NCBI GenBank assembly: GCA_043803745.1 | Contig: JAZDJS010000021.1 | Coordinates: 16,738-80,737, forward strand | Length of the DNA stretch: 64,000 bases | Source of the DNA: an archaeon | GTDB taxonomy: Archaea; SpSt-1190; DYHY01 | Reading direction: 5' to 3' | Part shown: piece by piece, positions 1 to 64,000 of the stretch | Numbering within the stretch: position 1 is the first letter of the stretch | Layout: each line of letters begins with the position of its first letter | Notes under the pieces: generated by a model | Seen by the model: only the letters and a program-made list of their open reading frames with translations | Told to the model about the DNA's origin: nothing | Database searches by the model: none | Made by a program: the position numbers and the translations under genes

Positions 1-1648
1 AAGATGTAGTCAAGGATCTCGTCCGTAAGGTCTGCCGGAGTCAGTTTCTCCTCCTTGATTATGTGGGAAACTGTGTAGTAAGCCATGTAAATCACCGAAT
101 CCGAAAGGGTTTCGACAATCCAGGATTTGTCCCAGGGCAAAGGGGTGCCGAGCCCGGAGCGGCGGGCGCAGGCCTTGTCATGGAGCCAGTCGACCGTGTT
201 CTCGAACTGGGTCCGGTAGGTTTCGGGACGGAAGTTCATTTTCGAGATTGCCTTCTTCACTTTGACCTTCCAGGCTTCGTCGGAGAATTTCAGGAACCAC
301 TGGTTCTCGAGAATCTTCACAATGCAGGTCGTTCCGCAGCGGCAGACAACATTGTCGTCGGCTTCCCAGATGAAATCCAGGATTCCCGCCGCGAAGAAAT
401 CTTTCTTAAGCTGCTCCTTGCATGCGTCAACGGACATCCCGGCGTATTTGCCGGAGACTGGGAGCATCTTTCCCTCGTGATGTTCCTTCCGGTAAATTTC
501 CTCCTTCGCCTTCTGGAGCTTGTCGGCATCCTTCTGGCTTGATATTCCGAGGCGCTCGACAATCTCCTTCGAGGGATGCTCGCCATATCCCGGGACGGTT
601 ATCACCGCAACGGGCGTCAGCGAAGAGATTTCTTCGGGGTCGATCCCGTATTCGCTGAGGATGGAGGGATTTTTCTTCAAATCCTCCTCCCCGACCCAGT
701 CGAAAGGGGCGTGCGAGGGAACGGACATCACAACCCCCGTCGTATGGCTACCATCTACGAAGTCGGCTGGAAGGATTATCATCCATTTGCCGTTCGCCGG
801 ATTCCTGCATTTCTTCCCGAAGAATTCCCTCGGGCTGAAAGGCGGGCTGACCTCCCCGACATCATTCCGCTGGTTCCGGAGTTTCTCAACCGACTTTTCC
901 GAGACAATCCAGGTTTCCTTTCCGATTTTCACGTCAACATACTTTTCGCTAGGATTGAGGAACATCGAAGTCACTCCGAAGATTGTTTCGGGCCGGAGGG
1001 TTGCCGGGGTGAGGATTCTCCCGTCCTCGAGAGGGAACTTGAGAATTGAAAAGTCCTGGGGACTTGCGCCCTCCCCGTAAAGTCGGTCATGGTCGCCGGT
1101 CGGGCTCTGGCATCTTGTGCAGTAGATTACCGGATGAGTCCCCTGGACAACATATCCCAGCGCGCGGAGGGTGTTGTATTGCCATTCGATGAAGCGGGAG
1201 AATGTCGGGGTGAGCTGCGTCGTGACGAAGGTCCTCCTCCAGTCAATCGAGCCTCCGATTGCGTCAAGGGTTTCCTTGAAAATCCCCTTCCAATAGTTCA
1301 CAATGTAGACCGGTTCGGTGAACTTGCCCAGTTCCCCTTCCGGGACCCCCGAATCAAGGAGAATTTGCCTCTGCTTCTCGTCGCCGGCTTTCAGGCGGGA
1401 GGCAACACCGGCAATAGGCTCGCCGGTCGCGTGGAAACCGAACGGGAAGAGGACGTTTTTTCCTTTCAGCCTTTGGAACCTTGCGGAAACGTCAAGGCGG
1501 GTGAATGTATAGCCATGCCCCATGTGCATTGCGCCGTTGACATATGGGAAGGGGAAAGTGAGGAAGAACTTTTGGCGCGAGTCTGGCTCCGCCTCGAAAA
1601 CCCGCTCCTCCTGCCAGGTTTTGGAGATTTCGGATTCTGATCGTTCCA
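1..1648 (-). CDS. leuS: Leucyl-tRNA synthetase, N-terminal part (the gene runs off the left edge of the window)
   Basis: Reverse-strand translation from the ATG at 1646-1648 gives MERSESEISKTWQEERVFEAEPDSRQKFFLTFPFPYVNGAMHMGHGYTFTRLDV...RFIEWQYNTLRALGYVVQGTHPVIYCTRCQSPTGDHD. This has the class I HxGH-type motif (HMGH) and strong resemblance to archaeal LeuRS (FIEWQF..GDHD block). The + strand ORFs in the track at 63-1640 are shadow ORFs. Confidence 0.85.
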
Positions 1649-1726
1649 TCGGCGGAAAGGGCGCGCAGGCTGTTTTTAAGGGTTGAGGGGGGATTGGACG
1701 AAAAGGACGGAAAGTTTTAAAATCAC

Positions 1727-2359
1727 TTGAATGTGGTCACAAACGTGGCGAAAGATTTCGTTGTTGTTACCGGGATTGGCGAGTTTTCTCTTCTTACTGA
1801 CCTTTTGGAAACTCCTGGAAGGGAAAATCTTGACCTAAAATATTCGGCGAGGGTTTCGACAGGCCTCTTGGGCCTCGCAACCTGTCCCGCAGGAAACGCT
1901 TCCTATGCCCCGAAAGGGATGCCGGATGTTCTTATTGCGGACGGGCCCGAAGGAGTCGCTGGCCTTGTTGCCCTTGGTTTCATACCTTGCCCTGTTTGCA
2001 AGCCGGAAGAGCAGGCGGATTTCTGGCCTGCTGTCGGGGAACTTGTCGGGGAGAAATATCCGGGGATAGCTTCGCCAAAGGATTTCGCTGACAAGGAAAA
2101 GGTTCCGTATGATGTCAGAGAAACGGCTCTGAAAGCAATAGTTTTGCGGACCGGAGCTTTCCCTAACCGGCTCTATCTTCCAAGAGACTTGAGCGAGCAA
2201 GAAATTCTGCAACTTGCGGCGAGGCTCGGAGACATTCAGGATCTTGTTTTGGCTGGCTCCGGAAAATCAATTCATCTGCCGCAGGTAGGATGTTACGACC
2301 GCGATGCGCCAGGTCACTTCAGGGAATACGAACTTCCAAAACTCAGGTCTGATATTTAG
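1727..2359 (+). CDS. Hypothetical protein (TTG start in the track)
   Basis: 210-aa ORF, convergent with the next gene. No recognisable motif. Confidence 0.35.
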   Translation: MNVVTNVAKDFVVVTGIGEFSLLTDLLETPGRENLDLKYSARVSTGLLGLATCPAGNASYAPKGMPDVLIADGPEGVAGLVALGFIPCPVCKPEEQADFWPAVGELVGEKYPGIASPKDFADKEKVPYDVRETALKAIVLRTGAFPNRLYLPRDLSEQEILQLAARLGDIQDLVLAGSGKSIHLPQVGCYDRDAPGHFREYELPKLRSDI

Positions 2360-3032
2360 CAGCCGCTCTCCCAAGGAATTCGGCGGGAATTTTCGCAGTT
2401 CTCAGGTTGTCCCGCAGGAGTCCGAGAGCGACCGCATCCAAGTAATCTGAATGGCTCCCAGCGAAATCTCCAATGTGCAGAACGCCCCTTTCCGCTTTGT
2501 CGAGGTTCTCTTGAACAACCTCCTCTATCCGCGACCGCTCAGCCCTTCGTAAAGTTGGCTCGATTTTCCCGTTTTCTTTTCCAAGAACCTGTGCAATGGC
2601 AGCCATTGTGCAGGGCGTCTCGACAACAGTGTAAGAATATACATCGCCCTCCCTTGAGAGAATTGCCAGCATACGGAGATTCTCGGTAGCATAGCGAGAA
2701 TATTCCCCAACGCAGTAAACAACGCTCCCGTCCGATTCGGGCTCAGGGGAAATCCGGGCATACATGTCCGCTATTGCCCAAGCATCCCTGCGGGGATGAG
2801 GCATTTCAAGAAAATATTCAATTATTTCTTCCTCAGGGTATATCTCGCCGGGTTTTGCCAGATCGTCTATCCACAAAATCGCGCTCGCAGGATCCCTTTC
2901 AAGGGAGCCTATTTCTAAGGAAAAATCCAGGAACGCCTGAAGGTCCCCCTTTTCTTCGGATTCTGCAAGCTTTTCGCGCAGTCTGGGGACTAGTTTTTCA
3001 TTCGCAAAGGCGGCATAATCCCGGACAAACAT
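2343..3032 (-). CDS. Hypothetical protein
   Basis: 229-aa ORF with acidic, protein-like composition. No recognised domain. Confidence 0.45.
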   Translation of the reverse strand: MFVRDYAAFANEKLVPRLREKLAESEEKGDLQAFLDFSLEIGSLERDPASAILWIDDLAKPGEIYPEEEIIEYFLEMPHPRRDAWAIADMYARISPEPESDGSVVYCVGEYSRYATENLRMLAILSREGDVYSYTVVETPCTMAAIAQVLGKENGKIEPTLRRAERSRIEEVVQENLDKAERGVLHIGDFAGSHSDYLDAVALGLLRDNLRTAKIPAEFLGRAAAKYQT

Positions 3033-3165
3033 TAGCTACTATGTAGTAACTAATCTTTATAAGAGTTTTGGGTTTAAAAAGGCTGGCAAAATGACTGAAA
3101 TGTTACTTGCAGGTTTTGCCACAAACCCGCTTTTCAATCTGAACCAACCAACGCAGTTACGCGTT

Positions 3166-3365
3166 TTTTCTTTTGCGCCCGTCAACGGAGCTTTTCTTTT
3201 GCGAAAAGAAAAGATGGGTTGGGAGTGGACTGGACGGGAGTCCCCTACCGGACTTCGGCTAGCGCCTCAGGAACCCGTGACAGTGGGGTTTTCTTTTGCG
3301 CCCGTCAACGGAGCTTTTCTTTTGCGAAAAGAAAAGATGGGTTGGGAGTGGACTGGACGGGAGTC
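3166..3365. repeat. Tandem direct repeat with a 123-bp period. Copies are about 77 nt and about 74 nt are identical. Each copy ends with the last 17 nt of tRNA-Ala (tggactggacgggagtc) preceded by a conserved palindromic trailer.
   Basis: Copy 1 is at about 3166-3242 and copy 2 at 3287-3365. Copy 2 overlaps the 3-prime end of the tRNA-Ala gene. The 44-nt spacer at 3243-3286 contains gaacccgtgac, which is a T-arm fragment. Confidence 0.9.
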
Positions 3366-3420
3366 GAACCCGTGACCTCAGCGTTGCGAACGCCGCATTC
3401 TACCACTGAACTACCAGCCC
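3349..3420 (-). tRNA. tRNA-Ala (anticodon CGC)
   Basis: The reverse complement folds as GGGCTGG-TA-GTTC..GAAT-GCGGCG TTCGCAA CGCTGA-GGTC-ACGGG TTCGACT CCCGT-CCAGTCC-A. The G3:U70 pair is the alanine identity element. The anticodon loop is TTCGCAA. CCA is not encoded. Confidence 0.85.
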
Positions 3421-3606
3421 GTGCGTCTATCCAAGTTCAGTGGCGGTATATTAGCATTCCTGAGCCATCAGGCAAAGTCCGTGAGCGCACGGATACCACT
3501 GAACTACCCGCCCTTTTTTTACTGAACCCGAGCCATCGCAGGCGAGGTCCGCGCTTGATGCACGGATACCGGCCCTTGAACTTTTGGAAACTCTTCCGGG
3601 TTTTTA
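3421..3606 (-). other. Two tandem degenerate units of about 90 nt upstream of tRNA-Ala. They contain tRNA-like 5-prime fragments (GGGCGGGTAGTTCAGTGGTA on the minus strand), hairpins (TCCGTGCGCTCACGGA; CCTGATGGCTCAGG) and A/T runs. This is a possible structured ncRNA or pseudo-tRNA.
   Basis: The minus-strand read gives GGGCCGGTATCCGTGCATCAAGCGCGGACCTCGCCTGCGATGGCTCGGG.. and GGGCGGGTAGTTCAGTGGTATCCGTGCGCTCACGGACTTTGCCTGATGGCTCAGG.. The units are homologous to each other. The + strand copies end in T7 and T5 runs. Confidence 0.3.
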
Positions 3607-3668
3607 ATAGATTCTGTAGGTCTGCAAAGGTAAGATATTTAAATAATCACTAGGTAATGATGAATTAG

Positions 3669-4076
3669 ATGACTAAAAAGAGGGGCTACGCACTGCGCGT
3701 CGGGGAGTATCTTCACGAGCTTTGGCCCAACGCAATCCTCTGCCGCCCTGACAAGGAAATCCCTCAGAAAAACGGAAAGAGGCCTGACTGGCTTGTTCTC
3801 GACTCGGTTGATGAGCTTGACGGACGGACAACATATCGAGTTTTTCCCGTTGAAGTCAAACAGAGACACGCGCTGGATGGAGAAGAACAAATACGCAGGG
3901 CGACTACAAGGGCTGTTGTCGATTTTTACCGCAGAAGACCTGATGTAAGACCTGCGGTGACTGAAATTCTCCGGGGAAGTTGGGAACTTCTTCCAGGGTA
4001 TGTTGCTTCATCTGAATCGCCTCCGGAAGGCGCGCCAATTCAACACCTGCTCGTTCCTTTGAGCTATCATCGTTGA
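3669..4076 (+). CDS. hjc: PD-(D/E)xK nuclease, probably Holliday junction resolvase Hjc
   Basis: 135 aa. KKRGYALRVGEYLHEL ... PDWLVLD ... VFPVEVKQR matches the Hjc motifs (KRKG..E..; PDIIA; LIEVKS). A TATA-like ATATTTAAATAA lies about 26 bp upstream. Confidence 0.55.
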   Translation: MTKKRGYALRVGEYLHELWPNAILCRPDKEIPQKNGKRPDWLVLDSVDELDGRTTYRVFPVEVKQRHALDGEEQIRRATTRAVVDFYRRRPDVRPAVTEILRGSWELLPGYVASSESPPEGAPIQHLLVPLSYHR

Positions 4077-5275
4077 GCGCTTCTCAAATCCCGTTTAGGA
4101 AACAGGAAAATCCCCAGCGCGAACAGAGGAATGACTGCGGCGAATGCGAATGCTGCAGAAGGCCCGGAATATTTCCAGAGGAGCCCCGCAATAGCCGAAG
4201 CTGGAAGATAGACAAGCCCGGTTACGAAGCTGTAGAGACCGATTGCGCTTGCCCGGGTCTCCTTTGCGGATGTGTCGGAGATGTAGGCTTTGCTCTGCGC
4301 CTCGTCAAGCGTGTAGAAGATTCCGAAAAGGAGGAACAGGATGATTATCGTCTCCCGGGAATTCGCAAGAAGGAAGCCTATTGAGATTGCGGAGTACAGG
4401 ACATATTCTCCGGCAACAAGATATTTCCGGCCTATCTTGTCGCCCAGTTTCCCGAGGGGGACTGCAAACAGGAAGAAGGAAACGTTGAAGGTTGCATAGA
4501 GGAGAACGACCTCGCTTGCGGAGAAGCCGACAAGATATGCCTTGAGGAGGAGGAAGGAGAAGCTGAAATAGGAAAGGGAGAAGACTGCCGAGGAAAGAAG
4601 GTAGCGCTTCAAATCCCCGGAGAGGGTTCCGAGAATCTGGAAGGGATTCGCGCGGATTGCTCTTTTCCTCGGCTTCCGGTCCTTCACGAAAAGGACAAGG
4701 ACAAGGACGGAAAGAATTGCGGGAACGAGAGCGACTGCGAAGAGGAACCGGAACGCTGAAGGGGTTTCCCCGAGGGACTTGAGAATCAGATATGCAACGA
4801 AAGGTCCCAAAATTGCCCCGGCCTTGTCAAGCATTTTGTGGATTCCGAACGAAGCCCCGGTCTTCCCTTCCGAGGAAATCGTTGATATTAGCGCATCTCT
4901 CGGAGCGCCGCGGATCGATTTTCCTAGGCGCTCGACAACCCGGAAAAGGGCTGCCCCGAAAACCGTCGGGAGGAAAAGGATTATTGATTTCGCAGCAGTC
5001 GAGAATCCGTAGCCGAAAACCGCGAACGGCTTTCTTTTGCCAGTTTTGTCGGAAAGGTAGCCGGAAACAAAGTCAAGGGAGGAGGCCGCGAAATCAGAAA
5101 GGCCCTCGACAAGCCCGAGGAGCGCCTGGGATGCCCCAAGGATTACAGTGAAGAAAACGGAGAAAACGGAGAAAATCATTTCCGAGCTTATGTCAGTCAG
5201 GAAGCTGACGATTCCTAGAATAATTATTTCTAGGGGAACCCCGAAAATCTGCCTTGGCTTTCTTTTCTCGCCCAT
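4067..5275 (-). CDS. MFS (major facilitator superfamily) transporter
   Basis: 402 aa with about 12 predicted TM helices and MFS-like loops (GxLSDKTGKRKP). Confidence 0.75.
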   Translation of the reverse strand: MGEKRKPRQIFGVPLEIIILGIVSFLTDISSEMIFSVFSVFFTVILGASQALLGLVEGLSDFAASSLDFVSGYLSDKTGKRKPFAVFGYGFSTAAKSIILFLPTVFGAALFRVVERLGKSIRGAPRDALISTISSEGKTGASFGIHKMLDKAGAILGPFVAYLILKSLGETPSAFRFLFAVALVPAILSVLVLVLFVKDRKPRKRAIRANPFQILGTLSGDLKRYLLSSAVFSLSYFSFSFLLLKAYLVGFSASEVVLLYATFNVSFFLFAVPLGKLGDKIGRKYLVAGEYVLYSAISIGFLLANSRETIIILFLLFGIFYTLDEAQSKAYISDTSAKETRASAIGLYSFVTGLVYLPASAIAGLLWKYSGPSAAFAFAAVIPLFALGIFLFPKRDLRSAQR

Positions 5276-5333
5276 TTAGGTCGTGGTCCTTTTTCGTTTT
5301 CCCGTGAAAGGTCCTCTGCAGAGGAGGTTTCAG

Positions 5334-5420
5334 CGCCGAGAATGGGATTTGAACCCATATATCCCCGAAGGGAAACCAGCTCTCAAGGCTGGCGCGTTGA
5401 CCGGATTTCGCTATCTCGGC
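5334..5420 (-). tRNA. tRNA-Ser (anticodon TGA), class II with a long variable arm
   Basis: The reverse complement is GCCGAGA-TAGCGAAATCCGGTCAACGCG-CCAGC CTTGAGA GCTGG-TTTCCCTTCGGGGATATA-TGGGTTCAAATCCCA-TCTCGGC-G. The TATA TTTATAAA at 5443-5450 sits about 26 nt upstream of the 5-prime end. Confidence 0.85.
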
Positions 5421-5573
5421 AGGTTCTAAGGCTTGATGGTAGTTTATAAAATGAAGTTTTTCTTACGCCCGTCAACGGATTTTCTTTTTGCCAAAAAGAA
5501 AATGGGTTGGATGTTGACCGGATTTCGCTCTTATCTCGGCGTGCGTTAAGGCAAGGAGGGAGTTTATAAAATG
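5396..5573. repeat. Direct repeat with a 117-bp period. It duplicates the first roughly 28 nt of tRNA-Ser plus its TATA promoter (unit A 5396-5453, unit B 5513-5573, about 85% identical). The palindromic trailer element lies between the units.
   Basis: gttgaccggatttcgctatctcggcaggttctaaggcttgatggtagtttataaaatg versus gttgaccggatttcgctcttatctcggcgtgcgttaaggcaaggagggagtttataaaatg. Confidence 0.85.
5443..5450 (-). promoter_or_regulatory. Archaeal TATA box (TTTATAAA) for tRNA-Ser
   Basis: Palindromic TATA centred about 26 nt upstream of the tRNA 5-prime end. Confidence 0.6.
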
Positions 5574-5595
5574 GGCGCTGATTGGAAGAGAGACG

Positions 5596-5784
5596 ATGGA
5601 TTCTCCTTCTCACCAAGCGAAACCCGCAAGGGAAAAGCGCCTCCAGGTGGACTGCATGAACTGCGGGGAAGCGGTTGACATAACTGGCAAGGCTGCGGGG
5701 GAGAGAATATTCTGCCCTGAATGCAAAGCGGAATTCGTCGTTGCCCTGATAGACGGGCATCTTGATATCGAATTCCTGACCTGA
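5596..5784 (+). CDS. Small zinc-ribbon protein (CxxC...CxxC), LysW-like architecture
   Basis: 62 aa, ...CMNCGEAVDITGKAAGERIFCPECKAEFVVALIDGHLDIEFLT. The duplicated TATA (5563-5570) is about 29 nt upstream, consistent with a leaderless promoter. Confidence 0.45.
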   Translation: MDSPSHQAKPAREKRLQVDCMNCGEAVDITGKAAGERIFCPECKAEFVVALIDGHLDIEFLT

Positions 5785-5827
5785 TTCGGCCGGAAAAACT
5801 TTTAACCTAGGAACGTGACGTTCCGGG

Positions 5828-7924
5828 ATGGCAAAGAGGAAACTCATCTTGGTGGGCTTGGTTTTGGCATATTTGGTTATTGTCGGGGGATTTTCTCCGG
5901 GGACTGGGGATTCCGCGCTCTCTTCGGGAAGCGCTCTTGTCGCATGCACAATGGATGCGAAAATCTGCCCCGATGGCAGCGCGGTTGGAAGGACCGGACC
6001 GAACTGCGAGTTTGCGCCCTGCCCTGAAGATTCAACATCATCTGGGGGAGGCCAAACTGAGATTGCGAACCCCGCTTCGGTGAAATGCATCAGGGAGGGG
6101 GGGAAACTGGCAATCAAAGAAGCTGACGGGGGACAAATCGGCATCTGCCACTTTCCCGACGGAACCTCCTGCGAAGAATGGGCATATTACCGGGGCGAGT
6201 GCGGGACGAATTCCGGAGGGGAAATTTCGCTGCCGACAACCCTAATACAGCCAATTGACTCCGCATGCGCAAGAATCGCCCTCCTAAGGCAGGAGCTTGC
6301 GAAATATAGGGAACTTGTCTCCCTAACCGAAAACGAGCTTTCCTCAAGGGGATATTCCCTTGAAAAACTCAAGCTCATTATCAGCGAAAAGGAGAAACTT
6401 GTAAGGGAGAAAATCTCCGAGTGTCCTGAAAGCTCGGAAACCGGCGGAACAAGCACATCCTCTTCCGGAGGCTCCGGGCAGGGGGTCCTCCAAAGCGGCG
6501 ACGGCTGCCTTGAAATCCAAAACAGGATACAGAAATACAAGGAAATTCTCCTTCTGAATGACGAGCTCCTTTCCGAGAAAGGGCTTGCCAGGGAGAAAAT
6601 CAAGGCTCTGCTTGATGCGGAAGCTGGGAAATATTCCGCCTGCTTGGGTGCAAATCGGGCAACTGAAACCTTGCCTGCGGTCCCGGTGCTTACGCCCTGC
6701 GGCGAGGCGAAGGGGCTTTCCGAAAACGTTCTCTATTACAAGAAGCTCCTTTCATTGACTGATGAAGAGCTTGCGGAAAAGGGCCTTGAAAGGGCGCTGG
6801 TCCAGAAGAAATTCGAGCAAGCTGACGCTACGCACAACAATGCAGTCTCCAACTGCGTTGTCACAAAAGCGGAGCCGATTTCTTCCGAGGCAGTCCCGAT
6901 AGGTCCCTGCGAACAGGTCAGACTTGTCGAGCAGAAAATCCTCTACTACAAAAAGCTCCTTGGCCTTACGGATTCGGAGCTTGCGGAGAGGGTGAAGGAA
7001 TACACGCGCGAGAACCTGAAGGCGAACCTCGAGTCTCTTGAGAAAACTTATGCCGAGTTCGTCCGCAAATGCAGGGCGGCTTCCGGGGAAACCCGGGCGC
7101 AACCTTGTGTTCCCTCCCAGGAAAAGATGCGGGAGTATGAAGGTCTTTCCGAAAAGCTCAAGGCAGCGAACGCTAACGGAGACAAGGCGCTCGCAGAGGA
7201 GATAATGCAGGAAATCCGGGCTGTGAAGGCTGAGATTGCCGCGTCGAATTCCTGCGCCCAGGAAATTTCTGCAGCGGCAATTGCAAAGCCGACTGCAGTT
7301 GAAAATTCCCAGGAAATTTCCAGCTATTACAAGAACAAGCTGGCGACGGTGATGTCGTCCGCCTCGGGAGTTGACAGCCAAATCTCCTCCCTGAAGGAAC
7401 TCAGGACCGAGATAGACAAGATGATTGAAGCGCTCCTGAAGAGGAAGGAAAGCGTTGATGCCGAAGAGCTTTCAGGTCTCGCAACTGTCGAGATTTCGGA
7501 AGACGGGATGAAGGTCAACAACAAGGTTGTCGAATCCCTTGTAAGCAACGAGATTGTCACAAGGATAAACAACCGGGAGATGAAGGTTCTGAAGGGCGCT
7601 TCCGGGGTTTCCCTTGACGACGGCTCGGAAATAAAGCCGGATGTCGGAGAGCCGGTGATTGTCGAGGATGGGAAAGTGAATATTGGCGGAAATGAGCTGA
7701 AAATCCTTCCTGGCGAGCTTGGGACCTTGATTGGCTTCGCCCCCGACTCGGTTGAGTTGGGGTCTGAGGATGGGAAGCTCGTCTATGTTGCAAGGATGAA
7801 TGAAAAAAGGAAGCTTTTCTGGATAATCCCAGTTCAGGTCGAGAAAACGGAGAAAATAGACGCTGAGAACGGTGAGTCCCTCGGGGAAAGCATGCCTTGG
7901 TGGTCAGCCCTGGCTTCAAGATAG
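5828..7924 (+). CDS. Secreted or membrane-anchored repeat protein with an N-terminal DUF333 (putative hemolysin-like) domain
   Basis: 698 aa. N-terminal hydrophobic anchor, then SVKCIREGGKLAIKEADGGQIGICHFPDGTSCEEWAYYRGEC, which is the DUF333 signature. Four internal repeats of the type KY(K/R)ELxSLTDxELxEKGL separated by Cys-containing linkers. Coiled-coil-rich C-terminal half. Confidence 0.65.
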   Translation: MAKRKLILVGLVLAYLVIVGGFSPGTGDSALSSGSALVACTMDAKICPDGSAVGRTGPNCEFAPCPEDSTSSGGGQTEIANPASVKCIREGGKLAIKEADGGQIGICHFPDGTSCEEWAYYRGECGTNSGGEISLPTTLIQPIDSACARIALLRQELAKYRELVSLTENELSSRGYSLEKLKLIISEKEKLVREKISECPESSETGGTSTSSSGGSGQGVLQSGDGCLEIQNRIQKYKEILLLNDELLSEKGLAREKIKALLDAEAGKYSACLGANRATETLPAVPVLTPCGEAKGLSENVLYYKKLLSLTDEELAEKGLERALVQKKFEQADATHNNAVSNCVVTKAEPISSEAVPIGPCEQVRLVEQKILYYKKLLGLTDSELAERVKEYTRENLKANLESLEKTYAEFVRKCRAASGETRAQPCVPSQEKMREYEGLSEKLKAANANGDKALAEEIMQEIRAVKAEIAASNSCAQEISAAAIAKPTAVENSQEISSYYKNKLATVMSSASGVDSQISSLKELRTEIDKMIEALLKRKESVDAEELSGLATVEISEDGMKVNNKVVESLVSNEIVTRINNREMKVLKGASGVSLDDGSEIKPDVGEPVIVEDGKVNIGGNELKILPGELGTLIGFAPDSVELGSEDGKLVYVARMNEKRKLFWIIPVQVEKTEKIDAENGESLGESMPWWSALASR

Positions 7925-7933
7925 AAAGGAGTT

Positions 7934-9139
7934 TCACTTGAGGCTTTCCCGGGCTGCTGAGATTGCGGCAGGGATTCCTTCCGGGTTCCTGCCCGAACCG
8001 GTGATGAGCGTAGGTTTTCCGCCGCCCCTTCCGGAAACAAGTGGGAAGAGTTTTTCCGAGAGCTTCGGAAGGTCGAGCGCGCATTCAGGAGATTTGGCAA
8101 GGACGACCGTGAAGAAATCCTGTTCAATTCCGCCGAAGATAAGGGCAACCGCGCACGCCTGAGAAACGAGCCTTTCCGCAAGCTCCGCAAGGTCCCTCCG
8201 GTCAAGAATCCCGCAGTAGTTTTTCGAATAGAAGGAAATTTCCCCGAACTTTTCCGGGACGGGGTTCTCCGATTTGGCAATCAGGGCGGATTGCCTCCGG
8301 GAAGTTTCCCTGAGATGGAGGAGTTCCTTCTTCTGATTGACCGCGGTAGGGACGAGCTTTTCCGGCTCAACCTGGAGGGCAAGGGCCAGCTCAAGCGCCC
8401 GGTTCGCAAGGGAGCCTGATTCGGAAACCGCCCGCTCGCCGGCAGCGAACTCTACTATTGTGGACTTTCCGGATTTGTTTATTGAAAGAATCTTGAAATG
8501 GCCTATTTCCGATGTGTTCTGCAAATGCGTCCCCGAGCATGCCGCGAAATCCTCCCCCTCGATTTCGACAATCCGGATGTCCTTTTCCGGAAGCCGTTCC
8601 TCCTTCAGGCGCGAATCCGGGAGGGCTGATTTTGCCTCGGCAAGCGTGGAAAAGATTCTGCTTTTGACTGGGATTGCCCTCCTGATTGCGGAGTTCGTCA
8701 GTTCTTCGGCCTCAAGGAGCTGCCTTGGCTCAAGCTCCCCGGAGAGGAAGAGCTTGCCGCGCTCGGGGGAGAAATCAACCTTGTCTATCCGGACCTCCGG
8801 GCAGACAATTTCGAGCCTTGAGAAAAAGAGGTGCTCTCCGGTGTGGAGCTGCATCAACGGGAAGCGAAAGCCCCATTCTATTTTGCAGTTACAGTCGCCT
8901 GGGGAAAGCGGGGAATCTATTTGATGGAGGATTTCCCCGTCCTTCTCAATTGTGTCAAGGACGCGGGCGGTCCCGATAGCCCCCCTGTCGCCCGGCTGGC
9001 CTCCTCCCTGCGGATGGAACGCCGTCCTGTCAAGGATTGCGAAGGTTTTTCCTGCGAGGATCTTGATTCCTGTGATTCTTGTGGAGAATTCCTTGAGGAA
9101 GGGATCGGCAAGATAGATTTTTCCAGTCTTGGTGGACAT
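7934..9139 (-). CDS. alaX: Alanyl-tRNA editing protein AlaX-L (tRNA synthetase second additional domain + DHHA1)
   Basis: 401 aa. HTGEHLF ... CSGTHL zinc-binding motifs of the AlaX/ThrRS editing fold. C-terminal GGGKP..GSG is DHHA1-like. Confidence 0.7.
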   Translation of the reverse strand: MSTKTGKIYLADPFLKEFSTRITGIKILAGKTFAILDRTAFHPQGGGQPGDRGAIGTARVLDTIEKDGEILHQIDSPLSPGDCNCKIEWGFRFPLMQLHTGEHLFFSRLEIVCPEVRIDKVDFSPERGKLFLSGELEPRQLLEAEELTNSAIRRAIPVKSRIFSTLAEAKSALPDSRLKEERLPEKDIRIVEIEGEDFAACSGTHLQNTSEIGHFKILSINKSGKSTIVEFAAGERAVSESGSLANRALELALALQVEPEKLVPTAVNQKKELLHLRETSRRQSALIAKSENPVPEKFGEISFYSKNYCGILDRRDLAELAERLVSQACAVALIFGGIEQDFFTVVLAKSPECALDLPKLSEKLFPLVSGRGGGKPTLITGSGRNPEGIPAAISAARESLK

Positions 9140-10652
9140 GCTCTTGACCCCCTCGGGGGTTTATTTAGCTGCTTTTTGGGAAAGCTTAATAAGCTTGAAA
9201 AAGAAACCACTTGAAAGGGGTTTAGAATTGCCAGAAGAGGATGTCAGGGAGAACTACCAGGTAGATCCCGAGAGGCTCCAAAATCACCTGCTTTCCGAGG
9301 GAACTGACCTTTCCGGCGGAAAGCCCGTTTATGGCTCGATTGTCCGGGCGATTTCTGATGTTGCAAGGACAACTGATGTCCAGGTTGACGGCGCCCCGAA
9401 GGATTCGGTTTTCGTGCGCGAGCTTTTGGAAGCAATTCCAGAGGCTGAAATTATTTCATCTCCTGGGAAAAGAATCAAGAGGGGTGTCGGAACGGCTGTA
9501 GTCGAGTCATATCCCGGGCTTGACCCCGAAGGATTCCAGGAACTTGTTTCAGCGAACGGCAAGTTGCGGTTCGTTGTCCTCAGATATCCCTCGGATGACG
9601 GATTGCTGGCCTCCTCACCGGAGCTCCTCCCGAGCAGGGGCGCCGCGGTTTTCGCCGGAGCCGAGCAGGATCCGTATTCAACCAAAGAAGACAGGGCGGC
9701 AAGAATTGCAGGGCTTGTCATGCGCGAAGCTGAGTCGCGGGGGGCGGTCATTGAAGGCGCAGCTCTACACCTTGCCTGCGAGCAAACTCTCCGGTTCTGC
9801 GAGGTAAGCAGGTCCGCTGAGGAAGGAGGGATTGACGGAAATTTCGCGGCAATCATTGTTGCAAGGGCGCGGGCAAATGCGGGAAATTCTAGGGAAATTG
9901 CGGAAGATGCAGTGAGGGAAGTAATTCAAAAGGAAGAAGCCCGGATGAAGGGGAAATACGAAAGCTTTGCCAGGTATTTTCCAAAGGGTTATTCGGGAAA
10001 CGGGCGCCTGGTGTTTGAGCTTGGCGTCGATGTTTTCGAAACGGGCGCCCTGGGCGACATGAACATGATGGGGCTTGTAATTGCCCCGGGGCGGGGAAGG
10101 ATAGTTGATTCGCTTGCGAGGTTCGATCCGGAGAACGGGGACCGCGGCGGCGCGTTCTCAAAAGGGAACGACGATGTCCTAAGCTACCTCCTTGACAGAT
10201 ACCCGGGAATATTCTCCTTGCGCGACGCCCGGATAGTTTCGATGTACTGGAACGAGGTGACTGGAGCAAGCTCCTCCGCAATAAAGGCCGCGGGTCTTGA
10301 GGCCTGCATTGCCGGGGTCCCTATACTTGAGAATTTTGCAGGGACTGGAGCAATCGGGGCTAACGGCCTTGTCGAGCATATAGGGGGGGTTAATGAGAAA
10401 ATAGAAGCGGCCCATTACATTTTCAAGAGAAATCGGGCCGGAGAGAACTCGCCGTTCGGTTCAGTCATAATCCCCAGGAGAAATCTTGGAAGGCTTGCCC
10501 TGCCAGACGAGGTTGCCCAGGATGTCCGGGATGGAAACTTCAGGATTTACGCGGTTGACACAATTGAGGAATATGTCGAATGCCTAACTGGAAAAAGCTA
10601 TCAAGAAGTTCACGCGGCTGCGCTTGAAAAAAATCGGACAGGTTCGGGCTAG
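9129..10652 (+). CDS. Lon-like (S16-type) protease domain protein with no evident AAA+ Walker motifs
   Basis: 507 aa. C-terminal TGAIGANGLVEHIGGVNEKIEAAH..VIIPRRN resembles the Lon proteolytic domain (IGGLKEKLLAAH..VIIPKEN). A candidate Ser lies in TGASSSA. No GxxGxGKS motif is present. Confidence 0.45.
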   Translation: MVDMLLTPSGVYLAAFWESLISLKKKPLERGLELPEEDVRENYQVDPERLQNHLLSEGTDLSGGKPVYGSIVRAISDVARTTDVQVDGAPKDSVFVRELLEAIPEAEIISSPGKRIKRGVGTAVVESYPGLDPEGFQELVSANGKLRFVVLRYPSDDGLLASSPELLPSRGAAVFAGAEQDPYSTKEDRAARIAGLVMREAESRGAVIEGAALHLACEQTLRFCEVSRSAEEGGIDGNFAAIIVARARANAGNSREIAEDAVREVIQKEEARMKGKYESFARYFPKGYSGNGRLVFELGVDVFETGALGDMNMMGLVIAPGRGRIVDSLARFDPENGDRGGAFSKGNDDVLSYLLDRYPGIFSLRDARIVSMYWNEVTGASSSAIKAAGLEACIAGVPILENFAGTGAIGANGLVEHIGGVNEKIEAAHYIFKRNRAGENSPFGSVIIPRRNLGRLALPDEVAQDVRDGNFRIYAVDTIEEYVECLTGKSYQEVHAAALEKNRTGSG

Positions 10653-11545
10653 TTTTTCAAAAGGACCCAGATTTCCTTTCTCATTATCGGGGGCTTCCTT
10701 ATTCCAGCTGAACCGGAGAATTTCGCCCCGCCGATTGTTTTCTTGATGAACTCCCTTGCTTCCGCGGAAGGAGCGAAAAAAACGTTCCTTTTCTTTTCAA
10801 GGTCAAGGCAGGAGAGGAATCCTATTGAAACCCCCCGGGCGGAAAAAAGCTTCGGGAGCTCCCTTGAGAGGAGGGAACGGTTGCGCCTAACGAAACTTGC
10901 CCCGTCAGCAGTCTCAATCTGGATTATTCCGACATCGTCTTGGCCTGCAAACTCTTCAGAAAGAACCTTCCCGAGAGGAATTGAAAAATTTTCGGATGCC
11001 TTGAAAAGCCGCTTCAGGAAGCCGTTCGGGAGGCGCGCAATTTTCCTAAGCTTTGAGGCTGCCCGCCGGTCCCGGCCCGTCGTGACCTTTGAACTGAAGT
11101 TAGTTGTGTTGACTGTTATTGCCGAAAGGAGGAGCGCCGCCGAAATCCTTGACGGAACAATCCCTGCTGAAAAGAACCGCTCGGCAACAAGGGTTGCGGC
11201 CGCCCCCACTTGCTCGTTCTGGACCTTCCTTGCGTTAGGGAACAGGTGGAGCTCCCTTGATTTCCTGTGGTCTATTATCTCGACAACATTTTCAAGGGGA
11301 ATTTCCTTCGGAAGCCCGCCCAGCTGGCTTGCGTCAACGAGGATTATTTCGTCGCTTTTGGAAATCCTTTGCTTTTCTGCCCTTAACTTCAACTCATTCA
11401 GAAGAAATTGGCCCATGGGGTCCGGCTTGTCCGAGAAGTGAATCTTGTTCTCTGTTCCGCTCTTCGAAAGGAACTCGGAATAAGCGAGGATACAGGCAGT
11501 GCCATCGGTATCGGGAGACCTGTTCGAGGTTATTATCAGGGACAT
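10649..11545 (-). CDS. DHH-family phosphoesterase (family II inorganic pyrophosphatase / nanoRNase-like)
   Basis: 298 aa with the DHH motifs DTDGTAC, VDASQ, IIDHR and a C-terminal GGAKFSGSAG (DHHA-like). Confidence 0.6.
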   Translation of the reverse strand: MSLIITSNRSPDTDGTACILAYSEFLSKSGTENKIHFSDKPDPMGQFLLNELKLRAEKQRISKSDEIILVDASQLGGLPKEIPLENVVEIIDHRKSRELHLFPNARKVQNEQVGAAATLVAERFFSAGIVPSRISAALLLSAITVNTTNFSSKVTTGRDRRAASKLRKIARLPNGFLKRLFKASENFSIPLGKVLSEEFAGQDDVGIIQIETADGASFVRRNRSLLSRELPKLFSARGVSIGFLSCLDLEKKRNVFFAPSAEAREFIKKTIGGAKFSGSAGIRKPPIMRKEIWVLLKN

Positions 11546-11546
11546 C

Positions 11547-12530
11547 TCAGATCTTCACCGAAAGCCTATTCCCCGTTGCGGGAACTGCCTCGAACCCGAG
11601 AACCCTGAGGGCGGAAAGGATTGGCGCGTCCTTTTTCGTATGGGCGACGACTACTTTTTCCGGGTTGCAGCCGGAAACGAAATCAAGGATTTCCTGGAAA
11701 TCGGCATGGTCGGAAAGGGGGATTGCGGAAGAATATCCCCTGAAGAAGCGCGCGCCGGCAGCCCAACCGGTGAAAACCGCAGAGCGGAAACCGCTCTTCT
11801 CAAGCCTTGCCGAGAATGGCGTGTTCTTGACTGTCAAGGGAGCGACCACAATCACAGGGTCCTTGGAATGGATAAGCTTGTCAGCCTGCTTCGTGCCGAA
11901 GAGGAGGGACGCCCCGACCGGATGGTTGAATTTCTCCGAGATTCTGTTCGCGGCGAAAACCTCCGCCTGGGCAATCACGGGGATTGAGAGTTCGCTTGCA
12001 ATCCGGGTTAGGAGCTGGGCCTTGCCATAGGAATAGCCATAGAAGATCGCCCTGCTCCCGGAGGCTTCGAGAAATTCCTTTGCGGAATCTATTACCGAAT
12101 CGAGCCGGGGGAAGGAAAATTCGGGCTTGCCGAAGGTTGCGTCGACAATCAGGACCTTGCATTCCTCGGGGCGGGCGCCCTTGAGGAAGAACCGGTCCCT
12201 CGTTGAAAAATCTCCCGTGTAAAGGACCTTTCCCGCCTTGGTTTCAACCGAGATCATCTTGGAGCCGACCATGTGACCGGCATCGGAAAGCTTCACCCGG
12301 TTTATTCTGGGGCTTTCCGGAAGCTCAAGTCCCCATCTTTCCCTTGCAAAAGCCCGTGTTTCCTTCGAGGCAATCCCGAGCGCATCTGGAAGGAGCTTCC
12401 CGGGGAGATGGTCTGTGTGCGCGTGGGAAACGAAGGAAAGTCCTGATGCGGTTTTCCCGTCAAGGAGGATTGAAAAATCGCTTTCCCTGATCAGGAAGCC
12501 TCCTCCGGGGTTTGACGAGATTTCAGCCAT
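11547..12530 (-). CDS. Metallo-beta-lactamase fold hydrolase, beta-CASP-like nuclease
   Basis: 327 aa. HAHTDH (HxHxDH), DAGH, DATFG, and SDHADF near the C-terminus, which are beta-CASP motifs A-C. Confidence 0.55.
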   Translation of the reverse strand: MAEISSNPGGGFLIRESDFSILLDGKTASGLSFVSHAHTDHLPGKLLPDALGIASKETRAFARERWGLELPESPRINRVKLSDAGHMVGSKMISVETKAGKVLYTGDFSTRDRFFLKGARPEECKVLIVDATFGKPEFSFPRLDSVIDSAKEFLEASGSRAIFYGYSYGKAQLLTRIASELSIPVIAQAEVFAANRISEKFNHPVGASLLFGTKQADKLIHSKDPVIVVAPLTVKNTPFSARLEKSGFRSAVFTGWAAGARFFRGYSSAIPLSDHADFQEILDFVSGCNPEKVVVAHTKKDAPILSALRVLGFEAVPATGNRLSVKI

Positions 12531-12570
12531 TTTTTCCTTTTCTTCTTTTCAACGGCGCGGAAGAAGCTGC

Positions 12571-12777
12571 CTACTCCGCCTTTCCTTCGTGCTTTTCCCT
12601 GGTCCTCGAGAAATTGATGTTGTCAACGAAAAGCGCTGCAAGGAGTAATGGTATTGAGAAGGCGCCTGCAATTGCGGGCCAGTAGGCATAGTTCCAATTC
12701 GTTGCCCCTCTGATTATCCCGACAAGGAGGATTCCCGCCAAAATCCCTATTAGGATTTTCTGCTTCCGTTCTTCCAC
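12571..12777 (-). CDS. Small membrane protein (68 aa, one or two TM helices)
   Basis: Hydrophobic core ILIGILAGILLVGII ... AIAGAFSIPLLLAALF. Confidence 0.3.
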   Translation of the reverse strand: MEERKQKILIGILAGILLVGIIRGATNWNYAYWPAIAGAFSIPLLLAALFVDNINFSRTREKHEGKAE

Positions 12778-12842
12778 GAAGGGGATTTTCCGGCAAGGAT
12801 ATAAAACAGTTGCCCCTTTCTCCCTTGCCGGGGAAAAGTGAA

Positions 12843-13883
12843 ATGGGCCTTCAGATAAGGGAAATCATTCCGAAATCCGCCGTTAGCGCGGTTTCCCTGG
12901 ATTCTTTCAAAGGAACCGTCGTTGCGGTCGATGCATTCAACGCGCTCTACCAGTTCCTTGCGACAATCCGGCAGCAGGACGGTACGCCTCTTATGGATTC
13001 GGCGGGGAAGGTTACGAGCCATTTGTCCGGGATTTTCTACAGGAACATCCGGCTTCTTGAGGCTGGGGCGCGGATTGTCTATGTTTTCGACGGGAAAGCC
13101 GGGGCTGAAAAGGCGGAGACAATCAGGAAGCGGGAGGAAACCAAGAAGAAAGCCGAGGAGAAATACGAGGCAGCTGTTGAGGAAGGGGACCTTGAATCGG
13201 CAAGGAAATATGCCCAGGCAACAAGCAGGCTTGACACCCAGATGATTGAGGAGGCGAAAAGCCTCCTGAAAGCAATGGGAATTCCCGTTGTTAACGCGCC
13301 CTCCGAGGGGGAATCCCAGGCAAGCTTCCTTGCAAAGGAAGGGAAAGCGAATTTTGCGGCAAGCCAGGATTACGACTGCCTCCTTTTCGGCGCGCCAATC
13401 CTTGTACGGAACCTGAGCGCAACAAGCAGAAGGCGCGCGCCCGGCGGGAAATATGTCGAGGTTCCGATTGAGGCAATTGAGCTTGCGAAGGTTCTTGAGG
13501 GTTTGAAGCTTGACAGGGAACAGCTTGTTGCGCTCGGGATTCTTGTCGGAACTGATTATAATCCGGGGGGAATCAAGGGGATTGGCCCGAAAAAGGCGCT
13601 CAATTTGATTGAAAGTGAAAAAACCTTTGAAAGGATTTTCAAACAGGTTTCGGACAAATGGACTTTCGGGATAACTCCGGAGGAAATCCGGGAGCTTTTT
13701 CTGAATCCGAAAGTTGACTCTTCAGTTGAAATCGGCGAGGAAACTCTCGATTCAGCCAAGATAAAGGAGATTCTTTGCGGCAAGCACGAGTTCTCAGCAG
13801 AGAGAATTGATTCATCGCTCAGCAAGCTTCAGAGTATTGTTTCCGAGTCTAAAAAGCAGAAAGGCTTGAATGAGTGGTTTTAG
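12843..13883 (+). CDS. fen: Flap endonuclease 1 (FEN-1)
   Basis: MGLQIREIIPKSA...VVAVDAFNALYQFL...VYVFDGKAGAEK...GIPVVNAPSEGESQASFL...QDYDCLLFGAP. This is canonical archaeal FEN1. Start chosen at the internal ATG at 12843. Confidence 0.9.
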   Translation: MGLQIREIIPKSAVSAVSLDSFKGTVVAVDAFNALYQFLATIRQQDGTPLMDSAGKVTSHLSGIFYRNIRLLEAGARIVYVFDGKAGAEKAETIRKREETKKKAEEKYEAAVEEGDLESARKYAQATSRLDTQMIEEAKSLLKAMGIPVVNAPSEGESQASFLAKEGKANFAASQDYDCLLFGAPILVRNLSATSRRRAPGGKYVEVPIEAIELAKVLEGLKLDREQLVALGILVGTDYNPGGIKGIGPKKALNLIESEKTFERIFKQVSDKWTFGITPEEIRELFLNPKVDSSVEIGEETLDSAKIKEILCGKHEFSAERIDSSLSKLQSIVSESKKQKGLNEWF

Positions 13884-14229
13884 AGCTGAAAAAGAGATTT
13901 TCCCGGCTATAGCCCCTAAATGCAAAAACCGAGATTGCATTAACCGTATTTCGTCTGTTTGCGTTCTTCTTTTCCATTTCCTTGTTTTCCAGGTTCCGGT
14001 GTTCTTTTTTCTTTTCTTGATCAGTCCTTTTTACTCAACAAGAGCCAATATCTTGCTGAGAAGAACTGCGTTTGCAGCTACCAGGGCTGCGATTGCTCCC
14101 AGTAGTGCTCCTGTCACTACCACGTTCTCCCCCCTCCCCATTACATATGCCCTCAATTTGCTTAAAGAGTTTATTGTAAGTACCTTACAACAGTGCTATT
14201 CCTGATTTTGACCGGATAGGGACAAATTT

Positions 14230-15084
14230 TCAATTTCTTGCGCTGAAAAAACCGTCGAAATCCTCGTATTTTTCCGCCCCGTCAGCTTCCTTAAGGAGCG
14301 CAAAGCCGTCCTTCAGGTCCTTCCCAAGGCAGGCTCCGGCAAGGATTGCGGAAACGATCGGGGTCCTCCGCTTGAACTTCCCAATCCTTTCTTGGGAGAA
14401 CCTTTCCAAATAGACTTGCTTCTCTCCGGAAGTGAGCTCGTCCCAGGAAACGAACCCCCAGTTGGAAAAGCCGGAGATTTCCGCTTCATCCCTGACTGAT
14501 TTTACCAGAGAGAGGGCGCCGTTCAGGGAAGTTGCCCGCTCCTTTCTCCTTGTATGCCAGCCGGTAAGGGCTTCGCCATAAAGGCAGTCCCCGTCGAAAA
14601 GAAGGAGGAGCTTTTCGTGGTTGAGGTTGTATCTCCTGGGGCGGAAGCTTCCGGCCTCGGAAATTGGATGGTGTTCCGAAACCCTTGGGAACCCCGTGGG
14701 GAACTCTCGGGGAAGGCCGGCAGTAACATAGACGGTTCGCTTTTTCTTGGCAATTTCCGGGCTGAATGAGGAGCAGCCAATGCTTCCTGGGGAATACTGG
14801 GTGTCTGTGTGCTGGTCAACGAATAGGACGGGGTGTTCCGCGGAGTATTTTGCTGAGAAAGGATAGTCATAGTGATGAAATGCGTTGGACGGTCCAAGAA
14901 TGTATGCAGGAACTTGAACCTGTTCGAACGTCTTTAGGAGGGCTGCGTTACCAGGTTCCCATATGAAAAAGTCCTCCGCAGGAAGGGGGAGCGGAGCAAG
15001 AGTCTCACCCCAGAGGAGCTTGAGAACCTTCGCAGTCCGTTCGGGGGATTCCGAGCCGGCTATTTCAAGGGCGTAGCCTTGCAT
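14230..15084 (-). CDS. Hypothetical protein (possible arginase/deacetylase-like fold, LFVDQHTDT)
   Basis: 284-aa ORF. Only a weak DxHxD-like motif. Confidence 0.4.
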   Translation of the reverse strand: MQGYALEIAGSESPERTAKVLKLLWGETLAPLPLPAEDFFIWEPGNAALLKTFEQVQVPAYILGPSNAFHHYDYPFSAKYSAEHPVLFVDQHTDTQYSPGSIGCSSFSPEIAKKKRTVYVTAGLPREFPTGFPRVSEHHPISEAGSFRPRRYNLNHEKLLLLFDGDCLYGEALTGWHTRRKERATSLNGALSLVKSVRDEAEISGFSNWGFVSWDELTSGEKQVYLERFSQERIGKFKRRTPIVSAILAGACLGKDLKDGFALLKEADGAEKYEDFDGFFSARN

Positions 15085-15213
15085 TCCGAGAGAAAGGAGA
15101 GACCACTTAATAATGGTTTCTCAGGCAAATATGTTTCTGAGTTTAATGGTTACTTAAAAGGAGTAAAAAAAGAAAGGATTATAAGGCTGCCTTGACCGAT
15201 ATAGGCTGCTGAA

Positions 15214-16680
15214 ATGGCGAACTTTGGAACTGAGGAGCTTGAAAGAGAGCTTGGGGGAGCTTTCGCAATATTCTCAGTTTCTCCCTCCGACCAGGAAAAG
15301 ATCCGCGCCCGGCTTAAAGAGATCAGGGAAGTTGACGAGGAAACATACCGGCATTCTGTGCGGGACGGACTGAAAGCTTCTGAAATCGCGAGCTACCTGA
15401 ATCTTGACCCGAAACCGGCTCTCATTTCAGGGAGCCTTCATGATTTCGGGAAAACTAAAGTTCCTGAAGCGCTCCTTAGAAAAAAATCCGGCTTTTCCGA
15501 GGAAGATTATGCTGTAATGGAAGGGCACGTCCTTGCCGGCTACGAGGCTCTTAAGGTTGATTTCCCCTTCTCAGCTGAAATCCTCCTAAGGCATCACATA
15601 TTCCAGGAAAGGGGTTATCCGAAAAGCCTGCCAAAGCCAAGCAAACCATTTTCCGAAGGAACCCTTGCAACAATCGGCTTCTATTCAAGGCTGCTTGCCC
15701 TTGCGGATTTTTACGACGCAATAACAACGAGGAAGAACGACATGTTCGGGGGGGCGCTTTCGAAAGCTGATGCAAAGGCCATTTTCCTTGCCAAGAGCCC
15801 GGACCAAAAAAGGCTGATAAATGCTCTTTACAATAATTCGGTTTTCGACAGCGGGGAGAAAGCTGATTCCGGAAAGGAGGGAATTTACCCCCTTGCGTTT
15901 GGAAGGGCTGCGGAAACCAGGCAACCGCGGGAAATAAGGCGGCTTGTGACCCTTGCCTCCGCCCTTGAGCCCCTCTCCGACAAACCTGGACTGACAACAA
16001 GGCATTCTGACATTAGCAGGCACCTGAAACTTCCCTATTTCGTTGCTTCAGCAATAAACATCGGGGATGCTTTCGAGGATTTGGCTGAATCCCTGGCCGG
16101 AGGGACCCAACCAGATGAAATTTACAGCCACGCCCTTACCGCGCAACTCGAAGCTGTAAGAAATAGGGATGGGGGAAGGGTAATACAGGGAGAAATAGAG
16201 CTTTTCCTCCCAATTGTTGCGGCGCAGATTCTCTATGACCGGGACAGAACCCTTTCCGTTGACGAACTTCTTGGCAAGGCTGTTGAAGTCCTGAAAGCGA
16301 CGGGTGAAGTGGATGTGAAAAATCTCTGGGAAATGAAAGCTGCCGCGAACGCCCTTTCAGAATATGCGCGGACAGTTCCGGAGCATCCGGAAGCCAAAAG
16401 CGTTTACGACTATTACCTCTTCGACCTTGGCTCGTCTGAAGGGAAGCCGACAAGCGTTGCCCATAACGGAGAGTTCGTGCGGGGATTCCCAGCTGTCAGG
16501 AAAGCTTACGAGCTTATTTCAGGAAGTGGGAAGAAGGATTTCAACAAGCGGGTTGAGGAAGCTTATGCACAAATCCGGCTCGAAACCCCGGAAGTTTCCC
16601 CCGGCTTCACCGCCGACTGCATTGCGGCTGGGATTTACCTAGCGCTTTCCCAGAACCCTAGAGAGAAATTAATCAAATAA
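15214..16680 (+). CDS. HD-domain phosphohydrolase family protein
   Basis: 488 aa. ISGSLHDFGKTKVPEALL ... MEGHVLAGYEAL gives the HD motif context. A TATA-like GATTATAAGG lies about 33 bp upstream. Confidence 0.5.
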   Translation: MANFGTEELERELGGAFAIFSVSPSDQEKIRARLKEIREVDEETYRHSVRDGLKASEIASYLNLDPKPALISGSLHDFGKTKVPEALLRKKSGFSEEDYAVMEGHVLAGYEALKVDFPFSAEILLRHHIFQERGYPKSLPKPSKPFSEGTLATIGFYSRLLALADFYDAITTRKNDMFGGALSKADAKAIFLAKSPDQKRLINALYNNSVFDSGEKADSGKEGIYPLAFGRAAETRQPREIRRLVTLASALEPLSDKPGLTTRHSDISRHLKLPYFVASAINIGDAFEDLAESLAGGTQPDEIYSHALTAQLEAVRNRDGGRVIQGEIELFLPIVAAQILYDRDRTLSVDELLGKAVEVLKATGEVDVKNLWEMKAAANALSEYARTVPEHPEAKSVYDYYLFDLGSSEGKPTSVAHNGEFVRGFPAVRKAYELISGSGKKDFNKRVEEAYAQIRLETPEVSPGFTADCIAAGIYLALSQNPREKLIK

Positions 16681-16682
16681 GT

Positions 16683-17027
16683 CTAGGCAAAGTTCTCGAA
16701 AAGCTCGGATTTCTGGGCCATCAGGGCGGCTCCAATGAAGGAAATCGCGACAAGGAACCGGAGGATGAAGTCGACAAGGAGGAGAATCGGAATTTCCCCG
16801 TGGTTCGTTATTATCTCCGAGGAGATGAAAAGCGTGAACCCGTTGAAGAAAAGCGCGAGATAGAGGAGGACGAATACGAGGTCGTTCTTGGTCATCGTGA
16901 CATATGTTTTCGAGACTGTTATCTTCTTGAAGACAATTGACGTGAATATCCGGAGGGCTGCCGCATAGCCGAGGAGGTAGACTACTGATGCAATGAATCC
17001 GGGGGAAATGTGTATGCTTACCGCCAT
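16683..17027 (-). CDS. Small membrane protein (114 aa, about 3 TM helices)
   Basis: Hydrophobic segments. An alternative frame (16669-17034) looks less protein-like. Confidence 0.35.
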   Translation of the reverse strand: MAVSIHISPGFIASVVYLLGYAAALRIFTSIVFKKITVSKTYVTMTKNDLVFVLLYLALFFNGFTLFISSEIITNHGEIPILLLVDFILRFLVAISFIGAALMAQKSELFENFA

Positions 17028-17078
17028 CCCCCATTCTAGGCTGCCGATACTATTTAATGAGATTGGAAAAACCGCTTT

Positions 17079-17972
17079 TCACCTGACAATCGCGCCCGGA
17101 TATTTTTCAGCCAGGCTTTCGACTTCGCCGGGGTCGAAGGGAACTGAACTGATGATGATGTCGGGAGCTTTTGCAAGCCCGTCCTTGTATTTCCTCAAGG
17201 CGCCTTCGGGATTCACAAGAAGTTCGCTCAGGAATGCGAGCTCATTACCCGCGGACGGATATTCCCGAGAGCTTATCGGAAGGGCCTGCCACAGGAAGCC
17301 GTACCAGTGTGTTAGGATGTTGTCAGTTACTGCCTCAAGCAGTCCGGGAGTTTTCAAGTTCTTCCGGGGTTCCGGACGACCCATTCCGGGAACTTTCAGT
17401 TCCGGAACATCCCAGCCCGCCGCAACAGTTTCCCCGACACTGGAAATTAGCTCATCGGCTGCGGAATATCCCGCGCCTTCCCGGAGCTTGGAACGCCTTC
17501 CCAGCGACAGGTATTCGCCTTTCGGAAGGGTGAAAAGAACGTCCGGAGGATATTCGGTCTCCGTCTTGTAGGGAGGGAATTTCCCGGAAAAAACGTGCAT
17601 AATTCCGTGGGCAATTTCTCTTGAACCGGCCCAGGGGGCAAGGAAAACGATTGGATGACCGCACGCGGACTGCTCTGAAAGCAAGGTGTATTCGCTAAGG
17701 ATGGATTCCCTTGGAAAGTCCGCGAGCTCCCAACCCCCTTCGCACGGAAGGAAGGTTTCCACGCGTTTGGGACCTCTGGGAAGCGCAGGTACGAAATAAG
17801 CGTCAATTGAAACTTCCAGAACCTGTTCAAACTTTCCAGCAATTATTTCCGCCTGTTTTGCAATCCTGGAGTATTCTCGCTCAAGGAGAAAGGGCGGGAG
17901 GGGAAAAGAGCTTGCTTCGGAAAGCAGAGCAAGATCTTCTTTGCCGAATCCAATTGCGGTCAAGTCGGGCAT
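17079..17972 (-). CDS. Hypothetical protein
   Basis: 297-aa ORF with no recognised motif. Confidence 0.4.
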   Translation of the reverse strand: MPDLTAIGFGKEDLALLSEASSFPLPPFLLEREYSRIAKQAEIIAGKFEQVLEVSIDAYFVPALPRGPKRVETFLPCEGGWELADFPRESILSEYTLLSEQSACGHPIVFLAPWAGSREIAHGIMHVFSGKFPPYKTETEYPPDVLFTLPKGEYLSLGRRSKLREGAGYSAADELISSVGETVAAGWDVPELKVPGMGRPEPRKNLKTPGLLEAVTDNILTHWYGFLWQALPISSREYPSAGNELAFLSELLVNPEGALRKYKDGLAKAPDIIISSVPFDPGEVESLAEKYPGAIVR

Positions 17973-18035
17973 TCTTGCGGGGAAAAATCAGGCTTGCTTT
18001 AAAACAATTATCTATTTTCAAGTGGTCAATTCGAC

Positions 18036-18782
18036 TTAGGAATACTTGCCCGTTGAAACCGTCCCGAACCAGGGCCTCACTTCAACTGCAACGCTCGGAT
18101 AATTCTCCCCGACCTTTTCAAACCGGAAAAGCGTTGCGTTCTCCGGGCAACCCGGACCTATTTCGGTGCAGAGGCAGAGGTCGAGGCGCTTGCCAAGCGG
18201 CAGTTTGTCCGGAAGAGTCGACCGGTTCCAGGAAACCGACGAATTGTCAATTGAGAAAACTATCCTGTCCAAGTCCTCGCGGGGAAGCACTATTTTCCCT
18301 GTGTTCCTCAGTTCGGCGCAGAGAATCGGCCCCTCGTGCCAGATTAGTTCCAAGCTATAGGAAGTCAGCTTATCCCTCTTCAGGTCGGAAAGCTGGAGGG
18401 GAGGCTCATTCGGCCCGATAATATCTGCGATGTGAAAGTCAGGAATTGAGAGGATTATCCCGAAATAGAGGATTAACGGAACCAGGGCAATCAGGGCGAT
18501 AGGAAGTATTTTCATCAAAAGCGGAGCCTTCTTGGCCCGCCGTATCCGCTCGAGCTGGAGATATTTCGAGTTCTGATACTCCTTTATTTTTCCCGTGACA
18601 ACTGCCTCGCCCTCGAAATCAGGTCCCCAGGCATAGATTGTGTCGCTCGTGTCGGTGATTGTGAGCCAACCTTCCCCGGCCGGCTTTACGAGCCCGCTGA
18701 CCTTTGCGGAAGAGTCCACTGGCAGTGCCAAGGCTTCCGAAACTTTCATCAGCGGCTCCAAAGGGGCTTTTTGCTCCGGCAT
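18036..18782 (-). CDS. Hypothetical membrane-anchored protein (one central TM helix)
   Basis: 248 aa. TM segment ILPIALIALVPLILYFGIILSI. Confidence 0.4.
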   Translation of the reverse strand: MPEQKAPLEPLMKVSEALALPVDSSAKVSGLVKPAGEGWLTITDTSDTIYAWGPDFEGEAVVTGKIKEYQNSKYLQLERIRRAKKAPLLMKILPIALIALVPLILYFGIILSIPDFHIADIIGPNEPPLQLSDLKRDKLTSYSLELIWHEGPILCAELRNTGKIVLPREDLDRIVFSIDNSSVSWNRSTLPDKLPLGKRLDLCLCTEIGPGCPENATLFRFEKVGENYPSVAVEVRPWFGTVSTGKYS

Positions 18783-18972
18783 TTTCCGCTGAACCCCGGA
18801 TTTCCGTGCTTATAATGTTTGTCGGTTTTCGGGAGCGCCGCTCTTCGAGCTTGGACTCTGCTGAAATTGGTGGGGGCCTGTCAGAAATTCCGACAGGCCC
18901 TGTTTCCCTTGGGAGGGGGGAAAATGAGCAACCGGAGGAATTTTTGTCCAATATAGTATAAAAGGCTTTTGG

Positions 18973-18989
18973 TTGTATGGAGCATACAA
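18973..18989. promoter_or_regulatory. Perfect inverted repeat TTGTATG-gag-CATACAA upstream of the wHTH regulator gene. Candidate operator.
   Basis: 7-bp arms with a 3-bp spacer, about 90 bp upstream of the ATG at 19080. The TATA-like elements ATATAGTATAAAAGG and TTTATAAGTG are nearby. Confidence 0.4.
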
Positions 18990-19079
18990 CAGGAATCATT
19001 TATAAGTGCTGGCTGCTATTTATTCCAGGGGGGTAAAACCAACTTGACTGCTTCGTCCGGACAGGGTCCAAACCGCCGC

Positions 19080-19412
19080 ATGGAGGCGATAACTCGGACC
19101 TTTGTCAACACAATCAGGCAGGTGACGCCGACCTACCAGAGGAGGATACTCTGCTTCCTTGCGAAAAACCCCGGGAAGAAATTCACCAACATCCAGGTTT
19201 CCCAGTCCCTTTCCGAGGACAGGAGCAACATCTGGAGATTCATGAACGCGATAATCGAGGACTCCGGGGAGCATGCGATGATTGACAAGATAATCGAGGG
19301 CGGGGACATCTACTATAGCTGGAAGGAACCGAAGATAACGATAGACGGGCTGAAGATCTCAGAAATATTGCGCGTGCTTGAGGAGCTTGAGAAGGAGGCG
19401 GAAGAAAAGTAG
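19080..19412 (+). CDS. Winged-helix transcriptional regulator (about 110 aa)
   Basis: MEAITRTFVNTIRQVTPTYQRRILCFLAKNPGKKFTNIQVSQSL... is wHTH-like. The internal ATG at 19080 was preferred over the track start at 18969. Confidence 0.45.
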   Translation: MEAITRTFVNTIRQVTPTYQRRILCFLAKNPGKKFTNIQVSQSLSEDRSNIWRFMNAIIEDSGEHAMIDKIIEGGDIYYSWKEPKITIDGLKISEILRVLEELEKEAEEK

Positions 19413-19414
19413 AA

Positions 19415-20047
19415 ATGGAATTCGCCCAGACATTCAGGCTTGCCTCGTTCGGTCTTGTAGGGATTCTTGGACTGGCGCTTACCCTGCTGCGCCTGGGCAA
19501 GGTTGGAAAGCGGCGACCTTGGCTTTCGGTTGCGGGGATCGGACTTTCCCTTTCATTCGGCTTTTACACTTTCGCAGAGCTCTACGGGCTTTTCGGGGAA
19601 CCTGAACGGGAGTTCATACATGCTGCGAGCTTCCTGTTCTTCTGGGCGCTTGCAACGGTCAATTTGCTCGGCTGCCAGAGAAGCACGTTCGTTCTTCCCG
19701 TGCTTGAAACGGGCGCTGCCGCAGCAGTCTCCTGGCTTGTGCTCGGAGAGAAGGGGCTTTTCTTCGCCGCAATTGTCGCGCTCGGGGTGACGATGCATTT
19801 CACCTCCCTTTACCACGGATTGCTCCGCAGGGTCAACGCCCTTTCGACCGCGCTCAATTTCGGCGTTGTGCTCTGGATGTTCCACGTTTTCGCGCTCTCG
19901 ACGGGAGCTTCGCCGCCAGTCTGGCTCGACATCCTGAGGGGGCTCATTGCCCTTGCCTGCCTTTTCCTTTATTTCAGGTTTGCCTCGCCCCAGATTCTGC
20001 AGACAAGGATTCAGGCCAACGCGCTCAAGAAGGCGTTCAAGGTTTGA
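19415..20047 (+). CDS. Integral membrane protein (about 6 TM helices)
   Basis: 210 aa, strongly hydrophobic. Confidence 0.5.
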   Translation: MEFAQTFRLASFGLVGILGLALTLLRLGKVGKRRPWLSVAGIGLSLSFGFYTFAELYGLFGEPEREFIHAASFLFFWALATVNLLGCQRSTFVLPVLETGAAAAVSWLVLGEKGLFFAAIVALGVTMHFTSLYHGLLRRVNALSTALNFGVVLWMFHVFALSTGASPPVWLDILRGLIALACLFLYFRFASPQILQTRIQANALKKAFKV

Positions 20048-20060
20048 GAAAATAAAGAGT

Positions 20061-20675
20061 TCAAAGGGAGCCGCCGCTAACGATTAACTCCCCATTTTCC
20101 TGAACGGACACTAGTGTGAATTTCTCATTGACGTAAATTGCCTGCTGCCCGCAAATTTCCGGGTTAAATCCCTTGTAGACTGCATCAACCTTCCTTGCCA
20201 AATCGGAACTCTTGTAGCTTAAGGCGGAGCGCGCCAGCCCCTCCACAAACTTACTCTCATCATATGAACCGTTAAAAGAGATTATAGGAAATCTATCTAT
20301 TTCAATCAATCGAGTTTCGAATTTTCCTCCCCTGCGCGCCATCGTGTAAATGAAACCTTCATAAGGCGAAATGCCAAAGCAAACGTCGGTTTTTTCAGCA
20401 GATTCAGGTTCCAATTTGGCACTTTTTAATTTCTCAGCTAACTCTTCAAAAGTTTTTGCACCCGCCAAGTCAAGATGATTGTACTCACCGGGCTTTTCGT
20501 TAGGGAGAATGAATGCTTGTTTTTTGTCAGATGTCAGGTGTATTTCTAAGGGAGGTACGTTAGGAATAGCATAAGAGGCTAACGCAGCACTAGTCGTAGG
20601 TTCGTCTGTTGTCGCAATTGCTGAAACGTAACAGTTCGGGACTTCTGAATCGTCCATAGCTAGTAAACAATCCAA
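20061..20675 (-). CDS. Hypothetical protein in a low-GC patch
   Basis: 204-aa ORF. Local GC is visibly lower than the surroundings. Confidence 0.45.
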   Translation of the reverse strand: MDCLLAMDDSEVPNCYVSAIATTDEPTTSAALASYAIPNVPPLEIHLTSDKKQAFILPNEKPGEYNHLDLAGAKTFEELAEKLKSAKLEPESAEKTDVCFGISPYEGFIYTMARRGGKFETRLIEIDRFPIISFNGSYDESKFVEGLARSALSYKSSDLARKVDAVYKGFNPEICGQQAIYVNEKFTLVSVQENGELIVSGGSL

Positions 20676-20680
20676 CTTCC

Positions 20681-21019
20681 TTATAAGCTTTTCGCCACTG
20701 CGAAATGGTATTCAAATCTTGAACTTGTCCTTGCCAAAATCCGTATTCTTCCGCCGGGGGAAATCGCAATTCCGTCTTTCGAAAGGAGGGCTTGCTTGCG
20801 AAAAACACCGCCCGGGCCGGAATAGTTCCCGATTCTCCCGTCCGAGAGGACGACCTTGTAGCAGGGGATTTTGTCCGGGTTTGGATTCTTCCTCATCAGG
20901 GTCCCGACTGCCCGGGCTGCCCGGGGCGAGCCCGCCGCCCTTGCAAGGGCTGAATATGTTGTGACCTTTCCCTTTGGGACTTTCTTGAGGAGGGAATAGA
21001 CCTTTTCGGAGAAATTCAT
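20681..21019 (-). CDS. MGMT-like DNA-binding domain protein (6-O-methylguanine-DNA methyltransferase C-terminal domain family, COG3695-like)
   Basis: 112 aa. VYSLLKKVPKGKVTTYSALARAAGSPRAARAVGTLMRKNPNPDKIPCYKVV has the IPC(H/Y)(R/K)VV active-site region. Confidence 0.6.
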   Translation of the reverse strand: MNFSEKVYSLLKKVPKGKVTTYSALARAAGSPRAARAVGTLMRKNPNPDKIPCYKVVLSDGRIGNYSGPGGVFRKQALLSKDGIAISPGGRIRILARTSSRFEYHFAVAKSL

Positions 21020-21085
21020 TTCTTTTCAAAAGTTTTTAAACTGCCTGGTAGAAATGCTTTTCCAACAGGCAAGGAACTGTCCCAA

Positions 21086-22108
21086 ATGAATCCAAAATCT
21101 AGCGACGCATTCATCGAGAAATCCCTCCCAAGGAAACAGACGAAAGAAGGCATTGAGACGCTCCTTGGCAAGCCGAAATTCGCATATGATGTTGAAGCGA
21201 TAAATTCGGCGATAAATTCTCCCGCCTGGGACCTCCTTGACAGGGGCGGAAAGAGATGGAGACCGCGGCTTTTCTCCCTCATTGCCGGGGCTTTCGGGAA
21301 GCGGGATCCCTGCGGGCTTGAGGCTCTTGTGGAAATAGTCCACAGCGGCACCCTGATTGTTGACGATGTCGAGGATTCCTCGGAAAGCCGCAGGGGCAAA
21401 CCAGCTCTTCACACAATCTACGGAACAGACGTTGCGATAAATCTCGGGAACACACTATATTATCTCCCGCTGAAGCGGGTTCTTGCTGCTAGAATTCCGG
21501 GGAAAATGAAACTGGAAATCCTCGAGACATATTCGATTGAGATGATCAGAATCTCGCACGGCCAGGGGCTTGACATCTGGTGGCACAGGCACGGGAAAAT
21601 CCCGACGGAGAAGCAGTATCTGCAGATGTGCGCATACAAGACCGGCACGCTCGCGCGGATGGCTGCGGAATTCGCGGGGATTGTCGCGGGGCTTGACAGG
21701 AGGAAACGGAAGGTCCTCGGGGAATTTACCGAATCCCTTGGGGTCGCCTTCCAGATACAGGATGATTTGCTTAACCTTGTCGGGGATTTCGGAAAATACG
21801 GAAAGGAAATCGGCGGCGACATCACTGAAGGGAAGAAGACGCTTGCAGTCATTTTCGCTGTCGGAAAGCTCGGGAAGGAAGAGGCAAGCGAGCTGGAAAA
21901 GATAATCGCGGAACACACCAAGGAACCCGGGAAAATTGAGCGGGCAGTCAGGCTGATCAGGAAATCAAAGGCAATCGAATATTGCAGGGAGAAGGCAAGA
22001 GAGCTTGTAAAGGTATCTTGGGCGAAGGCTGAGAATGTCCTGCCCCCTTCCGAAGAGCGGGAAGAGCTTGGGCGGCTTGCAAGGTTCCTTATTGAAAGGG
22101 ATTTTTGA
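21086..22108 (+). CDS. idsA: Polyprenyl (geranylgeranyl) diphosphate synthase
   Basis: First Asp-rich motif LIVDDVEDSSESRRGKP and second motif FQIQDDLLN. Confidence 0.85.
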   Translation: MNPKSSDAFIEKSLPRKQTKEGIETLLGKPKFAYDVEAINSAINSPAWDLLDRGGKRWRPRLFSLIAGAFGKRDPCGLEALVEIVHSGTLIVDDVEDSSESRRGKPALHTIYGTDVAINLGNTLYYLPLKRVLAARIPGKMKLEILETYSIEMIRISHGQGLDIWWHRHGKIPTEKQYLQMCAYKTGTLARMAAEFAGIVAGLDRRKRKVLGEFTESLGVAFQIQDDLLNLVGDFGKYGKEIGGDITEGKKTLAVIFAVGKLGKEEASELEKIIAEHTKEPGKIERAVRLIRKSKAIEYCREKARELVKVSWAKAENVLPPSEEREELGRLARFLIERDF

Positions 22109-22175
22109 ATTACCATACCCGGAACCGGCAAGTCGAACCGACAAGTATTTTAGCCCCGTTTGCCGCTGCAAGCGG

Positions 22176-22694
22176 ATGGCAAAGATTGCGCCGGCAAGCT
22201 TCTTCAAGGCGGGGGATTTCTCGGAAGGGGTCCTGGCGGAAATGAAGGAAACCGCAAGATTCATCTTCGAAATGGAGGGTTTCCAGGAGGCTTTCGCAAC
22301 GAGGAAGGGATTCACCAAAATGGATCTCAAGGGGATTGGGAAAATCCTCAAGCCGGAGGAAATCCTCCTTGGCGCGCCCTATATCGAAAACTTCTCCTTC
22401 GTCAAGAAGGAGGGAGAATATCCTGGAACCCTGATAATCCTCCGGGACAGGCTGATTTTCCACACAACCTGCGCATACCGGCTTTCCGGGGCAACGGGGA
22501 ATGGGAAGGAAGGGGAGCTTGCGAGGATGAAGGGCGAGGTCGTCGCAAAGGCGAATTCCAAGAACCTCTATTTCGAGGGTTCGCTGGAAAAATTCTCATT
22601 CACCCGGCTTGCGGATTTCTCAAAGCTGAACACAATCGGGTTCATGCAGGATGTGAAGAGCGCGCTTTACGGGCTTGAACTGAAAGCTTTTTAA
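22176..22694 (+). CDS. Hypothetical protein
   Basis: Internal ATG (MAKIAP...) chosen because the track ORF overlaps the idsA 3-prime end. Confidence 0.4.
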   Translation: MAKIAPASFFKAGDFSEGVLAEMKETARFIFEMEGFQEAFATRKGFTKMDLKGIGKILKPEEILLGAPYIENFSFVKKEGEYPGTLIILRDRLIFHTTCAYRLSGATGNGKEGELARMKGEVVAKANSKNLYFEGSLEKFSFTRLADFSKLNTIGFMQDVKSALYGLELKAF

Positions 22695-22716
22695 TTCCCC
22701 GGAGAGGTTTACTAAG

Positions 22717-22905
22717 ATGGCTGGCAAGGAAGAACTCAACGTCTGCTGCCGAAGGAGACCATCCGGACTGGGGATTTTCCTGATGCTTCTGGGCGCGTTC
22801 TTCCTGCTCCAGGAGTACGGCTTTCTTCCGAAGAACCTTCCGGTTTTCCCGCTTGTCCTGATTATCGGCGGACTTTTCCTAGTTATAACGAGCGTTCTTG
22901 GATGA
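22717..22905 (+). CDS. Small membrane protein (62 aa)
   Basis: Two hydrophobic segments. Confidence 0.3.
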   Translation: MAGKEELNVCCRRRPSGLGIFLMLLGAFFLLQEYGFLPKNLPVFPLVLIIGGLFLVITSVLG

Positions 22906-22938
22906 CCCGCAGCGCAGGAGAGTTCCCGGACCGCGCGC

Positions 22939-23145
22939 CTATTTCTTCTCAGGCATCACGATCCACGCGATTATGTATGCCAAGAGTCCGGCTCCGCCGG
23001 CAAGGCAGAAGAATATCCAAAGGAGCCTTATGAGCGTTGGGTCAACTCCGAAATACTCGGCAAGCCCGCCGCAGACTCCGGCGAGTTTCCGGTTCCTCTT
23101 CGACCTATAGAGATTTTTAACGCGCGCCATCCGAGCAAAGGGCAA
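22939..23145 (-). CDS. PspC-domain membrane protein
   Basis: NLYRSKRNRKLAGVCGGLAEYFGVDPTLIRLLWIFFCLAGGAGLLAYIIAWIVMP matches the PspC domain consensus. Confidence 0.6.
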   Translation of the reverse strand: MPFARMARVKNLYRSKRNRKLAGVCGGLAEYFGVDPTLIRLLWIFFCLAGGAGLLAYIIAWIVMPEKK

Positions 23146-23199
23146 CCCTTGCTTAAAAATAGATTGGCCGCCGGTCTCCCCGGCGGCCGCTCAATTTTC

Positions 23200-23529
23200 T
23201 CAGAATTTCTGTTTCTTGACGAAGGGACCCACGATCGGGAGCTCGAACGTTTTTCCCTGGTATGCCTTGAACATGCAGTAAATCCACAAAATCAAACAAC
23301 CCAGCCCCCATATTGAGGTGAGAATTCCCCCGATTAGCGGGAATATCCCAAGAACCCAGAAAATCGCATACGCAGCAACTGAAACAACTATCGACTGCAG
23401 CGCGTGGAAACGCACCGACTTGCTCTTCTTTTCAGCCAAAAGGAACGCCAGTCCCGTAATGAAACCAAGCAGGTATGCCAGTGCACCTTCCAACTTTTCA
23501 TCTAATCCTAGAGATGTATTCTTTGCCAT
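23200..23529 (-). CDS. DUF4870-like membrane protein
   Basis: MAKNTSLGLDEKLEGALAYLLGFITGLAFLLAEKKSKSVRFHALQSIVVS... Internal start at 23529 was preferred. Confidence 0.45.
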   Translation of the reverse strand: MAKNTSLGLDEKLEGALAYLLGFITGLAFLLAEKKSKSVRFHALQSIVVSVAAYAIFWVLGIFPLIGGILTSIWGLGCLILWIYCMFKAYQGKTFELPIVGPFVKKQKF

Positions 23530-23703
23530 AGTTGCCACCGCAGACGGTGCTGATTTATGTAGTTTTGGGTTTTGGCATTCGAATCCATCTATTTTGGGCA
23601 GTTGGGGGATTTCCTCGAGAAGCGGATCGGGAGCTCTTTGCTCGGGCGGGACCGCTTGAAAATAAAAAATTGGGGGATTTCTCCCCCGTTGCATAGAAAA
23701 GCC

Positions 23704-24183
23704 TTACAGACTCTGCCGCATTCCGCGGGTTCCAGGGCTCTGGAACCTTCTTCCGCCGAATCGGCTCCGTCCGCCACTTCCGCCACCGAATGGGCGGGGC
23801 GGGCGTTCGACCTGGCGGTCGGAAAGGTTGTTGTCCATCTTCACGTCTGCGATTTCCTCTGTCGCGGGCGTGATTTTTCCGTACTTGCCCGGGTTGAGCC
23901 GCATCGACGTTTCGAAAACGGTTATCCTTGCGTTCGTAATGTCATAGGTCTTTCCGGCCTCAATCTGGTTGATTGAGTCGTCCCACAGGCTCATTACAAT
24001 GCATCCTGTTTCGTCGCCAACTAGGAACTCGGCAACCTTGTGGCTGCTTCCGTCCATCTTGGAAACTACGTCCTTTTCGTTCTTCTTCTCTACAACCTTC
24101 ACCCTTGCGTTAATTTCCTTTGAGTTTACCCCAAGGGTTTCCAGTTTTACTGCTGCCTGTTGTGTTTGTCCTTGTTCTTCCAT
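23704..24183 (-). CDS. ssb: OB-fold single-stranded DNA-binding protein (SSB) with a Gly/Arg-rich C-terminal tail
   Basis: 159 aa. INARVKVVEKK..VAEFLVGDETGCIVMSLWDD..ITNARITVFETSMRLNPGKYGKI resembles Sulfolobus-type SSB. Tail GGGSGGRSRFGGRRF. Confidence 0.7.
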   Translation of the reverse strand: MEEQGQTQQAAVKLETLGVNSKEINARVKVVEKKNEKDVVSKMDGSSHKVAEFLVGDETGCIVMSLWDDSINQIEAGKTYDITNARITVFETSMRLNPGKYGKITPATEEIADVKMDNNLSDRQVERPPRPFGGGSGGRSRFGGRRFQSPGTRGMRQSL

Positions 24184-24336
24184 TTTGTTACTTGTTCACT
24201 TCTCTTTTTTTGTTTTTTAAAACAGCTGCTCGTCGCTTCTTTTTTTTTCTTCAAAAAATTTCCGCTTCTTCGCTTCGCTGCTTGGGAACGGTTCGCAAAC
24301 ACGCTTTATTAAGCTATTTGATGGGCGGATTTTGGG

Positions 24337-24981
24337 CTATACGATTGCTCGGTATGCTTCCGAAACTCTTGAAACCTCGGCTGAAAAACTTTCCTCAAGG
24401 AATTGGGTTATTCCCGGAATGTGGGAAAGGCTACTTGGGAGAAGGCGCCTTGCTTCCTCGGCAGCTGAGAGAATCCTCCTGTTGAACTCAATTTCGTGGA
24501 AGGTCAAATATGCGCTTGCAAGCTCGTAGACTGAAGAGACCTCCGGGCGAATTTCCTTGGCTTGCACCTCTTCCGGCTTGATTTTTGGCCTGCCGTTATG
24601 GAGATAGCTCAGGAATTCATCGGCTGCGGAAATTCTTCCCTCGAAATTCCCATCAAGCCCGTCAATTAGAAGCCGGTCCTGAATATTAGCCAGGAGGGAA
24701 CTTAACTTTGAGTATTCTGATTCCCTCAAGCCATATGTCCTTTTCGCAACTTCCTTGAGGACCCAGTTTAAGCAGGCAAGTGCGTGTTCCCCTGCCCTGT
24801 TTGATTCAGCTGATTTGACTAGCGAAAGAAATCCCCGGGCCTCCCTGAAATTGTAATCTTCTGCATTTTCAAAAGCATATTCCGAAAAGAGGCGCGCCCG
24901 GGCAAGGTCGCCCTCCTCAAAGGACTTCCTCGCAATTCCCAAAAGCGTCTGGTAATCCATCTGTGGCGCCATTTTTTTCAC
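24337..24981 (-). CDS. Hypothetical helical protein
   Basis: 214 aa. It overlaps the upstream gene by 4 bp, suggesting an operon. Confidence 0.4.
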   Translation of the reverse strand: MKKMAPQMDYQTLLGIARKSFEEGDLARARLFSEYAFENAEDYNFREARGFLSLVKSAESNRAGEHALACLNWVLKEVAKRTYGLRESEYSKLSSLLANIQDRLLIDGLDGNFEGRISAADEFLSYLHNGRPKIKPEEVQAKEIRPEVSSVYELASAYLTFHEIEFNRRILSAAEEARRLLPSSLSHIPGITQFLEESFSAEVSRVSEAYRAIV

Positions 24982-25622
24982 TCGGTAATTCCAAGCATTG
25001 TCGGGTATCTCGAAACCTCTTCCATCCCTACGCTCTTCATCATTTCCCAGGAACGCGCATAGACGTTGTTAGGAGGAATCCCAAGTTCAGCTCCCAGGGA
25101 AATCCGCCGCTCGCAGTCGGCAAGATAGTCCTTCTCAATTTCATATTTGGCTGAAAGGAAGATTCTCTCAATCCGCCGATGAGCGGCCTTCCCCGAAATT
25201 CCGGGGGTTGCAGCAGCCCATCTTTCAGTTAGTTCGGCAAGCAACTCGGAAAACGCGAGGGCAATCGAGTCGGTTGCAACAAGGTCTGCTTTCGAATTCG
25301 CTATTGTGGTCAGCCCAAAGTTTCCGGCAAGCCGCGCCTCTTCCTGAACCAATTCGGAAACGTGTGTCCAGTCCGCGGAGCGCATCCCAAGGTCGGCATA
25401 TTTTCCTTCGCTTGTGCACTCGGCTGCAAGGGCAAGAAGGCGTCCCATCTGATACGCTGCTTTCCTTGCCAAAACTGCTTCGTGAACTTTCTCCGCGTCA
25501 GCAGACCCTTCCCTGAAAAGGGCGGCCCTTACGGCATATGTTTCGGCAGCTGGAAAATCATTTTCCTTGAGAGCCGCCTCGGCCTTTTCGATGCAGGATT
25601 CACAAGTCATAGGTTCAGGCAT
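24978..25622 (-). CDS. Hypothetical helical protein
   Basis: 214 aa. Confidence 0.4.
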   Translation of the reverse strand: MPEPMTCESCIEKAEAALKENDFPAAETYAVRAALFREGSADAEKVHEAVLARKAAYQMGRLLALAAECTSEGKYADLGMRSADWTHVSELVQEEARLAGNFGLTTIANSKADLVATDSIALAFSELLAELTERWAAATPGISGKAAHRRIERIFLSAKYEIEKDYLADCERRISLGAELGIPPNNVYARSWEMMKSVGMEEVSRYPTMLGITE

Positions 25623-25647
25623 TTGACCACTTCAAAGTCGCTTATTT

Positions 25648-26505
25648 TTAAACTTTCCCGTCCTTTCCGGAACTGAAACCCTCTATTTCCTTCAGGACTG
25701 CTGCGGCAAGGGGGCGCTCGAAACCGAAGAAGCCGTGCTCGCCCTCGACGAAGAGTATCCTTGCGCCGGGAAGCCTTACGGAAAGCTCTGCTGTTCGCGC
25801 GCGGGTGTTGAAAATCTCTATCAGGAAATCCCCCTTCCCGATAAGGAAGGTTGTCGGGCATGAGATCTTCTCTGAGAAATCCATTATCGGGGGGGTTGAA
25901 ATGAATTTCCTCTCGGCTGAAACGAGGTCCCTTGCCCTGAGCTTGTAGAGGGAAATCGGGTCTTTTGACCTTGACCTGTCGTGGATTTCCTGGGGAAGCT
26001 CGACAAGGAACTTTTCAAGGAACTTGCTGATTGTCGCGTGCTTCTCGAACCTGAAAACCACGGGGGAGGATATTGCAACAACCCCTGAAATCCGCTTGTC
26101 CTCGGCAGCGGTCCTCAGGCAGACATATCCCCCGAGGGAATGGCCGACGAGGAAGATTTTCAATCCCGCTTCATCCACCAGGCCAAGCTTCGAAACAAGG
26201 AAATTGAGCGCAATTGAGACGTCCGGAACCATCTGCTCAGGGTCGAAATAGTCCCCGAACTCCCCCGTTGCGGAATCGGTGCAGGAACGCCCGTGCCCGC
26301 GGGCGTCGTAGGAGGCAACCGCGGTGTCCGGCAGTCCGAGCAGGGCGCGGATTATCTCCTGCTGGAACGGGGGGAAGAAGGCGTCGACCCAAAGCCCGTG
26401 GTGGAAAAGCACAAGTGTCCCGACCCGCTTTTCCTTCGGATAAGTCAGGTTGCCAACTATTTTCACTCCGCCGGTCCCCTGGAATGAAAATTCCTCTGAA
26501 ATCAT
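25648..26505 (-). CDS. Alpha/beta hydrolase fold protein
   Basis: GHSLGG nucleophile elbow and HHGLW oxyanion region. Confidence 0.7.
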   Translation of the reverse strand: MISEEFSFQGTGGVKIVGNLTYPKEKRVGTLVLFHHGLWVDAFFPPFQQEIIRALLGLPDTAVASYDARGHGRSCTDSATGEFGDYFDPEQMVPDVSIALNFLVSKLGLVDEAGLKIFLVGHSLGGYVCLRTAAEDKRISGVVAISSPVVFRFEKHATISKFLEKFLVELPQEIHDRSRSKDPISLYKLRARDLVSAERKFISTPPIMDFSEKISCPTTFLIGKGDFLIEIFNTRARTAELSVRLPGARILFVEGEHGFFGFERPLAAAVLKEIEGFSSGKDGKV

Positions 26506-26514
26506 CCCCCAACT

Positions 26515-27801
26515 TCAGCCTCCGATGAAAATCAGTCCGATGATGAACCCGGCAAAGAGCAGGGCGCCCGCCCCGAATACCCTGAACACCTTTGAGCCGA
26601 GTTGCGCGCCCCCGATACGGTATGCAAGCGCAAGGTTGACTACTGCCGAACTCAGGCAGCCGATCAGGATTGCGACCGCCGCCTCGAGCGGGGAAATGCT
26701 TCCCACCGCGGAAAGGGATGTTATCGAAACGACAAGCGCGTTGAGGCTGCCGAATCCGGCGAAGGCTGCTGCAGCATAAAGACCGTACTTTCCAAAGAAG
26801 GTCATCAGGAGCTTGAAAAGGATCACGAGCCCTGTGAAAAGGACCGTGAACCTGATTGCCGTTGAGAATGAGAAGGGCGATGTCTTTTTCATCCCGAGGG
26901 AAATGCGTTTCCTGCTTCCCGAAAAATTGCCGCTCCGCATTGAAAGCGCAAGGGAGACCGCTGAAACGAAGATAAGCGGGAAGATCAGATATGCGAAAAC
27001 CTCCCTGCTGCCGACAAGCGAAAGCAGGAGAACCCGGACTGTTGTCACTGAAAAGGCGACCGAGAGAACGAGGGCAATCCCGTCGGAAAGGCTGCGATCC
27101 TTCCGCGCATTTTCGGAAACCGCAAAAGTGGTTGCAATGAGCGAGGCAAGCCCCCCGGCAGCCCCGATTATTCCGGCTGAAACGCGGGTTTCCTTGAAAA
27201 TCCGGGCTACGAGGTGCCCTGCAAAACCGAGAGCGAGCACAAGAAGGGTCATTGACCAGACGACGAAGGGATTGAAAATCCCCCAGGGGTCGATTGAGCG
27301 GTTCGGGAGAACCGGGAGCATTATGAAGGAGAAGAAACCGAGCGCAAGCGTTTCGATGAGCTCTTTTTCCGAAAGGTGCTTCACGAAGAACTTGGCGAAC
27401 GGCTTTATCGCAAGGAGGAGGGTCAGTATTATCGAAGCCGCTATCGCCTCAAGGAAAAGCCCCAGTTCGACGAGAAGCCCCAGGCAGAAAAGAAGGACGA
27501 ACGCGGTGCTTGTGGTGAGTCCGGGGTGCCGCTCGCGCTTCGAGCGGGCGTAGTAGATCAGGAGGGCGACGGATATTGAGAAAAGGAGCCCGAGGACAAC
27601 GATTGAAGGGGCTGAGAACGCCCGCGCAAGGAAGGAGGAGAAAAAGCCGAGGGAAGCAACGAGGAGGGAGGTCCGAAGGCCGGCGAACTTCTTCGCCTTT
27701 TCCCGCTCAAGCCCGATCGGAAGCGCGACTATTATCGTCAGGAAAAACCTCCATAGGAAGGAGGAAAAGTTCCCGCCGCTGCTTGAAAAGAACTCGAACA
27801 T
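26515..27801 (-). CDS. MgtC/SapB-family N-terminal domain plus DUF4010-type polytopic membrane protein
   Basis: LPIGLEREKAKKFAGLRT is the MgtC-like motif. More than 10 TM helices. Internal ATG at 27801. Confidence 0.55.
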   Translation of the reverse strand: MFEFFSSSGGNFSSFLWRFFLTIIVALPIGLEREKAKKFAGLRTSLLVASLGFFSSFLARAFSAPSIVVLGLLFSISVALLIYYARSKRERHPGLTTSTAFVLLFCLGLLVELGLFLEAIAASIILTLLLAIKPFAKFFVKHLSEKELIETLALGFFSFIMLPVLPNRSIDPWGIFNPFVVWSMTLLVLALGFAGHLVARIFKETRVSAGIIGAAGGLASLIATTFAVSENARKDRSLSDGIALVLSVAFSVTTVRVLLLSLVGSREVFAYLIFPLIFVSAVSLALSMRSGNFSGSRKRISLGMKKTSPFSFSTAIRFTVLFTGLVILFKLLMTFFGKYGLYAAAAFAGFGSLNALVVSITSLSAVGSISPLEAAVAILIGCLSSAVVNLALAYRIGGAQLGSKVFRVFGAGALLFAGFIIGLIFIGG

Positions 27802-27867
27802 CCGCAGGAAGAGGAGGCCGCGATTTATAAAAACTGTTTTCACCGCCTCCCGCGGCAAAAGTATTAA

Positions 27868-28671
27868 GTGCCGGACAGGCAAAACCCACGAATGGACGGG
27901 AAAACCGCCGAAAAGGCAATTGAAAAATCCGGGCAGAACCTCCTGATCTTCCTGATAATCCTGACCTTCCTATACGTGATACTCCAAAACTTCTCGCCCT
28001 TTTTCAGGATTGCCGTCCCCCTTGCAACGGCAATCGCGGTCTACCGCACAATGAAGGCGTCGGAGAGAAAATCTCCTGAGACGATAGAAACGAAGACCTG
28101 GAAGCTTGTCGCAGTCTGCCTCGGAATATGGCTCGCAGGGGAGCTTTCGGTGGTTGCTTTTTTCGCCAGGGAGGGCTTCGTTCCCTATCCATCCCTTGCC
28201 GAAATTTCCTATCTCATCGGGTATGTGCTCATGGGCGCGGGGGCTTTCAGCATAATAAGGAAGGTCGATGTCAAGCTTCCGATAACGCACATCCTGACGT
28301 TCACCCTAGTGGTCCTGCTTTTTTCCGGAGCGGTGACAAACTTCGTTATAGCGCGCGCCCTTATGAGCGAAGCCCCTTTTCTCGAAAAGGCGTTCAACAT
28401 CGGCCTCCCGATTGCCGACATGATGCTGATAATAGTCGTTTTCGCAATCTACTTCGTCTACTTCGGTTCCGGAAGGAAGGAACGCCTCCTTGAAGAAAGC
28501 TGGGCCGTTGTAATACTCGGAATGACCTTTTCGGCTTTCGCGGACATAATAATGACGTACAGCAAGATAAGGCTAATCGATTCGATTTACCTTGCGCTCC
28601 TCCCCGGAATCCTCTACATCTGGTCGCGGGGGGTTGTCGGGCTTGGAGCGAAGGCGCGGTCTTCCAACTGA
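27868..28671 (+). CDS. Integral membrane protein
   Basis: 267 aa, multi-TM. It is followed by the hairpin CCCCCCTAACGGGGGG plus a T-rich tract, a terminator-like structure at 28713-28740. Confidence 0.5.
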   Translation: MPDRQNPRMDGKTAEKAIEKSGQNLLIFLIILTFLYVILQNFSPFFRIAVPLATAIAVYRTMKASERKSPETIETKTWKLVAVCLGIWLAGELSVVAFFAREGFVPYPSLAEISYLIGYVLMGAGAFSIIRKVDVKLPITHILTFTLVVLLFSGAVTNFVIARALMSEAPFLEKAFNIGLPIADMMLIIVVFAIYFVYFGSGRKERLLEESWAVVILGMTFSAFADIIMTYSKIRLIDSIYLALLPGILYIWSRGVVGLGAKARSSN

Positions 28672-28712
28672 ACTACCTGCCCGTCAAAGATCCCCCCTAA
28701 CGGGGGGCTTTC

Positions 28713-28740
28713 TGTGTTTGCGAACACGGATCGCGCTGGA
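28713..28740 (+). terminator. Hairpin (CCCCCC-TAAC-GGGGGG) followed by CTTTCTGTGTTT
   Basis: Perfect 6-bp GC stem plus a T-rich tail immediately downstream of the 27868-28671 gene. Confidence 0.45.
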
Positions 28741-28879
28741 GCAGGAGACATGAATCGCGGGATATCTTACCACGGCCCAAAAGCCGAGGCTTTCGCGATT
28801 CAGTAAACGAGCGGGGGTCAATATAGGCAGTAGTTCATGTCACGCCGCCTTTCCGGTGCGGGGGTTCGATGCGGCGGGA

Positions 28880-29617
28880 CTAACGATTGAGGCTGCCGGT
28901 CGGCTCCCTGAAAAAGGCGATTCTTGCGGATGCTTCTGAATAGACCTTCCTGGAAATCAAGGAGGCTGAAACGCATTCCCCGGCCTCCAGAAGGGTTTCA
29001 GCAGTCCGAAGGGTTTCGTTCGCTGAGGAGGCCTCCCTCTCCGAGAAAAACCCGAGCTCCTCGACAGCCTTCTCGGCAACCCTCAGGTCGCGTTCGGCAT
29101 CAAGCCGTGCCGAGGAAAAAAGGGAATCGCGGGGGGAAATCGTCCCCACTTTCGAAGCAGCCCGCCTGATTGAAGCGACTATTATCGAAAAGGTCAGGCG
29201 GTTTGCCTCGGAAATCACGGACTTGTCAACGTAATCCTCAAGAATCTGGATGTTCCGGGCGTGGCGGGAAAAGTCGGTTTCCGTGACGGGAAGCTGGTAG
29301 TAGGAATCGAGGAGAAAAGTGTATTCGGCAAGTATTTTCTGGAGGCCTTCCGTCCGGTTGAGCGCAAGGAGCGCGTTTATTTCAGAAAGGCGGCCGTCCG
29401 CAAGGAAGAGGATTCTTGATGCCCTTGCCTCGCCGGAAAAAGAGAACGCAACCGAAAAATGCTCAAGGGAAAGCTTGGCTGGATAGAGGATGCTGCCCGG
29501 GAGGATTGAAGGAGTCCGAATGAAGACACTTCCCGGAGAGTCCGAGGCATGACCGGGGGCAAGTAGTAGGAGTAGAGTCATGAGGAAGACGACGAGAATA
29601 GTTTTTCCGGCGAACAT
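28880..29617 (-). CDS. Secreted hypothetical protein (N-terminal signal peptide)
   Basis: MFAGKTILVVFLMTLLLLLAPGHASDSPG... Confidence 0.5.
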   Translation of the reverse strand: MFAGKTILVVFLMTLLLLLAPGHASDSPGSVFIRTPSILPGSILYPAKLSLEHFSVAFSFSGEARASRILFLADGRLSEINALLALNRTEGLQKILAEYTFLLDSYYQLPVTETDFSRHARNIQILEDYVDKSVISEANRLTFSIIVASIRRAASKVGTISPRDSLFSSARLDAERDLRVAEKAVEELGFFSEREASSANETLRTAETLLEAGECVSASLISRKVYSEASARIAFFREPTGSLNR

Positions 29618-29673
29618 CTTTCCGGGTAGGAATGCGGCTCTTTTTTATAATACCGGCGCACAAGGGGATTTTG

Positions 29674-30372
29674 ATGGAGCCGGCTTTCACAAAATTCAGG
29701 ATTTCGAAGATAACCGAGGCGCTCCCGGGGAAGGTCAGGATTTTCCGGCTTGAGCCTGTTGAAGGGACGGTTCCTGGAAGAAAGCCGGGCCAGTATGTTG
29801 CGCTGAAGCTTGGCGAGGTCGAGCGGTCCTATTCGCTTTCAGGACCCGTCGAGGCGGACTATCTTGAGGTGACTGTCAAGCTTGCCGGGTCGTTCACTGG
29901 AAAGCTTTTCGGGCTTGGCGAGGGGGCGGAGATTCTCGCTTCCCCGCCCCAAGGCAGGTTTGTTCTTGAAGTGGAAAAGGTCGGGGCGGCGGAAATCGTT
30001 TTCCTTGCCGGGGGGGTAGGAATAACCCCCTTCTCCTGCTTTGCAGATTACATTTCCCGGAGAAGAATGGAGAACAAGGTGACCCTGATTTACGGGAGCC
30101 GGGTTCCCTCGGAAATAATATTGCGGGAGAGAATTGAGCTGCTTTTCTCGGAAATTCCTAACGGGAAGATTGTCTACACCGTCGACTCTGCCGAGCCCGG
30201 CTGGACTGGGAACGTCGGCTTCATCGGGAAGGACCTGCTTGAGAAAAGCGTTGCGGCTCCGAAGGAAGCGAAATATTTCATCTGCGGCCCGCCTCCGATG
30301 GTGAAGGCAATTGTCGAGGTCCTGAAGGAAATGCAAGTTCCCCTGCAGAACATCGCTTTGGAAGGCTGGTAA
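29674..30372 (+). CDS. FAD/NAD(P)-binding oxidoreductase of the ferredoxin-NADP reductase / PyrK-like family
   Basis: RSYS (RxYS FAD motif) and GGVGITP (NAD-binding). TATA TTTTTATAAT about 25 bp upstream of the ATG at 29674. Confidence 0.65.
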   Translation: MEPAFTKFRISKITEALPGKVRIFRLEPVEGTVPGRKPGQYVALKLGEVERSYSLSGPVEADYLEVTVKLAGSFTGKLFGLGEGAEILASPPQGRFVLEVEKVGAAEIVFLAGGVGITPFSCFADYISRRRMENKVTLIYGSRVPSEIILRERIELLFSEIPNGKIVYTVDSAEPGWTGNVGFIGKDLLEKSVAAPKEAKYFICGPPPMVKAIVEVLKEMQVPLQNIALEGW

Positions 30373-31053
30373 ATGCTTGTCCTTTTCGACATTGACGGAA
30401 CTTTGGTTGCGAAAGGAACGGGCGCACACGAGCGGGCCTTCGTCTTGGCAATTGACAAAATATATTCAGTTGACTCGGAGAAGGCATTCTATTCTCTCAA
30501 ATTGCACGGCAGAGTTGACAAGGAGATAATAGTTGAAACTGTCGGGAAACTGGGGATCCCGGAATCACTTGCAAAGAAAAAGGTTCCTGACTGCAAAAAG
30601 CTTGTCGAGGGCTTATTTCCCGGGGAGTTGAAACGGGATTTCTCTGGCCAAGTGCTTCCCGGAGTCAGGGAAATTCTCTCCAAACTGAAGAAACGAAAAG
30701 TCAAGCTCGGGCTGCTCAGCGGGAACTTCCCGAATGTTGCCTACGGCAAGCTGAAACGGGTCGGGTTAGAGAAGTTCTTTTCCAAAAAACTGAGCGGGCT
30801 TGGGGATTCGGGATTCAGCCGGGTCGAGGTTGCCTGCAAGCTTGCCCGGAAGGTTGTAAGGAGAACAAGGGGAGAGAAGATAGTCCTTGTCGGGGACACG
30901 CCCAAGGACATCCTTGCAGGCAAGGCCATCGGAGCAGTGACTGTCGCAGTTGCAACCGGGGGAGCAACGAAAGCCGAACTTGCACGGGCAAAACCGGATT
31001 TCCTTATCCGAAATATGTGGGGCTTTAGAAAGATTATTGAAAACCTTATTTGA
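30373..31053 (+). CDS. HAD-superfamily hydrolase (phosphatase)
   Basis: LFDIDGTLV (DxDxT), SGNFP, GDTPKDI. Confidence 0.75.
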   Translation: MLVLFDIDGTLVAKGTGAHERAFVLAIDKIYSVDSEKAFYSLKLHGRVDKEIIVETVGKLGIPESLAKKKVPDCKKLVEGLFPGELKRDFSGQVLPGVREILSKLKKRKVKLGLLSGNFPNVAYGKLKRVGLEKFFSKKLSGLGDSGFSRVEVACKLARKVVRRTRGEKIVLVGDTPKDILAGKAIGAVTVAVATGGATKAELARAKPDFLIRNMWGFRKIIENLI

Positions 31054-31705
31054 AAATCTCGCCGGTCCCGTCGGACCAGAGTAGGAGGTCCAGTTCCGCG
31101 AGGGGGATTTTCACCTTCCGGGAAAATGCGCGGAGTTTCTCCTCAAGCTCAAGGTACTTCTTGGGCGGGATGCTTTTCGGGATTTCCTTTAGTATTCCGA
31201 GGGGAACAAGCCGCCGAAGGACGTGGATGTCGAGGATTGCAAGGTCCTCGCCGAAGCCGATGTTCCGGAGGAAATGGCTTGCCTCCTTCATCCCAAGCCC
31301 CTTGACGCGCGCGACTAGCAGCTTTCGGGATAGGAGGGGGTTTGAAAGGGGGAGGGAAGGGGTTATGGAGATTTTTCCTCCTTCTGAGAAGACTCGTCTC
31401 GCCAAAGAAACATATCTTGCCTTGTTATTCGGGAACCTCACCCCCGAAAGGCTTGAGCGGATTTGTGTGAGCGGGAGGCTCTTGCGCGGGAACCTCTTGT
31501 TTCTGAGGGAATCCGCTGCTTTCTCCGCTGCCCGCGCGCGCGACTGGGGGGTGAGGAGGCAGAAGACGAGCTCAAGGAAGATCTCTTCCTCGGGAAGCCT
31601 TCCGGCCTTTTCGAAATCGGAGAGGCGAGATGCAATTTCAGCTTTCTTCCGAGAATGGTCCTTCAAGAGTCTCTGGATTGAAAGGGAACTTCTTGCTCCG
31701 GTCAT
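31046..31705 (-). CDS. ogg: N-glycosylase/DNA lyase, Ogg2-type 8-oxoguanine DNA glycosylase (HhH-GPD)
   Basis: ELVFCLLTPQSRA...VKGLGMKEASHFLRNIGF...LAILDIHV. Confidence 0.65.
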   Translation of the reverse strand: MTGARSSLSIQRLLKDHSRKKAEIASRLSDFEKAGRLPEEEIFLELVFCLLTPQSRARAAEKAADSLRNKRFPRKSLPLTQIRSSLSGVRFPNNKARYVSLARRVFSEGGKISITPSLPLSNPLLSRKLLVARVKGLGMKEASHFLRNIGFGEDLAILDIHVLRRLVPLGILKEIPKSIPPKKYLELEEKLRAFSRKVKIPLAELDLLLWSDGTGEIFK

Positions 31706-31756
31706 TTTTCTTGGGGGTGCGCAAGGGTTTATATTCTTGGGCCTCGCGGGGCTAAA

Positions 31757-32155
31757 GTGAGTTTTTCCAAACTCGATTATGAGAAAACTTCCGCCAAGGG
31801 GGTCCTGATTGCAGCCGTTGAAACTGGCCGGGCAAAATCTGTCTCGGTGATAAAATTCCTCCCCGGCTCAAGCTTTCCAAGCCATTCCCACGGGAAAGCA
31901 ACGGAGCGTTATTTCGCGGTTTCAGGCAAGGGCATCGTTTCCGTTGGGAAGCTGAAACGGGTTCTGGACAAGGGGGATTCAATCGAGATTGGGCGAGGAA
32001 GGGTTCATTCCGTTTCCAATCCGTTCAAGAGGCAGTTCGTAATGGTCGAGATTTCAATTCCCGGATTTGACGAAAAAGACGTTCTGTTTGGACCAAAAGG
32101 CCGGAAGATTCAAGCGGAAAGGATTAAATACCGGAAGAGCCGGCCTTTCCACTAA
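31757..32155 (+). CDS. Cupin-domain protein
   Basis: FPSHSHGKATERYFAVSGKG...GDSIEIGRGRVHSV. Confidence 0.55.
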   Translation: MSFSKLDYEKTSAKGVLIAAVETGRAKSVSVIKFLPGSSFPSHSHGKATERYFAVSGKGIVSVGKLKRVLDKGDSIEIGRGRVHSVSNPFKRQFVMVEISIPGFDEKDVLFGPKGRKIQAERIKYRKSRPFH

Positions 32156-32156
32156 T

Positions 32157-33314
32157 ATGAGGGGCAGCCTTTTTGCGGATTCAACTGGATTCTCCGAGAA
32201 AAACCTTTTCAGGGACGAGGGGATCCTTTACTCGGATTTCCTTCCGGACAAGCTGCCGCACAGGGAAGGCCATGCGCGCTTCCTTGCTGATTGCCTGAGG
32301 CCAATCACCGGCGGGAAGAGCCCGGAGAACGTTTTCATCTGGGGTCCCGCAGGGGTCGGGAAAACCTCCGTTGCGAAGTTCGTCCTCCGGGAGATGAAGG
32401 AGCACACCGAAATCCCTGTTGTCTACATAAACTGCTGGCAGAACGACACGAGGCACGCGGTCCTGACGACAATCGCATATGCGCTTGGGAGCTTTGCGCC
32501 CCGGAGGGGGACTGCGACCGATGAAATCTTCGAAAAGGCCTGCGAGGGGATGAAAAGGCGCGGGGGGAAGGGGCTTGTGATCGTGCTTGACGAGATTGAC
32601 AAGCTCCTTGCGAACGACGGGGGGCGGCTTCTCTACGACCTTGCAAGGGGACCGGTCTTTACCGGAAAGACGGGAATCGTCATGATTTCTAACGACGAAT
32701 ATGCCCTCCGGAAACTCGACGACCGGACGAGGAGCAGCCTCTCCTACCAAGAGTCCTCATATCCCGCATATTCCTTCGAGGAGCTGAAAGGGATTTTCTC
32801 GGAAAGGATCGGGGCTGCGTTCGTCGAGGGTTCCGTGAAAGCGGGAGTGAACTCCGCGGTTGCGAGGATTGTCGCGGATTCCGGCGGGGACGTAAGGCTC
32901 GGGCTCGACTGCCTCCTCAAGGCGGGACGGCTTGCAGAATCCGACGGGAAGGATTTTTCGGTCGAGCACGTCCAGAAGATGATTGGGAAGATCCAGAACA
33001 GCAAGACGAAGGCGATAATCACGGGGCTCGAGAGAAACCTCCTTGGAATCGTCAGGATTCTCGCTGCGACCGGGATAAGGGAGAAAACAACCGGGGAGCT
33101 TCTTGCCGATTATTCGCGGGAAATGGGGGAAACGAACGAGCGGACCTTCAGGAACTACCTGACTGAGCTCGAGACGAAGGGAGTGATAACCTCGGTGATG
33201 AGCGGCAAGGGCCAACGGGGGAAAACAAGGATAATCACGCTGAAGAACTCCGAGATGGTAAGGAGAATCCTTCAATCAGCTAATGAGGATGGCAAAGGAG
33301 GAAAGGAAAAATAA
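32157..33314 (+). CDS. cdc6: Orc1/Cdc6 replication initiator (AAA+ plus C-terminal winged helix)
   Basis: HREGHARFLADCL...IWGPAGVGKTSVAKFV (Walker A), VIVLDEIDKL (Walker B). Start at the ATG at 32157. Confidence 0.9.
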   Translation: MRGSLFADSTGFSEKNLFRDEGILYSDFLPDKLPHREGHARFLADCLRPITGGKSPENVFIWGPAGVGKTSVAKFVLREMKEHTEIPVVYINCWQNDTRHAVLTTIAYALGSFAPRRGTATDEIFEKACEGMKRRGGKGLVIVLDEIDKLLANDGGRLLYDLARGPVFTGKTGIVMISNDEYALRKLDDRTRSSLSYQESSYPAYSFEELKGIFSERIGAAFVEGSVKAGVNSAVARIVADSGGDVRLGLDCLLKAGRLAESDGKDFSVEHVQKMIGKIQNSKTKAIITGLERNLLGIVRILAATGIREKTTGELLADYSREMGETNERTFRNYLTELETKGVITSVMSGKGQRGKTRIITLKNSEMVRRILQSANEDGKGGKEK

Positions 33315-33316
33315 AT

Positions 33317-33823
33317 ATGGTTGACACGGGAGAGCCGGAGGGAGAAAAGGGCGGGGAGGGAATGCTTGAGAAGCTCCCCTATCTTCTGAGGAAGCAGACG
33401 CTTCAGGAGGAGATGCCCGAGTTCTCGGAGGAGCGGGACATTTTCAGGCGGGCGCAGGCGGGAGCGGTCGGGAGCACCCTCCATACCGACAGAATACTCG
33501 TCCTTGTCGCAAACTGCAGGGAGGGGACGAAGGCGCTTAACGCGGCAATCGACATTGCCCGCCAGAACGGAAGCGAACTGGTGGTTGCGTTCTACACCGA
33601 GATTATTCCCGCACTGAAGGACCGGGTCATCAGCAGCGGCATAAGGTACAAGCTCATTGCAAAGCCGACAAGCGCAACGGGCGACATAATGTTCGTGATA
33701 AAGAAGGAGAAGGTCGACCTTGCGATAATACCTGAAAAATTCTCGGACAAGCTTTCCGGGATAAGCCAGGTTACCAAGCAGATTGTGGAGGCTTCCGAGT
33801 CCTCGGTCCTTGTCGTAAGGTAG
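33317..33823 (+). CDS. Universal stress protein (UspA) family-like protein
   Basis: RILVLVANCREGTKALNAAIDIARQNGSELVV...VDLAIIP...SVLVVR. Confidence 0.5.
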   Translation: MVDTGEPEGEKGGEGMLEKLPYLLRKQTLQEEMPEFSEERDIFRRAQAGAVGSTLHTDRILVLVANCREGTKALNAAIDIARQNGSELVVAFYTEIIPALKDRVISSGIRYKLIAKPTSATGDIMFVIKKEKVDLAIIPEKFSDKLSGISQVTKQIVEASESSVLVVR

Positions 33824-33834
33824 TAGAAGAACGA

Positions 33835-35079
33835 ATGAGCTTTCCAGTCCTCCCGGTTGCGATTTTCGCAATAACCTTTTTCCTTATATTCACCGAGAGG
33901 ATTAACAGGACGCTTGCGGCGCTCCTCGGAGGATTTTCAATGGTCGCCTTCGGGGTGATAACCGGAGGGGAAGCGCTCGCATCAATCGAATTCACCGCAA
34001 TTTCCTCGATTATCGGAATACTCATCCTGGTCTCCGTCGTGAGATCGAGCGGGCTTTTCGCATGGCTCGCGATAAAGGTGGTCAAACTTTCGAAGGGGAA
34101 TCCCGCAAAGCTGATGGTTGCGCTTTCGCTTCTTTCCGCTTTTGTTGCGTCATTCCTAGGGGGGACTGCGACAATCCTGATAATGGGCGGACTGATCGTC
34201 ACGATCTGCAAGCAGCTGAACCTGAAAGTTCCGCCTTACCTGATGGCTTCGGCTCTGATGACTTCGGTTGGGGGGGGATTCTTCCTTACAGGGAGCTCGA
34301 TAAACATACTCCTTTCAAACGCGGGAGGGTTCTCATTCATTGACTTCTTCAGCAACAGCCTCCCGATTTCCCTCCTGCTCGGGATAATCACCTCCCTGTT
34401 CTTCGTCTGGTATTTCAAAATAGAGAACAAGGAATCGGGGGAAATCCTTCTTGACGAAAAGCAGGCGATTACGGACTGGAAGAAATTCTGGATTACAATG
34501 GCGCTCCTATCCGGGACAATCTTCCTTTTCATAATCTCCGGATTCGTCGGCCTGACCGTCGAGATGATTGCAATCGGCTCCGGGATACTTGCGCTTCTCC
34601 TTACGGGATTCGAGCCTGAAAAGGCTTTCAGGGAGGTTCAGTGGGAAACCCTGTTCTTCCTGATTGGCGTTTTCGTTGTAATGGGCGGCCTTGAGAAGAG
34701 CGGGGTCTTCCACGCCGTTGCAAGCGTGCTTGCCCCGATCGTGAAGGGGGATTCCGGAAGGCTCCTGCTCATAGGGATAATCGGGCCAATATCGGGGATA
34801 GTCCACTCCCTTCCGATAACGGTCGCGCTGATACCGATTGTGAAGGAGATTGTCGGAATAACGGGTGAATTGGCGGGACCCATCTTCTGGACGCTGATTC
34901 TTGCCATAAATTTCGGGGAGAACCTGACTCCGCTCGGCTCAACTTCCAGCATACTTGCGATGGGGATTGGAAAGACCTCCGGCCAGCCGGTCAGCTTCGC
35001 GGAATTCCTGAAAATAGGCGCAATTCTCTGCGCAATCCACCTGACGATCGCCGGGATATGGGTTTTCTTCAGGTACTAG
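33835..35079 (+). CDS. ArsB/NhaD-superfamily ion transporter (permease)
   Basis: 414 aa with about 11 TM helices, organised like COG1055-family permeases. Confidence 0.55.
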   Translation: MSFPVLPVAIFAITFFLIFTERINRTLAALLGGFSMVAFGVITGGEALASIEFTAISSIIGILILVSVVRSSGLFAWLAIKVVKLSKGNPAKLMVALSLLSAFVASFLGGTATILIMGGLIVTICKQLNLKVPPYLMASALMTSVGGGFFLTGSSINILLSNAGGFSFIDFFSNSLPISLLLGIITSLFFVWYFKIENKESGEILLDEKQAITDWKKFWITMALLSGTIFLFIISGFVGLTVEMIAIGSGILALLLTGFEPEKAFREVQWETLFFLIGVFVVMGGLEKSGVFHAVASVLAPIVKGDSGRLLLIGIIGPISGIVHSLPITVALIPIVKEIVGITGELAGPIFWTLILAINFGENLTPLGSTSSILAMGIGKTSGQPVSFAEFLKIGAILCAIHLTIAGIWVFFRY

Positions 35080-35125
35080 GTACTAAAAGTAAACTATTTA
35101 AGCCGGTCGGGCCCTCCGAGCCCCG

Positions 35126-35521
35126 ATGAGAAACGGAATGTTTTTTGTTGCCTCAGGGATACTGATTTTCGCGGGGATACTCCTCGCTGGGTGTGTTTCA
35201 TCAGCGCAGGGACTGGGGGGGAGCCCGGGGGGGAGCCCAGGGGGGAGCCTTAGCACGCCTCCGACAACCGCCCCCGCTCCGGAAGAGAAAACCTTCACTC
35301 TTTCTGAGATTGCCGGATATTCGACAAAGGAAAACTGCCTGATTGCGATAAACGGGAGCGTCTACAACATTACGGGGTATTTCGGCAAGCATCCTGCGGG
35401 GGACCGGACTTTGCTTTCCGGCTGCGGGAAGGATGCGACGGGAATCTTCAGCGAGAAGCATTCCCAGACGGCGTGGCAGCTTCTGCCCTCGTTCTATGCC
35501 GGAAAACTGGCCGGGCAATAA
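35126..35521 (+). CDS. Cytochrome b5-like heme/steroid-binding domain lipoprotein
   Basis: Lipobox-like LAGC. GGSPGGSPGGS linker. FTLSEIAGYSTKENCLIAINGSVYNITGYFGKHPAG is a b5-like motif. Confidence 0.5.
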   Translation: MRNGMFFVASGILIFAGILLAGCVSSAQGLGGSPGGSPGGSLSTPPTTAPAPEEKTFTLSEIAGYSTKENCLIAINGSVYNITGYFGKHPAGDRTLLSGCGKDATGIFSEKHSQTAWQLLPSFYAGKLAGQ

Positions 35522-35575
35522 AAAAGGATAAAAAGACGTTTTGTCCTCTCTTGACTGAGGCGAGCGAAAAGAGAA

Positions 35576-35827
35576 ATGTCCTTCCTTGACACACTGAAAG
35601 TAATTACCTTCTTCGGAATTCTTGCAGCAGTCTTCATAGTCAGCCTTGGAAGGCGGCTTTTCGGCTGGGGGATAAAGCCAACTCAGGCCCAGCCTCCACC
35701 GCCAAATCCGCCGGGCCCTCAGCAGGTCAGGTCCCCTCAGCCTCCCGAGCAGGGCCGGATTCCGTCTCCAGCTCGACAACAGCAGTATCCTCCTCAGCAA
35801 CCACAACAGCAACAGAGGAAGTTCTGA
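35576..35827 (+). CDS. Small membrane protein with a Pro/Gln-rich tail
   Basis: 83 aa. One TM helix followed by PPPPNPPGPQQ...QQPQQQQ. Confidence 0.3.
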   Translation: MSFLDTLKVITFFGILAAVFIVSLGRRLFGWGIKPTQAQPPPPNPPGPQQVRSPQPPEQGRIPSPARQQQYPPQQPQQQQRKF

Positions 35828-35851
35828 TTATTTGAAACGGGAAAATGGTTC

Positions 35852-36029
35852 CCGTGCTCCCGACGGTTGAGTCATCTTCAGAGGACGAAATCTCGGGACG
35901 CGAGCGCGTTAGACCCGCCAGACGAAAAAGTGCGAGTGCTCCCGACGGTTGAGTCATCTTCAGAGGACGAAATCTCGGGACGCGAGCGCGTTAGACCCGC
36001 CAGACGAAAAAGTGCGAGTGCTCCCGACG
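35852..36029. repeat. Perfect tandem repeat of 2 x 82 bp plus a 13-nt third start. Each unit begins with the last 13 nt of tRNA-Glu (gtgctcccgacgg) followed by 69 nt of trailer.
   Basis: Units at 35852-35933 and 35934-36015 are identical. The third unit is the tRNA 3-prime end itself. Confidence 0.9.
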
Positions 36030-36091
36030 GGATTTGAACCCGTGTCTCGGGCTCGAGAAGCCCAGATCCTTGGCCGAGCTAGACGACAGGA
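36017..36091 (-). tRNA. tRNA-Glu (anticodon CTC)
   Basis: The reverse complement is GCTCCTG-TCGTCTAGCTCGGCCAAGGATC-TGGGC TTCTCGA GCCCG-AGAC-ACGGG TTCAAAT CCCGT-CGGGAGC-A. Confidence 0.85.
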
Positions 36092-36187
36092 GCTTGAGAA
36101 TCGGGTCTTTCTCCCCGTTTTAAACGTTTTCCATCGAGTTTCGCCCAACCCAAAAATCTTTTTAACCTCTGTTCTTCCGGTTAGGCC

Positions 36188-36305
36188 GGGTCCATAGCTC
36201 AGCCCGGTAGAGCGGCAGTCTTATATGACTGTGTTCTATACACAAAGGATAGACTAGGTCTGAGTCAGCTGTTGGTCATGGGTTCGAATCCCATTGGGCC
36301 CACCA
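36188..36305 (+). tRNA. Intron-containing tRNA (118 nt including the encoded CCA). The tentative mature anticodon loop is CTTATAA, giving anticodon UAU (tRNA-Ile2 type). The isotype is uncertain.
   Basis: GGGTCCA-TA-GCTC AGCCCGGTA GAGC-G-GCAGT CTTATA | 41-nt intron (contains the hairpin TGTGTTCTATACACA) | A-GCTGT-TGGTC-ATGGG TTCGAAT CCCAT-TGGGCCC-A-CCA. The acceptor has a G4:U pair. A GCCCC-TTCA-GGGGC hairpin follows immediately. Confidence 0.65.
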
Positions 36306-36365
36306 GCCCCTTCAGGGGCTGAAGAAATTCCCACAGCCAGCATTCCCTTTGCGCTCTGAGGGGCT

Positions 36366-36410
36366 CATTGGGCCCACCAGAGCCCGTTTTCTTTTCCGAA
36401 AGAAAAAGCC
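36366..36410 (+). repeat. Copy of the tRNA 3-prime end (cattgggcccacca) 74 bp downstream of the intron-containing tRNA, followed by the palindromic trailer (gcccgttttcttttccgaaagaaaaag)
   Basis: 14-nt exact copy at 36366-36379. The trailer at 36381-36410 is similar to the elements at 3176-3222 and 5463-5510. Confidence 0.7.
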
Positions 36411-36426
36411 TTCGGGGAAAAAGAAA

Positions 36427-37326
36427 TCATTGGAGCGGGAAATACCTGCAAAAGGCGCAGAGCTTTCCCGAGGTCGGCTCCCTGCCGCAGGAGGGACAGA
36501 GCCGCGTCTCCTTCCCGAGGAGGGGGGCAAAAACCGGCTGGCCCTTGGAAAGATAGCTCAAGTAGAATTTCAGCCTGAATCCCGGTTCCCTCTTTTCAGC
36601 TGAAGAGAGGATTGCTTGCCACTTTTCCGTCTTCGGCTCCTTTGAAAAATTGCATTTCTTCTTCAAGTAGGGGAGTTTGAATAGTTTCGCCCAGTTTGAA
36701 AGCTCCTCCTTCGAGAAGAGGCAGAGCGGCTTTACCTTCTTCCCGAATCCAGGCAAGAGGCCGGAAACAATGGGAGTTCTCCGGGAAAGAATGTCTGGAT
36801 TCCAGGAATATACGCCGCCGAAAATCGCGGCTGTTTCGTCGTCAAGGTGATGGCCGGTTGCGAACGGGATTCCGGATTCCCGCGCCTCCCGGTTCAGGAG
36901 GGCGTTCCTTATTTCGCTGCAGGTTGCGCAGGGGTTTCGCCCCGTTCTTGAAAGTATTTCCCCGAGGGATTTATCCGGCTTTAGCAGCTTCAACTCAACG
37001 CCGCAGAAGCCGGAAATTCTCTCCGCAGCTTTTCTCGATTTGACTGAGAAAGCCCCGTTGCCCAAATCAACATGGATTGCGCGGACATTGAAACCGGCAA
37101 GCTTGAGCGAGTGGCAGAGGACGGAGCTGTCAAGGCCTCCGGAAAGCGCGACAAGGAAGGAGTTTCCCATCTGGAAATTCTTGACAGTCCAGTTTATTCT
37201 CCGAAGGAACCATTCCTTGTAATGCTCCCTGCAAAGGTCGTATTTGTGAGCCGGGAGGTGGAAGATTGCCTTTTTCTTCGCCGGGGCGTTCTTCTTGATG
37301 CAGATTGTGCAGTAAGGTGAAGACAC
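36427..37326 (-). CDS. PP-loop ATP pyrophosphatase of the TtcA/NcsA (Ctu1-like) tRNA thiolation family
   Basis: SGGLDSSV PP-loop, N-terminal CxxC and C-terminal CPSCG..CAFC zinc/Fe-S cysteines. Confidence 0.6.
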   Translation of the reverse strand: MSSPYCTICIKKNAPAKKKAIFHLPAHKYDLCREHYKEWFLRRINWTVKNFQMGNSFLVALSGGLDSSVLCHSLKLAGFNVRAIHVDLGNGAFSVKSRKAAERISGFCGVELKLLKPDKSLGEILSRTGRNPCATCSEIRNALLNREARESGIPFATGHHLDDETAAIFGGVYSWNPDILSRRTPIVSGLLPGFGKKVKPLCLFSKEELSNWAKLFKLPYLKKKCNFSKEPKTEKWQAILSSAEKREPGFRLKFYLSYLSKGQPVFAPLLGKETRLCPSCGREPTSGKLCAFCRYFPLQ

Positions 37327-37437
37327 TTTCGGATTCTAAAGGGTTGCTTTTAACGGAATTGGTGTGGCTTGCAAAAGTCTTGAAATAACCCTGCTTAAGT
37401 AGTAAATGTTATAAAGGAAAAGGTATCTTTAGCGCGT

Positions 37438-38271
37438 ATGTTCGAAGTTGCCCAAGCGCTTTATGAGTTCACCGTAGGGCCGATTATTGAGGGCCTGGGT
37501 GCTGCCAAGCAAGATTTAGATTTGTCTCAATTTGAGCTTGGCAAGGGGAATGTTCCGCAAATCCCGGCGCGGATTTCTGGAAGGCGGGGCGCTCCCGAAA
37601 GACCTGAAAGTTATCAGGCACTCCTTGATGCCGCTTTGAAAGTCGCATCTGGCCCAAAAGGCACACGGGTTGCTGGAAAGTACGTCAATCCCGAAAACCC
37701 GGACGGGCTTCCGCAAGGGTTCCACATTGCAAAGGTTTCCCAAGTGACTGCCAGCGTAAGAGAAGTTCCGGAACCGGGATATTTGTGGAATCGGCCGAAA
37801 ACACCAGTTCATTACGCGCAAGTCAAAATTGCAAGAAGGGGTGAACTGGATGTCGCATGGCTCGATAACTCTGCTTCCGATTTCTTCGAGGGCATGGTTG
37901 GAACACACAAATTCATTTTCGAAAAGTCCGAGCTAGGAGACCCCAAAATTTCAACTGACAACGCTATTGACAGGTATCACGGCATCTGCCGAACAAATTG
38001 CACTGTTCCGATACGGGTTGGTGGCGAAGAAATGGCGGCAATGCAGCTTTACCAGGAAAGCAACGGCAAACCCGTCTATTTGCGCCTTGCGATAGCTGGT
38101 CCTCTCGGAAATCCGACTGGGAAACGTGAGCTTTTGACGGAGTCTTTGTGCACGTTTGTTGCAGCAACCGGGGTTCTCTGGCAAGCTTGGCAGGAAAGCG
38201 AAAGCCTGAAAGAGTTCGAAAGATATGCCAACGCAGCTTTTTCGGGGAAACGCGCTAGGGCAAATTGTTAA
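37438..38271 (+). CDS. Hypothetical protein in a low-GC patch
   Basis: 277-aa ORF. The flanking 5-prime region is AT-rich. Confidence 0.4.
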   Translation: MFEVAQALYEFTVGPIIEGLGAAKQDLDLSQFELGKGNVPQIPARISGRRGAPERPESYQALLDAALKVASGPKGTRVAGKYVNPENPDGLPQGFHIAKVSQVTASVREVPEPGYLWNRPKTPVHYAQVKIARRGELDVAWLDNSASDFFEGMVGTHKFIFEKSELGDPKISTDNAIDRYHGICRTNCTVPIRVGGEEMAAMQLYQESNGKPVYLRLAIAGPLGNPTGKRELLTESLCTFVAATGVLWQAWQESESLKEFERYANAAFSGKRARANC

Positions 38272-38297
38272 TATACCGGAACGTTTGGGACCAGGAA

Positions 38298-38522
38298 ATG
38301 GCGGAAAAGGTTGGCAAGAAGAAATCCGAAGAGTGCCGCAGTTGCAGCTGCTGGAAGGGGCAGGGGGCTTCCGGAGGAATCTACGGCCTCGGATTCATAG
38401 GCGCGCTTTTCTATTACATTCCCCAGGCAGCAACATTTTGGGCGGGAGTTCTCGGTTTCCTAAAGGCGCTTGTCTGGCCGGCATTCCTCGTTTACAGGCT
38501 ACTGTCTTTTCTGAAAGCTTAG
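38298..38522 (+). CDS. Small membrane protein
   Basis: MAEKVGKKKSEECRSCSCWKGQGASGGIYGLGFIGALFYYIPQAATFWAGVLGFL... Confidence 0.3.
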   Translation: MAEKVGKKKSEECRSCSCWKGQGASGGIYGLGFIGALFYYIPQAATFWAGVLGFLKALVWPAFLVYRLLSFLKA

Positions 38523-38536
38523 GTTCCCGAAAGAAA

Positions 38537-38773
38537 ATGAAATTCAGTAAAGTCATCCTTGCTCCCGGGGGGGAAATGAAAGCGCATTCGAACGGGGCTT
38601 CCGAGGAACTCATTGTCGTTGTAAGGGGAACCGCGGCCGTTTCATTTGGCGGAGTTGAACGGGAGGCTTCTGCGGGAGGCCATCTTCTGATACCGAGGGA
38701 AACCTTGCATTCGGTCAGGAACCGGGGGAGCGCGCCTTTAGAGTATTACTATATCCTTCCCGAGAAAAACTAG
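38537..38773 (+). CDS. Small cupin-domain protein (about 78 aa)
   Basis: MKFSKVILAPGGEMKAHSNGASEELIVVVRGTAAVSFGG...HLLIPRETLHSVRN. Confidence 0.5.
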   Translation: MKFSKVILAPGGEMKAHSNGASEELIVVVRGTAAVSFGGVEREASAGGHLLIPRETLHSVRNRGSAPLEYYYILPEKN

Positions 38774-39411
38774 GGTTGCTGCTGCTGAAGAACTTGGGAA
38801 GAAACCTGCTTTTTCAGGGCATCGATTTTCCTTCTCCTGACAACGAAAAATCCTGCGACTTGGAAACCTATTGTAGCTAATGCGAAAATAACCAGCAGGA
38901 ATTCGACGAGGTTCGGGCGGGACAAGTCAAGGCCGTTCGCCTTGAAAATGAAATGATAGAGGGAGAGCGCAAAGGCAAGATAGTTGAACCTTTGGATTCC
39001 TTTCCAGACGGGAGTGCCGAGGAGCTTCGTCGCCCAGTCAGCTGAGGTCAGGGCGAGGGGAGTGAAGATTGCAAGGGCGATTGTCCCTGCCGTGAAAGGC
39101 AAATAGGAAAAAAAGAGGGAAAAATCCCAGCCAAGCTGGAAAGAAAGGGAAAGGATCCCGTGGAAAAGGACGAGGAAGAATGAAGCAATCCCGACCGCGC
39201 GCCTCGGCTCGACAAGCTGTGCGAACCTCTGGGGCCAGATTACCGCAAGGGGCCCAATCAGGAGGGTCACCGTAATCAGGAAGAACCCTGAGAGGGCGAG
39301 GAACCTTGTTCCCGAGGAAACCCCTGCCGGGGCCGGAACGGTAGAATTGTAGAACGCAATTGCGGCAAGGGCGAGGAAAAGGTAGAGGAAAAGCTGGCTT
39401 GTCTTGTTCAT
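38770..39411 (-). CDS. Polytopic membrane protein, possibly with a ferric-reductase-like (MsrQ/YedZ-type) heme-binding TM domain
   Basis: 213 aa with about 6 TM helices and conserved His in FHGILS and LYHFIF. Confidence 0.4.
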   Translation of the reverse strand: MNKTSQLFLYLFLALAAIAFYNSTVPAPAGVSSGTRFLALSGFFLITVTLLIGPLAVIWPQRFAQLVEPRRAVGIASFFLVLFHGILSLSFQLGWDFSLFFSYLPFTAGTIALAIFTPLALTSADWATKLLGTPVWKGIQRFNYLAFALSLYHFIFKANGLDLSRPNLVEFLLVIFALATIGFQVAGFFVVRRRKIDALKKQVSSQVLQQQQP

Positions 39412-42400
39412 TCTTTTTCCCCTGCAGGTTCTCTTGAGGACTCCGACCCTTCCCGGGAGAAACCGATTTCCGCGGCCCCGAGCCCGAGGTCGCCGAGGGA
39501 AACGCTGTCGCAGAAAACTTTCGAGCCACTCATTATCCTCACAAGCTCCATTTCCTGCGCCCCGACCTTCTCTTTCATAGCGGGGAGGAAGGGCGTTATC
39601 AGCTGCTCGGCCTTTTCGTCAAGACCGAGCTCAAGGACTATTTTCTGGGAAACCGTGAAACCGGAATCCTTCCGCATTGCCTGAATCTTGCGCGTGATTT
39701 CCCGGGAAGCTGCCTCGCCAAGCAGCGCGTCGTCAAGCTTCTTGTCAACGAAAACGACGAAGCCCGCTTCCTCGCCTCTCGCGTAATCGCCTGCGGGCTC
39801 CTCCGGGGAAACCTCGATTTTCTTGCAGTTCGCAAGGCGGGAGATAATTTCCCCCGCGAGGGAAATTGCCCTGGAAATGCCCTCTTCCTTGGAAACCACG
39901 ATTGCCTTCGCAACTGGATATCTGAGTTTTATTCCGGCAGCGTTCCGCGCAGCCATCAGAGCCTCAATTACTTTCTGGGCTGTGAAGACGGCCTCCTCAA
40001 GGGCTGAGTCGATTTTCCCTTCCTCGCATTCCGGCCAGGAACAGAGATGAATCGACTCTGAAACGGAGGAATCAAAGCTCTTCTCAAAGTTCTGGTAGAT
40101 TTCCTCGGAAATCATTGGGACGATTGGCGCCGAAAGCCGCAGTAGCTTTGAAAGAACCTCGTAAAGGGTCTGGTATGCGGCAAGCTTGTCCTCCCCCTGC
40201 GCGCCGGGCCAAGTCCTCTCGCGGATCAGCTTGATGTATGTCCGAGAAAGGTCGTTCACGAAAAACTTTTGGAGTGTCTCGGAAGTCTCCTCAATCTTGT
40301 AGTTGTCGAATGCTTCCGTAAGCCCTCGCACAAGGCTGTTGAGCCTTGAGAGAATCCATTTGTCCTCGATTTTCTTCTCGACCTGAGCCCCGCCGGGCCT
40401 GAATCCGTCAACGGACATGTAGCCGTGGGCGAAAGAATAGCTGTTGTAGAGAATCCGGAGATTGTTGAAAGCGTCCCTGACATATCTTTCGGAATATGAC
40501 ATGTCTTCCCCCGCCTTTGCGGAGGAGATGAAGAACATCCGGAGGCTGTCCGCCCCGTATTTCGGAAGGACTTCCTCGGGGGAAACGAAATTGCCAAGGG
40601 ATTTCGAGAATTTCCGCCCAATCTCGTCGTTAACGAATCCGTGCATGTAAACCGCCTTGTAGGGCGCTCGCCCGGTTGCAAGGACGCCGAGGCACATCAG
40701 GCTGTTGAACCAGCCGCGTATCTGGTCCTTGCCCTCGATTATGAAGTCGACAGGATAGGAGTCCGAAAGAACGTTCGGGTTTTCCGCCGGGAAGCGCTGG
40801 GCCGCCCAGGAGGCGGAACCGGCTTCTCCCCAGACATCGAAAATATCTGGCACGCGCGTCATGGCGTCCCGCTTGCATTTCTTGCACGCGAACTTTATCT
40901 CGTCAATCCAGGGCCTGTGCAAATCCTTCGGCTGGGTCGGGAGCTCTTTCGCGGAACCGACAACCTCTATTTCCCCGCAGTATTCGCATTTCCATATTGG
41001 GAGGGGAACGCCCCAGTATCTCTGGCGGGAGATGCACCAGTCCTGGAGGTTATCGAGCCAGGAATCGAACCAGGAAGAACCCGCCCAGTCCGGGACCCAC
41101 TTGACCTGCTTGTTCGCCTCGCGCATCTTCTCCTTGAGGCTTGCGGTTGAGAAGAACCACTGAGTCGTCGCAAGGAATATCAGGGGCGTCTTGCATCTCC
41201 AGCAAATCGGGTATTCGTGCGTGAATTTCTCGGTTGAGAAAAGCAGGCCTTTCTTCTCAAGATCCTCGATTATTTTCGGGTCGGCGTCCCTCTTGGCAAT
41301 GAATCCGTGATATTTGCCGGCCTCCTCGGTGAATGCTCCGGAAAGCTTGATCGGGCAGAACATGTCAAGGCCCTCCTTCTTCCCAACCTCAAAATCCTCG
41401 GGACCGGTTCCCGGAGCCAGGTGGACGCATCCGGTTCCGGCATCAAGATGGACATATTCCTTCGAGAGGACGACTGAATGGTTCTTATTGTCCTTCTCAG
41501 CAAACTTCCTCTGGGCGGGGATCTCGTCAATCAGGGGGTGGACGTACTTCAGACCGGCAAGCTCGGAGCCGGGAACCTCCTTCACGATTTTGTATCCGCG
41601 CCCGGCAAGTATCTTTTCCGCAAGCTCCTTTGCAAGTATCAGGGTCTCCCTCGGGGTCTCCCTCGGGGTCTCCCCGGGGAGCTCCCCGCCGCACTCGGCA
41701 TAGACATACTGGAAATCCGGGTTTACCATCACCCCCATGTTTGTCGGGAGCGTCCAAGGGGTTGTCGTCCATATCAGTATGAATGTTTTCTCGGCTCCGG
41801 CGACCGGGAACTTCACGAATATCGAGTTCTCAGTTATGTTCGCGTATTCCTGCTCGTGCTTGGCAAGGGCGGTTTCGCAGCGGGGGCATGCCGTAAGGAC
41901 CTTCGGCCCGTTGACAAGGTAGTTGCTGAGATATGCCTGCTTTATTCCCCACCAGACACCCTCGATGTAATAGTTCTCGATTGTCAGGTAGGGATTCTCC
42001 CAATCCATCCAGACCCCGAGGCGGATGAACTGGCCGTTCATTATCGCCAGGTTCTTCTTCGCGAAATTCCGGCAGTAGTTCACGAAATTCCCGACGCCGT
42101 ATTCCTCAATCTGCTTTTTGGATTTTATCCCGATTTCCTTCTCGACCTTGAGCTCGACCGGGAGCCCGTGCATGTCGTATCCCGGGGTGTCATTTACCGA
42201 AAAGCCCCGCATTGCCTTGTAGCGGAGGACCGAATCCTTCATTATCTTGTTCCAGGCGGTTCCGAGGTGTATTGCGCCGGTCGGATAGGGGGGTCCGTCA
42301 ATGAACGTGAACCTAGGCTTGCCGGACTGACCGGCCTTCCATTTTGAATAAATCGACTTCTCTTTCCAGAACGAAAGAATCCGCTCTTCTGTTGGAACTA

Positions 42401-42437
42401 TTTCGAACGCGCCCCCGCTACCATCGCCAAAGACCAT
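39408..42437 (-). CDS. ileS: Isoleucyl-tRNA synthetase
   Basis: 1009 aa. PPYPTGAIHLGTAWNKI (HIGH-type) and KFSKSLGN (KMSKS). It carries an ETPRETPRETP tandem insertion. Confidence 0.9.
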   Translation of the reverse strand: MVFGDGSGGAFEIVPTEERILSFWKEKSIYSKWKAGQSGKPRFTFIDGPPYPTGAIHLGTAWNKIMKDSVLRYKAMRGFSVNDTPGYDMHGLPVELKVEKEIGIKSKKQIEEYGVGNFVNYCRNFAKKNLAIMNGQFIRLGVWMDWENPYLTIENYYIEGVWWGIKQAYLSNYLVNGPKVLTACPRCETALAKHEQEYANITENSIFVKFPVAGAEKTFILIWTTTPWTLPTNMGVMVNPDFQYVYAECGGELPGETPRETPRETLILAKELAEKILAGRGYKIVKEVPGSELAGLKYVHPLIDEIPAQRKFAEKDNKNHSVVLSKEYVHLDAGTGCVHLAPGTGPEDFEVGKKEGLDMFCPIKLSGAFTEEAGKYHGFIAKRDADPKIIEDLEKKGLLFSTEKFTHEYPICWRCKTPLIFLATTQWFFSTASLKEKMREANKQVKWVPDWAGSSWFDSWLDNLQDWCISRQRYWGVPLPIWKCEYCGEIEVVGSAKELPTQPKDLHRPWIDEIKFACKKCKRDAMTRVPDIFDVWGEAGSASWAAQRFPAENPNVLSDSYPVDFIIEGKDQIRGWFNSLMCLGVLATGRAPYKAVYMHGFVNDEIGRKFSKSLGNFVSPEEVLPKYGADSLRMFFISSAKAGEDMSYSERYVRDAFNNLRILYNSYSFAHGYMSVDGFRPGGAQVEKKIEDKWILSRLNSLVRGLTEAFDNYKIEETSETLQKFFVNDLSRTYIKLIRERTWPGAQGEDKLAAYQTLYEVLSKLLRLSAPIVPMISEEIYQNFEKSFDSSVSESIHLCSWPECEEGKIDSALEEAVFTAQKVIEALMAARNAAGIKLRYPVAKAIVVSKEEGISRAISLAGEIISRLANCKKIEVSPEEPAGDYARGEEAGFVVFVDKKLDDALLGEAASREITRKIQAMRKDSGFTVSQKIVLELGLDEKAEQLITPFLPAMKEKVGAQEMELVRIMSGSKVFCDSVSLGDLGLGAAEIGFSREGSESSREPAGEKE

Positions 42438-42689
42438 TTGAGGCGGGGGATGAAACGGAGGTTTTTAACTATTTTTCCCCGTAGGGCGAGTTTTCCCCGG
42501 GAAATTTTGGGTAAGGGTTGAACCACCTCGGGCTAAGGCCTGGGAGTTCATCAAATAGCTCGGCGTAGCTGGACCCAAATCCGTGAAATCCTTGGAGCGT
42601 CGCGGACGAAGACCGCCCGCATCTCCGGCCTGAAAGGTTGTTAGATTTAAGCGGAAAGGATTAAAAACAAACGCAGAGTCCGGATTACC

Positions 42690-44555
42690 GTGATGCGCGC
42701 GGGGAAACGTGGCGGAAGAAGGGGAATTGACGCGATTCTAACGACAATTCTCCTGGTCCTGCTTGTGATTGCCTCGGTCGGGGGCGCCTGGTTTTTCTTC
42801 TCGAAAATGCAGGGCAAGTTCCAGAGCTCCGGCGAGGGCAGCGCGGAGGAGCAGATAGAAACCACCGGAGGAATGCTCTCAATTGACTCGGCATACTCGA
42901 GGGAAGTCTACATAAGGAACGTCGGCAGGACTACCCTGCGAACCTTCGACCTTTACCTTAACGAGGAAAAACTCTTCCTGACAACGAGGCCGGAACCGCT
43001 CACCTCCGGGCAGTCCGGAATACTCAAGATTGCAATCGAGCTCAAGAAGGGCGACTGGGTCAAGGTAATCTCGGACAAGAGCGTCATCGCCTCCTACAAG
43101 GTTGAGCGGACGAAGACCGCCCGCTGCGGGAACCTGCGCTGCGAATTCCCCTCCGAGGAAAGCTGCACAAGCTGCCCCGAGGACTGCGGATATTGCACGG
43201 ACTTTGTTTCCGCAAGAATGTATCCGAAAAACACCCAGGTCGGGGGGACTCTGACAATAGAGCTTTCCCTCGAGGCGAAGATGCTTGTTGAATCGGCAAT
43301 AGCAAGAATGAGCCTTCCGAACAGGACTGTCGAGGAAATCCCGATGAGGAACGCGGGCGGGCTTTGGAGCGTCACAAGAGTCTCGGACCAGACGGGCCTT
43401 TATGTTGCCGATGTCAGGGTCAAGGAGAAGAACGGGCCCTTCCTTCCGGATGTACGGGCAGGAATTTCAAGCACATCCGGATGGGGAAGCAACGACTGGA
43501 AGAGACGGAAGGCGATAATGGCAAGCGAAGGAGTCGGCTTTGAGAGGGTTTTCGAATATGTCAGGGCTAACTTCACCGGGCTCGTTCTCTCTTCCGGAAG
43601 CTGCAGGGAAGTCAAGATAACGGACATTTTCGGCAACCCGAGGCCGAGCCAGGTCATTGACGGGGGAAGCGACTGGTGCGAAATGATTGCCCCGCTTGAC
43701 GCGCTCGAGGGTGTTTCCGACCAGATAATCGGGTTCATCTATTATGACAACCCCAGTCCGCCGGGGCCTGGCGCGCCAACCGACCTGCTTCCTTTCGACA
43801 ATTCGACTAAATGCGCGGAAAGCGGGAATCTCAGGCTCTGCTTCGGCGGGGCGGATGACGGCGGGATGCGCTCCCTTTCCTCGTCAATTGTCGGAAAGGA
43901 CACCAATCTCCTTTCGGCGCACACCCGGGACAGCAAATACTACCGGAGCGGAATACAGCCGCAGATGGACTATCCGATTGGGCTCGACCTCCTCTGGTGC
44001 TCCAATTACACGAGCATAGGCTCCCCGGAAATAATTGTCGGAGGGGGGCTTTACCAGCGGGTCAGGTATGACCTAGGGGTGACCTGCTCCGGAACCGAAT
44101 ACAACTACCGGATTTTCCTCGACTTTTATTCGAACAAGAGCTTCTACGACTTTTCGGCGCAGACGCTCTCGGAAATAGAAACTGGAAAGGGCGGGGAGAG
44201 CGTCCTTTTCGCTCCCAACTGGAACATGGATGCGGTCTATTTCACGCAGGAAGGAACGACCTGCAGCGGCGACGCATGCTTCTACTGGAGCGACCTCCTG
44301 AAATCCCCGGCAGACCTTGGGATAGGAGCGACTCCGATTGAGAATTCGCAATACGTTCTTTTCGAATCCCTCACGCCCCCGCACACCTACAAAGTTCCGG
44401 AAGGCAGCTCAATTCCCCCGGGGGAGCTGCTCTACCGCGTGAGAACGTTCCTGGCGACAAGGGATGACATTTTCTTCAACGCAATATCAGTTCCGCCAAT
44501 TGCAAGGAACCCGATTTCGAGTTCAGTTTACTTGGGTGAGGAGGAAATAGCATGA
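42690..44555 (+). CDS. Large secreted/surface protein with a class III (archaeal type IV pilin-like) signal peptide
   Basis: N-terminus MMRAGKRGGRRG|IDAILTTILLVLLVIASVGG has a basic region then Gly then a hydrophobic helix. 621 aa, Cys pairs, several N-x-S/T sites. Confidence 0.55.
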   Translation: MMRAGKRGGRRGIDAILTTILLVLLVIASVGGAWFFFSKMQGKFQSSGEGSAEEQIETTGGMLSIDSAYSREVYIRNVGRTTLRTFDLYLNEEKLFLTTRPEPLTSGQSGILKIAIELKKGDWVKVISDKSVIASYKVERTKTARCGNLRCEFPSEESCTSCPEDCGYCTDFVSARMYPKNTQVGGTLTIELSLEAKMLVESAIARMSLPNRTVEEIPMRNAGGLWSVTRVSDQTGLYVADVRVKEKNGPFLPDVRAGISSTSGWGSNDWKRRKAIMASEGVGFERVFEYVRANFTGLVLSSGSCREVKITDIFGNPRPSQVIDGGSDWCEMIAPLDALEGVSDQIIGFIYYDNPSPPGPGAPTDLLPFDNSTKCAESGNLRLCFGGADDGGMRSLSSSIVGKDTNLLSAHTRDSKYYRSGIQPQMDYPIGLDLLWCSNYTSIGSPEIIVGGGLYQRVRYDLGVTCSGTEYNYRIFLDFYSNKSFYDFSAQTLSEIETGKGGESVLFAPNWNMDAVYFTQEGTTCSGDACFYWSDLLKSPADLGIGATPIENSQYVLFESLTPPHTYKVPEGSSIPPGELLYRVRTFLATRDDIFFNAISVPPIARNPISSSVYLGEEEIA

Positions 44556-46453
44556 AGGTCCGTGAGCGGGGACGGATAAGGAAGGGCCTTGCGCCCGTTG
44601 CGATAATGCTGATCCTGCTTCTGACGCTTTCCATTGCCCTCTCGGCATGGCTTGTGATCAGCGGGCTCAATAACCAGGCAAAAACGCAGGCGGAAGCTGA
44701 TGCCGCGGCGGCAAGGAAGAAAATATCGACGGGAATTGCAATTGACGGGATAGACAGCAACCGGCTTTTCATAAGGAATTCTGGCAAGGGAAGGATAAAC
44801 GACGTAAGCGTTTATGTTGACAACGTGCCAATAGAGATCGTCGAGCAGTTCAGGGGGCTTGACGCTGGGCAGAGCGGGGAAATCAGCCTTGAGAAGGCCC
44901 CCACTTTCGGGGACCACAGGATAAAGATAATTGCAAACTCGGCGGTCCAGGACGAAATAACAGTTTCCGGGCGGGCGCTCTCGGGATTTGACGCAAGAAT
45001 CCCGATTAGGGTCACAAACCAGTATCCGCGGGACTATCGCTCAGTCTGGGCTTTCGGAGGCTCCGGAAAGAATGTGACGATTTCAATCCCGGTTTCAAGC
45101 CGCACATCGGTGGTCCTTGATTCCGAAGGGCTCGAATATCCGAGCAGGGTAAAGACGAGCTGGTATGACCCGGCGTGGAAAAAGCGCAGGCCGCTCGTTT
45201 TCTCGGACCTCTCCGGCGTCGGTTTCTCCGGGGAGCCGGTCGAATTCACGCTTTCCAGCCTCGCCCTTTCAACGGGGCGCTGCGAAGAAGTCAGGATTAC
45301 CGATGATTCCGGGGCGCTCGTCAGGTCGGATTTCGTTTCCGGTTCCGGAGCAACGTGCAAATTCAGGATGCAGTTTTTCTCCCCTCCGAACGGGTCAACG
45401 AGATATTACGCATATTATGCGAATCCTACGGCGGAAATTCAGAATGCCGAAACCGGGATAAACGTCTCGGAAATGGGCGACCGGCTCTGCCTCGACAACG
45501 GGAAGCTTCTTGTCTGCCTTGGACTTGACAAGGGGGGCGTCTTGAACATTTCCGAGTCCGAAATGCAGAACCTGCTTGCCGAAAACGTCGGTCCGGACGG
45601 GAAATATTCCGGTCTTGCCCCTTCGGTGAAATACAAGGAGGGTTGGGACTACTCCGTCTGCTCGCCATACAGATTCAGCGAGTATGCAATCACGGAAGGC
45701 TCGAAGGATCATGCGGGAAAAACCAATTCAACGAGCGGCGCAAGCAAGAAAATCGGCGTGAAGGTTTCCTCGACAAGAACAATTGTGGAATACGTTTTCG
45801 GGACAACCTGCTCCGGCACGGAATACCTGTACAAATACCTCCTTACGATTTACCCGGATACCCTCTTTTACGACATCGAAATCCAGAACCTCGCCCAGAT
45901 TGATTTCGGGGGGAGCCTGCAGAACTTCTTCGCCCAGGCAAATTGGGCGAAGGTTTACCCGAGCGGGAACTCCGTTGTTGCCGACGGGAACTATTCCGCA
46001 TACTGGAACGAAAAGATTCCAGACGGAACCGGCATAGGCGTTGTTGCGCTCGAGCTTTCCCCGCGGGCAATTGCCGGCTTCCTAAGACCGCCAAGCTTCA
46101 TCGTTGTCGAGGATTCCGAACCCCTTCAGGCCGGGACGATAATTTCCGCAAGGACGGTCCTTTCGAAGAACTACGCGGGTGCCGAGGAAACCCGGCGCGC
46201 CTTCATCAGAAGCCAGGGGGGTTACATAAATATTTCCGAGGGCGGCGACGAGGGCATCCCAGTAAACACGACTGCAACGGTTGATTTCGCGCTTGCGATC
46301 GACAAGGGCGCCTCCCGGAGCGTTTATTTCTATTACGCTGACAGGGGACCTGAGGGCGCTTCACGGGAAAAGCCGGAACATCCGAGTTCCATTTCCGGAT
46401 ATGCCCTGGAAGCCTCCTTGGTCGGAAAGGAAGAGCGCCTCTCTTCCAGGTGA
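44552..46453 (+). CDS. Paralogous large surface protein with a class III signal peptide
   Basis: N-terminus MKVRERGRIRKG|LAPVAIMLILLLTLSIALSAW. Shares blocks with the upstream gene (TCSGTEY.Y...FYD, C.EV.ITD). Its start overlaps the upstream stop by 4 bp. Confidence 0.55.
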   Translation: MKVRERGRIRKGLAPVAIMLILLLTLSIALSAWLVISGLNNQAKTQAEADAAAARKKISTGIAIDGIDSNRLFIRNSGKGRINDVSVYVDNVPIEIVEQFRGLDAGQSGEISLEKAPTFGDHRIKIIANSAVQDEITVSGRALSGFDARIPIRVTNQYPRDYRSVWAFGGSGKNVTISIPVSSRTSVVLDSEGLEYPSRVKTSWYDPAWKKRRPLVFSDLSGVGFSGEPVEFTLSSLALSTGRCEEVRITDDSGALVRSDFVSGSGATCKFRMQFFSPPNGSTRYYAYYANPTAEIQNAETGINVSEMGDRLCLDNGKLLVCLGLDKGGVLNISESEMQNLLAENVGPDGKYSGLAPSVKYKEGWDYSVCSPYRFSEYAITEGSKDHAGKTNSTSGASKKIGVKVSSTRTIVEYVFGTTCSGTEYLYKYLLTIYPDTLFYDIEIQNLAQIDFGGSLQNFFAQANWAKVYPSGNSVVADGNYSAYWNEKIPDGTGIGVVALELSPRAIAGFLRPPSFIVVEDSEPLQAGTIISARTVLSKNYAGAEETRRAFIRSQGGYINISEGGDEGIPVNTTATVDFALAIDKGASRSVYFYYADRGPEGASREKPEHPSSISGYALEASLVGKEERLSSR

Positions 46454-46458
46454 GCCAT

Positions 46459-47304
46459 TCAGAGTCCGGCGACTTTTTTCCTTGCGGCCTTCACCGCCTC
46501 GCCAAAGGCAAGAATCCCCTCCTCACAAACAATCCCCCTGACGAACTTTTTCGGGATGAAGTCAAATGCGGGATTCTCAAGGCGGGCGCCGTGAAGGTGG
46601 AAGCCGAGTTCGGAAACCGGCCTCTTCTCAATGTGGATTTTCCCGGTTTCGGCAAACTTGATTAACCCGAGGACTGCATAAAGGGGCTTTCCGTGCTCCC
46701 TTGCGGAAAGGGCTAGGAGGGACGTCCCTATTTTGTTGACGAATCCGTCCGGGAGGAGCGCGTCAGCTCCGACGAGCGCAATGTCGGCTTCGGGCATGAA
46801 ATAATTCATCGCCGAATCAACGAACATCGTCTGGCGGATTCCCCCGGAGACGAGGTCCCTGGCAGTGCGGTGACCCTGGTAGCGGGGGCGCGTTTCAGTG
46901 TGGAGGACAGAGAATCTCGTACCGCGCGCCCGTGCTTCCCTGAGAAGTGATGTGACTGAAGAGGCGTGGCAATGTGTGATTATCGTCGAACCGGGCTTTA
47001 CGAGCGGGAGCCCCGACCGGACAATCCTGTCGGAATCGACCCCTATTTCGGAAAGGAGCTTGTCGCATTTCTTTTCGGGATTTCCCGAGCGAAGGACTGC
47101 GGAAAGGAGGTTCTGGAGGGCGGGCTCGGTTGGTCTCTGGGCGGCGAGGAGGGCTGCGCTCTTTTCAATCCCCGCTTTTCCCGGCTTCTCCGAAACAATG
47201 TAAAACCGCAGGGCTGAAAGGGCGCTCCGCGCAACGTTGATTGCGCCCTGGATTTGGAGGTCCCTTATCGCAATAGCGGTTTTCTCCACTTGGTTCGGTT
47301 TCAT
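46459..47304 (-). CDS. eIF-2B alpha/beta/delta-family protein (aIF-2BI / ribose-1,5-bisphosphate isomerase-like)
   Basis: 281 aa. IQGAINVARSAL...TIITHCHAS...VLHTETRPRYQG...ALVGADALLPDGFVNKIGT. Confidence 0.7.
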   Translation of the reverse strand: MKPNQVEKTAIAIRDLQIQGAINVARSALSALRFYIVSEKPGKAGIEKSAALLAAQRPTEPALQNLLSAVLRSGNPEKKCDKLLSEIGVDSDRIVRSGLPLVKPGSTIITHCHASSVTSLLREARARGTRFSVLHTETRPRYQGHRTARDLVSGGIRQTMFVDSAMNYFMPEADIALVGADALLPDGFVNKIGTSLLALSAREHGKPLYAVLGLIKFAETGKIHIEKRPVSELGFHLHGARLENPAFDFIPKKFVRGIVCEEGILAFGEAVKAARKKVAGL

Positions 47305-48221
47305 TTCGCATCATCAATCCTCTTCAAGGCGAGGATTCTTTTCGAGGTAAGGGGGTGACTCATGAAACCCTCGATGAAGGAAGATGGCTTTTCCCGCTCA
47401 AGAGCCTTCGAAAGCGCGCCGGAATCAAGGTCAAGATACTTTGCAAGGGCTTCCGGGGATTCCCCGGTGTTGTCCCCGATGTAAAGGCAGGAAACCGAAT
47501 CGTTCGTGTCTCCCTTGCCAATGCCGTAGGAAATCTTGACGAGCGCTTTCGCAAGGTTCCTTCCCCCCGAAATTCCCGAGGCGAATTCGTCGGCGGAATA
47601 CTCCCTAACGCGCGAAAGCCAAAGAACGAGGAATTGGCCTATGAACCGTGCAAGGAAGCCGCCTGCGAAAACGGCCAGGGAATTTCTCCGCTCCCTGTCC
47701 GAGGACCCCGAAAGCAGGATTATTGCGGCATAGTAGAGGAGCACGGGGATTAGCGACGCGATTGTCATTATGACGACATCCCTGTGCTTGATGTGGCCAA
47801 TTTCGTGGGCAATCACAGCCTCGGCCTCCTCCGGGGAAAGTTCCTTCAGAAGACCTGTGTGGAGGGCGATGCTTGAATCCGAGCGCGAACGGCCGAATGC
47901 GAAAGCGTTCGGAACGGGACTCCTGACAATCAGGACTTTCGGGGGCTTTGGGAGGCCCGCTTTTTTCGAGAGGCGGGCTACCGTTTCGAATATTTTCGGC
48001 GCCTGGCTGCGGGTGATTTCCTCGGCGCCGGTAATCCATCTGATTATTCCCGGGGCGAAATACCACTGGGCGAAGCCTATCAGGATTGTGAAGACGAGAG
48101 AAAGGAGAATCGCCGAAAACCCCGTTGTTCCGGAAAGGTAAAGGACGACCCCGAGAATTCCCGCAATTGCCCCGAAAAGCAGGACAATTGTGAAGTTCGC
48201 AACGGCTTCAAGTTTGCTCAT
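47301..48221 (-). CDS. htpX: M48-family zinc metalloprotease HtpX
   Basis: VIAHEIGHIKHRD (HExxH), N-terminal TM helices, ...FASGISGG... Confidence 0.8.
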   Translation of the reverse strand: MSKLEAVANFTIVLLFGAIAGILGVVLYLSGTTGFSAILLSLVFTILIGFAQWYFAPGIIRWITGAEEITRSQAPKIFETVARLSKKAGLPKPPKVLIVRSPVPNAFAFGRSRSDSSIALHTGLLKELSPEEAEAVIAHEIGHIKHRDVVIMTIASLIPVLLYYAAIILLSGSSDRERRNSLAVFAGGFLARFIGQFLVLWLSRVREYSADEFASGISGGRNLAKALVKISYGIGKGDTNDSVSCLYIGDNTGESPEALAKYLDLDSGALSKALEREKPSSFIEGFMSHPLTSKRILALKRIDDAK

Positions 48222-48823
48222 GCTATCGGGAGGCGCGGGCGGGTTTTAACGTTTTCTCCGGTGAAAAGCCAGACCTTGTAGGCGCCCTTCCTCCCCACGA
48301 GAATTCCCCGGGGGGGCTTTTCGTTCCTGTATAGGACGAAGAGCGCTTTCGAGTTTCCCAAGGCTGAGACGAGCTTCGCAAGCATTGCGCGTCGCCCGGA
48401 GTTTTTGGAAAAAAGGGCTGCTGCCAAGGCGCTCAGGAGGGGAAGTTTCCGAAGGGCGGAAAGTTCTCCTGCGGGCTTGCCAAGAAGAGGCGGGTTGAAA
48501 AGGACCCAGTCCGCTTTGGGGACTTTTGAAAGGAGGTCCGATTGAAAAAGGGGAATTTCCACTTTCCGCGCCCGGAAGTTCCTCTCGGCGGAGGAAATTG
48601 CGTCCGGGTCAATGTCGGAGGCTAGCACGCGCGCCCAGCCGGAGAGCTTCAGGTGAAGCGCAATGTAGCCGGTGCCGGTTCCAAGGTCGAGGATTGAAGA
48701 ATCCCTGGGGATTATTTTCTTTGCTGTTTCCAGAAGGAGAAGGGAATCCGGACCGGGGGGGCTCGCCCTCGGGCCAGCCCTAATCAACCCGCTTCCTTGT
48801 CTCAAGCTGGTCCTCATGCTCAA
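48218..48823 (-). CDS. Class I SAM-dependent methyltransferase (HemK/PrmC-like N-methyltransferase, NPPL motif)
   Basis: ILDLGTGTGYIALHL (motif I), VLFNPPLLG (motif IV). Confidence 0.55.
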   Translation of the reverse strand: MSMRTSLRQGSGLIRAGPRASPPGPDSLLLLETAKKIIPRDSSILDLGTGTGYIALHLKLSGWARVLASDIDPDAISSAERNFRARKVEIPLFQSDLLSKVPKADWVLFNPPLLGKPAGELSALRKLPLLSALAAALFSKNSGRRAMLAKLVSALGNSKALFVLYRNEKPPRGILVGRKGAYKVWLFTGENVKTRPRLPIA

Positions 48824-50126
48824 TCTTGCCCATCAAAAGGGATGCCGACTCCCCGCCGTGCCAGGTGAGGCGCGGGCGCGTCCTGACTGCGTAAACCTTC
48901 TCGCTGTTGTCATCGAGGAGGACTGCCGAGCCCTTCACCCGCGGAAGCCCCGAGAGGTATTTCTCAAGGGTGAAAACCATGTAGTTGGCCATTATCTTGT
49001 TGAGCGCATCGATGTCCGGGAGGGAAGTCACGCGGTGGGCAAGCACAATGTCGCACTGGCTCATCACGTCGGTGTGGATTTTTCCCGGCTGCTGGGTCGC
49101 GATAACCAGGGTTAGCCCTGGCTGGCGCCCTTCCCGGATGACCTGGAGAAGCGGTTCGGTTGCCGGAGTTGAACCCTCCCGCGGAAGGACCTCGTGAGCT
49201 TCGTCAATGAAAATCCAGGTCATCGGGATTTCCTTTTCCCCCTCGTCCCGCTCGAGGAGGGGGTGTTTCGCCGCCGAAAGGGTTTTCACCTCCTCGGTTT
49301 TCCTCGAGCCGGTCCTTGCCTGGAAAATCTTCTTGGTGAGGAGCCCTATAACCAGCGCGCGGATTGACCATCCGCCAATCGAGGATGAATAGGGCGAAAT
49401 GTCGAGGATGTTGATTTTCCCTGCCTTGATGATGTCCTTGAGCGGCGTGCCCTTCTCGTGGAAAAGCCCCCATTCAATTGCCGCGACAAGCTTGTTCTCA
49501 ACCGCGAGCTTGACCGTCTGGTCAACCGTATCGTCGCGCCGGACGCATTCAACAATGTCCTCGATTGTGAACTCCTCCTTGTCCTCCCGGATTGCCTTGA
49601 GGGCGCGCTCGAGGAGAACTCCCGGCATCGAGTTCTGGTCAAGCCCGAAAACCATTTCGAGGTCCTGGGCGGAAAGCTCGGAGGGCTTCAGGGCGAATGC
49701 GGTGTCAACGGGGATTCCTGCCTTTGTGAACCGCTCAACATGCCCAAAGGGGACTATCAGGTTAACGTCGGTAAGCGCCTTCCCCTCAAGGCCCCAGTTC
49801 TTCAGGATTGCTCCGTCCTTCATGTTCGGGTATTTCATTGTCCAGAAAATCCCCATAAGGTCGAATATCAGGACTGCGACCTGTTTCTTCAGCTTTTCCG
49901 GGAGAAAATTGATCTCCTCCGCAATAACCCCGAGGGTATAGGATTTGCCGGTTCCCCGTTTCCCGCAAATCAGCATTACGTGCGGGCGGGAAAGGTCCAT
50001 GTAGACCTCCCCGGAAAGGTTGATCTCGTCGCCGGTCTTGACATAGTGTTTCCCGATGAATCCTGTTGCGTCAAAGCCGAACTTCTTGACATCCTCCTCG
50101 TCGCGCCCGATGAGTATTTCCCGCAT
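48780..50126 (-). CDS. DUF87 / HerA-like P-loop ATPase (COG0433 family)
   Basis: Walker A ICGKRGTGKSYTLGVI. Walker B WIFIDEAHEVLP. IATQQPGKIHTDVMSQCDIVLAHRVT. Short N-terminal region with no full HAS barrel. Confidence 0.6.
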   Translation of the reverse strand: MREILIGRDEEDVKKFGFDATGFIGKHYVKTGDEINLSGEVYMDLSRPHVMLICGKRGTGKSYTLGVIAEEINFLPEKLKKQVAVLIFDLMGIFWTMKYPNMKDGAILKNWGLEGKALTDVNLIVPFGHVERFTKAGIPVDTAFALKPSELSAQDLEMVFGLDQNSMPGVLLERALKAIREDKEEFTIEDIVECVRRDDTVDQTVKLAVENKLVAAIEWGLFHEKGTPLKDIIKAGKINILDISPYSSSIGGWSIRALVIGLLTKKIFQARTGSRKTEEVKTLSAAKHPLLERDEGEKEIPMTWIFIDEAHEVLPREGSTPATEPLLQVIREGRQPGLTLVIATQQPGKIHTDVMSQCDIVLAHRVTSLPDIDALNKIMANYMVFTLEKYLSGLPRVKGSAVLLDDNSEKVYAVRTRPRLTWHGGESASLLMGKIEHEDQLETRKRVD

Positions 50127-50237
50127 TTCAGTGAAAATCCGCGGGCGGGATATTTAAGGATTCCAGGGAATGCTGCGGGGGGCCAGGAAAACCGCTCCAG
50201 CTTTTTTGAAGGGGGTTCAGTTACAGAGAGCTTCCGC

Positions 50238-50696
50238 TCAGACAGCTTCCAGCAAATTCAGGGGATGCGCTTCGATGGCCTTCTTTACGTCGTTCAAGGC
50301 AATCTGGCTGCTTGAATATCCCAGGCCTCTTCCGTAGCTTTTGTTTTCCTCGGGGCGATCTCCCTGACCAACCGCCACACAATACGGTTCGTCTCTTGGA
50401 GTCCGGAGGATTGTGTCCGCAGTGAAGGCTAGGAAATCTGCATAGCTTCTGACGTTGGGCTCAACGGATATTGCGACTTGCCATATTCTTAGACGGGGCG
50501 GGGAATTTGTTCCGGAAAAGTCAACCGCGTCCCCGTCCTGATAATCCAGCAAACAGGCGAGCTTTGCAGCTTCCTCGACCGCGCCGGCTATTGCCCGTCC
50601 GTAAGCGGATTTTTTGGATTTCTCAGGCATGCTTGGATGGAGAGGCAAGTTCACTATTTTATAAAAGCAATCTTTTTGGGAAAGTCTATTGACCAC
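50238..50696 (-). CDS. Hypothetical protein upstream of the HerA-like ATPase
   Basis: 152 aa, same strand, 111-bp gap to the ATPase. Confidence 0.35.
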   Translation of the reverse strand: MVNRLSQKDCFYKIVNLPLHPSMPEKSKKSAYGRAIAGAVEEAAKLACLLDYQDGDAVDFSGTNSPPRLRIWQVAISVEPNVRSYADFLAFTADTILRTPRDEPYCVAVGQGDRPEENKSYGRGLGYSSSQIALNDVKKAIEAHPLNLLEAV

Positions 50697-51171
50697 TTGG
50701 AAGGGATATATTTATAAGAGATGGCTGCGCATTCTTGGCGTGGGAGAATACGGCAAAAGGATTTCCTACCTTGAATACCGCTCGGAACCTGGGGCGCCGG
50801 ATTCCCTTGGGCCGGATTCGGCAAGACTGATTGGCGGTCTGAAAGGAAGCGGGATTGTCCTGAACTGCGGGGAATTTCCTGAAACGTCTCCCTTTTGCGG
50901 GGAATTCAAAGCCCGGCTTTCGGCGGGAACGGAAATGCGGTTCAGTTTTCCGGAATATGAACTCGCTGAAGGCCCCGGAAGATATGAGCGGACAATAACC
51001 GTTGAAATAAATGCTAACGAACCCGGAGGGATCAAGCGGGCTGAGGCGCTGGTAAAAAGATATGCTGGAAACAAGCATGCCAAGCTGGAACCAATTCCTC
51101 TGGAAAGACCGGCAAAACTCGCTGCCCCGGTTCCGGTTCGACAGCCTAGTCGGCAGGCTTCCCTCTTCTGA
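50689..51171 (+). CDS. Hypothetical protein
   Basis: 160-aa ORF. More protein-like than the antisense ORFs at 50686-51083. Confidence 0.3.
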   Translation: MTTWKGYIYKRWLRILGVGEYGKRISYLEYRSEPGAPDSLGPDSARLIGGLKGSGIVLNCGEFPETSPFCGEFKARLSAGTEMRFSFPEYELAEGPGRYERTITVEINANEPGGIKRAEALVKRYAGNKHAKLEPIPLERPAKLAAPVPVRQPSRQASLF

Positions 51172-52237
51172 CGAATAGGCTTGCTAGTTTCAGATACTTC
51201 CCCTCCCAGGAAAGGAATGCATTCTTGTCAAGGAAAAAGACCAGGCAGCCGCCGAAAATGAGCCCGACCGAGTGAGGCCAAGGGGCTTCCGGGGTCCCCT
51301 CCCGGGTTTTCTCGGTCACCGAAAGCTGGTATGCTTTCCGTTCTATTTCCCTCCGTTCGGTTGAAATCGTCTTCTTATCCCCGCTCGTCTCAAGGATGTC
51401 GCGGGAAATCAGCGTCATTTTCCGGGATTCGTCGGTAATGTTTCCGTCAAGGCGCGAGAGTTCCAGGAGGATTTCCTGCGCCTGGCTCGAATAGGCCGCC
51501 TCGCTGATTTTCCCGGAAGCCTTCTGCTCGTCAATAAGCTTGAGGCGTTCCTCGAGCTGGGCGCGGGTCTCCTGCTTCTCGGAAATTGTCCGGTTTATTT
51601 CGTTGCGCTCGGACGAAAGGTTCATTATTTTTTCCCAGAGGATCGAGTCAACCGTTGAAAGCACGTCCCGCTCAGCGGCAATCCTTTCGACGAACGCGGT
51701 TTCGACAGAGTCAACTGCCCTGACAACGATTGGAGCGAAAAGGTTTATTGCCGCGACGAAAAGCGTCATCGAGAGGAAGGGCCTGAGGACAACTGCGGCG
51801 CCTATCAGCCCGAATACCGCCCCGCTCGAGCCAATCAGGGTCTTCGTCGGGAAGAAAAGCAGGTTCACAAGACCCCCGAGAAAGCCGGAGGAAAGGAAAA
51901 TCAGGAGGGTTTTCCAGCCGCCGATTCTCCTTTCGACAATTGTTCCGAATACAAGTAGGAGCATCCCGTCGACAAGAAGGTGGCTTGGCCAGAGATGGAT
52001 GAACATGTATGTGAGGATGGACCAGGGAGCGTTGTAGTGGAGGCCGAGGGTTGCAAGAAAGTCATAGGAGGGGGAAACGAAGGGGAAGAAGCTCACCGAG
52101 AGATAGTAGATGAAAAGCGTTATTGAGAAAATGTATAGGGTGACCAGGGGGAGCCATTCCCGACCCGGAAGCTCCCGCTTCGGGGGGGCTGCTTTCGCCG
52201 AATTTCCGGAAGCGGCGCCGCGCCTTTTCTTCGGCAT
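51146..52237 (-). CDS. Rhomboid-family intramembrane serine protease with a coiled-coil extension
   Basis: GSSGAVFGLIGA (GxSG catalytic Ser) and a later TM His. The C-terminal half is predicted coiled coil. Confidence 0.65.
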   Translation of the reverse strand: MPKKRRGAASGNSAKAAPPKRELPGREWLPLVTLYIFSITLFIYYLSVSFFPFVSPSYDFLATLGLHYNAPWSILTYMFIHLWPSHLLVDGMLLLVFGTIVERRIGGWKTLLIFLSSGFLGGLVNLLFFPTKTLIGSSGAVFGLIGAAVVLRPFLSMTLFVAAINLFAPIVVRAVDSVETAFVERIAAERDVLSTVDSILWEKIMNLSSERNEINRTISEKQETRAQLEERLKLIDEQKASGKISEAAYSSQAQEILLELSRLDGNITDESRKMTLISRDILETSGDKKTISTERREIERKAYQLSVTEKTREGTPEAPWPHSVGLIFGGCLVFFLDKNAFLSWEGKYLKLASLFVRRGKPAD

Positions 52238-52255
52238 TTCAGTCAGTCCCGTGCT

Positions 52256-52462
52256 TTACTTGAGGGCGCCGCGCCTTTTCGCGCACTTGAAACACAGGTA
52301 AAGCTTCTGCGTAGGACGGTAATATTTCCCGATAAAGTTCTTCCCGCCCGTAAGCCCCTTGTCAATCATTGGCTTGTGCTGCACAATCGCCCTTGACTGG
52401 GGGATTCTTCTATGGCATGAATCGCAGGTAATCACCTTTTCGCTTCCTCTTGCTCCGCTCAT
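52256..52462 (-). CDS. Small zinc-ribbon protein, possibly ribosomal protein eS26-like
   Basis: 68 aa. ITCDSCHRRIPQSRAI...KLYLCFKCAKRRG follows the C-x2-C ... YxC-x2-CA pattern of eS26. Confidence 0.3.
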   Translation of the reverse strand: MSGARGSEKVITCDSCHRRIPQSRAIVQHKPMIDKGLTGGKNFIGKYYRPTQKLYLCFKCAKRRGALK

Positions 52463-53346
52463 TCCAGAAGCCTGTCCCGGCGGTTTTTAAAGAATTGGGT
52501 GCGGATTTCCGGGATAAAGCAAAGCTAGAAAAAGACCCACTTTCCAATGGGGACATGAGTCAGGAAATTCCATCTCGGATTCCATTGACTTTTTATGGAA
52601 TTATCGGAAGCGATTCCGCTGCGCTAGAGGCTTGCCAGGCCTTTCTGGGGGAGCCCGTTTTGGAAGCGAAATATTCCGGGCATTCCGAGACTGGCAAGAA
52701 CGTGCGTTTCTACGAGGCCAGGACAGAGAAGGGAATCCGCCGGGTTGCCTTGAAGATGTCCTCTGACCCGACATATGTCCCAATTGAAATCCTTGCCCTC
52801 GGGCTTGCCCGGCGCCTTGGAGCTAACACCTACCGCGCAGCTCCCTTGGTTGACGGTCTTCTGATGGAGCGGGTTGAAGGGGTTTTTTCACTTAACAAAA
52901 TGGAGCTTGCCGCCGAATGGGCATATGAAATTGGGACGCAGATGCCTTACCTGCTCCTTCTGGGCGCTTTCGACTGGGGACGTTGCAACAACTTCATGAT
53001 TAGCGGCGGGGAGAATAGAACTCCCCGGAAAGCGACAAGGATTGATTATGATTCCAGCTTCGTCGGAGAGCCCCTCCCTCCGGAAGAAGAGCTTGCGCAG
53101 GAGGTAATTGGCTGCCTCAAGGTTCCCCAAGCGGCAATTGAAAGGTTCGAAGCGGGCTTCCGGGACGGAAAAGCGCAGGTTGTAAGGAATTGGTCGCCCG
53201 GAATATTCGAGTATATTGATCGTTTCGCCGCAACTTATTCCGGAAATCAACCAGGCGGACCGGCTGCCCCCGATTTGGACTATGGGGCGATAAAATCAAA
53301 TATCCAAGAAACCCTCCTCCGTTGGGGGGCTTCTGAAATCGGCTGA
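52450..53346 (+). CDS. Hypothetical protein (possible kinase-like fold)
   Basis: 298 aa. LLGAFDWGRCNNF weakly resembles a kinase catalytic loop. Confidence 0.35.
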   Translation: MLRSFQKPVPAVFKELGADFRDKAKLEKDPLSNGDMSQEIPSRIPLTFYGIIGSDSAALEACQAFLGEPVLEAKYSGHSETGKNVRFYEARTEKGIRRVALKMSSDPTYVPIEILALGLARRLGANTYRAAPLVDGLLMERVEGVFSLNKMELAAEWAYEIGTQMPYLLLLGAFDWGRCNNFMISGGENRTPRKATRIDYDSSFVGEPLPPEEELAQEVIGCLKVPQAAIERFEAGFRDGKAQVVRNWSPGIFEYIDRFAATYSGNQPGGPAAPDLDYGAIKSNIQETLLRWGASEIG

Positions 53347-53414
53347 CCTGCTCCCAGACCCGTCTGAGTTCCCCAAGCGAAACGTTTATTACATAGAAAT
53401 GATTAACTTCCCGA

Positions 53415-54089
53415 ATGGGAGGGGTTGCTGCTGCTGCTAGAGGCTTTTCCAAGGAAAGCGTCAAAATCCTCCTTGAAGCGTGCGGGCTTGAGTTTCCCCA
53501 GCCAGAGCCAAGACAAAGCGTTCCTTTTGAAAATGGGCTTGTCGTGACAACCGACATACGGGCCCTTGGCGGGACTTGTGAGGAAAAAAGGTCCCTCACG
53601 CTTTACCTAGTAACCGTTCTTCCGTTCGGTTTTCTTGGGCAGGGTTTCCTCGACGAGGAAAGGCGGCTGAAGAAAGCCGGAGCGGAAAGGCAAAAAGTTT
53701 CGGAAGCACTTGTGCGGATGTTTTCCGACACATACGCAAGGACGGAAACTTTCCTTGTCGCGGAAGCAGGAAGTTTCGACGGGAAAAGAGGAATCTGCTT
53801 CTACAGGGATGTCGAGACGCCGGAAGGGGAACGCCTCATGGAAACTGTTGTTGATTACGGACCTCGGAGCCGTCTTGATTTCTCCCGGAAAGCTCCGATT
53901 GTTGCGGCAACCGCGAAATACCGGCTCGGTGCCTTTTACACTAATGCCGAAGCAACCGCGCAGGCGATAAGGGAAGCTGAAGCGACGACCCTTTTGCACG
54001 GGGCGGATGTGCTCAGGGCTCTCCGAGATTACAAGCAAGAGGAAGCCGGGATTGCCCTGGCCCTGATTGGACGGGCCGCAGTAGATTAA
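53415..54089 (+). CDS. Hypothetical protein
   Basis: 224 aa. Confidence 0.35.
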   Translation: MGGVAAAARGFSKESVKILLEACGLEFPQPEPRQSVPFENGLVVTTDIRALGGTCEEKRSLTLYLVTVLPFGFLGQGFLDEERRLKKAGAERQKVSEALVRMFSDTYARTETFLVAEAGSFDGKRGICFYRDVETPEGERLMETVVDYGPRSRLDFSRKAPIVAATAKYRLGAFYTNAEATAQAIREAEATTLLHGADVLRALRDYKQEEAGIALALIGRAAVD

Positions 54090-54181
54090 TTCAAGTGTAT
54101 TTTCTCGCAGGGACGGGGAGGAAAAATGAAAGAAGGCCCCCTGTTCTTAGGGGGCTTGTTTTCTTGTTCAGAGACCGAGAT

Positions 54182-55420
54182 TTAGAGTCCTAAATCCTGC
54201 GGGGTCACCAGGCCGATTCCTTCCGGAACCGCTCCGACGTTTATCTTACGCATGCCAACGACATACTTGACCGGCTTGCCCTTGAGCATGTCGAGGAGGC
54301 GGGATGTTATCACGCCGTCAAGGACGATTGCGTCCATCCCCTCAATGCCCTCGATGCTTCTCTGGAGCTCGGATATTGGAACGCGCCCGAGAATCTGGAG
54401 GTTGCTATCGAGGAGATATGCCGCCCTTGTCCCGACAATCTCGTCAATGAATTTCTTGAACGTTTCCCTGTGGGGGGTGTCAAGCTCAACCGGCTTGGCC
54501 GGGGCTGCCGGCGGGGCAACCATCCTCTGCTCCGGCGCAGGAGGCTGAGAATCCGTCCGTGTCTGCTGAGGCTGGGAATATCCCTGCCCTTGCTGAATCC
54601 CCCTCTGGGGCGCTTGGTCGGACTGGTCGGACTCGGAAATGTCGTCCCCCGTCGATGTTGGTATGTCCTGTATCGTTTCCCCGACCTGCTCGACCGCAAC
54701 GCGCGCCCTGAGGCACTTGTGCAGTTCCTTCTTCTCAAGCTCCTCGACTTCCTTTCCGGAAGGCGCGCGGGCAATGTAGTCAATGTCCGCGACTTGCTTG
54801 ACTTCCTTGAAAATCAGGTCTCCGCCCCTGTCGCCGTCAACGAAAAGGGTTGTTGTCTTTTTCCTGGAAAGCTCCGCAAGGCTTCCCGGCACGTGCGTTC
54901 CCCCGATTGCAACGCAGTTCTTTATCCCGTTCCTGAGGAGGTTCACCACGTCGGCCCGCCCCTCGACAACGATTATCTCGTCGCTATCAAGGATTCCGGA
55001 GCCGGCAGGCATCCTGTCCGGACCCCACTCGATTATTTCACCGATTCTCACCGATTCGCGGACCGCATCAGTCAGTTCCTGCGTGTCCGGAAGGGTTTCC
55101 CCTACGAGGTTCTTCAGTATTTCCTTCGCCCGGTTTATTATCGACTTGCGCTTGGAAATCCTGACATCCTCGACTCCGAGGACTTTTATCGTTGCAGTGC
55201 AGGGCCCTACCCTGTCGATCGTCTCAAGGGATGCCGCAATTATCGCGGTTTCAGCCTTGTCCATGCTCGAAGGTATCTCGATTGTCCCGCTCGTCCTTCC
55301 GGACTTGGAGTCAACAAGGACCTCTATCCTCCCGATTCTTCCGGAACGCTGAAGCTCCCTGAGCTCCAAATCAGTTCCCAAAAGCCCCTCGGTCTGCCCG
55401 AAGATCGCCCCCGACAACAT
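54182..55420 (-). CDS. dnaG: Archaeal DnaG-type primase (TOPRIM domain)
   Basis: IIVVEGRADVVNLLRNGIKNCVAIGGTHVPGSLAELSRKKTTTLFVDGDRGGDLIFKEVKQVADIDYIARAPSGKEVEEL matches archaeal DnaG closely. Confidence 0.8.
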   Translation of the reverse strand: MLSGAIFGQTEGLLGTDLELRELQRSGRIGRIEVLVDSKSGRTSGTIEIPSSMDKAETAIIAASLETIDRVGPCTATIKVLGVEDVRISKRKSIINRAKEILKNLVGETLPDTQELTDAVRESVRIGEIIEWGPDRMPAGSGILDSDEIIVVEGRADVVNLLRNGIKNCVAIGGTHVPGSLAELSRKKTTTLFVDGDRGGDLIFKEVKQVADIDYIARAPSGKEVEELEKKELHKCLRARVAVEQVGETIQDIPTSTGDDISESDQSDQAPQRGIQQGQGYSQPQQTRTDSQPPAPEQRMVAPPAAPAKPVELDTPHRETFKKFIDEIVGTRAAYLLDSNLQILGRVPISELQRSIEGIEGMDAIVLDGVITSRLLDMLKGKPVKYVVGMRKINVGAVPEGIGLVTPQDLGL

Positions 55421-55611
55421 CAGGCTTTTCGATTACCCCGTTCGCCTGGATTTGTGCCTTGACTATGTATTTTGACGATACTGGTGCTATTTTTCCCATG
55501 TCTTTCTTTTTCTCCTTTCTTAATTTCATTCGTTCGTTTCCAGGTCAGTCAGAAGAACTTTCAGAAACCCAGCAAAAACACCGCTGTTCCTTGAACCGAC
55601 CGGGAGATTTT

Positions 55612-56013
55612 CTAGCCCTCATCAACCAGCTCGCATACATTCGCAAGCTGCTCGACAGCCGATTTGCCAAACAGTTTCGTCATTTTCCGGAAATGCATCA
55701 CCGGATGCATGCCGAAATCCTCAAGCGTTTGCGCGACAAGGTTCGCGAGTTTCGCGCCTTCCCTGTCAGGATCAGTTAGTATTATTGCAGACTTCGCCTT
55801 CGTCTCTTTCCTCAGGTCTTCTGCTACCTTTTTCTGCACGGGACCGGGTTTCTCCGATACCCGCAGCACCGGGTTGGTTATTCCGAGTGTTCTTAAAGCT
55901 TTCTCATCGTTTCTTCCCTCGACGATTATTGGCAATCCGGACTCCTTCAGCTCGGAAAGGAGTTTTTTCGCCTCTTTGAGGGAATTTTCCCGGGAGCTCA
56001 TCCAGGGCGACAT
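55612..56013 (-). CDS. Small stand-alone TOPRIM-domain protein (about 134 aa)
   Basis: LPIIVEGRNDEKALRTLGI...AIILTDPDREG. TATA CAAATATAAAC about 18 bp upstream of the internal ATG at 56013. Confidence 0.5.
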   Translation of the reverse strand: MSPWMSSRENSLKEAKKLLSELKESGLPIIVEGRNDEKALRTLGITNPVLRVSEKPGPVQKKVAEDLRKETKAKSAIILTDPDREGAKLANLVAQTLEDFGMHPVMHFRKMTKLFGKSAVEQLANVCELVDEG

Positions 56014-56138
56014 TTTCCCAAGTTTATATTTGGTTGTTTGCCCGAGCCCGCAAATTGCTTTCCTCTCAATTTTTCGGTCTTTTCTGAGGCCGCTTGAACA
56101 AACTATTTTAACCCCTTCCAAGTAATAGTCATGAGCCC

Positions 56139-56798
56139 ATGAAACCTGGACAAGACCGGCTTTCATCAAACCATCCCCGCTTGGCGCGGGAGATTCTCAA
56201 GCTGGCCGACTATGGAGAGCGGCGCGGCTTTGAAGTGATTTTCAATGGAAGCTGCGCCGCATATGCGCTCGGAATACTTGACAGGCCTCCCGGGGATGTC
56301 GATGCTCTGGTCGGACCGGGCGGGATAGACGAATATGCTTCTCCAATCTTTCGCAGGCCGAAGAAACGCAGGGAATGGCAGCTCCCGGATAGCAGTCAGC
56401 GAGGACTCTTGGCGGTTTTCAAGAATCCGTTGACCGGAGTCAAGATTGACTTGAACGAGATTTATCTTCGTAAGGAAGGGGTTGAGGTTCCCCAATATGA
56501 TGAAATGAAGGCGGCTTGGGTTGAAATCGGCGGCAGGCAGGTAAGAGTGATGCCGCCTGAGGAAATGGTTTATAGGAAAATCGTTGCTCTTGGAAATAAA
56601 AGACGGGCTGCGAACGGACTAGTTGAACGGGATTATGCCGACGCCCTCGAAATGTATGGGAAGGTATTGGCGGCAGGAAATTGGGATTCGGAATATTTCC
56701 TTGCAAGGGCGGCTCGGCTCGGGGACAACCTTCCAAAAGTTGCGGAAAGGTTTCCAAAGGCAACTCCTTTGATGAAGGAGCTAGGGCTTTTGGCATGA
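56139..56798 (+). CDS. Nucleotidyltransferase-fold protein (putative)
   Basis: FNGSCAAYALGILDRPPGDVDALV has GS followed by DxD. Confidence 0.35.
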   Translation: MKPGQDRLSSNHPRLAREILKLADYGERRGFEVIFNGSCAAYALGILDRPPGDVDALVGPGGIDEYASPIFRRPKKRREWQLPDSSQRGLLAVFKNPLTGVKIDLNEIYLRKEGVEVPQYDEMKAAWVEIGGRQVRVMPPEEMVYRKIVALGNKRRAANGLVERDYADALEMYGKVLAAGNWDSEYFLARAARLGDNLPKVAERFPKATPLMKELGLLA

Positions 56799-56834
56799 AA
56801 ACGGGTTTAAAGTGAGGTTTAAGCGGACACGCAA

Positions 56835-57773
56835 ATGGCTGGGAAAGCGAAAAGGAAGCAGAAGCACGCATATGTTGTCGTGAACCTAGAGGGGGAGAAT
56901 CTTGGCCCGGACTGGGAAAACTATTCCCGGGCGCTTGGCTTGGAAATCAGGGAAATTGACGGGAAAACCGAGGAAATGCCGAAAGTTGGCAAGGGTGAAG
57001 TTGCCTTCCTAATGGGCGGGAACCAGACTGCGACAACCGCGGAAATTGCGGCAAGCTGTCCATATCTGCAGGGGCAAGTCGACCTTGTGAATAGAATAAT
57101 TGACGGACAGAAGGGGCTTGCTGTCGGGGTCAATCTCGGCGCTCAGATAATCGCGCATGCTGTCGAGCCTGATTGCACGAAACCTTCCGGAATAATCCGG
57201 ATCGGAGAGAGCGCAGTTCATATAGACCCTGGCAACGAGCCAAGCCGGCAGGCTTTCTCGGGCGATGTTCCGTTCCAGGCAGTCAATTTCAACAGCTACG
57301 GAATCTACTTCAGCGAGCCGGAGCTTGATGTAACTATGCTTGCAACTTCCGGCAACTACAAGCAGTTTCCCTTCGAAGCGTTCTATGTCTTTGACGAAAC
57401 GAGCGTGCCGCGCGCTTTCGGGACTGCCTACCACGGCGAGCCCGCCGAATATTTTGCCAGGATTTTCAAGAGCCTGGAATACCGGGATTTCCTCGGGACT
57501 GGAGAGGATGTTTTCACTTTCCTAAGAAAAAAGGCGGCGGAGGGACTTGTCTATTCCGGGGGAAAACCGCTTGCGCCGAATTCCCCTGTCCTGACAAGGA
57601 GGGGTTTTGCCAAACTCTCGCAGGAGCATGAGCTTGAGCGAAGAATTGCCGGGATACATTCCCTCCACAACACGGTTGTCTTGTCCGGGACTGCCGAAAA
57701 GGCGCGCGCCCAAAGCGCGCTTGTTGAAACCCTTGCGGAAGCCGGCAGGGGTTATCTGGGGAAGCTGAAATAA
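56835..57773 (+). CDS. Hypothetical protein, GATase1-like fold with Cys replaced (GVNLGAQII)
   Basis: 312 aa. Confidence 0.3.
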   Translation: MAGKAKRKQKHAYVVVNLEGENLGPDWENYSRALGLEIREIDGKTEEMPKVGKGEVAFLMGGNQTATTAEIAASCPYLQGQVDLVNRIIDGQKGLAVGVNLGAQIIAHAVEPDCTKPSGIIRIGESAVHIDPGNEPSRQAFSGDVPFQAVNFNSYGIYFSEPELDVTMLATSGNYKQFPFEAFYVFDETSVPRAFGTAYHGEPAEYFARIFKSLEYRDFLGTGEDVFTFLRKKAAEGLVYSGGKPLAPNSPVLTRRGFAKLSQEHELERRIAGIHSLHNTVVLSGTAEKARAQSALVETLAEAGRGYLGKLK

Positions 57774-57787
57774 TTTTTTGGATGGAG

Positions 57788-57861
57788 TGGGCCTGCCGGG
57801 ATTCGAACCCAGGTCCGAGGCTTCGGAAGCCCCTATTCTGTCCAAGCTATACTACAGGCCC
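57788..57861 (-). tRNA. tRNA-Arg (anticodon CCG). The D-arm pairs poorly.
   Basis: The reverse complement is GGGCCTG-...-GGGGC TTCCGAA GCCTC-GGAC-CTGGG TTCGAAT CCCGG-CAGGCCC-A. The acceptor and T-arm are perfect. Confidence 0.7.
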
Positions 57862-57890
57862 TTTGCCGCAAGGGAGAATTCTCCCCGCTT

Positions 57891-57898
57891 TTTATAAA
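57891..57898. promoter_or_regulatory. Palindromic TATA box TTTATAAA, midway between the two divergent tRNA-Arg genes (about 30 bp from each 5-prime end). A GGAGAATTCTCC palindrome lies at 57873-57884.
   Basis: The spacing fits archaeal BRE/TATA-to-TSS distances in both directions. Confidence 0.55.
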
Positions 57899-57924
57899 CT
57901 CGGATTTTCCTACTTTTGCCCTCC

Positions 57925-58002
57925 GGACCCGTAGCTTAGCTTGGATAGAGCGAGTGGCTTCGAACCACTAGGTCGGGGGTCCAAATCCCTCCGGGTCCGC
58001 CA
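57925..58002 (+). tRNA. tRNA-Arg (anticodon TCG), CCA encoded
   Basis: GGACCCG-TA-GCTT AGCTTGGATA GAGC-G-AGTGG CTTCGAA CCACT-AGGTC-GGGGG TCCAAAT CCCTC-CGGGTCC-G-CCA. Confidence 0.85.
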
Positions 58003-58130
58003 AGCGTCCCCTCAGATCTCGCCCAGGTGAAAGCGCGCATAATAGGCTTGACCTCCGGGTCCGCCAAGCGTCCCCTCAGATCTCGCCCAGGTGAAAGCGC
58101 GCATAATAGGCTTGACCTCCGGGTCCGCCA
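57990..58130. repeat. Tandem repeat of 64 bp x 2.2. Each unit starts with the last 13 nt of tRNA-Arg(TCG) including CCA (tccgggtccgcca).
   Basis: Units at 57990-58053 and 58054-58117 are identical. A third start at 58118-58130 then diverges. Confidence 0.9.
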
Positions 58131-58193
58131 GAACCCATCCTCCGCGGAGGATCCGTTCGCGGGCGTCAAAGAAAGGTTGTGAAAAACCATAAA

Positions 58194-58643
58194 ATGGCTG
58201 CCAAAACAAAACGGGAAAAAAGGGCTTTTGCGAACGGCGATGCAATCATAATCCAAAAAGGAAAAATCCTCCTCGAGAAAAGGCATTCCGGAAAATGGGG
58301 CGGCTACTGGTGCCTTCCCGGGGGAAAGCTCAGGCAGGGGGAAAGCGTTTCGGCCGGAGTGGCAAGGGAGGTTTTCGAGGAGACCGGTTTCAGAGTAAGG
58401 ATTGGGAAGCTTGCCGGAATTTATTCGGGCAAGAAAAAATTTCGGGGAAGCACTTCAATTGACACAACGTTCTTTTCCGAAATAACCGGGGGAAAAGAAA
58501 GGCTCCAGAAGGAAGAGGTTGACGAGCTCGGCTGGTTCGGTCCGGAGAACCTTCCGGAAAAGCTGGCGTTCGACCACGACAAGAGAATCAAGGACGCCTT
58601 CGCAATAATCGGCGGAAGGAAGCGGGCACCTGTGATTTCCTGA
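58194..58643 (+). CDS. NUDIX hydrolase
   Basis: GGKLRQGESVSAGVAREVFEETG is the Nudix box. Confidence 0.7.
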   Translation: MAAKTKREKRAFANGDAIIIQKGKILLEKRHSGKWGGYWCLPGGKLRQGESVSAGVAREVFEETGFRVRIGKLAGIYSGKKKFRGSTSIDTTFFSEITGGKERLQKEEVDELGWFGPENLPEKLAFDHDKRIKDAFAIIGGRKRAPVIS

Positions 58644-58653
58644 CTCTCACAAC

Positions 58654-59538
58654 TCACTTCATTTCCAAGTGACCCATTATCTTGAAAATCAGCCGCGCGG
58701 CAAGGAAGGTCGTGATATTGTTCTCGTCGGGGATTACCTCGTTGATGTCAAAGCCGACTATTTCCGCGCTGGTGCAGACCGTCTTGATTATCTCAAGCCC
58801 GTCCTGATAGGAAAGGCCTCCTGGCTCGGGGGTTCCGGTTCCGGGGGCAACCGCGGGGTCGAACCCGTCAATGTCAATTGAAAAGTAGACTTTCTTCCCG
58901 GAAATCTCCCTTGCGAATTTCTTAAGGATTTCCGAAATGCCTCTCTTCCTGATTTCGTCCGAAAAGTGCAGGGTTATCTTGCCTGGGTTCTTCTCCGCAA
59001 GCTCGGCTTCCTCCGCCGAGATTGCCCGCACCCCGAATTCCACCAATCTCTTCCCGGAATCGAAAGCCCGCTTCATTACGCAGGCGTGGCTGAACTTGCT
59101 TCCCTCGTAGGAATCGCGCAAATCCCCGTGGGCGTCGATTGAGACCACGGTAACGTCCTTCGGGAAAGCCCCGATTGCGCCAATCGAGACCGAATGGTCG
59201 CCCCCAAGGACAACCGGAATCTTCCCTTCATCCAGTATTTGGGAGACCGTTTCCCGCACACGCCTGCAGTTTTCCTCCGGGCTTGCCCCGGCAGTTTCGA
59301 TCGGGGGCAGGGTTTCTATTGCAGGGCAAATTTCCCTACCAAATTCCAGGTCGAAAAGCTCGACCTGCTTCGATGCCTCGATTATTGCGGCAGGCCCTTT
59401 CTTTGAGCCCGAACGGTAGCTTGCGGTTGAATCGAACGGAACGGAAATAACTGAAAAGCGCGGTTTTCGCGTTCCCTCAGTTTCGATTCCGAGAAATCCG
59501 AAGGGCGTTCCCCAAGAGGTTTTCTTTGCCATTGGCAT
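58654..59538 (-). CDS. speB: Agmatinase / arginase-family ureohydrolase
   Basis: VVLGGDHSVSIGAI, SIDAHGDL, DIDGFDPAVAPGTGTPEPGGLS. Confidence 0.8.
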   Translation of the reverse strand: MPMAKKTSWGTPFGFLGIETEGTRKPRFSVISVPFDSTASYRSGSKKGPAAIIEASKQVELFDLEFGREICPAIETLPPIETAGASPEENCRRVRETVSQILDEGKIPVVLGGDHSVSIGAIGAFPKDVTVVSIDAHGDLRDSYEGSKFSHACVMKRAFDSGKRLVEFGVRAISAEEAELAEKNPGKITLHFSDEIRKRGISEILKKFAREISGKKVYFSIDIDGFDPAVAPGTGTPEPGGLSYQDGLEIIKTVCTSAEIVGFDINEVIPDENNITTFLAARLIFKIMGHLEMK

Positions 59539-59634
59539 AGCAAATAGCCAAAATTTAAAAAAATACCCCTTAGGCGGGCATTCCGGGTGTTTGCGGAAAG
59601 CTTAAAAGGAGATTACTGTTCAGAAGTGTTGCAC

Positions 59635-60276
59635 ATGAAGGAACTCGAGAAGGAGGTTGCGTCTGGTGGGGGACCCGAGGGGGGACCCGAGGGGGGACCC
59701 GGTGGGGAACCTTGCGAGTGCACTTGCAAGGGCAATAAGGAGCCCGAGGAATCCGGAGCCAAAGTTACGCTTCAGTCGAAAGAAGAGGTTGGCAAGGAAC
59801 TTCGGTTGCTTCGGCTTGCAGCGGATTTCGAGAACTACAAGAAGCGGACCGCGAAGGAATTCGCAGACCAGAGGAATTCCGGCAAGAAGGACCTGCTTGA
59901 AAAGCTAATCTCCCTTTCGGACACCTTCGAGCTTGCGCTCCATTCAGTGAAGAACGCAAGCCCCGAGGTTCTGAAGGGTTTCCTAATGATACAGAACCAG
60001 CTCAAAGCAATACTCTCCGGGGAAGGCGCCGAACCTTTCGGAACTTCTGGCGAGCATTTCGACCCGTTCAGGCACGAGGCTGTCGAATTCGTCGCTTCCG
60101 CGGGGGGCGCGGAAGAGGGAACTGTCTCGGAGGTAATCCAGAAGGGATACCTTTTCAAGGGGAACCTGCTCAGGCCCTGTGCGGTCAAGGTATTCAAGAA
60201 CGCTACTCATCAGACAGGAGATGTCAAAGAAGATGCGGCACCCACGTCTGAACCTGAAATGAAACAAATGGAGTGA
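59635..60276 (+). CDS. grpE: GrpE nucleotide exchange factor
   Basis: [17 protein letters not shown]. It has an unusual N-terminal [13 protein letters not shown] + CECTCKG segment. Confidence 0.8.
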
Positions 60277-62144
60277 AGGAAAACATGACAAAAATAATCG
60301 GAATTGATCTGGGAACATCGAACTCGGCTGCCGCTGTTGTCGAAGGCGGGCGGCCGGTGATAATCCCTTCGGCTGAAGGCTCTACCGCCGCGGGGAAGAC
60401 CGTCCCCTCGGTCGTCGCCTTTGCAAAGGACGGGACGCTTCTTGTCGGCGAGCCGGCTCGGAGGCAGGCTGCGGTCAATCCGGAAAGAACTGTCCTTGCA
60501 GTGAAGAGAAAGATGGGTCGAGTTGAGAAAATAGCCGTCGGGGGAAAGGAATATTCCCCGCAGGAGATTTCCGCCTTCCTCCTCCAGAAGATGAAGAAGG
60601 ATGCTGAAGCGTACCTTGGCGGACCCGTGACAAAGGCGGTGATAACCGTTCCGGCATATTTCGACGACAACCAGAGGCAGGCAACGAAGGATGCGGGGAC
60701 GATTGCGGGCCTGGAAGTGGTGAGAATAGTCAACGAACCGACTGCGGCAGCCCTTGCATTCGGTCTTGACAAATCCGGAAAGGATTCCAAGATAATGGTT
60801 TTCGACCTCGGGGGCGGAACGCTTGACGTCACCATAATGGAGATGGGCGGGGGCGTCTTCGAAGTCAAATCGACCAGCGGGGACACGCAGCTCGGCGGGA
60901 CAGACATGGACCGGGTGATTGTCGACTACATCGTTTCCGAGTTCAAGGCTGCCGAGGGAATTGATATTTCCAAGGACAGGATGGCGAGCCAAAGGATACG
61001 GGAGGCTGCTGAAAAGGCTAAAATCGAGCTTTCCACGACAATGTCAACCGACTTGAACATTCCGTTCGTCTCGGCAACTGCCGAGGGACCGAAACATCTC
61101 GCAATGACTATCACGCGCGCGAAACTCGAGGAACTCGTCAACCCGATTGTCGAAAGGTGCCGCAAGCCAGTCAAACAGGCACTCTCGGATGCGGGGCTCC
61201 AGCCAAGCGAAATCGACAAGGTGCTCCTTGTTGGCGGACCCACGAGGATGCCGATTGTCCAGAAGCTTGTCGAGGAGCTTGTCGGGAAGAAAATAGAAAG
61301 GGGAGTCGACCCGATGGAATGCGTTGCGCTCGGAGCGGCAATCCAGGGCGCGATTCTTTCCGGGGAAGTGAAGGATGTCGTTCTCCTCGACGTTACGCCG
61401 CTCTCGCTCGGAATCGAAACCCTTGGCGGGGTTACTACGCGCCTGATTGACAGGAACACCGCAATCCCGGTGAAGAAGAGCCAGACCTTCTCGACAGCGG
61501 CAGACATGCAGACGAGCGTTGACATACACGTCCTCCAGGGGGAGAGGCCGATGGCGGCAGATAACGTCGAGCTCGGGAACTTTTCGCTGATAGGGATTCC
61601 GCCGGCGCCGAGGGGGATACCTAAGATAGAGGTTTCCTTCGACATTGACGCAAGCGGGATAATGCATGTCTCGGCAAAGGATCTCGGGACAGGAAGGGAG
61701 CAGAAAATCCAGATTACCGCGCCGCACAAGCTTTCCAAGGACGAGATTGAAAAGAAGGTCAAGGATGCCGAGGCTTTCGCCGATGCCGACAAGAAGCGCA
61801 TTGAGGAAGTCGAGCTTTACAACGAAGCTGATGCGTTCATCTATACCGCTGAAAAGACGCTTGCGGATGTCGGGGACAAGCTTTCCGAAGACAAGAAAAC
61901 CGAAGTCAAGAAATGGATTGGAGAGCTAAAGGAAGAGGTCCAGAAGAAGGATTCCGTGAAAGTGAAGGAGAAGCTTGACGCGCTCAGGAAGGCGGTCTCA
62001 GCCGCAAGCGAAGCGCTTTACAAGGACAAGGACGGAGCGCCGCCCGGAGGAGAGGGGTTCACGAAGGAGCCCTCTGGCGGCGGACCTGAAAACGAGGAAA
62101 CGTTCGACGCCGAATTCTCCAAGAAGAAAGAGGATGGAAAGTAA
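60273..62144 (+). CDS. dnaK: Hsp70 chaperone DnaK
   Basis: [42 protein letters not shown]-less C-terminus. Confidence 0.95.
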
Positions 62145-62286
62145 GTCAAAGACCTTGCCCTGAACCACCCCGGACGCCCTCCGCAGACACAAGGAAGGCT
62201 CATGCGGAAAGGACTGAATGCGTTTCCGCTGAAAGCCGCGTCTTCTACAGCTGCGCGGTTTCCTGGAAACTTTCGCCTGACTGAAC

Positions 62287-63006
62287 TCAGTTGCCAAGCG
62301 CCGTGCTAAGGGCTGACGCGAATTCCGAGTACGGGCTTGCCCCTAGCGGGAGGCTTTCGCCGTTGAGGAGGAATCCCGGGGTCCCGGATATTCCGCTGCT
62401 TGCGCCCTCGGAAGCTTCCGCATCAATCTCGTCCTGGTATGCCGAGGAATCAAGGCATTCCGTGAACTTGGCTTCGTCAAGGCTGAGGCCCCTTGCATAT
62501 TTTATCAGGCTTGCCCGGTCAAGGGCGCCCTGGTTCGCATAAAGCTCAGCCTCATAGTCGAGGAAACTCCCCTGCGCTTCCGCGCATTTGGCAGCGTTCG
62601 CGGCGATCTTCGCATTGCTGTGGAAGGAAAGCGGGAAGCTCTTCACCTCGAATTTCAAGAGCCCAGTGTCAATGAAATTCTCCTTGATTCCGGGAAATGC
62701 TCCTGTGAAAAAACTGGCGCAGTACGGGCATTGGAAGTCAGTGTACATTGTCAGGGTGAGCGGCGCATCAGCCTTGCCAATGAATCCAGGACCGCCGACT
62801 CCCGTAACTTTCGGGGGACCCACATAGTTCGTCAGCTTGGAAATCATGAAGAAGTTCGAGACAACCGAGACGAGCAATATTGCCAAAAGCGCTACCGACA
62901 CATATACCCACTTGTTCTTCGCGGTTACGACCTGTTCCGCGGGATTCTTAGCCTGCTCGTGGTGGTGAGTGTGTTGCTTCGCGCTTTCCATCCGCAGGGA
63001 ACCCAA
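62287..63006 (-). CDS. Membrane-anchored DsbA-like thioredoxin-fold protein
   Basis: N-terminal TM helix and FQCPYC (CxxC) active site. Confidence 0.7.
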   Translation of the reverse strand: MGSLRMESAKQHTHHHEQAKNPAEQVVTAKNKWVYVSVALLAILLVSVVSNFFMISKLTNYVGPPKVTGVGGPGFIGKADAPLTLTMYTDFQCPYCASFFTGAFPGIKENFIDTGLLKFEVKSFPLSFHSNAKIAANAAKCAEAQGSFLDYEAELYANQGALDRASLIKYARGLSLDEAKFTECLDSSAYQDEIDAEASEGASSGISGTPGFLLNGESLPLGASPYSEFASALSTALGN

Positions 63007-63081
63007 CTACCTTTTTTAAACTTAATTGATTCTGGAAACTGAGATAAAGGAATAAAAGGCGGCGCTAGAAGGTGCAGAACA

Positions 63082-64000
63082 ATGCCTGAAGATTACTATT
63101 CGATTCTGGGGATTTCCAAGAACGCAAGCACCGAGGAGGTAAAAAAATCCTTCAGGGCCCTTGCAAGGAAGCTCCACCCGGACGTCAGCAAGGCGCCCGA
63201 CGCAACCGAGAAATTCAAGAAAATAAACGAGGCATATTCGGTCCTTTCCGACCCGGCGAAGAGGGCGAAATACGACCAGTTCGGCACTGCCGAGGGCTTT
63301 TCCGCCGGTCAGGATTTTTCCGGCTTTTCGGAATTCGGGGATTTCGGCGACATCGGAAGCATTTTCGAAACTTTCTTCGGAGGCGGGAGAGGGGCGTTCC
63401 AGTTTGGCGGAGAGGAACCTGAGGATGGCCCAAGGGCGCGGAACATAAGATACCCGGCTTCCGTCAGCCTGAAGGAGGCTTTCACGGGAACCGAGCGCAA
63501 AGTGCGGATTGACCGGATGGAAATCTGCGGGAACTGCAAAGGCGCGGGCGGCTTCAATCAATCAACGTGCAAAACCTGCGGCGGCCGGGGGCGGGTGGGA
63601 AAAACGAGGCGGACGATTATCGGCGTTGTCCAGACTTTCGGAATCTGCCCTTCTTGCAGAGGACGGGGAGAAACCCATTCGAAGGAATGCGGAAGCTGCG
63701 GCGGGGGCGGCGCTGTTGAGGGACGGCAGGAGCTTACTGTGAAAATACCCGCCGGCGTCGAGGACGGGACGGTCCTACGCGTCAAGGGCGAAGGCGAGCT
63801 TGGCGGAGACCTTCTTGTCGCAGTTTCAGTCGAGGAGGATGAGAAATTCAAGAGGCGCGGCGCGGACCTTCTCTATCGAGCGGAAATAAGCTTCGCAAAG
63901 GCGGCGCTCGGCGGAACCCTGAACCTTGAGTCGATTGACGGACCCGCTGCGGTTGAACTGCCTGAGGGAACCCAGAGCGGGGAAGTTTTCACGATACAGA
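63082..64000 (+). CDS. dnaJ: DnaJ (Hsp40), N-terminal part (runs off the right edge)
   Basis: MPEDYYSILGISKNASTEEVKKSFRALARKLHPDVSK gives the J domain with HPD. Zinc-finger repeats CGNCKGAGG, CKTCGGRG, CPSCRGRG and CGSCGGGG follow. Confidence 0.85.
   Translation, partial: MPEDYYSILGISKNASTEEVKKSFRALARKLHPDVSKAPDATEKFKKINEAYSVLSDPAKRAKYDQFGTAEGFSAGQDFSGFSEFGDFGDIGSIFETFFGGGRGAFQFGGEEPEDGPRARNIRYPASVSLKEAFTGTERKVRIDRMEICGNCKGAGGFNQSTCKTCGGRGRVGKTRRTIIGVVQTFGICPSCRGRGETHSKECGSCGGGGAVEGRQELTVKIPAGVEDGTVLRVKGEGELGGDLLVAVSVEEDEKFKRRGADLLYRAEISFAKAALGGTLNLESIDGPAAVELPEGTQSGEVFTIQ

Follow-up and report, generated by a model that had tools for sequence, protein, structure and literature searches.

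The att sites of archaea are usually tRNA termini, and a model of integration at these sites has been presented, in which integration passes on whatever distinguishes attP from attB, intron-like inserts included (Sugahara et al. 2012, PMC3293823). Moreover, partial non-canonical tRNA genes arise in Thermococcaceae when genetic elements integrate (van der Gulik et al. 2023, PMC9897764). A repeat of another kind lies at the tyrTV-rttR (tpr) locus of E. coli, which we checked: a 178-nt unit is present in ~3 copies with 95% identity. Each contains the 3'-terminal 19 nt of tRNA-Tyr, and the last copy overlaps tyrV over that stretch. In bacteria, CIMEs and accretion provide examples of att-flanked DNA without an integrase of its own and of tandem arrays that share att sites; CIMEs are kilobases long and recognisably derived from ICEs. 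Casposons target the 3' ends of tRNA genes and generate target-site duplications of 14-15 bp, and tandem insertions share the duplication.

A stretch of 64 kb from an uncultured archaeon (hereafter the window), containing 66 ORFs, was analysed, with tRNA genes called by ARAGORN and Rfam. Five of its six tRNA genes have exact copies of their own termini close by, as a sequence-only reading had proposed, and the pattern extends further than was claimed there, since tRNA-Ala is copied on both sides and relatives are affected too. These copies are best read, with a probability of roughly 45%, as att-type recombination footprints at the ends of tRNA genes, not as working tRNA parts.

Copies of tRNA gene ends

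The intact tRNA-Glu(CUC) gene (36018-36093, minus strand; ARAGORN and Rfam) runs into an array of 2.2 copies of an 82-nt unit with 100% matches (35854-36030, minus strand; TRF). The 13-nt end of the gene, CCGTCGGGAGCAC, occurs three times (36018-36030 within the gene, 35936-35948 and 35854-35866) and a 69-nt spacer twice, which confirms the perfect 82-bp repeats of the last 13 nt noted previously. An intron-containing tRNA gene with an encoded CCA (36188-36305, plus strand; called by Rfam only, 57 bits) is predicted, from reading its sequence by hand, to be tRNA-Ile(UAU) with a 40-nt intron at 37/38. Its end, CATTGGGCCCACCAG (15 nt), a 59-nt spacer and a second 15-nt copy occupy 36292-36380 (plus strand). 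The two copies (36292-36306 and 36366-36380) lie 74 nt apart, as was claimed, but measure 15 nt rather than the 14 nt given. The ends of the spacer are inverted repeats of ~9 nt, and a variant trailer module follows the second copy (36381-36430, plus strand).

A similar arrangement is seen at the intact tRNA-Arg(UCG) gene with its encoded CCA (57925-58002, plus strand; ARAGORN and Rfam), where a 64-nt unit is present in 2.2 copies with 100% matches (57988-58130, plus strand; TRF). The end CCTCCGGGTCCGCCA occurs three times and a 49-nt spacer twice; the array is thus as originally described, except that the repeated end is 15 nt long, not 13 nt. After the last copy comes a variant trailer module (58131-58176, plus strand) in the order GAACCCAT, hairpin CCTCCGCGGAGG, CCGTTCGCGG and an A-rich tail. 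Of the six genes, tRNA-Arg(CCG) (57787-57861, minus strand; ARAGORN) alone has no terminal copy; that exception stands, no match being found even when two mismatches were allowed. The stop codon of the adjacent gene is 13 nt away from its 3' end.

At the intact tRNA-Ala(CGC) gene, which carries a G3:U70 pair (3348-3420, minus strand; ARAGORN and Rfam, 67 bits), the last 17 nt and a 60-nt trailer module form a 77-nt repeat (3289-3365, minus strand). A distal repeat, made up of a displaced tRNA-Ala 3' end and the trailer module (3166-3242, minus strand), is 100% identical to it at a spacing of 123, in agreement with the 123-bp period and 17-nt duplication reported earlier. Between the two repeats is a 46-nt spacer (3243-3288, minus strand) containing an 11-nt exact copy of the 5' side of the T-arm, GTCACGGGTTC (3271-3281), and then 28 unrelated nucleotides where position 56/57 would be; a 25-nt stretch of the spacer (3245-3274) recurs in inverted orientation in the upstream spacer.

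The 5'-side copies of tRNA-Ala had been overlooked. Two upstream units, found by repeat search and reading, represent 5' fragments of a tRNA-Ala-like gene (3421-3582, minus strand), each consisting of a fragment up to GGTA of the D-loop, and then TCCGTGC...GATGGCTC.GG. The clear 5' fragment, GGGCGGGTAGTTCAGTGGTA, spans 3494-3513, and the unit at 3514-3582 has degenerated further; the similarity score of the two upstream units (Ala5a and Ala5b) was reached by none of 300 shuffles. An isolated tRNA-Ala-like 5' half, GGGCAGGTAGTTCAGTTGGAAGACCGCGCCTTCGC, located 25 kb from tRNA-Ala (28648-28682, minus strand), received no tRNA call from Rfam even at E<=1, and is probably a scattered tRNA fragment.

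The 5' end is also copied at the intact tRNA-Ser(UGA) gene (5333-5420, minus strand; ARAGORN and Rfam). Its upstream copy, located by repeat search (5513-5573, minus strand), comprises the promoter (TTTATAAA) and the first ~28 nt of the gene, that is, the TATA region and the first 9 and 17 nt, separated by a 3-nt indel, 117-120 nt upstream. Copying of the first 28 nt and the TATA box had been recognised earlier, with a period of 117 bp. The repeat is 76% identical overall and 100% in its 17-nt portion. Between the truncated 5' copy and the real tRNA-Ser promoter lies a trailer module (5455-5512, minus strand) that shares 96% identity over 52 nt with the module after tRNA-Lys in the metagenome contig L019.

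The same architecture was found in three further data sets of the same thinly sampled lineage, so that its suspected status as a property of the lineage is borne out by recurrence in a related MAG and two metagenome contigs. When the window is combined with that MAG (JBBIPP01; L002 and L005) and the contigs from Ga0209835 (L012) and Ga0116204 (L019), 12 of 15 tRNA genes have a terminal copy and three have none. In this archaeon and the few relatives known, most tRNA genes have such a copy at a distance of 64-153 nt. The five repeated tRNA blocks of the window are all at least 13 nt long (13-77 nt), each at a gene terminus; for comparison, when 2000 segments of 75 nt were drawn at random from the window, ~2.9% had a direct copy within 400 nt that was exact over 13 nt or more.

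Among the relatives, a tRNA-Val block is identical at 25 of 25 positions beside a homologous trailer that is strongly diverged, and a third copy with two mismatches lies at +359. tRNA-Leu has two diverged 5' copies. As 5' copies are known at Ala, Ser, Leu and Pro, both gene ends are affected. Certain displaced copies differ by loop insertions (Ala, 28 nt at 56/57; Pro, 20 nt; Leu, in the D-loop) or by a remodelled T-loop, in which CTCAA-CC replaces TTCAAATCC. Perfect tandem arrays number three (64 nt x 2.2, 82 nt x 2.2 and 83 nt x 2.4 copies), and an A-B-A order of copy, spacer and copy is present at Ile, Arg(UCG), Glu, the 3' end of Leu, Asn and the intron-containing tRNA of L019.

Blocks, spacers and trailer modules

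The perfect blocks measure 10, 11, 12, 13, 13, 14, 15, 15, 15, 17, 19, 25, 34 and 77 nt, the last at Ala. The 15-nt flanks beside them match at just 1-7 of 15 positions, which is background. Such sharp edges argue against a decaying tandem duplication, because graded similarity would be expected there. The 3' blocks begin in the T-loop or T-stem (tRNA position ~62-65, or 54-57 in the T-loop) and stop at the mature 3' end (position 71 to 76+4), boundaries that are predicted if an incoming copy must rebuild a working gene.

The spacers between gene and copy are 46-100 nt long, giving units of 64-153 nt. Apart from the 11-nt piece at Ala, none derives from the body of its own tRNA, and none has a second copy elsewhere in any of the DNA compared, neighbouring sequence included. 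Most are unique and unrelated to each other, and therefore do not form a single spreading family. Nonetheless, a motif beside the copy is common to some of them (Glu and Arg(UCU); Arg(UCU) and the L019 intron-containing tRNA; the Ala spacers), with scores reached by none of 300 shuffles. Sharing across tRNAs and genomes in this way is what related recombination arms would give.

The native 3' flank can be recognised by a conserved trailer module with hairpins; neither this module nor the origin of the spacers outside the tRNA and the neighbouring DNA had been noticed in the sequence-only reading. The module is 85-98% identical between loci and genomes. Its first hairpin is retained at Arg(UCG) with a wholly different sequence, and the loop of its second hairpin switches from UUGA to UUCG. 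The conserved trailer follows the distal copy at Arg(UCG), Glu (a weak version only, GGGAACCATTTTCCCG), Ile and Leu (L012), as predicted if the original end was displaced by an incoming one. At Ala, Val and Gly, the consensus module adjoins the proximal copy, and at the distal copy it is identical (Ala), degenerate (Val) or absent (Gly).

Origin of the copies

An att-type origin would proceed as follows. Incoming DNA carrying a replacement tRNA terminus and a short unrelated stretch would recombine with the resident gene in the T-loop or T-stem (3' events), or between the D-loop and the variable region (5' events). An intact gene would be restored from the incoming end, and the resident end, displaced by 64-153 nt, would become a dead fragment, retaining its native terminator module if 3' or its promoter if 5'. 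Short identical ends might later misalign in unequal exchange, or host a second insertion, yielding perfect A-B-A-B-A arrays; units amplified by unequal exchange could account for the perfect arrays of 2.2-2.4 copies. Older copies would then decay. The catalyst would most likely be a tyrosine-integrase-type, site-specific recombinase whose gene lies elsewhere; the inserts may then be mini-cassettes without autonomy, or integrated elements stripped down to remnants.

The form of the att-site interpretation put forward earlier is supported by the sharp, perfect blocks ending at the mature 3' end and by the distal native trailer; as a whole, it holds in part, and imprecise excision, which had been suggested as the particular mechanism, found no support. 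The third Val copy and the two diverged 5' copies of Leu point to repeated events at one gene, and the loop insertions and remodelled T-loops of displaced copies fit inherited attP/attB differences. On the other side, a domain search of the 66 ORFs in the window agrees with the earlier statement that no integrase is present, and detected no transposase, reverse transcriptase or Cas domain either. In ~100 kb of lineage DNA (the 64-kb window and ~40 kb from relatives), no integrase, Cas1 or reverse transcriptase was found, and the sole recombinase-type gene was one IS4-type transposase, in L012. The search yielded no empty site, attP or donor sequence, and scans of viral contigs gave no relevant match. 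Inserts of 46-100 nt are, to our knowledge, far below the size of any described integrative element, and it is implausible that a double-stranded circle of 64-83 bp serves as a substrate for recombination. A frequency of 12 of 15 genes is far above that usually seen for integration scars in archaeal genomes, and hints at selection or a lineage-specific process.

Local duplication without a mobile element is an unlikely rival: replication slippage, flap misprocessing or unequal sister-chromosome exchange would copy a structured, highly transcribed gene end and its flank, an origin later blurred by mutation and small insertions. The three perfect tandem arrays and the E. coli tyrTV-rttR precedent speak for it, as do the Leu 5' array and the Ala and Val units, in which gene end and flank are contiguous; the Leu 5' array and the Ala unit could be plain tandem duplications. 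Units of 64-153 nt also fall within the range of archaeal Okazaki fragments. However, the A-B-A spacers have no relation to the tRNA or to what follows the second copy, and no simple tandem duplication could yield the first A-B-A. The sharp-edged blocks, with 3' ones halting at the mature tRNA end, and the 25/25 Val block beside its diverged trailer do not fit well either. In addition, TRF detected no further long-period tandem repeats in the window, and FEN1 is present.

Somewhat less probable still is a functional trailer, in which spacer and tRNA-end copy are co-transcribed as a small RNA, or provide processing or termination signals via the copy of the acceptor strand, the copy being kept identical to the tRNA end by selection or gene conversion. 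The occurrence of the arrangement at 12 of 15 tRNA genes in compact genomes, the perfect core block in every copy within 153 nt of the gene, the strong conservation of the trailer module with hairpins retained despite sequence change, and the complement of the copied end in some spacers (the L019 intron-containing tRNA, Arg(UCU) and Glu) would suit such a role, and the analogous E. coli repeats overlap the small RNA RttR. Our tests did not support this earlier suggestion of a functional module or small RNA. Units of spacer and copy fold no better than shuffled sequences (z-scores -2.0 to +1.1) and match no Rfam family even at E<=1; the spacers, mostly unrelated, vary in length, sequence and orientation of the shared motif; and 5' copies with their own promoter would yield truncated tRNAs. 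Decayed copies (the third Val copy and those at the 5' end of Leu) and three genes without a copy also count against it.

Target-site duplication by a staggered-cutting transposase at tRNA ends, with a casposon-type Cas1 as the candidate and the spacers as miniature derivatives, appears improbable. It would suit the length of 12-15 nt seen in half of the blocks, the position of the 3' blocks at the very end of the tRNA gene, the sharing of the repeat by tandem units and the ~9-nt terminal inverted repeats of the tRNA-Ile spacer. Against it, blocks of 10-34 nt (77 at Ala) imply no fixed stagger, other spacers have no terminal inverted repeats, 5' ends are hit as well, and neither Cas1 nor PolB nor a matching transposase turned up in any sequence searched. 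A metagenome assembly artefact is very improbable: although all sequences are short-read MAG or metagenome contigs, so that copy numbers of the perfect arrays are untrustworthy, four independent data sets show the same architecture at different tRNA genes, the cores (10-25 nt) are shorter than assembly k-mers (contig names are metaSPAdes-style) and spacer-to-copy junctions must thus be present in reads, and the tRNA-Val locus recurs, with one mismatch in 11,382 nt, in an independent Logan assembly, the contig of which breaks off after 10 nt of the 83-nt array.

Comparison with described systems

Like casposon insertions, the copies form a short duplication at the tRNA 3' end that is shared in tandem, but here the length of the duplication is not fixed, Cas1 and PolB are lacking, inverted repeats occur in one spacer and 5' ends are hit. 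CIMEs differ in having a known parent element. At E. coli tyrT/tyrV-rttR, the tRNA 3' end and downstream sequence are likewise repeated head to tail right after the gene; that is, however, a single bacterial locus rather than a genome-wide pattern, with longer units of 95% instead of 100% identity, which overlap an annotated small RNA and a small ORF. Partial tRNAs of Thermococcaceae resemble the present fragments in that recombination left them, as a by-product, next to intact tRNA genes, whereas they are sporadic and accompanied by identifiable elements; here, the pattern is near-universal and the inserts are small and gene-free. The attL/attR sites of archaeal integrative elements (SSV1-type and pNOB8-type) have several features in common with these loci: the insert is bordered by a tRNA terminus, 5' or 3', repeated directly and exactly, the gene is rebuilt and functional, the displaced fragment may have loop insertions, and tRNA fragments may end up elsewhere in the genome. 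Those elements enclose kilobases with a whole or split integrase gene, whereas the inserts described here are 46-100 nt without a gene, affect most tRNA genes and include perfect tandem arrays.

Terminal copies at tRNA genes of the window and its relatives

tRNA genes were called with ARAGORN and Rfam, and repeats with Tandem Repeats Finder and a repeat finder. Six tRNA genes lie in the window: tRNA-Ala(CGC) (3348-3420, minus strand), tRNA-Ser(UGA) (5333-5420, minus), tRNA-Glu(CUC) (36018-36093, minus), tRNA-Ile(UAU) (36188-36305, plus), tRNA-Arg(CCG) (57787-57861, minus) and tRNA-Arg(UCG) (57925-58002, plus). The tRNA-Ile gene, which carries a 40-nt canonical intron at 37/38, was missed by ARAGORN, and its identity was read by hand; an encoded UAU isoleucine tRNA is uncommon among archaea. 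Four of these genes form head-to-head pairs, Glu/Ile (36018-36305) and Arg(CCG)/Arg(UCG) (57787-58002), with gaps of only 94 and 63 nt, so that a short divergent promoter region would be common to each pair.

The sequence-only reading had described repeats of the genes' own ends at five of the six loci, and the two repeat programs together recovered every one of these structures in the window. tRNA-Ala has a 77-nt exact repeat at a spacing of 123 nt, tRNA-Glu a perfect array of 82 nt x 2.2, and tRNA-Arg(UCG) a perfect array of 64 nt x 2.2. A 15-nt copy stands 74 nt after tRNA-Ile, and the tRNA-Ser copy lies upstream, comprising the promoter and about the first 28 nt of the gene. Only the lengths originally given for the repeated ends at tRNA-Arg(UCG) and tRNA-Ile needed correction: they were slightly short, both ends being 15 nt. 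tRNA-Arg(CCG), whose 3' end is 13 nt from the neighbouring stop codon, is indeed without a copy, even in a search that tolerated two mismatches. Each of the window's five repeated tRNA blocks is at least 13 nt long (13-77 nt) and is sited at a gene terminus; of 2000 segments of 75 nt drawn at random from the window, ~2.9% had an exact copy of 13 nt or more no further than 400 nt away. The window also contains G+C-rich 12-nt tandem repeats of 2.8-3.2 copies at 35215-35249, 41642-41679 and 59668-59701 (units GGGGGGGAGCCC, GGGTCTCCCTCG and GGGGGACCCGAG), which sit within three separate genes (a cytochrome b5-like ORF, IleRS and GrpE) and presumably encode short tetrapeptide repeats.

Relatives were found by scanning for the pattern of a conserved, hairpin-bearing trailer sequence (hereafter, the module). 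Genome representatives yielded the metagenome-assembled genome (MAG) JBBIPP01 (loci L002 and L005), and metagenome contigs yielded Ga0209835 (L012) and Ga0116204 (L019); every module match in them stands 3' of a tRNA gene. In L002, tRNA-Val has a 25-nt copy at +128 and, at +359, a third that differs at 2 positions, tRNA-Asn has 11 nt at +69, and tRNA-Arg(UCU) has a perfect 83-nt x 2.4 array, the unit of which consists of a remodelled T-arm and 10 nt of acceptor strand. tRNA-Gly in L005 has 19 nt at +153. tRNA-Leu in L012 is followed by 13 nt at +76 and then a module, and on its 5' side stand two diverged copies that take in the promoter and, from its 5' end, two-thirds of the gene. In L019, tRNA-Pro is preceded by a 34-nt 5' block at -132 and followed by 12 nt copied from the T-arm, and a second intron-containing tRNA has 14 nt at +86. 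Terminal copies therefore occur at 12 of 15 tRNA genes from four independent data sets, the only genes without one being tRNA-Asp and tRNA-Lys of L019 and tRNA-Arg(CCG) of the window. The intron-containing tRNA of L019 (4794-4967, minus; intron of ~100 nt) was detected by Rfam alone. Its 3' flank holds a T-rich stretch, an 11-nt inverted copy of the tRNA end and, further on, the direct copy, so that the 3' end could pair with the trailer in a long hairpin.

An independent Logan assembly differed from the JBBIPP01 locus at 1 of 11,382 positions, and the tRNA-Val structure is present in both. An assembly artefact is thus very unlikely as the cause of the copies, although the copy numbers of the arrays remain uncertain. 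The Logan contig (L033, SRR11582162) stops at coordinate 11382 of the JBBIPP01 sequence (L032), 10 nt into the 83-nt array of tRNA-Arg(UCU). Because arrays break short-read assemblies, the copy numbers in MAGs are probably lower bounds; in such genomes, perfect arrays and displaced fragments will also mislead tRNA annotation. A homologue search with the gene adjoining the tRNA-Arg pair returned only the gene itself, and the nearest relatives of the PP-loop gene beside tRNA-Ile and tRNA-Glu were only ~50% identical, on contigs without tRNA genes.

The trailer module and the anatomy of the repeats

The module reads, in order, (T)CAACCCAT, a T-run/A-run hairpin, TCCGTTGACGGGCG and an A-rich tail. 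In the window it occurs twice at tRNA-Ala (3166-3224 and 3289-3347) and once after the truncated 5' copy of tRNA-Ser (5455-5512), with variants at tRNA-Ile (36381-36430) and after the last tRNA-Arg(UCG) copy (58131-58176); in the relatives it lies at L002 1240-1293, L005 5520-5570, L012 9829-9885 and L019 1893-1947. Across tRNA loci and genomes its identity is 85-98%, and its position is always 3' of a tRNA end or tRNA fragment. In the tRNA-Arg(UCG) variant the first hairpin is of wholly other sequence (CCTCCGCGGAGG), and the loop of the second has changed from UUGA to UUCG; both are still hairpins, so the module is conserved in structure. No Rfam family matched it. We infer that tRNA genes of this lineage natively carry the module as their trailer and that it bears the terminator. 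Where the spacer (the DNA between gene and copy) has no module, as at tRNA-Arg(UCG), tRNA-Glu, tRNA-Ile and tRNA-Leu, the module stands after the distal, displaced copy instead, at tRNA-Glu in a weak version only (GGGAACCATTTTCCCG). Where a consensus module stands at the proximal copy, the one within the gene (Ala, Val and Gly), the distal module is identical, degenerate or absent.

The blocks of identity are perfect, 10-77 nt long and sharp-edged, their 15-nt flanks matching at only 1-7 of 15 positions. The 3' blocks start at about position 62-65 or in the T-loop (range 54-65) and stop at the mature 3' end (71 to 76+4), while 5' blocks run from the gene start, or a few nucleotides upstream, into the D-loop or variable region. 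All proximal genes score as intact tRNAs; in the displaced copies, loop insertions or a remodelled T-loop are common just beyond the perfect block. Spacers measure 46-100 nt, and units (spacer plus copy) 64-153 nt. No spacer has a second copy in the window or in the related loci and contigs. Except for an 11-nt piece at tRNA-Ala, the spacers show no significant likeness to the body of their own tRNA, so we rejected decay of whole tRNA copies as their origin. A weak motif close to the copy recurs in a few spacers that belong to different tRNAs and genomes, and a 7-member profile of it recovered no new members; a single repeat family embracing all spacers was mostly rejected, since the module is the sole inter-locus similarity detected by BLAST. 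Nor are the fragments pieces of split, permuted or multi-intron tRNAs: each duplicates part of an adjacent complete gene, and the pieces cannot assemble into a tRNA, as joining them would leave out the anticodon arm at tRNA-Ala and a 3' part at tRNA-Leu and tRNA-Ser.

At tRNA-Ala the 5' side is duplicated too. Two upstream units lie within 3421-3582, each with a 5' fragment that stops at the D-loop GGTA and continues as TCCGTGC...GATGGCTC.GG. A 25-nt inverted repeat links the downstream spacer (3245-3274) with the upstream one (3457-3495), and as RNA 22 of the 25 positions would pair, three G-U included; the intact gene and its module are thereby bracketed. An isolated 35-nt tRNA-Ala-like 5' half (28648-28682, minus), with acceptor, D-arm and the start of the anticodon arm, lies 25 kb from tRNA-Ala at the end of ORF 27892-28671 and looks like a scattered tRNA fragment.

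Proposed recombination at tRNA ends and its rivals

The explanation we favor, with a probability of about 0.45, is that recombination delivers a substitute for the gene end, the resident end being displaced. It draws on the sharp-edged blocks that stop at the functional gene end, on the native trailer standing after the distal copy, and on intervening DNA that is foreign to the locus. In archaea, tRNA termini on either side, 5' or 3', are described as typical att sites; where attP differs from attB, intron-like insertions included, the products inherit the difference (PMC3293823). Perfect arrays, in which copy and spacer alternate, would result if the short repeat served for another event or if its copies underwent unequal exchange. 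Once displaced, copies are not maintained, as is shown by the decay of the third one at tRNA-Val and the divergence of those at tRNA-Leu. We hold this explanation at just under even odds because it leaves three facts unaccounted for: the inserts of 46-100 nt, the near-universality of the copies, and the lack of a nearby recombinase.

As for the last, the absence of an integrase from the window, noticed earlier from sequence alone, held up in a domain search: Phage_integrase and resolvase domains are absent from its 66 ORFs, as they are from the ORFs of L002, L005, L012, L019 and L032. Cas1, PolB and reverse transcriptase were likewise not found in the 66 window ORFs or the related-locus ORFs. 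A small ORF with a PD...E-V-K motif that adjoins tRNA-Ala (3669-4076, plus) was checked as a possible actor in the duplications. Its sole homologue among 5.8 billion proteins lies beside tRNA-Val (L002 522-980, plus; 35% identity); its AF2 model is poor (pLDDT 53), the top fold matches being archaeal Hjc Holliday-junction resolvases at non-significant scores, and it is probably a housekeeping nuclease. The only mobile-element gene seen in about 100 kb of lineage DNA encodes an IS4-type DDE transposase (L012 5793-6962, plus) and is located 2.7 kb from tRNA-Leu, a heavily duplicated locus. Viral contigs scanned for exact patterns of the module, one spacer and two tRNA ends returned nothing, or only unrelated jumbo-phage tRNA genes and arrays.

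The main rival is local duplication, which needs no mobile element. It has a precedent, checked here, in tyrTV-rttR of E. coli, where some three copies of a 178-nt unit are present, the last of them overlapping tyrV by its final 19 nt. Local duplication could explain the arrays and the contiguous units at tRNA-Ala, tRNA-Val and tRNA-Leu, but where spacer and flank are unrelated it cannot make the first copy-spacer-copy arrangement. A functional role, in processing signals or a trailer RNA, still has three points in its favor: the prevalence of the copies across tRNA genes, the perfect identity of the core blocks near the gene and the conserved module; however, folding and Rfam gave it no positive support. 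Folding z-scores of spacer plus copy ranged from -2.0 to +1.1, which does not bear out the units as structured RNA, no unit matched Rfam, and no C/D-box motifs were seen in them by eye.

We consider it unlikely that the units represent a hitherto unrecognised kind of gene-less cassette, very small at 64-153 bp, or that a lineage-specific mechanism independent of integrases produced them. Each cassette would bring a replacement tRNA end and a short tail, sometimes with the conserved terminator module, and by inserting again and again would reconstruct almost every tRNA gene end; in place of mere scars, these termini would undergo constant overwriting. Target duplication of the casposon type suits the clustering of blocks at 13-15 nt but fails in other respects, as block lengths of 10-34 nt and 77 nt depart from a fixed 14-15 bp (only 7 of 14 are 12-15 nt), inverted ends (~9 nt) occur only in the tRNA-Ile spacer, and the ORFs searched have no Cas1 or PolB domains.

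Significance and relation to known systems

The ends of tRNA genes are classic landing sites of viruses and plasmids, and the pressure from such landings has been put forward to explain why splits and interruptions are so frequent in the tRNA genes of archaea. Here the signature of a landing site is found at most tRNA genes of a lineage, at both ends and in part very recent, and the repeats hold no elements. If mini-cassettes mobilised in trans account for the inserts, they would give a direct view of the rebuilding and fragmentation of tRNA genes and would be, to our knowledge, the smallest site-specific mobile units. If a quirk of replication or repair is responsible, tRNA genes are marked as duplication hot spots; functional copies would amount to a tRNA trailer of a new kind.

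The replacement and displacement of ends proposed here follow the same logic as the formation of attL and attR at tRNA genes. As in an attL/attR pair, an exact direct repeat of the tRNA terminus borders an insert, and the block of identity extends from the crossover region to the gene end, so that the gene is rebuilt. Unlike such a pair, the repeats enclose 46-100 nt instead of a kilobase insert, and the ORFs of the window and related loci include no integrase gene in or beside it. The head-to-tail units at tRNA-Glu, tRNA-Arg(UCG) and tRNA-Arg(UCU) begin with the tRNA 3' end, as in the tyrT-type repeat. A tyrT-type unit is also the source of a small ORF or processed RNA (tpr, rttR); the units here showed no excess structure and no Rfam match. 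Direct repeats of tRNA ends through integration and the tyrT-type repeat are both known. What appears to be new, and what a literature search found no description of, is their combination in this lineage: gene-less units of 64-153 nt, at both gene ends, with perfect arrays and a conserved module, at nearly every tRNA gene.

Follow-up and report, generated by a model that had tools for sequence, protein, structure and literature searches.

A short hairpin element interrupts three pieces of a tRNA-Ala gene flanking the intact gene in an uncultivated archaeon

Introduction

Fragments of tRNA genes derived from integrating elements are documented in archaea, as in the Thermococcaceae survey (bioRxiv 10.1101/2022.07.05.498093) and at the Caldiarchaeum tRNA-Thr locus (PMC3293823). 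The locus described here resembles these cases in having non-functional partial copies beside an intact gene, with 3′ fragments downstream and a 5′ fragment upstream, and in being linked both with mobile DNA and with the way disrupted tRNA genes evolve. In contrast to them, the pieces lie 50–125 nt from the gene and not kilobases away, there is no recombinase gene in between, and each piece is interrupted at a loop position by a conserved hairpin element of 28–39 nt, which we call element E.

Another comparison is with the IS200/IS605 transposons, the miniature elements derived from them and TnpB's right-end guide RNA (PMC8612924; bioRxiv 10.1101/2023.03.14.532601). Much as there, no target duplication is seen at the E sites, E mostly lies directly 3′ of one short motif on its own strand (TTC at five of six independent sites, AAC at one), its ends are asymmetric, each with a hairpin supported by compensatory changes, and, similarly to TnpB guide geometry, the flank of E is the sequence found after the motif in the uninterrupted target. 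In contrast, copies of E are diverged, confined to tRNA-derived DNA and of mixed absolute orientation within one locus. Neither TnpA (Y1) nor TnpB was found in ~40 ORFs of the window (the whole 64-kb stretch of DNA analysed) or among the genes tabulated for the stretches of relatives' genomes that were retrieved. E is an order of magnitude shorter than known miniature derivatives, and any membership in IS200/IS605 would be putative.

Archaea also have split and tri-split tRNAs (Nanoarchaeum, Caldivirga) and permuted tRNAs (PMC3218864, PMC4033280), which our locus recalls in its separate 5′ and 3′ pieces, one of them behind a good promoter; in contrast to those systems, it has no bulge-helix-bulge (BHB) splice motif, no complementary leader/trailer pair, an intact gene with the same anticodon and pieces that fall short of a whole tRNA. 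Non-canonical BHB introns have spread among Thermoproteales tRNA genes (PMC4033280, PMC4090602), and there too a related short sequence is found at loops of different tRNAs, including the T-loop, but here BHB is lacking, the host sequences are fragments and not whole genes, and E is found in both orientations relative to the tRNA.

Organisation of the tRNA-Ala locus

The locus is centred on a working tRNA-Ala(CGC) gene on the minus strand (3349–3420; its end lies at 3348 or 3349 in the ARAGORN and Rfam calls), a full-length match scoring 67.2 bits in the Rfam search. It is followed on the same strand by a 60-nt trailer module (3289–3348) with two hairpins, one of them T-rich and terminator-like (CTTTTCTTTT/AAAAGAAAAG), the other small (CCGTTGACGG). 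Modules akin to it are found after other tRNA genes, both in the window and in relatives.

The 3′ fragment, read on the minus strand, starts after a 7-nt junction filler, CCCCACT (3282–3288). Its first part, GTCACGGGTTC (3271–3281), copies tRNA-Ala positions 46–56 as a direct repeat of 3366–3376 (p=0.002 against shuffles) and spans the end of the variable region, the 5′ strand of the T-stem and the first three T-loop bases. A 28-nt copy of E, CTGAGGCGCTAGCCGAAGTCCGGTAGGG, follows on the plus strand between tRNA positions 56 and 57 (3243–3270; covariance-model match 3238–3276, 39.1 bits). The tRNA sequence then resumes with GACTCCCGTCCAGTCCA (3226–3242), a direct repeat identical to positions 57–73 of the gene, and leads into a second trailer module (3166–3225), the same as the first. 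Positions 57–73 and the 60-nt trailer together form a perfect 77-nt direct repeat (3166–3242 and 3289–3365), and the 17-mer GACTCCCGTCCAGTCCA occurs twice in the window, where 0.16 occurrences are expected. The earlier description of a T-arm and acceptor fragment (11 nt, the insert, 17 nt) with a 28-nt insertion inside the T-loop thus stands, and the 77-nt repeat confirms that the trailer copy is identical. The junction TGTCACGGGTTC(C/T)TGAG is also present ~120 nt downstream of tRNA-Ala in the relative L002, whose LeuRS is ~76% identical in protein to that of the window; since GTCACGGGTTC followed by (C/T)TGAG is common to these two genomes, the insertion is old.

Two further pieces are found upstream, also on the minus strand. 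Unit A (62 nt, 3514–3575) consists of a copy of tRNA-Ala positions 1–9 with one mismatch (3567–3575), the 39-nt element E_A (3528–3566; covariance-model match 3522–3568, 43.6 bits), an exact copy of positions 10–16 (3521–3527) and a run of seven A (3514–3520). Unit B occupies 93 nt overall (3421–3513), of which 3454–3513 is tRNA-derived: a copy of positions 1–20 (3494–3513), the 34-nt element E_B (3460–3493; covariance-model match 3454–3495, 47.5 bits) and, by sequence comparison, positions 21–26, GAATGC (3454–3459). The 20-mer of the tRNA 5′ end recurs at 3494–3513 with a single mismatch against 0.00 occurrences expected, so that the near-identity of one upstream unit to the 5′ end of tRNA-Ala, noticed before, is real and belongs to unit B. 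The cores of the two units are significantly alike (local alignment, p ~0.0005 against shuffles), which upholds their proposed homology, although not the length of about 90 nt given for each. The two conserved hairpins ascribed to each unit are also supported, by compensatory changes in which five pairs are altered on both sides. That the tRNA sequence resumes after E in both units had escaped the earlier note.

A TATA-like box, CTATTAAAAA (3601–3610, minus strand), lies 25 nt upstream of unit A, while the 3′ fragment is without a recognisable box. CTATTAAAAA is homologous to a conserved promoter box (containing TGTATTAAAAAC) upstream of tRNA-Ala in L001 and L002, kept between these two relatives even though the spacer around it is only ~55% identical. 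Because of this homology the box before unit A can be read as the putative ancestral promoter of tRNA-Ala. A different TATA-like box, TAATATA (3447–3453), is found in the 33 nt of filler that separate the intact gene from unit B (3421–3453, minus strand), and its spacing to the gene suggests that it is likely to be the present tRNA-Ala promoter. The same filler, beside unit B, holds a perfect 10-nt inverted copy of tRNA-Ala positions 9–18 (3434–3443), detected in the repeat search, which is what template switching would leave behind.

Element E in this and related genomes

What is the inserted sequence? Covariance-model analysis identified the 28-nt insert of the 3′ fragment and the hairpins of the upstream units as one element in opposite orientations, with two hairpins, one at each end. 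The model was built on six copies, which score 39–52 bits, and it finds seven copies in four related genomes. The seventh, outside the training set, lies in a tRNA-Glu T-arm fragment of L006 (14388–14433, 33.6 bits, E=7e-7). All other matches in the ~177 kb searched score at most 13.6 bits, barring two viral ones at ~20–21 bits that we judge to be chance, at loci which had been retrieved with a pattern derived from E. Five scans of viral contigs with fragment, trailer-module and element patterns gave nothing or chance matches that are in coding DNA, lack hairpin pairing and have no tRNA nearby, the more distant relatives L003, L004, L007, L009 and L010 contained neither tRNA genes nor E copies, and no Rfam family matched E at permissive thresholds. 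The pairing is well supported, with 85% of alignment cells in the hairpins paired against 72% in shuffles, none of 500 of which reached 85%, and at most 52% in controls where the alignment was slid. The copies are ~68% identical to one another. That the insert and the hairpins of the upstream units are one conserved element, and that the phenomenon recurs at other tRNAs and in related genomes, had not been noticed before. Only these seven copies, spread over four related genomes, make up the family as analysed here.

All copies are embedded in tRNA-derived DNA, and the two flanks are always contiguous in the cognate tRNA. The sites are 9/10, 20/21 and 56/57 in tRNA-Ala and 56/57 in the Ser, Ile and Glu tRNAs. 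Unit A has GGGCCGGTA before E and GTTCAGT after it, and in unit B the flanks are a stretch ending in CAGTGGTA and GAATGC. For the inverted element, E′, they are GTCACGGGTTC and GACTCCCGTCCAGTCCA in the Ala 3′ fragment of the window, CCGGGTTC and AAATCCCGGC in L006 Glu, TTGGGTTC and AACTCCCATTGGGCC in L006 Ile, and GGTTC and AAATCCCATTCTCGGCGC in L001 Ser. None of the six sites examined shows a target duplication, and unit A is the one site of the six where E follows AAC rather than TTC. According to the covariance model, E is on the tRNA sense strand in units A and B and antisense in all the T-loop copies; since its orientation relative to the tRNA flips, E cannot be an RNA intron. All seven copies have 5–11 nt of cognate flank on one side and, on the other, flank reaching to the gene end.

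Preservation of E is uneven. The L002 Ala copy and the Glu copies of the window and L005 have decayed (the L005 Glu insert retains only a weak trace of E, 11.4 bits), and from the L006 Glu copy the acceptor strand is gone. In contrast, E plus its flank is strongly conserved in the Ser fragment of L001 and L002, where GGTTC+E′+X is identical at 55 of 57 positions versus 61% in the flanking intergenic DNA (P ~4e-10), with the trailer, spacer and leader 54–70% identical. One of the two differences is in a loop and the other turns a G-U pair into an A-U pair. Judged by this comparison, at least the L001/L002 copy of E and its fragment is constrained, which counts against inert debris, as debris would not show such an excess of identity.

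A 34-nt inverted match of 71% between the insert region and unit B was considered as a leader/trailer pair or as terminal inverted repeats and rejected, since it is the same element read on opposite strands; the similarity of the insert alone to unit B is marginal (p ~0.07). BHB splice motifs, which the earlier note had proposed to look for, were sought with a geometry scan at units A and B and wherever E joins tRNA sequence in the Ala, Ser, Ile and Glu fragments. None was found: all junctions have zero to three of the four central pairs and inadequate flanking helices. As a positive control, the same scan recovered the canonical intron of the window tRNA at 36188–36305.

Partial duplications at other tRNA genes

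Short-range partial duplications of the 3′ end are present at five of the six tRNA genes in the window and are the top-ranking local repeats of its 64 kb. The direct repeats lie downstream of intact tRNAs and start in the T-loop or T-stem. Their presence varies among relatives, and in L006 the Ile fragment is 1 kb downstream of the gene with two small ORFs in between. E is absent from the Arg, Ile and Glu inserts between the repeated 3′ ends (all below 6 bits with filters off). The possibility that the Arg, Ile, Glu and Ser inserts are decayed tRNA bodies was rejected, as none of the resemblances is significant except for the 11-nt Ala piece. Target duplications of casposon or transposase type were also rejected, on inspection, since repeat length ranges between 13 and 77 nt and terminal inverted repeats are lacking from the inserts.

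Scans of public genomes and metagenomes for the tRNA returned one relative each, and an orphan protein encoded in the flanking DNA found no homologue beyond itself. The nearest IleRS matches outside the clade are from Asgard and DPANN archaea, at ~50%.

Discussion

We propose that the locus consists of one working tRNA-Ala(CGC) gene and three non-functional tRNA-Ala pieces, each interrupted by E, a DNA-level insertion element, a proposal which we hold with as much doubt as conviction. E is read as a DNA-level insertion because it sits between bases adjacent in the tRNA, without target duplication and with an orientation that flips. The earlier suggestion of a small family of pseudo-copies derived from tRNA-Ala agrees with the three gene pieces flanking the intact gene. 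How could such an arrangement arise? E would prefer loop or junction positions in tRNA-gene DNA. A hit on an essential single-copy tRNA gene would be lethal, so that insertions would persist only beside a regenerated intact copy. A local partial duplication or a template switch would probably have provided this copy, after which one of the two copies lost E or recombined with a chromosome copy free of E. The outcome would be nested, with the ancestral promoter abutting unit A, the ancestral trailer following the 3′ fragment, and the present gene with a new TATA box in the middle. On this reading the fragments are neither parts of a tRNA nor spliced. No transposase, integrase, TnpB or Cas1 was detected in the ~40 window ORFs scanned with Pfam or among the precomputed Pfam matches listed for genes of the relatives that were retrieved. 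Dispersed copies, as expected of a normal miniature element, were not seen: copies of E are ~68% identical and all in tRNA-derived DNA, which gives no hint that E transposed recently. Within 350 nt, E is found in opposite absolute orientations, at odds with the strand bias usual in single-strand transposons.

It is also possible, though we consider it unlikely, that E and its tRNA-derived flank form a functional unit under selection, for example a small RNA with scaffold and guide, or else serve near tRNA genes as a decoy, as antisense RNA or as a site for DNA-binding proteins. Read along the strand of the element itself, each copy consists of a short flank, TTC, the two-hairpin scaffold and 9–20 nt to the tRNA gene end, and in most copies a T-run comes soon after the flank (a T7 run directly after the reverse complement of unit B, another 11 nt after the Ser fragment in L001). 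This layout matches the transposon right end with flanking guide of TnpB-type nucleases (guide logic as described in PMC8612924 and bioRxiv 10.1101/2023.03.14.532601), and the intact tRNA gene would offer "TTC + matching target". The L001/L002 conservation, the compensatory changes in both hairpins and the flank asymmetry common to all seven copies are consistent with a functional unit, as is the window fragment, which is still identical to gene and trailer over 77 nt despite its old junction. However, inspection revealed no consistent promoter at a fixed distance from E, no nuclease gene was found nearby, and by minimum free energy the fragments are no more stable than their shuffled versions, with z-scores from −2 to +1. 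The scaffold of 28–39 nt is far shorter than the guide-RNA scaffolds known for TnpB and IscB, and retention of E is not universal, given the decayed and truncated copies. A bolder version, which we consider less likely still, is that E and flank are a minimal guide module derived from a transposon end (the two-hairpin scaffold plus 17–20 nt matching the tRNA gene directly after TTC) and used by some RNA-guided or hairpin-binding protein on tRNA genes or tRNAs in this deep archaeal lineage; in a more modest form, no smaller autonomous-in-trans insertion element than E would be known, and E would home specifically into loop-coding positions of tRNA genes.

Alternatively, the fragments may be attachment-site scars of integrase-type elements targeting tRNA 3′ ends, the intact gene being attL, the partial copy attR and E a conserved arm by the core, with the element bodies lost later; we find this improbable. 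The 3′-end direct repeats at five of six window tRNAs point in this direction, as do the distant L006 Ile fragment with its two intervening ORFs and the variable presence among relatives. But E is enclosed by the cognate T-arm, whose sequence continues on either side of it, and does not adjoin an unbroken block of identity: in the Ala, Ser, Ile and Glu fragments the block expected of attL/attR is interrupted by E. Two further copies, at 9/10 and 20/21, are in 5′ pieces and face the other way, and "element bodies" of just 46–69 nt at five loci are too regular for random deletion. Neither an integrase nor any other tyrosine or serine recombinase was found in the ~40 window ORFs or in the fetched relatives' gene tables, and the viral contigs scanned had no matches to E or the trailer module beyond chance.

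Finally, the earlier alternative of a split or permuted tRNA, to which a tri-split tRNA or a half with a non-canonical T-loop intron can be added, its pieces transcribed separately and joined by splicing endonuclease and ligase, is very improbable. In its favour, the host is a deep-branching uncultivated archaeon, 20/21 and 56/57 are loop positions of the sort that carry non-canonical introns in certain archaea, and unit A begins where transcription from a good promoter is predicted to start, but no junction has a BHB although the control intron was recovered, an intact tRNA-Ala gene is already present, the pieces cover positions 1–26 and 45–73 with 27–44 missing, their order (5′ pieces, intact gene, 3′ piece) is not permuted, and the opposite orientation of E in 5′ and 3′ pieces is impossible for an RNA intron or a leader/trailer pair.

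Fragments of tRNA genes tend to be set aside as debris of integration or, in archaea, to be put forward as evidence for split tRNAs, and in metagenome-assembled genomes they can lead both tRNA annotation and the search for split tRNAs astray. The fragments described here carry a specific, structurally conserved element of ~30 nt, which entered three loop positions at one locus and the T-loop of three other tRNAs in relatives. E may represent a tiny insertion element of a new kind, directed at tRNA genes. As a mobile element it would be unusually small, would have an unusual target and would provide a concrete route to disrupted, duplicated and re-promoted tRNA genes; if E and its flank are expressed, they could be a new class of small RNA directed at tRNA genes.

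The tRNA-Ala locus

The intact tRNA-Ala(CGC) gene lies at 3349-3420 on the minus strand and is called by both ARAGORN and Rfam (67.2 bits over the full model). Read on the same strand, it is followed directly by a 60-nt trailer (3289-3348), a 7-nt filler (CCCCACT) and a fragment in which tRNA positions 46-56 (GTCACGGGTTC, 3271-3281) and 57-73 (GACTCCCGTCCAGTCCA, 3226-3242) are separated by a 28-nt insert (3243-3270), and then by a second trailer copy (3166-3225) identical to the first. The direct repeat extends over 77 nt with no mismatch, and the window contains two copies of the 17-mer of the tRNA 3′ end, where 0.16 would be expected; coordinates and repeat both agree with the earlier note, which had described a T-arm/acceptor fragment with a 28-nt insertion and a repeated trailer. 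Two tRNA-derived pieces lie 5′ of the gene: unit B (3421-3513) opens on a 20-nt copy of the tRNA 5′ end (1 mismatch), unit A (3514-3575) on a 9-nt copy. The similarity of their cores is significant (p about 0.0005), consistent with the homology proposed before, but they measure 93 and 62 nt rather than about 90 nt each.

With the tRNA sequence as query in public collections, two relatives were among the matches listed, L001 (MAG contig JBBIPP010000012.1) and L002 (a JGI metagenome contig, with LeuRS about 76% identical in protein to that of the window), while contigs L005 and L006 were reached through IleRS homologues (78% and 72% protein identity). For the IleRS of the window just four relatives reach 63-78% identity; beyond these, matches drop to about 50% and include Asgard and DPANN sequences, and many window ORFs have no Pfam match. 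The source organism belongs to an unclassified, deep-branching lineage of archaea. The tRNA-Ser, tRNA-Ala and LeuRS genes are adjacent in L001 and L002, whereas the window has added genes between them (1727-3032 and 3669-5275): Ser and Ala are separated by an MFS transporter gene and an ORF of 135 aa, and the Ala fragment is separated from LeuRS (3-1637, minus strand) by two orphan ORFs, one of 229 aa and one of 210 aa. The 229-aa protein has no homologue except itself among 5.8 billion sequences.

One element interrupts fragments of several tRNA genes

In L001 and L002 the tRNA-Ser next to tRNA-Ala shows the same architecture, its trailer leading to GGTTC, then to about 33 nt of insert and the last 19 nt of tRNA-Ser, and in L006 a T-arm/acceptor fragment of tRNA-Ile, 1 kb 3′ of that gene, holds a 34-nt insert. 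On the strand opposite the tRNA, the fragment inserts can be aligned to the tRNA-sense strand of the unit A and unit B cores, over a conserved stretch of about 40 nt with two hairpins. The 28-nt insert and the two hairpins of the upstream units are one element, which we call E (E′ for its reverse complement). The earlier note had pointed out the two hairpins in the upstream units. Pairing holds in 85% of cells against 72% in column shuffles (0 of 500 reach 85%), both sides have changed in five pairs, and slid controls give 52% or less; as the structure was derived from the same six sequences, we regard this as supportive rather than decisive.

A covariance model trained on these six copies (39-52 bits) revealed a seventh, outside the training set, at L006 14388-14433 (33.6 bits, E-value 7e-7). 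It sits within a T-arm fragment of tRNA-Glu, CTCCGGGTTC[element]AAATCCCGGC, whose T-stem agrees on both strands with L006's own tRNA-Glu, and brings the evidence to seven copies in four related genomes. All other matches in the roughly 177 kb searched scored 13.6 bits or less, except two viral loci at about 20-21 bits that an E-derived pattern had picked out beforehand; viral contigs scanned for fragment, trailer and element patterns gave only chance matches among those listed. At permissive thresholds, no Rfam family matched E.

Anatomy of the insertions

The bases flanking every E copy are neighbours in the cognate tRNA. In unit A 39 nt of E separate GGGCCGGTA from GTTCAGT at tRNA position 9/10, and in unit B 34 nt separate ...CAGTGGTA from GAATGC at position 20/21. 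The other copies are present as E′ at position 56/57, between GTCACGGGTTC and GACTCCCGTCCAGTCCA in the Ala fragment of the window (28 nt), GGTTC and AAATCCCATTCTCGGCGC in the Ser fragment of L001 and L002, and, in L006, TTGGGTTC and AACTCCCATTGGGCC in the Ile fragment and CCGGGTTC and AAATCCCGGC in the Glu fragment. The insertions have no target duplication. Relative to the tRNA sense strand, the orientation of E in the 5′ pieces is the reverse of that in the T-loop copies, and on the E′ strand it is preceded by TTC at five of six independent sites (GGTTC at four, CATTC at one), the exception being unit A, with AAC. Orientation flips with the strand of the motif, which argues for insertion into DNA and would be impossible for an RNA intron or a leader/trailer pair; the 34-nt complementarity (71%) that links the insert to unit B was rejected as such a pair, being the same element on opposite strands. 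No copy is symmetric: on the E′ strand just 5-11 nt of cognate sequence lie upstream, the downstream flank reaches the gene end (the tRNA 3′ end or, in units A and B, the reverse complement of the 5′ end), and the intact gene is on the upstream side.

A tRNA-Ile 3′ fragment in L005 (5333-5366, minus strand) reads GGGTT-TTTGC-GAATCCCATTGGGCCC, that is, a T-arm with 4 extra bases at the exact E site of the L006 Ile fragment. These could be a trace left by an element since lost, or an indel of unrelated origin.

The split or permuted tRNA offered as an alternative in the earlier note can be rejected, since our own scan for bulge-helix-bulge (BHB) geometry (4-bp central helix, 3-nt bulges holding the cut sites, flanking helices), which recovered the canonical 41-nt intron of the tRNA at 36188-36305 at 38|80, found none at the break points of units A and B, of the Ala fragment or of related fragments in other genomes, and since the locus has an intact gene and its pieces span only positions 1-26 and 45-73, in non-permuted order. 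The control tRNA (plus strand; parsed anticodon TAT, Ile-UAU), with its intron in canonical position and a clean BHB, was called by Rfam and missed by ARAGORN; its CCA is encoded in the window but not in the L005 and L006 orthologues.

Proposed history of the locus

A box, CTATTAAAAA, at 3601-3610, 25 nt 5′ of unit A, is homologous to the conserved upstream box of tRNA-Ala in L001 and L002, suggesting that unit A is the original 5′ end of the gene with its promoter still attached. The Ala 3′ fragment leads into the same trailer as the intact gene. The present gene sits between these two pieces, behind a different TATA-like box in a 33-nt filler where tRNA positions 9-18 recur inverted and without mismatch over 10 nt, a junction type expected from template switching in replication or repair. 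In the simplest reading, E would have entered the tRNA-Ala gene three times; each time a local partial duplication would have regenerated an intact copy, either by one copy losing E or with an E-free chromosome copy as donor, and the interrupted remainder would have been left behind. The duplication mechanism, like any present function of E, is one that we infer. The junction TGTCACGGGTTC(C/T)TGAG is found also in L002, about 120 nt 3′ of tRNA-Ala, and, given the divergence of LeuRS, marks the T-loop insertion as an old event. Later homogenisation or re-duplication must account for the 77-nt identity seen in the window.

Duplications and trailers at other tRNA genes

The tRNA genes of this lineage are hot spots of duplication: every one of the largest short-range direct repeats of the 64-kb window is at such a gene. 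Apart from the Ala locus (3166-3575), the 13-nt 3′ end of tRNA-Glu is present in three copies with an 82-nt period (35854-36030), the 15-nt 3′ end of the intron-containing tRNA in two, at 36292 and 36366 (region 36292-36380), and the 15-nt 3′ end of tRNA-Arg(TCG), including CCA, in three with a 64-nt period (57988-58130); at tRNA-Ser, the promoter and a 28-nt copy of positions 1-25 (with a 3-nt insertion) are fused to an Ala-type trailer (5457-5540), and tRNA-Arg(CCG) has no repeat. The Glu, intron-containing and Arg(TCG) tandem copies are 100% identical, with unrelated spacers of 49-69 nt. E was not recognisable in the Arg, Ile and Glu inserts of the window, and their similarity to tRNA bodies was not significant. 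The Glu layout is found, diverged, in L005, while L006 has the E-bearing fragment instead.

The partial Ser copy (minus strand, 5′ of tRNA-Ser(TGA)) retains a second consensus promoter, TTTTATAAACT, at unchanged spacing, runs straight into a trailer module with about 80% similarity to that of tRNA-Ala, and has the appearance of an ancestral Ser-Ala gene pair shortened by deletion. At 28648-28682 (minus strand) GGGCAGGTAGTTCAGTTGGAAGACCGCGCCTTCGC is similar to the opening ~35 nt of a tRNA-Ala(CGC)-like gene, matching at 17 of the initial 20 nt, and is followed by TCCAAGCCC, resembling the trailer-module start; neither ARAGORN nor Rfam calls a tRNA here. Related trailer modules, comprising CCCA(A/T)C, a T-rich hairpin, a small hairpin (CCGTTGACGG, CCGTTCGCGG, CCTTCGGGG or CCCTTGAGGGG) and AAAGAAA, are found at different tRNA genes (3289-3348, 5457-5512, 36381-36427 and 58131-58175; L001 7173-7242). 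Such keeping of 3′ flanks across different tRNA genes is unusual; it might stem from a terminator or processing signal in common, or the modules might have spread along with the 3′-end repeats. An exact 16-nt direct repeat, GGCGCCGCGCCTTTTC (52214-52229 and 52265-52280, plus strand, 51-nt spacing), is intergenic, 3′ of a rhomboid-family gene.

Conservation of one copy and relation to known systems

Between L001 and L002, GGTTC, E′ and the tRNA-Ser 3′ end are identical at 55 of 57 positions, against 70% in the preceding trailer, 55% in the following spacer and 54% in the tRNA-Ala leader (binomial P about 4e-10 for a 61% background). One difference is in a hairpin loop and the other changes a G-U to an A-U pair. 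The Ser copy is therefore constrained, or kept uniform by some copying process, and its conservation is not explained by debris. Decay is seen in the L002 Ala copy and in the window and L005 Glu copies, and L006 Glu is without its acceptor strand.

On the E′ strand TTC comes first, followed by the scaffold of two hairpins, by 17-20 nt that match the gene and, in many cases, by a T-run (T7 immediately past the reverse complement of unit B, and 11 nt past the L001 fragment). In its geometry this arrangement equals a transposon right end and the guide beside it, as set out for TnpB (PMC8612924; bioRxiv 10.1101/2023.03.14.532601). E and its flank could conceivably form a TnpB-like guide module. 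However, known guide scaffolds are far longer, no partner protein was found among about 40 window ORFs or in the gene tables of the relatives, and the E copies have no consistent promoter. In a Pfam scan those window ORFs were housekeeping genes (including IleRS, LeuRS, FEN1, Orc1/Cdc6, DnaG-like, DnaK and HerA), with no integrase, transposase, TnpB or Cas1.

The closest documented phenomenon is the archaeal tRNA-gene fragments left by integrating elements (PMC3293823; bioRxiv 10.1101/2022.07.05.498093), but here the tRNA-derived block is interrupted by E rather than contiguous, and no recombinase was found among the window ORFs scanned or in the relatives' gene tables. By insertion logic E is closest to IS200/IS605-type elements, although the same ORFs and gene tables showed no transposase and the E copies are diverged and limited to tRNA DNA. 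We file E as a candidate miniature insertion element associated with tRNA-gene fragments.

Follow-up and report, generated by a model that had tools for sequence, protein, structure and literature searches.

A covarying hairpin module forms a conserved, lineage-restricted tRNA trailer in archaea

Directly past the 3′ end of a tRNA-Ala(CGC) gene, in a 64-kb stretch of archaeal DNA (hereafter the window), lies a palindromic element that recurs beside other tRNA genes and tRNA fragments. What is such an element doing there, and does it belong to the tRNA genes or to something that has settled next to them? Archaeal transcription termination and tRNA 3′-end maturation are thought to need little beyond a T run and RNase Z. 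Two answers were offered by the initial annotation, namely a lineage-specific tRNA terminator or processing signal, and a mobile or recombinogenic unit behind the duplications seen in the same region. The host is a small Micrarchaeum-related archaeon, from a subclade of Micrarchaeota-like archaea, which are ultrasmall symbiotic DPANN archaea. The ARMAN/Micrarchaeum lineage has been described as having highly disrupted tRNA genes, including T-loop introns, along with a broad-specificity splicing endonuclease (Fujishima et al., 2011; PMC3239211). Trailers and terminators are not mentioned in that study, a literature search returned no description of such a tRNA trailer, and the element is apparently undescribed.

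tRNA genes were called by ARAGORN and the Rfam tRNA model, and copies of the element, here called the module, were scored by a covariance model, R2. Reading of the tRNA trailers together with the covariance models revealed six copies in the window (Table 1), and an R2 search of the 64 kb with filters off gave six matches and nothing further above noise. The conserved hairpin-plus-tail element is about 55 bases long. All six copies share the strand of the adjacent tRNA and start 2–5 nt past the tRNA discriminator base or past a tRNA fragment. The usual gap between discriminator base and module is 3 nt, occupied by CCA or by CTT/CCT, which is presumably a decayed CCA.

Four copies at three loci had been annotated initially, and all of them exist within 1–3 nt of where they had been placed, but two more, behind tRNA-Ser(TGA) and in the tRNA-Arg(TCG) region, had been missed. 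The pair given as 3176-3222 and 3297-3345 is found at 3175-3225 and 3298-3348 (GCGCCCGTCAACGGAGCTTTTCTTTTGCGAAAAGAAAAGATGGGTTGGGAG), each inside a perfect direct repeat of 77 nt (3166-3242 and 3289-3365), which takes in the final 17 nt of tRNA-Ala(CGC) as well. A diverged copy beside a tRNA-Ser 5′ fragment, given as 5463-5510, is found at 5465-5513; it stands with the duplicated fragment on one side and, on the other, the promoter belonging to the genuine tRNA-Ser(TGA). What had been described as a short version at 36381-36410 is present (36382-36410) but is not truncated, being part of a full B-type module. This copy adjoins the stop codon (36427-36429) of a convergent PP-loop ATPase gene (ORF, Pfam) and comes after the repeated 3′ end of an intron-containing tRNA (CATTGGGCCCACCAG, at 36367-36381, with a 58-nt spacer between the two copies); the tRNA itself is probably Ile(UAU). 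As first noted, every copy abuts a tRNA end or a tRNA fragment. The A/T palindrome is not a product of chance, since the pattern TTTTCTTTT-N(1-5)-AAAAGAAAA has three matches in the window as against 0.00 expected from 100 shuffles. The 14-mer CGCCCGTCAACGGA occurs exactly three times.

Table 1. Module copies, tRNA genes and duplicated tRNA ends in the window. Module sequences are written in tRNA sense, with colons setting off the CC dinucleotides.
Feature	Position	Strand	Remarks
Module copy 2, identical to copy 1	3166..3225	-	Hairpin arms 3183-3200 / 3204-3221; R2 65.7 bits
Exact copy of the last 17 nt of tRNA-Ala (GACTCCCGTCCAGTCCA)	3226..3242	-	Direct repeat; longest common substring 17 nt
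46-nt spacer between the two [tRNA-Ala 3′ end + module] repeats	3243..3288	-	Read from sequence; holds a second tRNA-Ala T-arm 5′ half (GTCACGGGTTC, 3271-3281), then 28 unrelated nt
Module copy 1, A-type, A/T stem	3289..3348	-	Hairpin arms 3306-3323 / 3327-3344; R2 66.8 bits; CTCC-CAAC:CC:AT-CTTTTCTTTT-CGC-AAAAGAAAAG-CT:CC:GTTG-ACGGGCG-CAAAAGAAAA
tRNA-Ala(CGC) gene	3349..3420	-	ARAGORN; Rfam tRNA 67.2 bits; module begins right past discriminator base
Diverged module, G/C stem, directly past tRNA-Ser(TGA)	5288..5333	-	R2 29 bits, E 2e-6, filters off; CT-GAAA:CC:TCCTCTGCAGAGGA:CC:TTTC-ACGGG-AAAACGAAAAAGG
tRNA-Ser(TGA) gene	5334..5420	-	ARAGORN; Rfam
Module, A-type, A/T stem	5455..5512	-	Hairpin arms 5473-5490 / 5492-5509; R2 76.1 bits
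Duplicated tRNA-Ser 5′ fragment, 28 nt to D-loop, own TATA-box leader	5513..5573	-	Diverged copy of 5396-5453; direct repeats
Intron-containing tRNA	36188..36305	+	Rfam tRNA 57 bits; missed by ARAGORN
Module, B-type, full architecture	36380..36426	+	R2 50.1 bits; GAG:CC:CGTTTTCTTTTCCGAAAGAAAAAG:CC:TTC-GGGG-AAAAAGAAA
tRNA-Arg(TCG) gene, CCA encoded	57925..58002	+	ARAGORN; Rfam
Tandem array, 64-nt unit x 2.2 (15 nt of tRNA-Arg 3′ end + 49-50-nt spacer)	57988..58130	+	TRF 100% matches; self-BLAST
Module, A-type flanks, G/C stem	58131..58176	+	Follows third tRNA-Arg(TCG) 3′-end copy; R2 57.4 bits; GAAC:CC:ATCCTCCGCGGAGGAT:CC:GTTC-GCGGGCG-TCAAAGAAAGG

The module folds as one long imperfect hairpin composed of a 4-bp outer helix (N-AAC/GTT-N′), a 2x2 C/C internal loop and an inner helix of 8–12 bp, a fold that is also predicted independently by RNAalifold. 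In the notation of Table 1, the consensus is N-AAC:CC:AT-stem-loop-stem-AT:CC:GTT-N′, followed by ACGGG(CG) and by an A-rich run (AAAAGAAA or similar). Both helices covary: 94–96% of the cells are paired, double changes are found in 9–10 of 15–16 pairs, and the observed covariation was reached by none of 500 shuffles; when the partners are slid by 1–3 columns, pairing falls to 42–68%. The outer pair is C-G in seven sequences, G-C in five and A-U in one, and is never unpaired. In the Arg-TCG orthologues of the window and comparative locus L002, it differs by a compensatory swap, G-C to C-G. The compensatory changes that had been noticed in an A/T-rich palindrome are thus real, but the palindrome continues outward across the C/C loop to N-AAC/GTT-N′, and two of the copies have a G/C stem. 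In one of these, the Arg(TCG) copy, all flanks are kept (GAACCCAT...ATCCGTTCGCGGGCG-TCAAAGAAAGG) around the G/C palindrome CCTCCGCGGAGG. In most copies a T run (TTTTCTTTT or similar) forms the 5′ arm of the hairpin and the tail past the hairpin is A-rich; the Arg-TCG copies (window and L002) and the Ser-TGA copy (window), with their G/C stems, have no T run in tRNA sense.

A model with two hairpins (the A/T hairpin plus CCG-TTNA-CGG) was replaced because the second "loop" base covaries with the base before AAC and because RNAalifold prefers one hairpin, the small CCG-TTNA-CGG hairpin being possible as an alternative fold. From the sequence, the C-loop and the G run could form a small alternative hairpin of this kind or a tertiary contact. 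Comparison by eye of the module tail with tRNA leaders showed no consistent complementarity. The AACCC of the module is complementary to the near-universal GGGTT of the tRNA T-arm.

Is this structure formed by an RNA or by the DNA itself? On the tRNA strand, the three wobble pairs read G-U, and no A-C pair occurs. As the C/C loop is both invariant and strand-asymmetric, and as the wobbles are G-U and never A-C, a single-stranded molecule of tRNA sense seems to fit better than a symmetric DNA duplex site, with few cases to go by. A module acting in DNA would be a boundary or bidirectional terminator, insulating highly transcribed tRNA genes from both directions, or a palindrome bound by a dimeric factor, and the hairpin would be a by-product of T runs or half-sites on both strands. 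T-rich runs are indeed found on both strands of A/T-type copies, the A-rich tail amounts to an antisense TTTCTT(T) run in every copy, G/C stems included, one copy adjoins the stop codon of a convergent gene, and A/T-rich perfect palindromes can extrude as cruciforms. However, the half-sites are asymmetric (CAACCCAT versus CAACGGAT on the other strand), as is the invariant C/C loop, and the stem is free to change, even to G/C, provided that pairing is kept, which is unlike the recognition of a T run or a half-site. Moreover, all copies have a single orientation relative to the tRNA, and most downstream neighbours are co-directional, not convergent. We regard a DNA-level function as distinctly unlikely.

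The element proved not to be confined to the three loci first described. The comparative sample amounts to about 190 kb from roughly seven genomes, and the motif and covariance searches found, besides the additional copies in the window, others behind Gly, Ser, Leu, Arg and intron-containing tRNAs in three other genomes. In 126 kb, 13 full-length covariance-model matches (10 distinct sequences) were obtained, all on the tRNA strand and none elsewhere, and each lies directly past a tRNA 3′ end, a 3′-end copy or a tRNA fragment. Ten of the 24 tRNA genes sampled in the clade carry the module. When one genome per species was scanned with a strict pattern, a single archaeal genome was retrieved, a Candidatus Micrarchaeum MAG, in which the module directly follows tRNA-Gly(TCC). 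A scan of metagenomes retrieved eight loci, six of which are real and represent four distinct sequences from two JGI samples; the two others, GC-rich and lacking a hairpin, match by chance. In the six real loci, the module is preceded by tRNA-Arg(TCG), with a G/C stem, tRNA-Ser(CGA), tRNA-Leu(TAG) and an intron-containing tRNA. A B-type copy was found behind tRNA-Gly(GCC) (L008). Both large collection scans (species-representative genomes and metagenomes) used one strict pattern, so that the true distribution of the module is probably wider. Searches with the MFS and NUDIX proteins encoded next to two of the copies, intended for comparative loci, reached only bacterial or CPR contigs, and the window proteins had no match in the contig index searched for the same purpose. 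In Rfam 15, no family corresponds to the module and only tRNA reached gathering scores, while a permissive Rfam scan of positions 3100-3620 gave only chance-level matches of at most 16 bits. The Arg-TCG copies of the module in the window and in L002 agree at about 87% of positions (counted on the sequences), and the adjoining spacer shows indels and little identity. Collectively, the element is a real, conserved, structured and lineage-restricted tRNA trailer, and the earlier proposal of a lineage-specific module tied to tRNA 3′ ends is borne out.

The module is not, for all that, stably tied to a given tRNA. With the RpoB″ of L009 as query, relatives were graded by RpoB″ identity, and the intron-containing tRNA upstream of rpoB″ carries the module in L009 and lacks it in L029 (85% identity), L023 (84%) and L028 (81%), the last being the MAG in which tRNA-Gly(TCC) has the module; nor is the module present in L024 (68%) or L026 (65%), which are more distant. 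In L023 and L029, an unrelated hairpin stands directly past the module-less orthologous tRNA. As these orthologues still have an adjacent hairpin, a hairpin just past the tRNA is the local rule: a tRNA is followed, after about three bases, by a hairpin, and the module represents one conserved family among these. Presence/absence turnover at orthologous tRNAs would also fit a mobile origin, which is considered below.

To the observed position, strand, conservation and covarying structure, a functional reading can be added, to which we give roughly an even chance: the module would be a lineage-specific structured element of the pre-tRNA 3′ trailer serving 3′-end formation, by termination, by processing or by both, possibly with a partner that reads AACCC, the C/C loop and ACGGGCG. 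A terminator or processing signal, as suggested initially, is still the best reading, and a T-rich run does start at +10 to +14 in most copies, but the description "T-tract plus hairpin" does not hold generally, the Arg-TCG and Ser-TGA copies being exceptions. More precisely, in A/T-type and B-type copies directly past a tRNA or its 3′-end copy, a run of T4–T6 begins at +10 to +14, and behind the intron-containing tRNA of the window and the Leu tRNA of L005, the first T run past the tRNA is the module's own, at +85 to +87. For one archaeal RNA polymerase, efficient termination at five to six consecutive T has been reported (PMC2253867). The T-rich 5′ arm, 10–14 nt past the tRNA, may accordingly be read as a site of termination by the archaeal enzyme. 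In transcripts that read through, the hairpin would set or shield the 3′ boundary for endonucleolytic trimming and, where CCA is encoded, the cut would fall beside CCA. The A-rich arm and tail, which are T runs on the opposite strand, might in addition stop antisense or convergent transcription into the tRNA gene. If the polymerase stops in the T-rich 5′ arm, no RNA hairpin would be made, and the covariation would have to be explained by transcripts that read through or by something at the DNA level. One copy follows a tRNA-Ser 5′ fragment, not a 3′ end, which speaks against a role in 3′-end formation.

Oligo-T termination is not universal here, since the G/C copies lack a T run and several clade tRNAs have no T4 run within 120 nt. 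An MFS transporter ORF (Pfam MFS_1) begins at 5275, 13 nt past the Ser(TGA) trailer copy, and an ORF named NUDIX hydrolase by its source begins at 58194, 18 nt past the Arg(TCG) module; both are co-directional with the G/C-stem copy ahead of them, with no TATA box between. The missing T run together with these close co-directional ORFs suggests deliberate read-through. G/C-stem copies would probably allow co-transcription of tRNA and mRNA, and the module would become the 5′ end of the processed mRNA.

These same two loci, with an ORF 13–18 nt on and no intervening TATA box, could also be taken as a sign that the module works as an RNA in its own right, either as a stable trailer sRNA released by RNase Z or as a 5′-UTR hairpin stabilising the downstream mRNAs. 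Its conserved structure, single-stranded motifs and (ARN)n-like A-rich tail would suit such a role. It is nonetheless most improbable in our estimation, as the early T run of most copies should truncate the transcript, the downstream context is inconsistent (the promoter of another tRNA, a convergent gene, tRNA fragments), no Rfam match was obtained and no target can be proposed.

Among known systems, the trailer would work most nearly as an archaeal oligo-dT terminator does, with a trailer hairpin added. Like such terminators, most module copies have a coding-strand T-rich run that lies no more than about 15 nt from the 3′ end of the RNA, and no dedicated factor has to be assumed; however, the known terminators need neither a hairpin nor conserved flanks, whereas the module has a covarying 16–18-bp hairpin, an invariant C/C loop and an ACGGGCG tail, and some of its copies have no T run. 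Bacterial Rho-independent terminators and REP palindromes resemble it in placing a 3′-end stem-loop of free stem sequence at many loci. In contrast to the former, the T run of the module is the 5′ arm and the tail is A-rich, so that it is not built as a bacterial intrinsic terminator; a scan for consensus Rho-independent terminators gave four sites as against 4.2 expected from shuffles, and none of them is a module hairpin. Unlike REP palindromes, the module is confined to tRNA ends and not spread across intergenic regions, and no RAYT or TnpA gene accompanies it. The BHB motif, known from the same lineage, likewise has a 4-bp helix flanked by unpaired bases, but the loop of the module is a symmetric 2x2 loop and not two staggered 3-nt bulges, and no BHB spans the duplicated tRNA ends.

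That a trailer conserved in sequence and structure is found behind unrelated tRNA genes of different species implies that a dedicated protein or RNA reads it, or that some step depends on the hairpin. A step of this kind has not yet been described in archaea. In practice, a covariance model of the module marks true tRNA 3′ boundaries and should aid their annotation.

The second proposal, a mobile or recombinogenic unit, concerns duplicated tRNA ends, which are common in this clade. Of 21 clade tRNAs, 11 have 10 nt or more of their own 3′ end copied without mismatch 43–200 nt downstream, and seven have 12 nt or more of their own 5′ end copied in the same way upstream, often with leader and promoter; controls gave at most 8 nt. 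The exact 3′-end copies are 10–17 nt long, the Ala repeat reaching 77 nt in all with the module. Five outgroup tRNAs had no self-copies, and the long matches seen there (11–15 nt, L024) came only from the T-arm of the neighbouring tRNA gene. In the window, duplications affect the intron-containing tRNA, Ala, the 5′ end and promoter of Ser, Arg (Table 1) and Glu, the last as an array of 2.2 copies of an 82-nt unit (35854-36030).

Module and duplications are separable. Duplication occurs without the module at Glu in the window and at Arg-CCT, Arg-CCG and an intron-containing tRNA in relatives, and tRNA-Ser(TGA) has the module but no duplication of its 3′ end. The Arg and intron-tRNA arrays have the module behind the last repeat, outside the repeated unit; at Ala and Gly-GCC, where it forms part of the unit, it has the look of a passenger. 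The tRNA-end duplications are probably not driven by the module; as the same duplications occur at module-less tRNAs, the module falls outside the Arg and intron-tRNA units and the window encodes no recombinase, the claim of a unit behind the duplications is unlikely to hold.

A broader mobile origin has to be weighed separately. The module might be the att-proximal arm of integrative or mobile elements, or a recombination site in hairpin form in its own right: tRNA-integrating elements would bring in a copy of the tRNA end together with the trailer, and their decay would leave remnants of the form tRNA-module-spacer-tRNA end and so spread the module. Integrases that target tRNA genes reportedly leave, as their classic footprint, direct repeats of the tRNA 3′ end that begin in the T-loop or T-stem. 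The order tRNA-module-spacer-3′-end copy expected from integration is present in five loci (Ala, Gly-GCC of L008, Ser-CGA of L004, Gly-TCC of L001 and the intron-containing tRNA of L009), the Ser module is exactly the stretch between two [promoter + tRNA 5′ end] copies, and module presence differs between orthologous tRNAs of close relatives. Yet no integrase, transposase, HUH nuclease or other recombinase was found among the approximately 50 ORFs of the window, whose content is ordinary housekeeping (e.g., Orc1/Cdc6, FEN1, IleRS, a Toprim-domain protein, DnaK/GrpE). The spacers are gene-free and only 43–190 nt long, with no element of kilobase scale to be seen. Searches of IMG/VR and of phage and plasmid collections matched nothing beyond the tRNA itself, and tRNA-end duplications are equally common at module-less tRNAs. 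Thus, among the marks of an integrated element, the tRNA 3′ direct repeat is found, and integrase, cargo and virus or plasmid match are lacking.

The history of the copies also bears on this origin. Within a genome, stems differ by compensatory changes, and the Arg-TCG orthologues share a G/C stem, which points to old, vertically inherited and selected copies and not to recent transposition. Among the spacers, homology is solid only for the Arg-TCG one, between the window and L002. A spacer motif, GAGAYYTCG, was considered as a sign of one element family and rejected, since it is common in coding DNA and hence not specific.

At the level of the hairpin itself, tRNA att sites, attC sites and the hairpin ends of IS200/IS605 offer some likeness, in the tRNA 3′-end direct repeats, in an imperfect hairpin with conserved feet and unpaired bases, and in the primacy of structure over sequence; the module differs by having no recombinase, cargo or cassette array, and by junctions that lie at the tRNA end and not in GTT. 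The feet AAC...GTT recall integron attC core sites. In integrons, attC sites follow the consensus RYYYAAC...GTTRRRY, with inverse core sites complementary over 7 bp, and come with cassette arrays and IntI. In the module, however, only N-AAC/GTT-N′ (4 bp) pair, GTTGACG misfits GTTRRRY, and neither arrays nor IntI are present. The hairpin could also pass as the inverted repeats of a MITE or IS-derived repeat, but it occurs at tRNA ends only and in one orientation, the flanking repeats vary from 12 to 82 nt and the window has no transposase. On balance, we consider an att-like or recombination-site origin of the module unlikely.

In a combination of these ideas, the module and the nested tRNA-end copies would be one undescribed system acting on Micrarchaeota tRNA genes, guided by the hairpin and driven by a recombinase or by repair. 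It would insert non-coding cassettes of 43–190 nt at tRNA boundaries, duplicating the tRNA end or the promoter and 5′ end, with the module as a recognition or resolution site loosely like attC or dif-type sites; we hold this to be very doubtful.

Two further ideas were rejected. The duplicated ends do not resemble T-arm BHB introns, as a scripted scan of ten ends found only trivial self-complementary 4-mers, and a split-tRNA-like inverted complementarity between the extension of the upstream tRNA-Ala fragment (approximately 3446-3470) and the downstream spacer (3245-3270) is marginal, 12 of 500 shuffles scoring as high. That about half of the sampled clade tRNA genes have short exact copies of their own ends nearby is the stranger feature of these genomes; if duplication is an active process, it would bear on the fragmented, permuted or split tRNA genes of archaea.

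At most tRNA genes in the window and in the loci of its relatives (L001, L002, L004, L005, L008, L009 and L028), the ends of the gene recur on its flanks as short exact copies. Copies of the tRNA 3′ end are 12–17 nt long, begin in the T-loop or T-stem and are repeated one to three times downstream of the gene, with spacers of 43–190 nt which contain no genes. Copies of the 5′ end lie upstream and are accompanied by the leader and promoter. Within the clade, 11 of 21 tRNAs carry 3′-end copies and 7 of 21 carry 5′-end copies. No such self-copies were found in the outgroup loci, where the sole long matches correspond to the T-arm of an adjacent tRNA.

Some distal 3′ fragments are longer copies, starting from about position 49, and are broken directly after the T-loop TTC by 20–40 unrelated nucleotides. 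T-loop introns have been reported at the same position in ARMAN-2.

In the region upstream of tRNA-Ala (3421-3580, minus strand) lie two 5′ fragments of the same tRNA, GGGCGGGTAGTTCAGTGGTA and GGGCCGGTA. Behind each of them comes a covarying hairpin (TCCGTGCGCTCACGGA / TCCGTGCATCAAGCGCGGA), then YTYGCCTG(CG)ATGGCTC. Similarly, in L008, a tRNA-Gly 5′ fragment precedes a comparable TCCGTG hairpin, and these hairpins may represent a second family of repeated elements. Where the upstream 5′ fragment of tRNA-Ala is extended (3446-3470), the sequence exhibits weak inverted complementarity (19/25 plus three G-U pairs) to the spacer (3245-3270) that precedes the downstream 3′ fragment. This pairing recalls the halves of split tRNAs, yet an equal score was reached in 12 of 500 shuffles.

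Regarding neighboring genes, an MFS transporter ORF begins 13 nt past a G/C-stem module (region 5275-5333, minus strand) and a NUDIX hydrolase ORF 18 nt past another (region 58131-58196, plus strand). No TATA box lies between tRNA and ORF at either locus, an arrangement that suggests co-transcription of tRNA and mRNA. Within 5560-5600, the duplicated tRNA-Ser leader carries a palindromic TATA box (TTTATAAA) that precedes the ATG of a zinc-ribbon ORF by 24 nt; the duplicated promoter may now drive this gene as a leaderless mRNA. The same TTTATAAA box is present at each of tRNA-Arg(CCG) and tRNA-Arg(TCG), a divergent pair separated by 63 nt (57862-57924) and kept in L002 and L007; the 3′ end of tRNA-Arg(CCG) is duplicated in L002, not in the window. 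Two mechanical ORFs, running antisense to tRNA-Ala, cross this gene together with the repeated modules. It is almost certain that neither is a real gene, and both constitute a possible trap for automatic annotation.

The intron-containing tRNAs listed below, in the window and in L009, were detected by the Rfam tRNA model only and were overlooked by ARAGORN; one of those in L009, spanning 171 nt, probably contains more than one intron. Finally, a replication origin may be located near the Orc1/Cdc6 gene.

Coordinates of tRNA-end copies, tRNA fragments and associated genes (window positions unless a locus is named)
Feature	Location	Strand
tRNA-end copies	3166-3365	-
tRNA-end copies	5396-5573	-
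tRNA-end copies	35854-36030	-
tRNA-end copies	36291-36381	+
tRNA-end copies	57988-58130	+
Interrupted 3′ fragment	3243-3288	-
Interrupted 3′ fragment	L008, about 224-336	-
Interrupted 3′ fragment	L009, downstream of tRNA-Pro	
tRNA-Ala 5′ fragment GGGCGGGTAGTTCAGTGGTA	3494-3513	-
tRNA-Ala 5′ fragment GGGCCGGTA	3567-3575	-
Mechanical ORF, 94 aa	3091-3375	+
Mechanical ORF, 144 aa	3219-3653	+
Zinc-ribbon ORF, 62 aa	5596-5784	+
Orc1/Cdc6 gene	32067-33314	+
Intron-containing tRNA (Rfam tRNA model)	36188-36305	+
Intron-containing tRNA (Rfam tRNA model)	L009, 1951-2059	-
Intron-containing tRNA (Rfam tRNA model)	L009, 4797-4967	-
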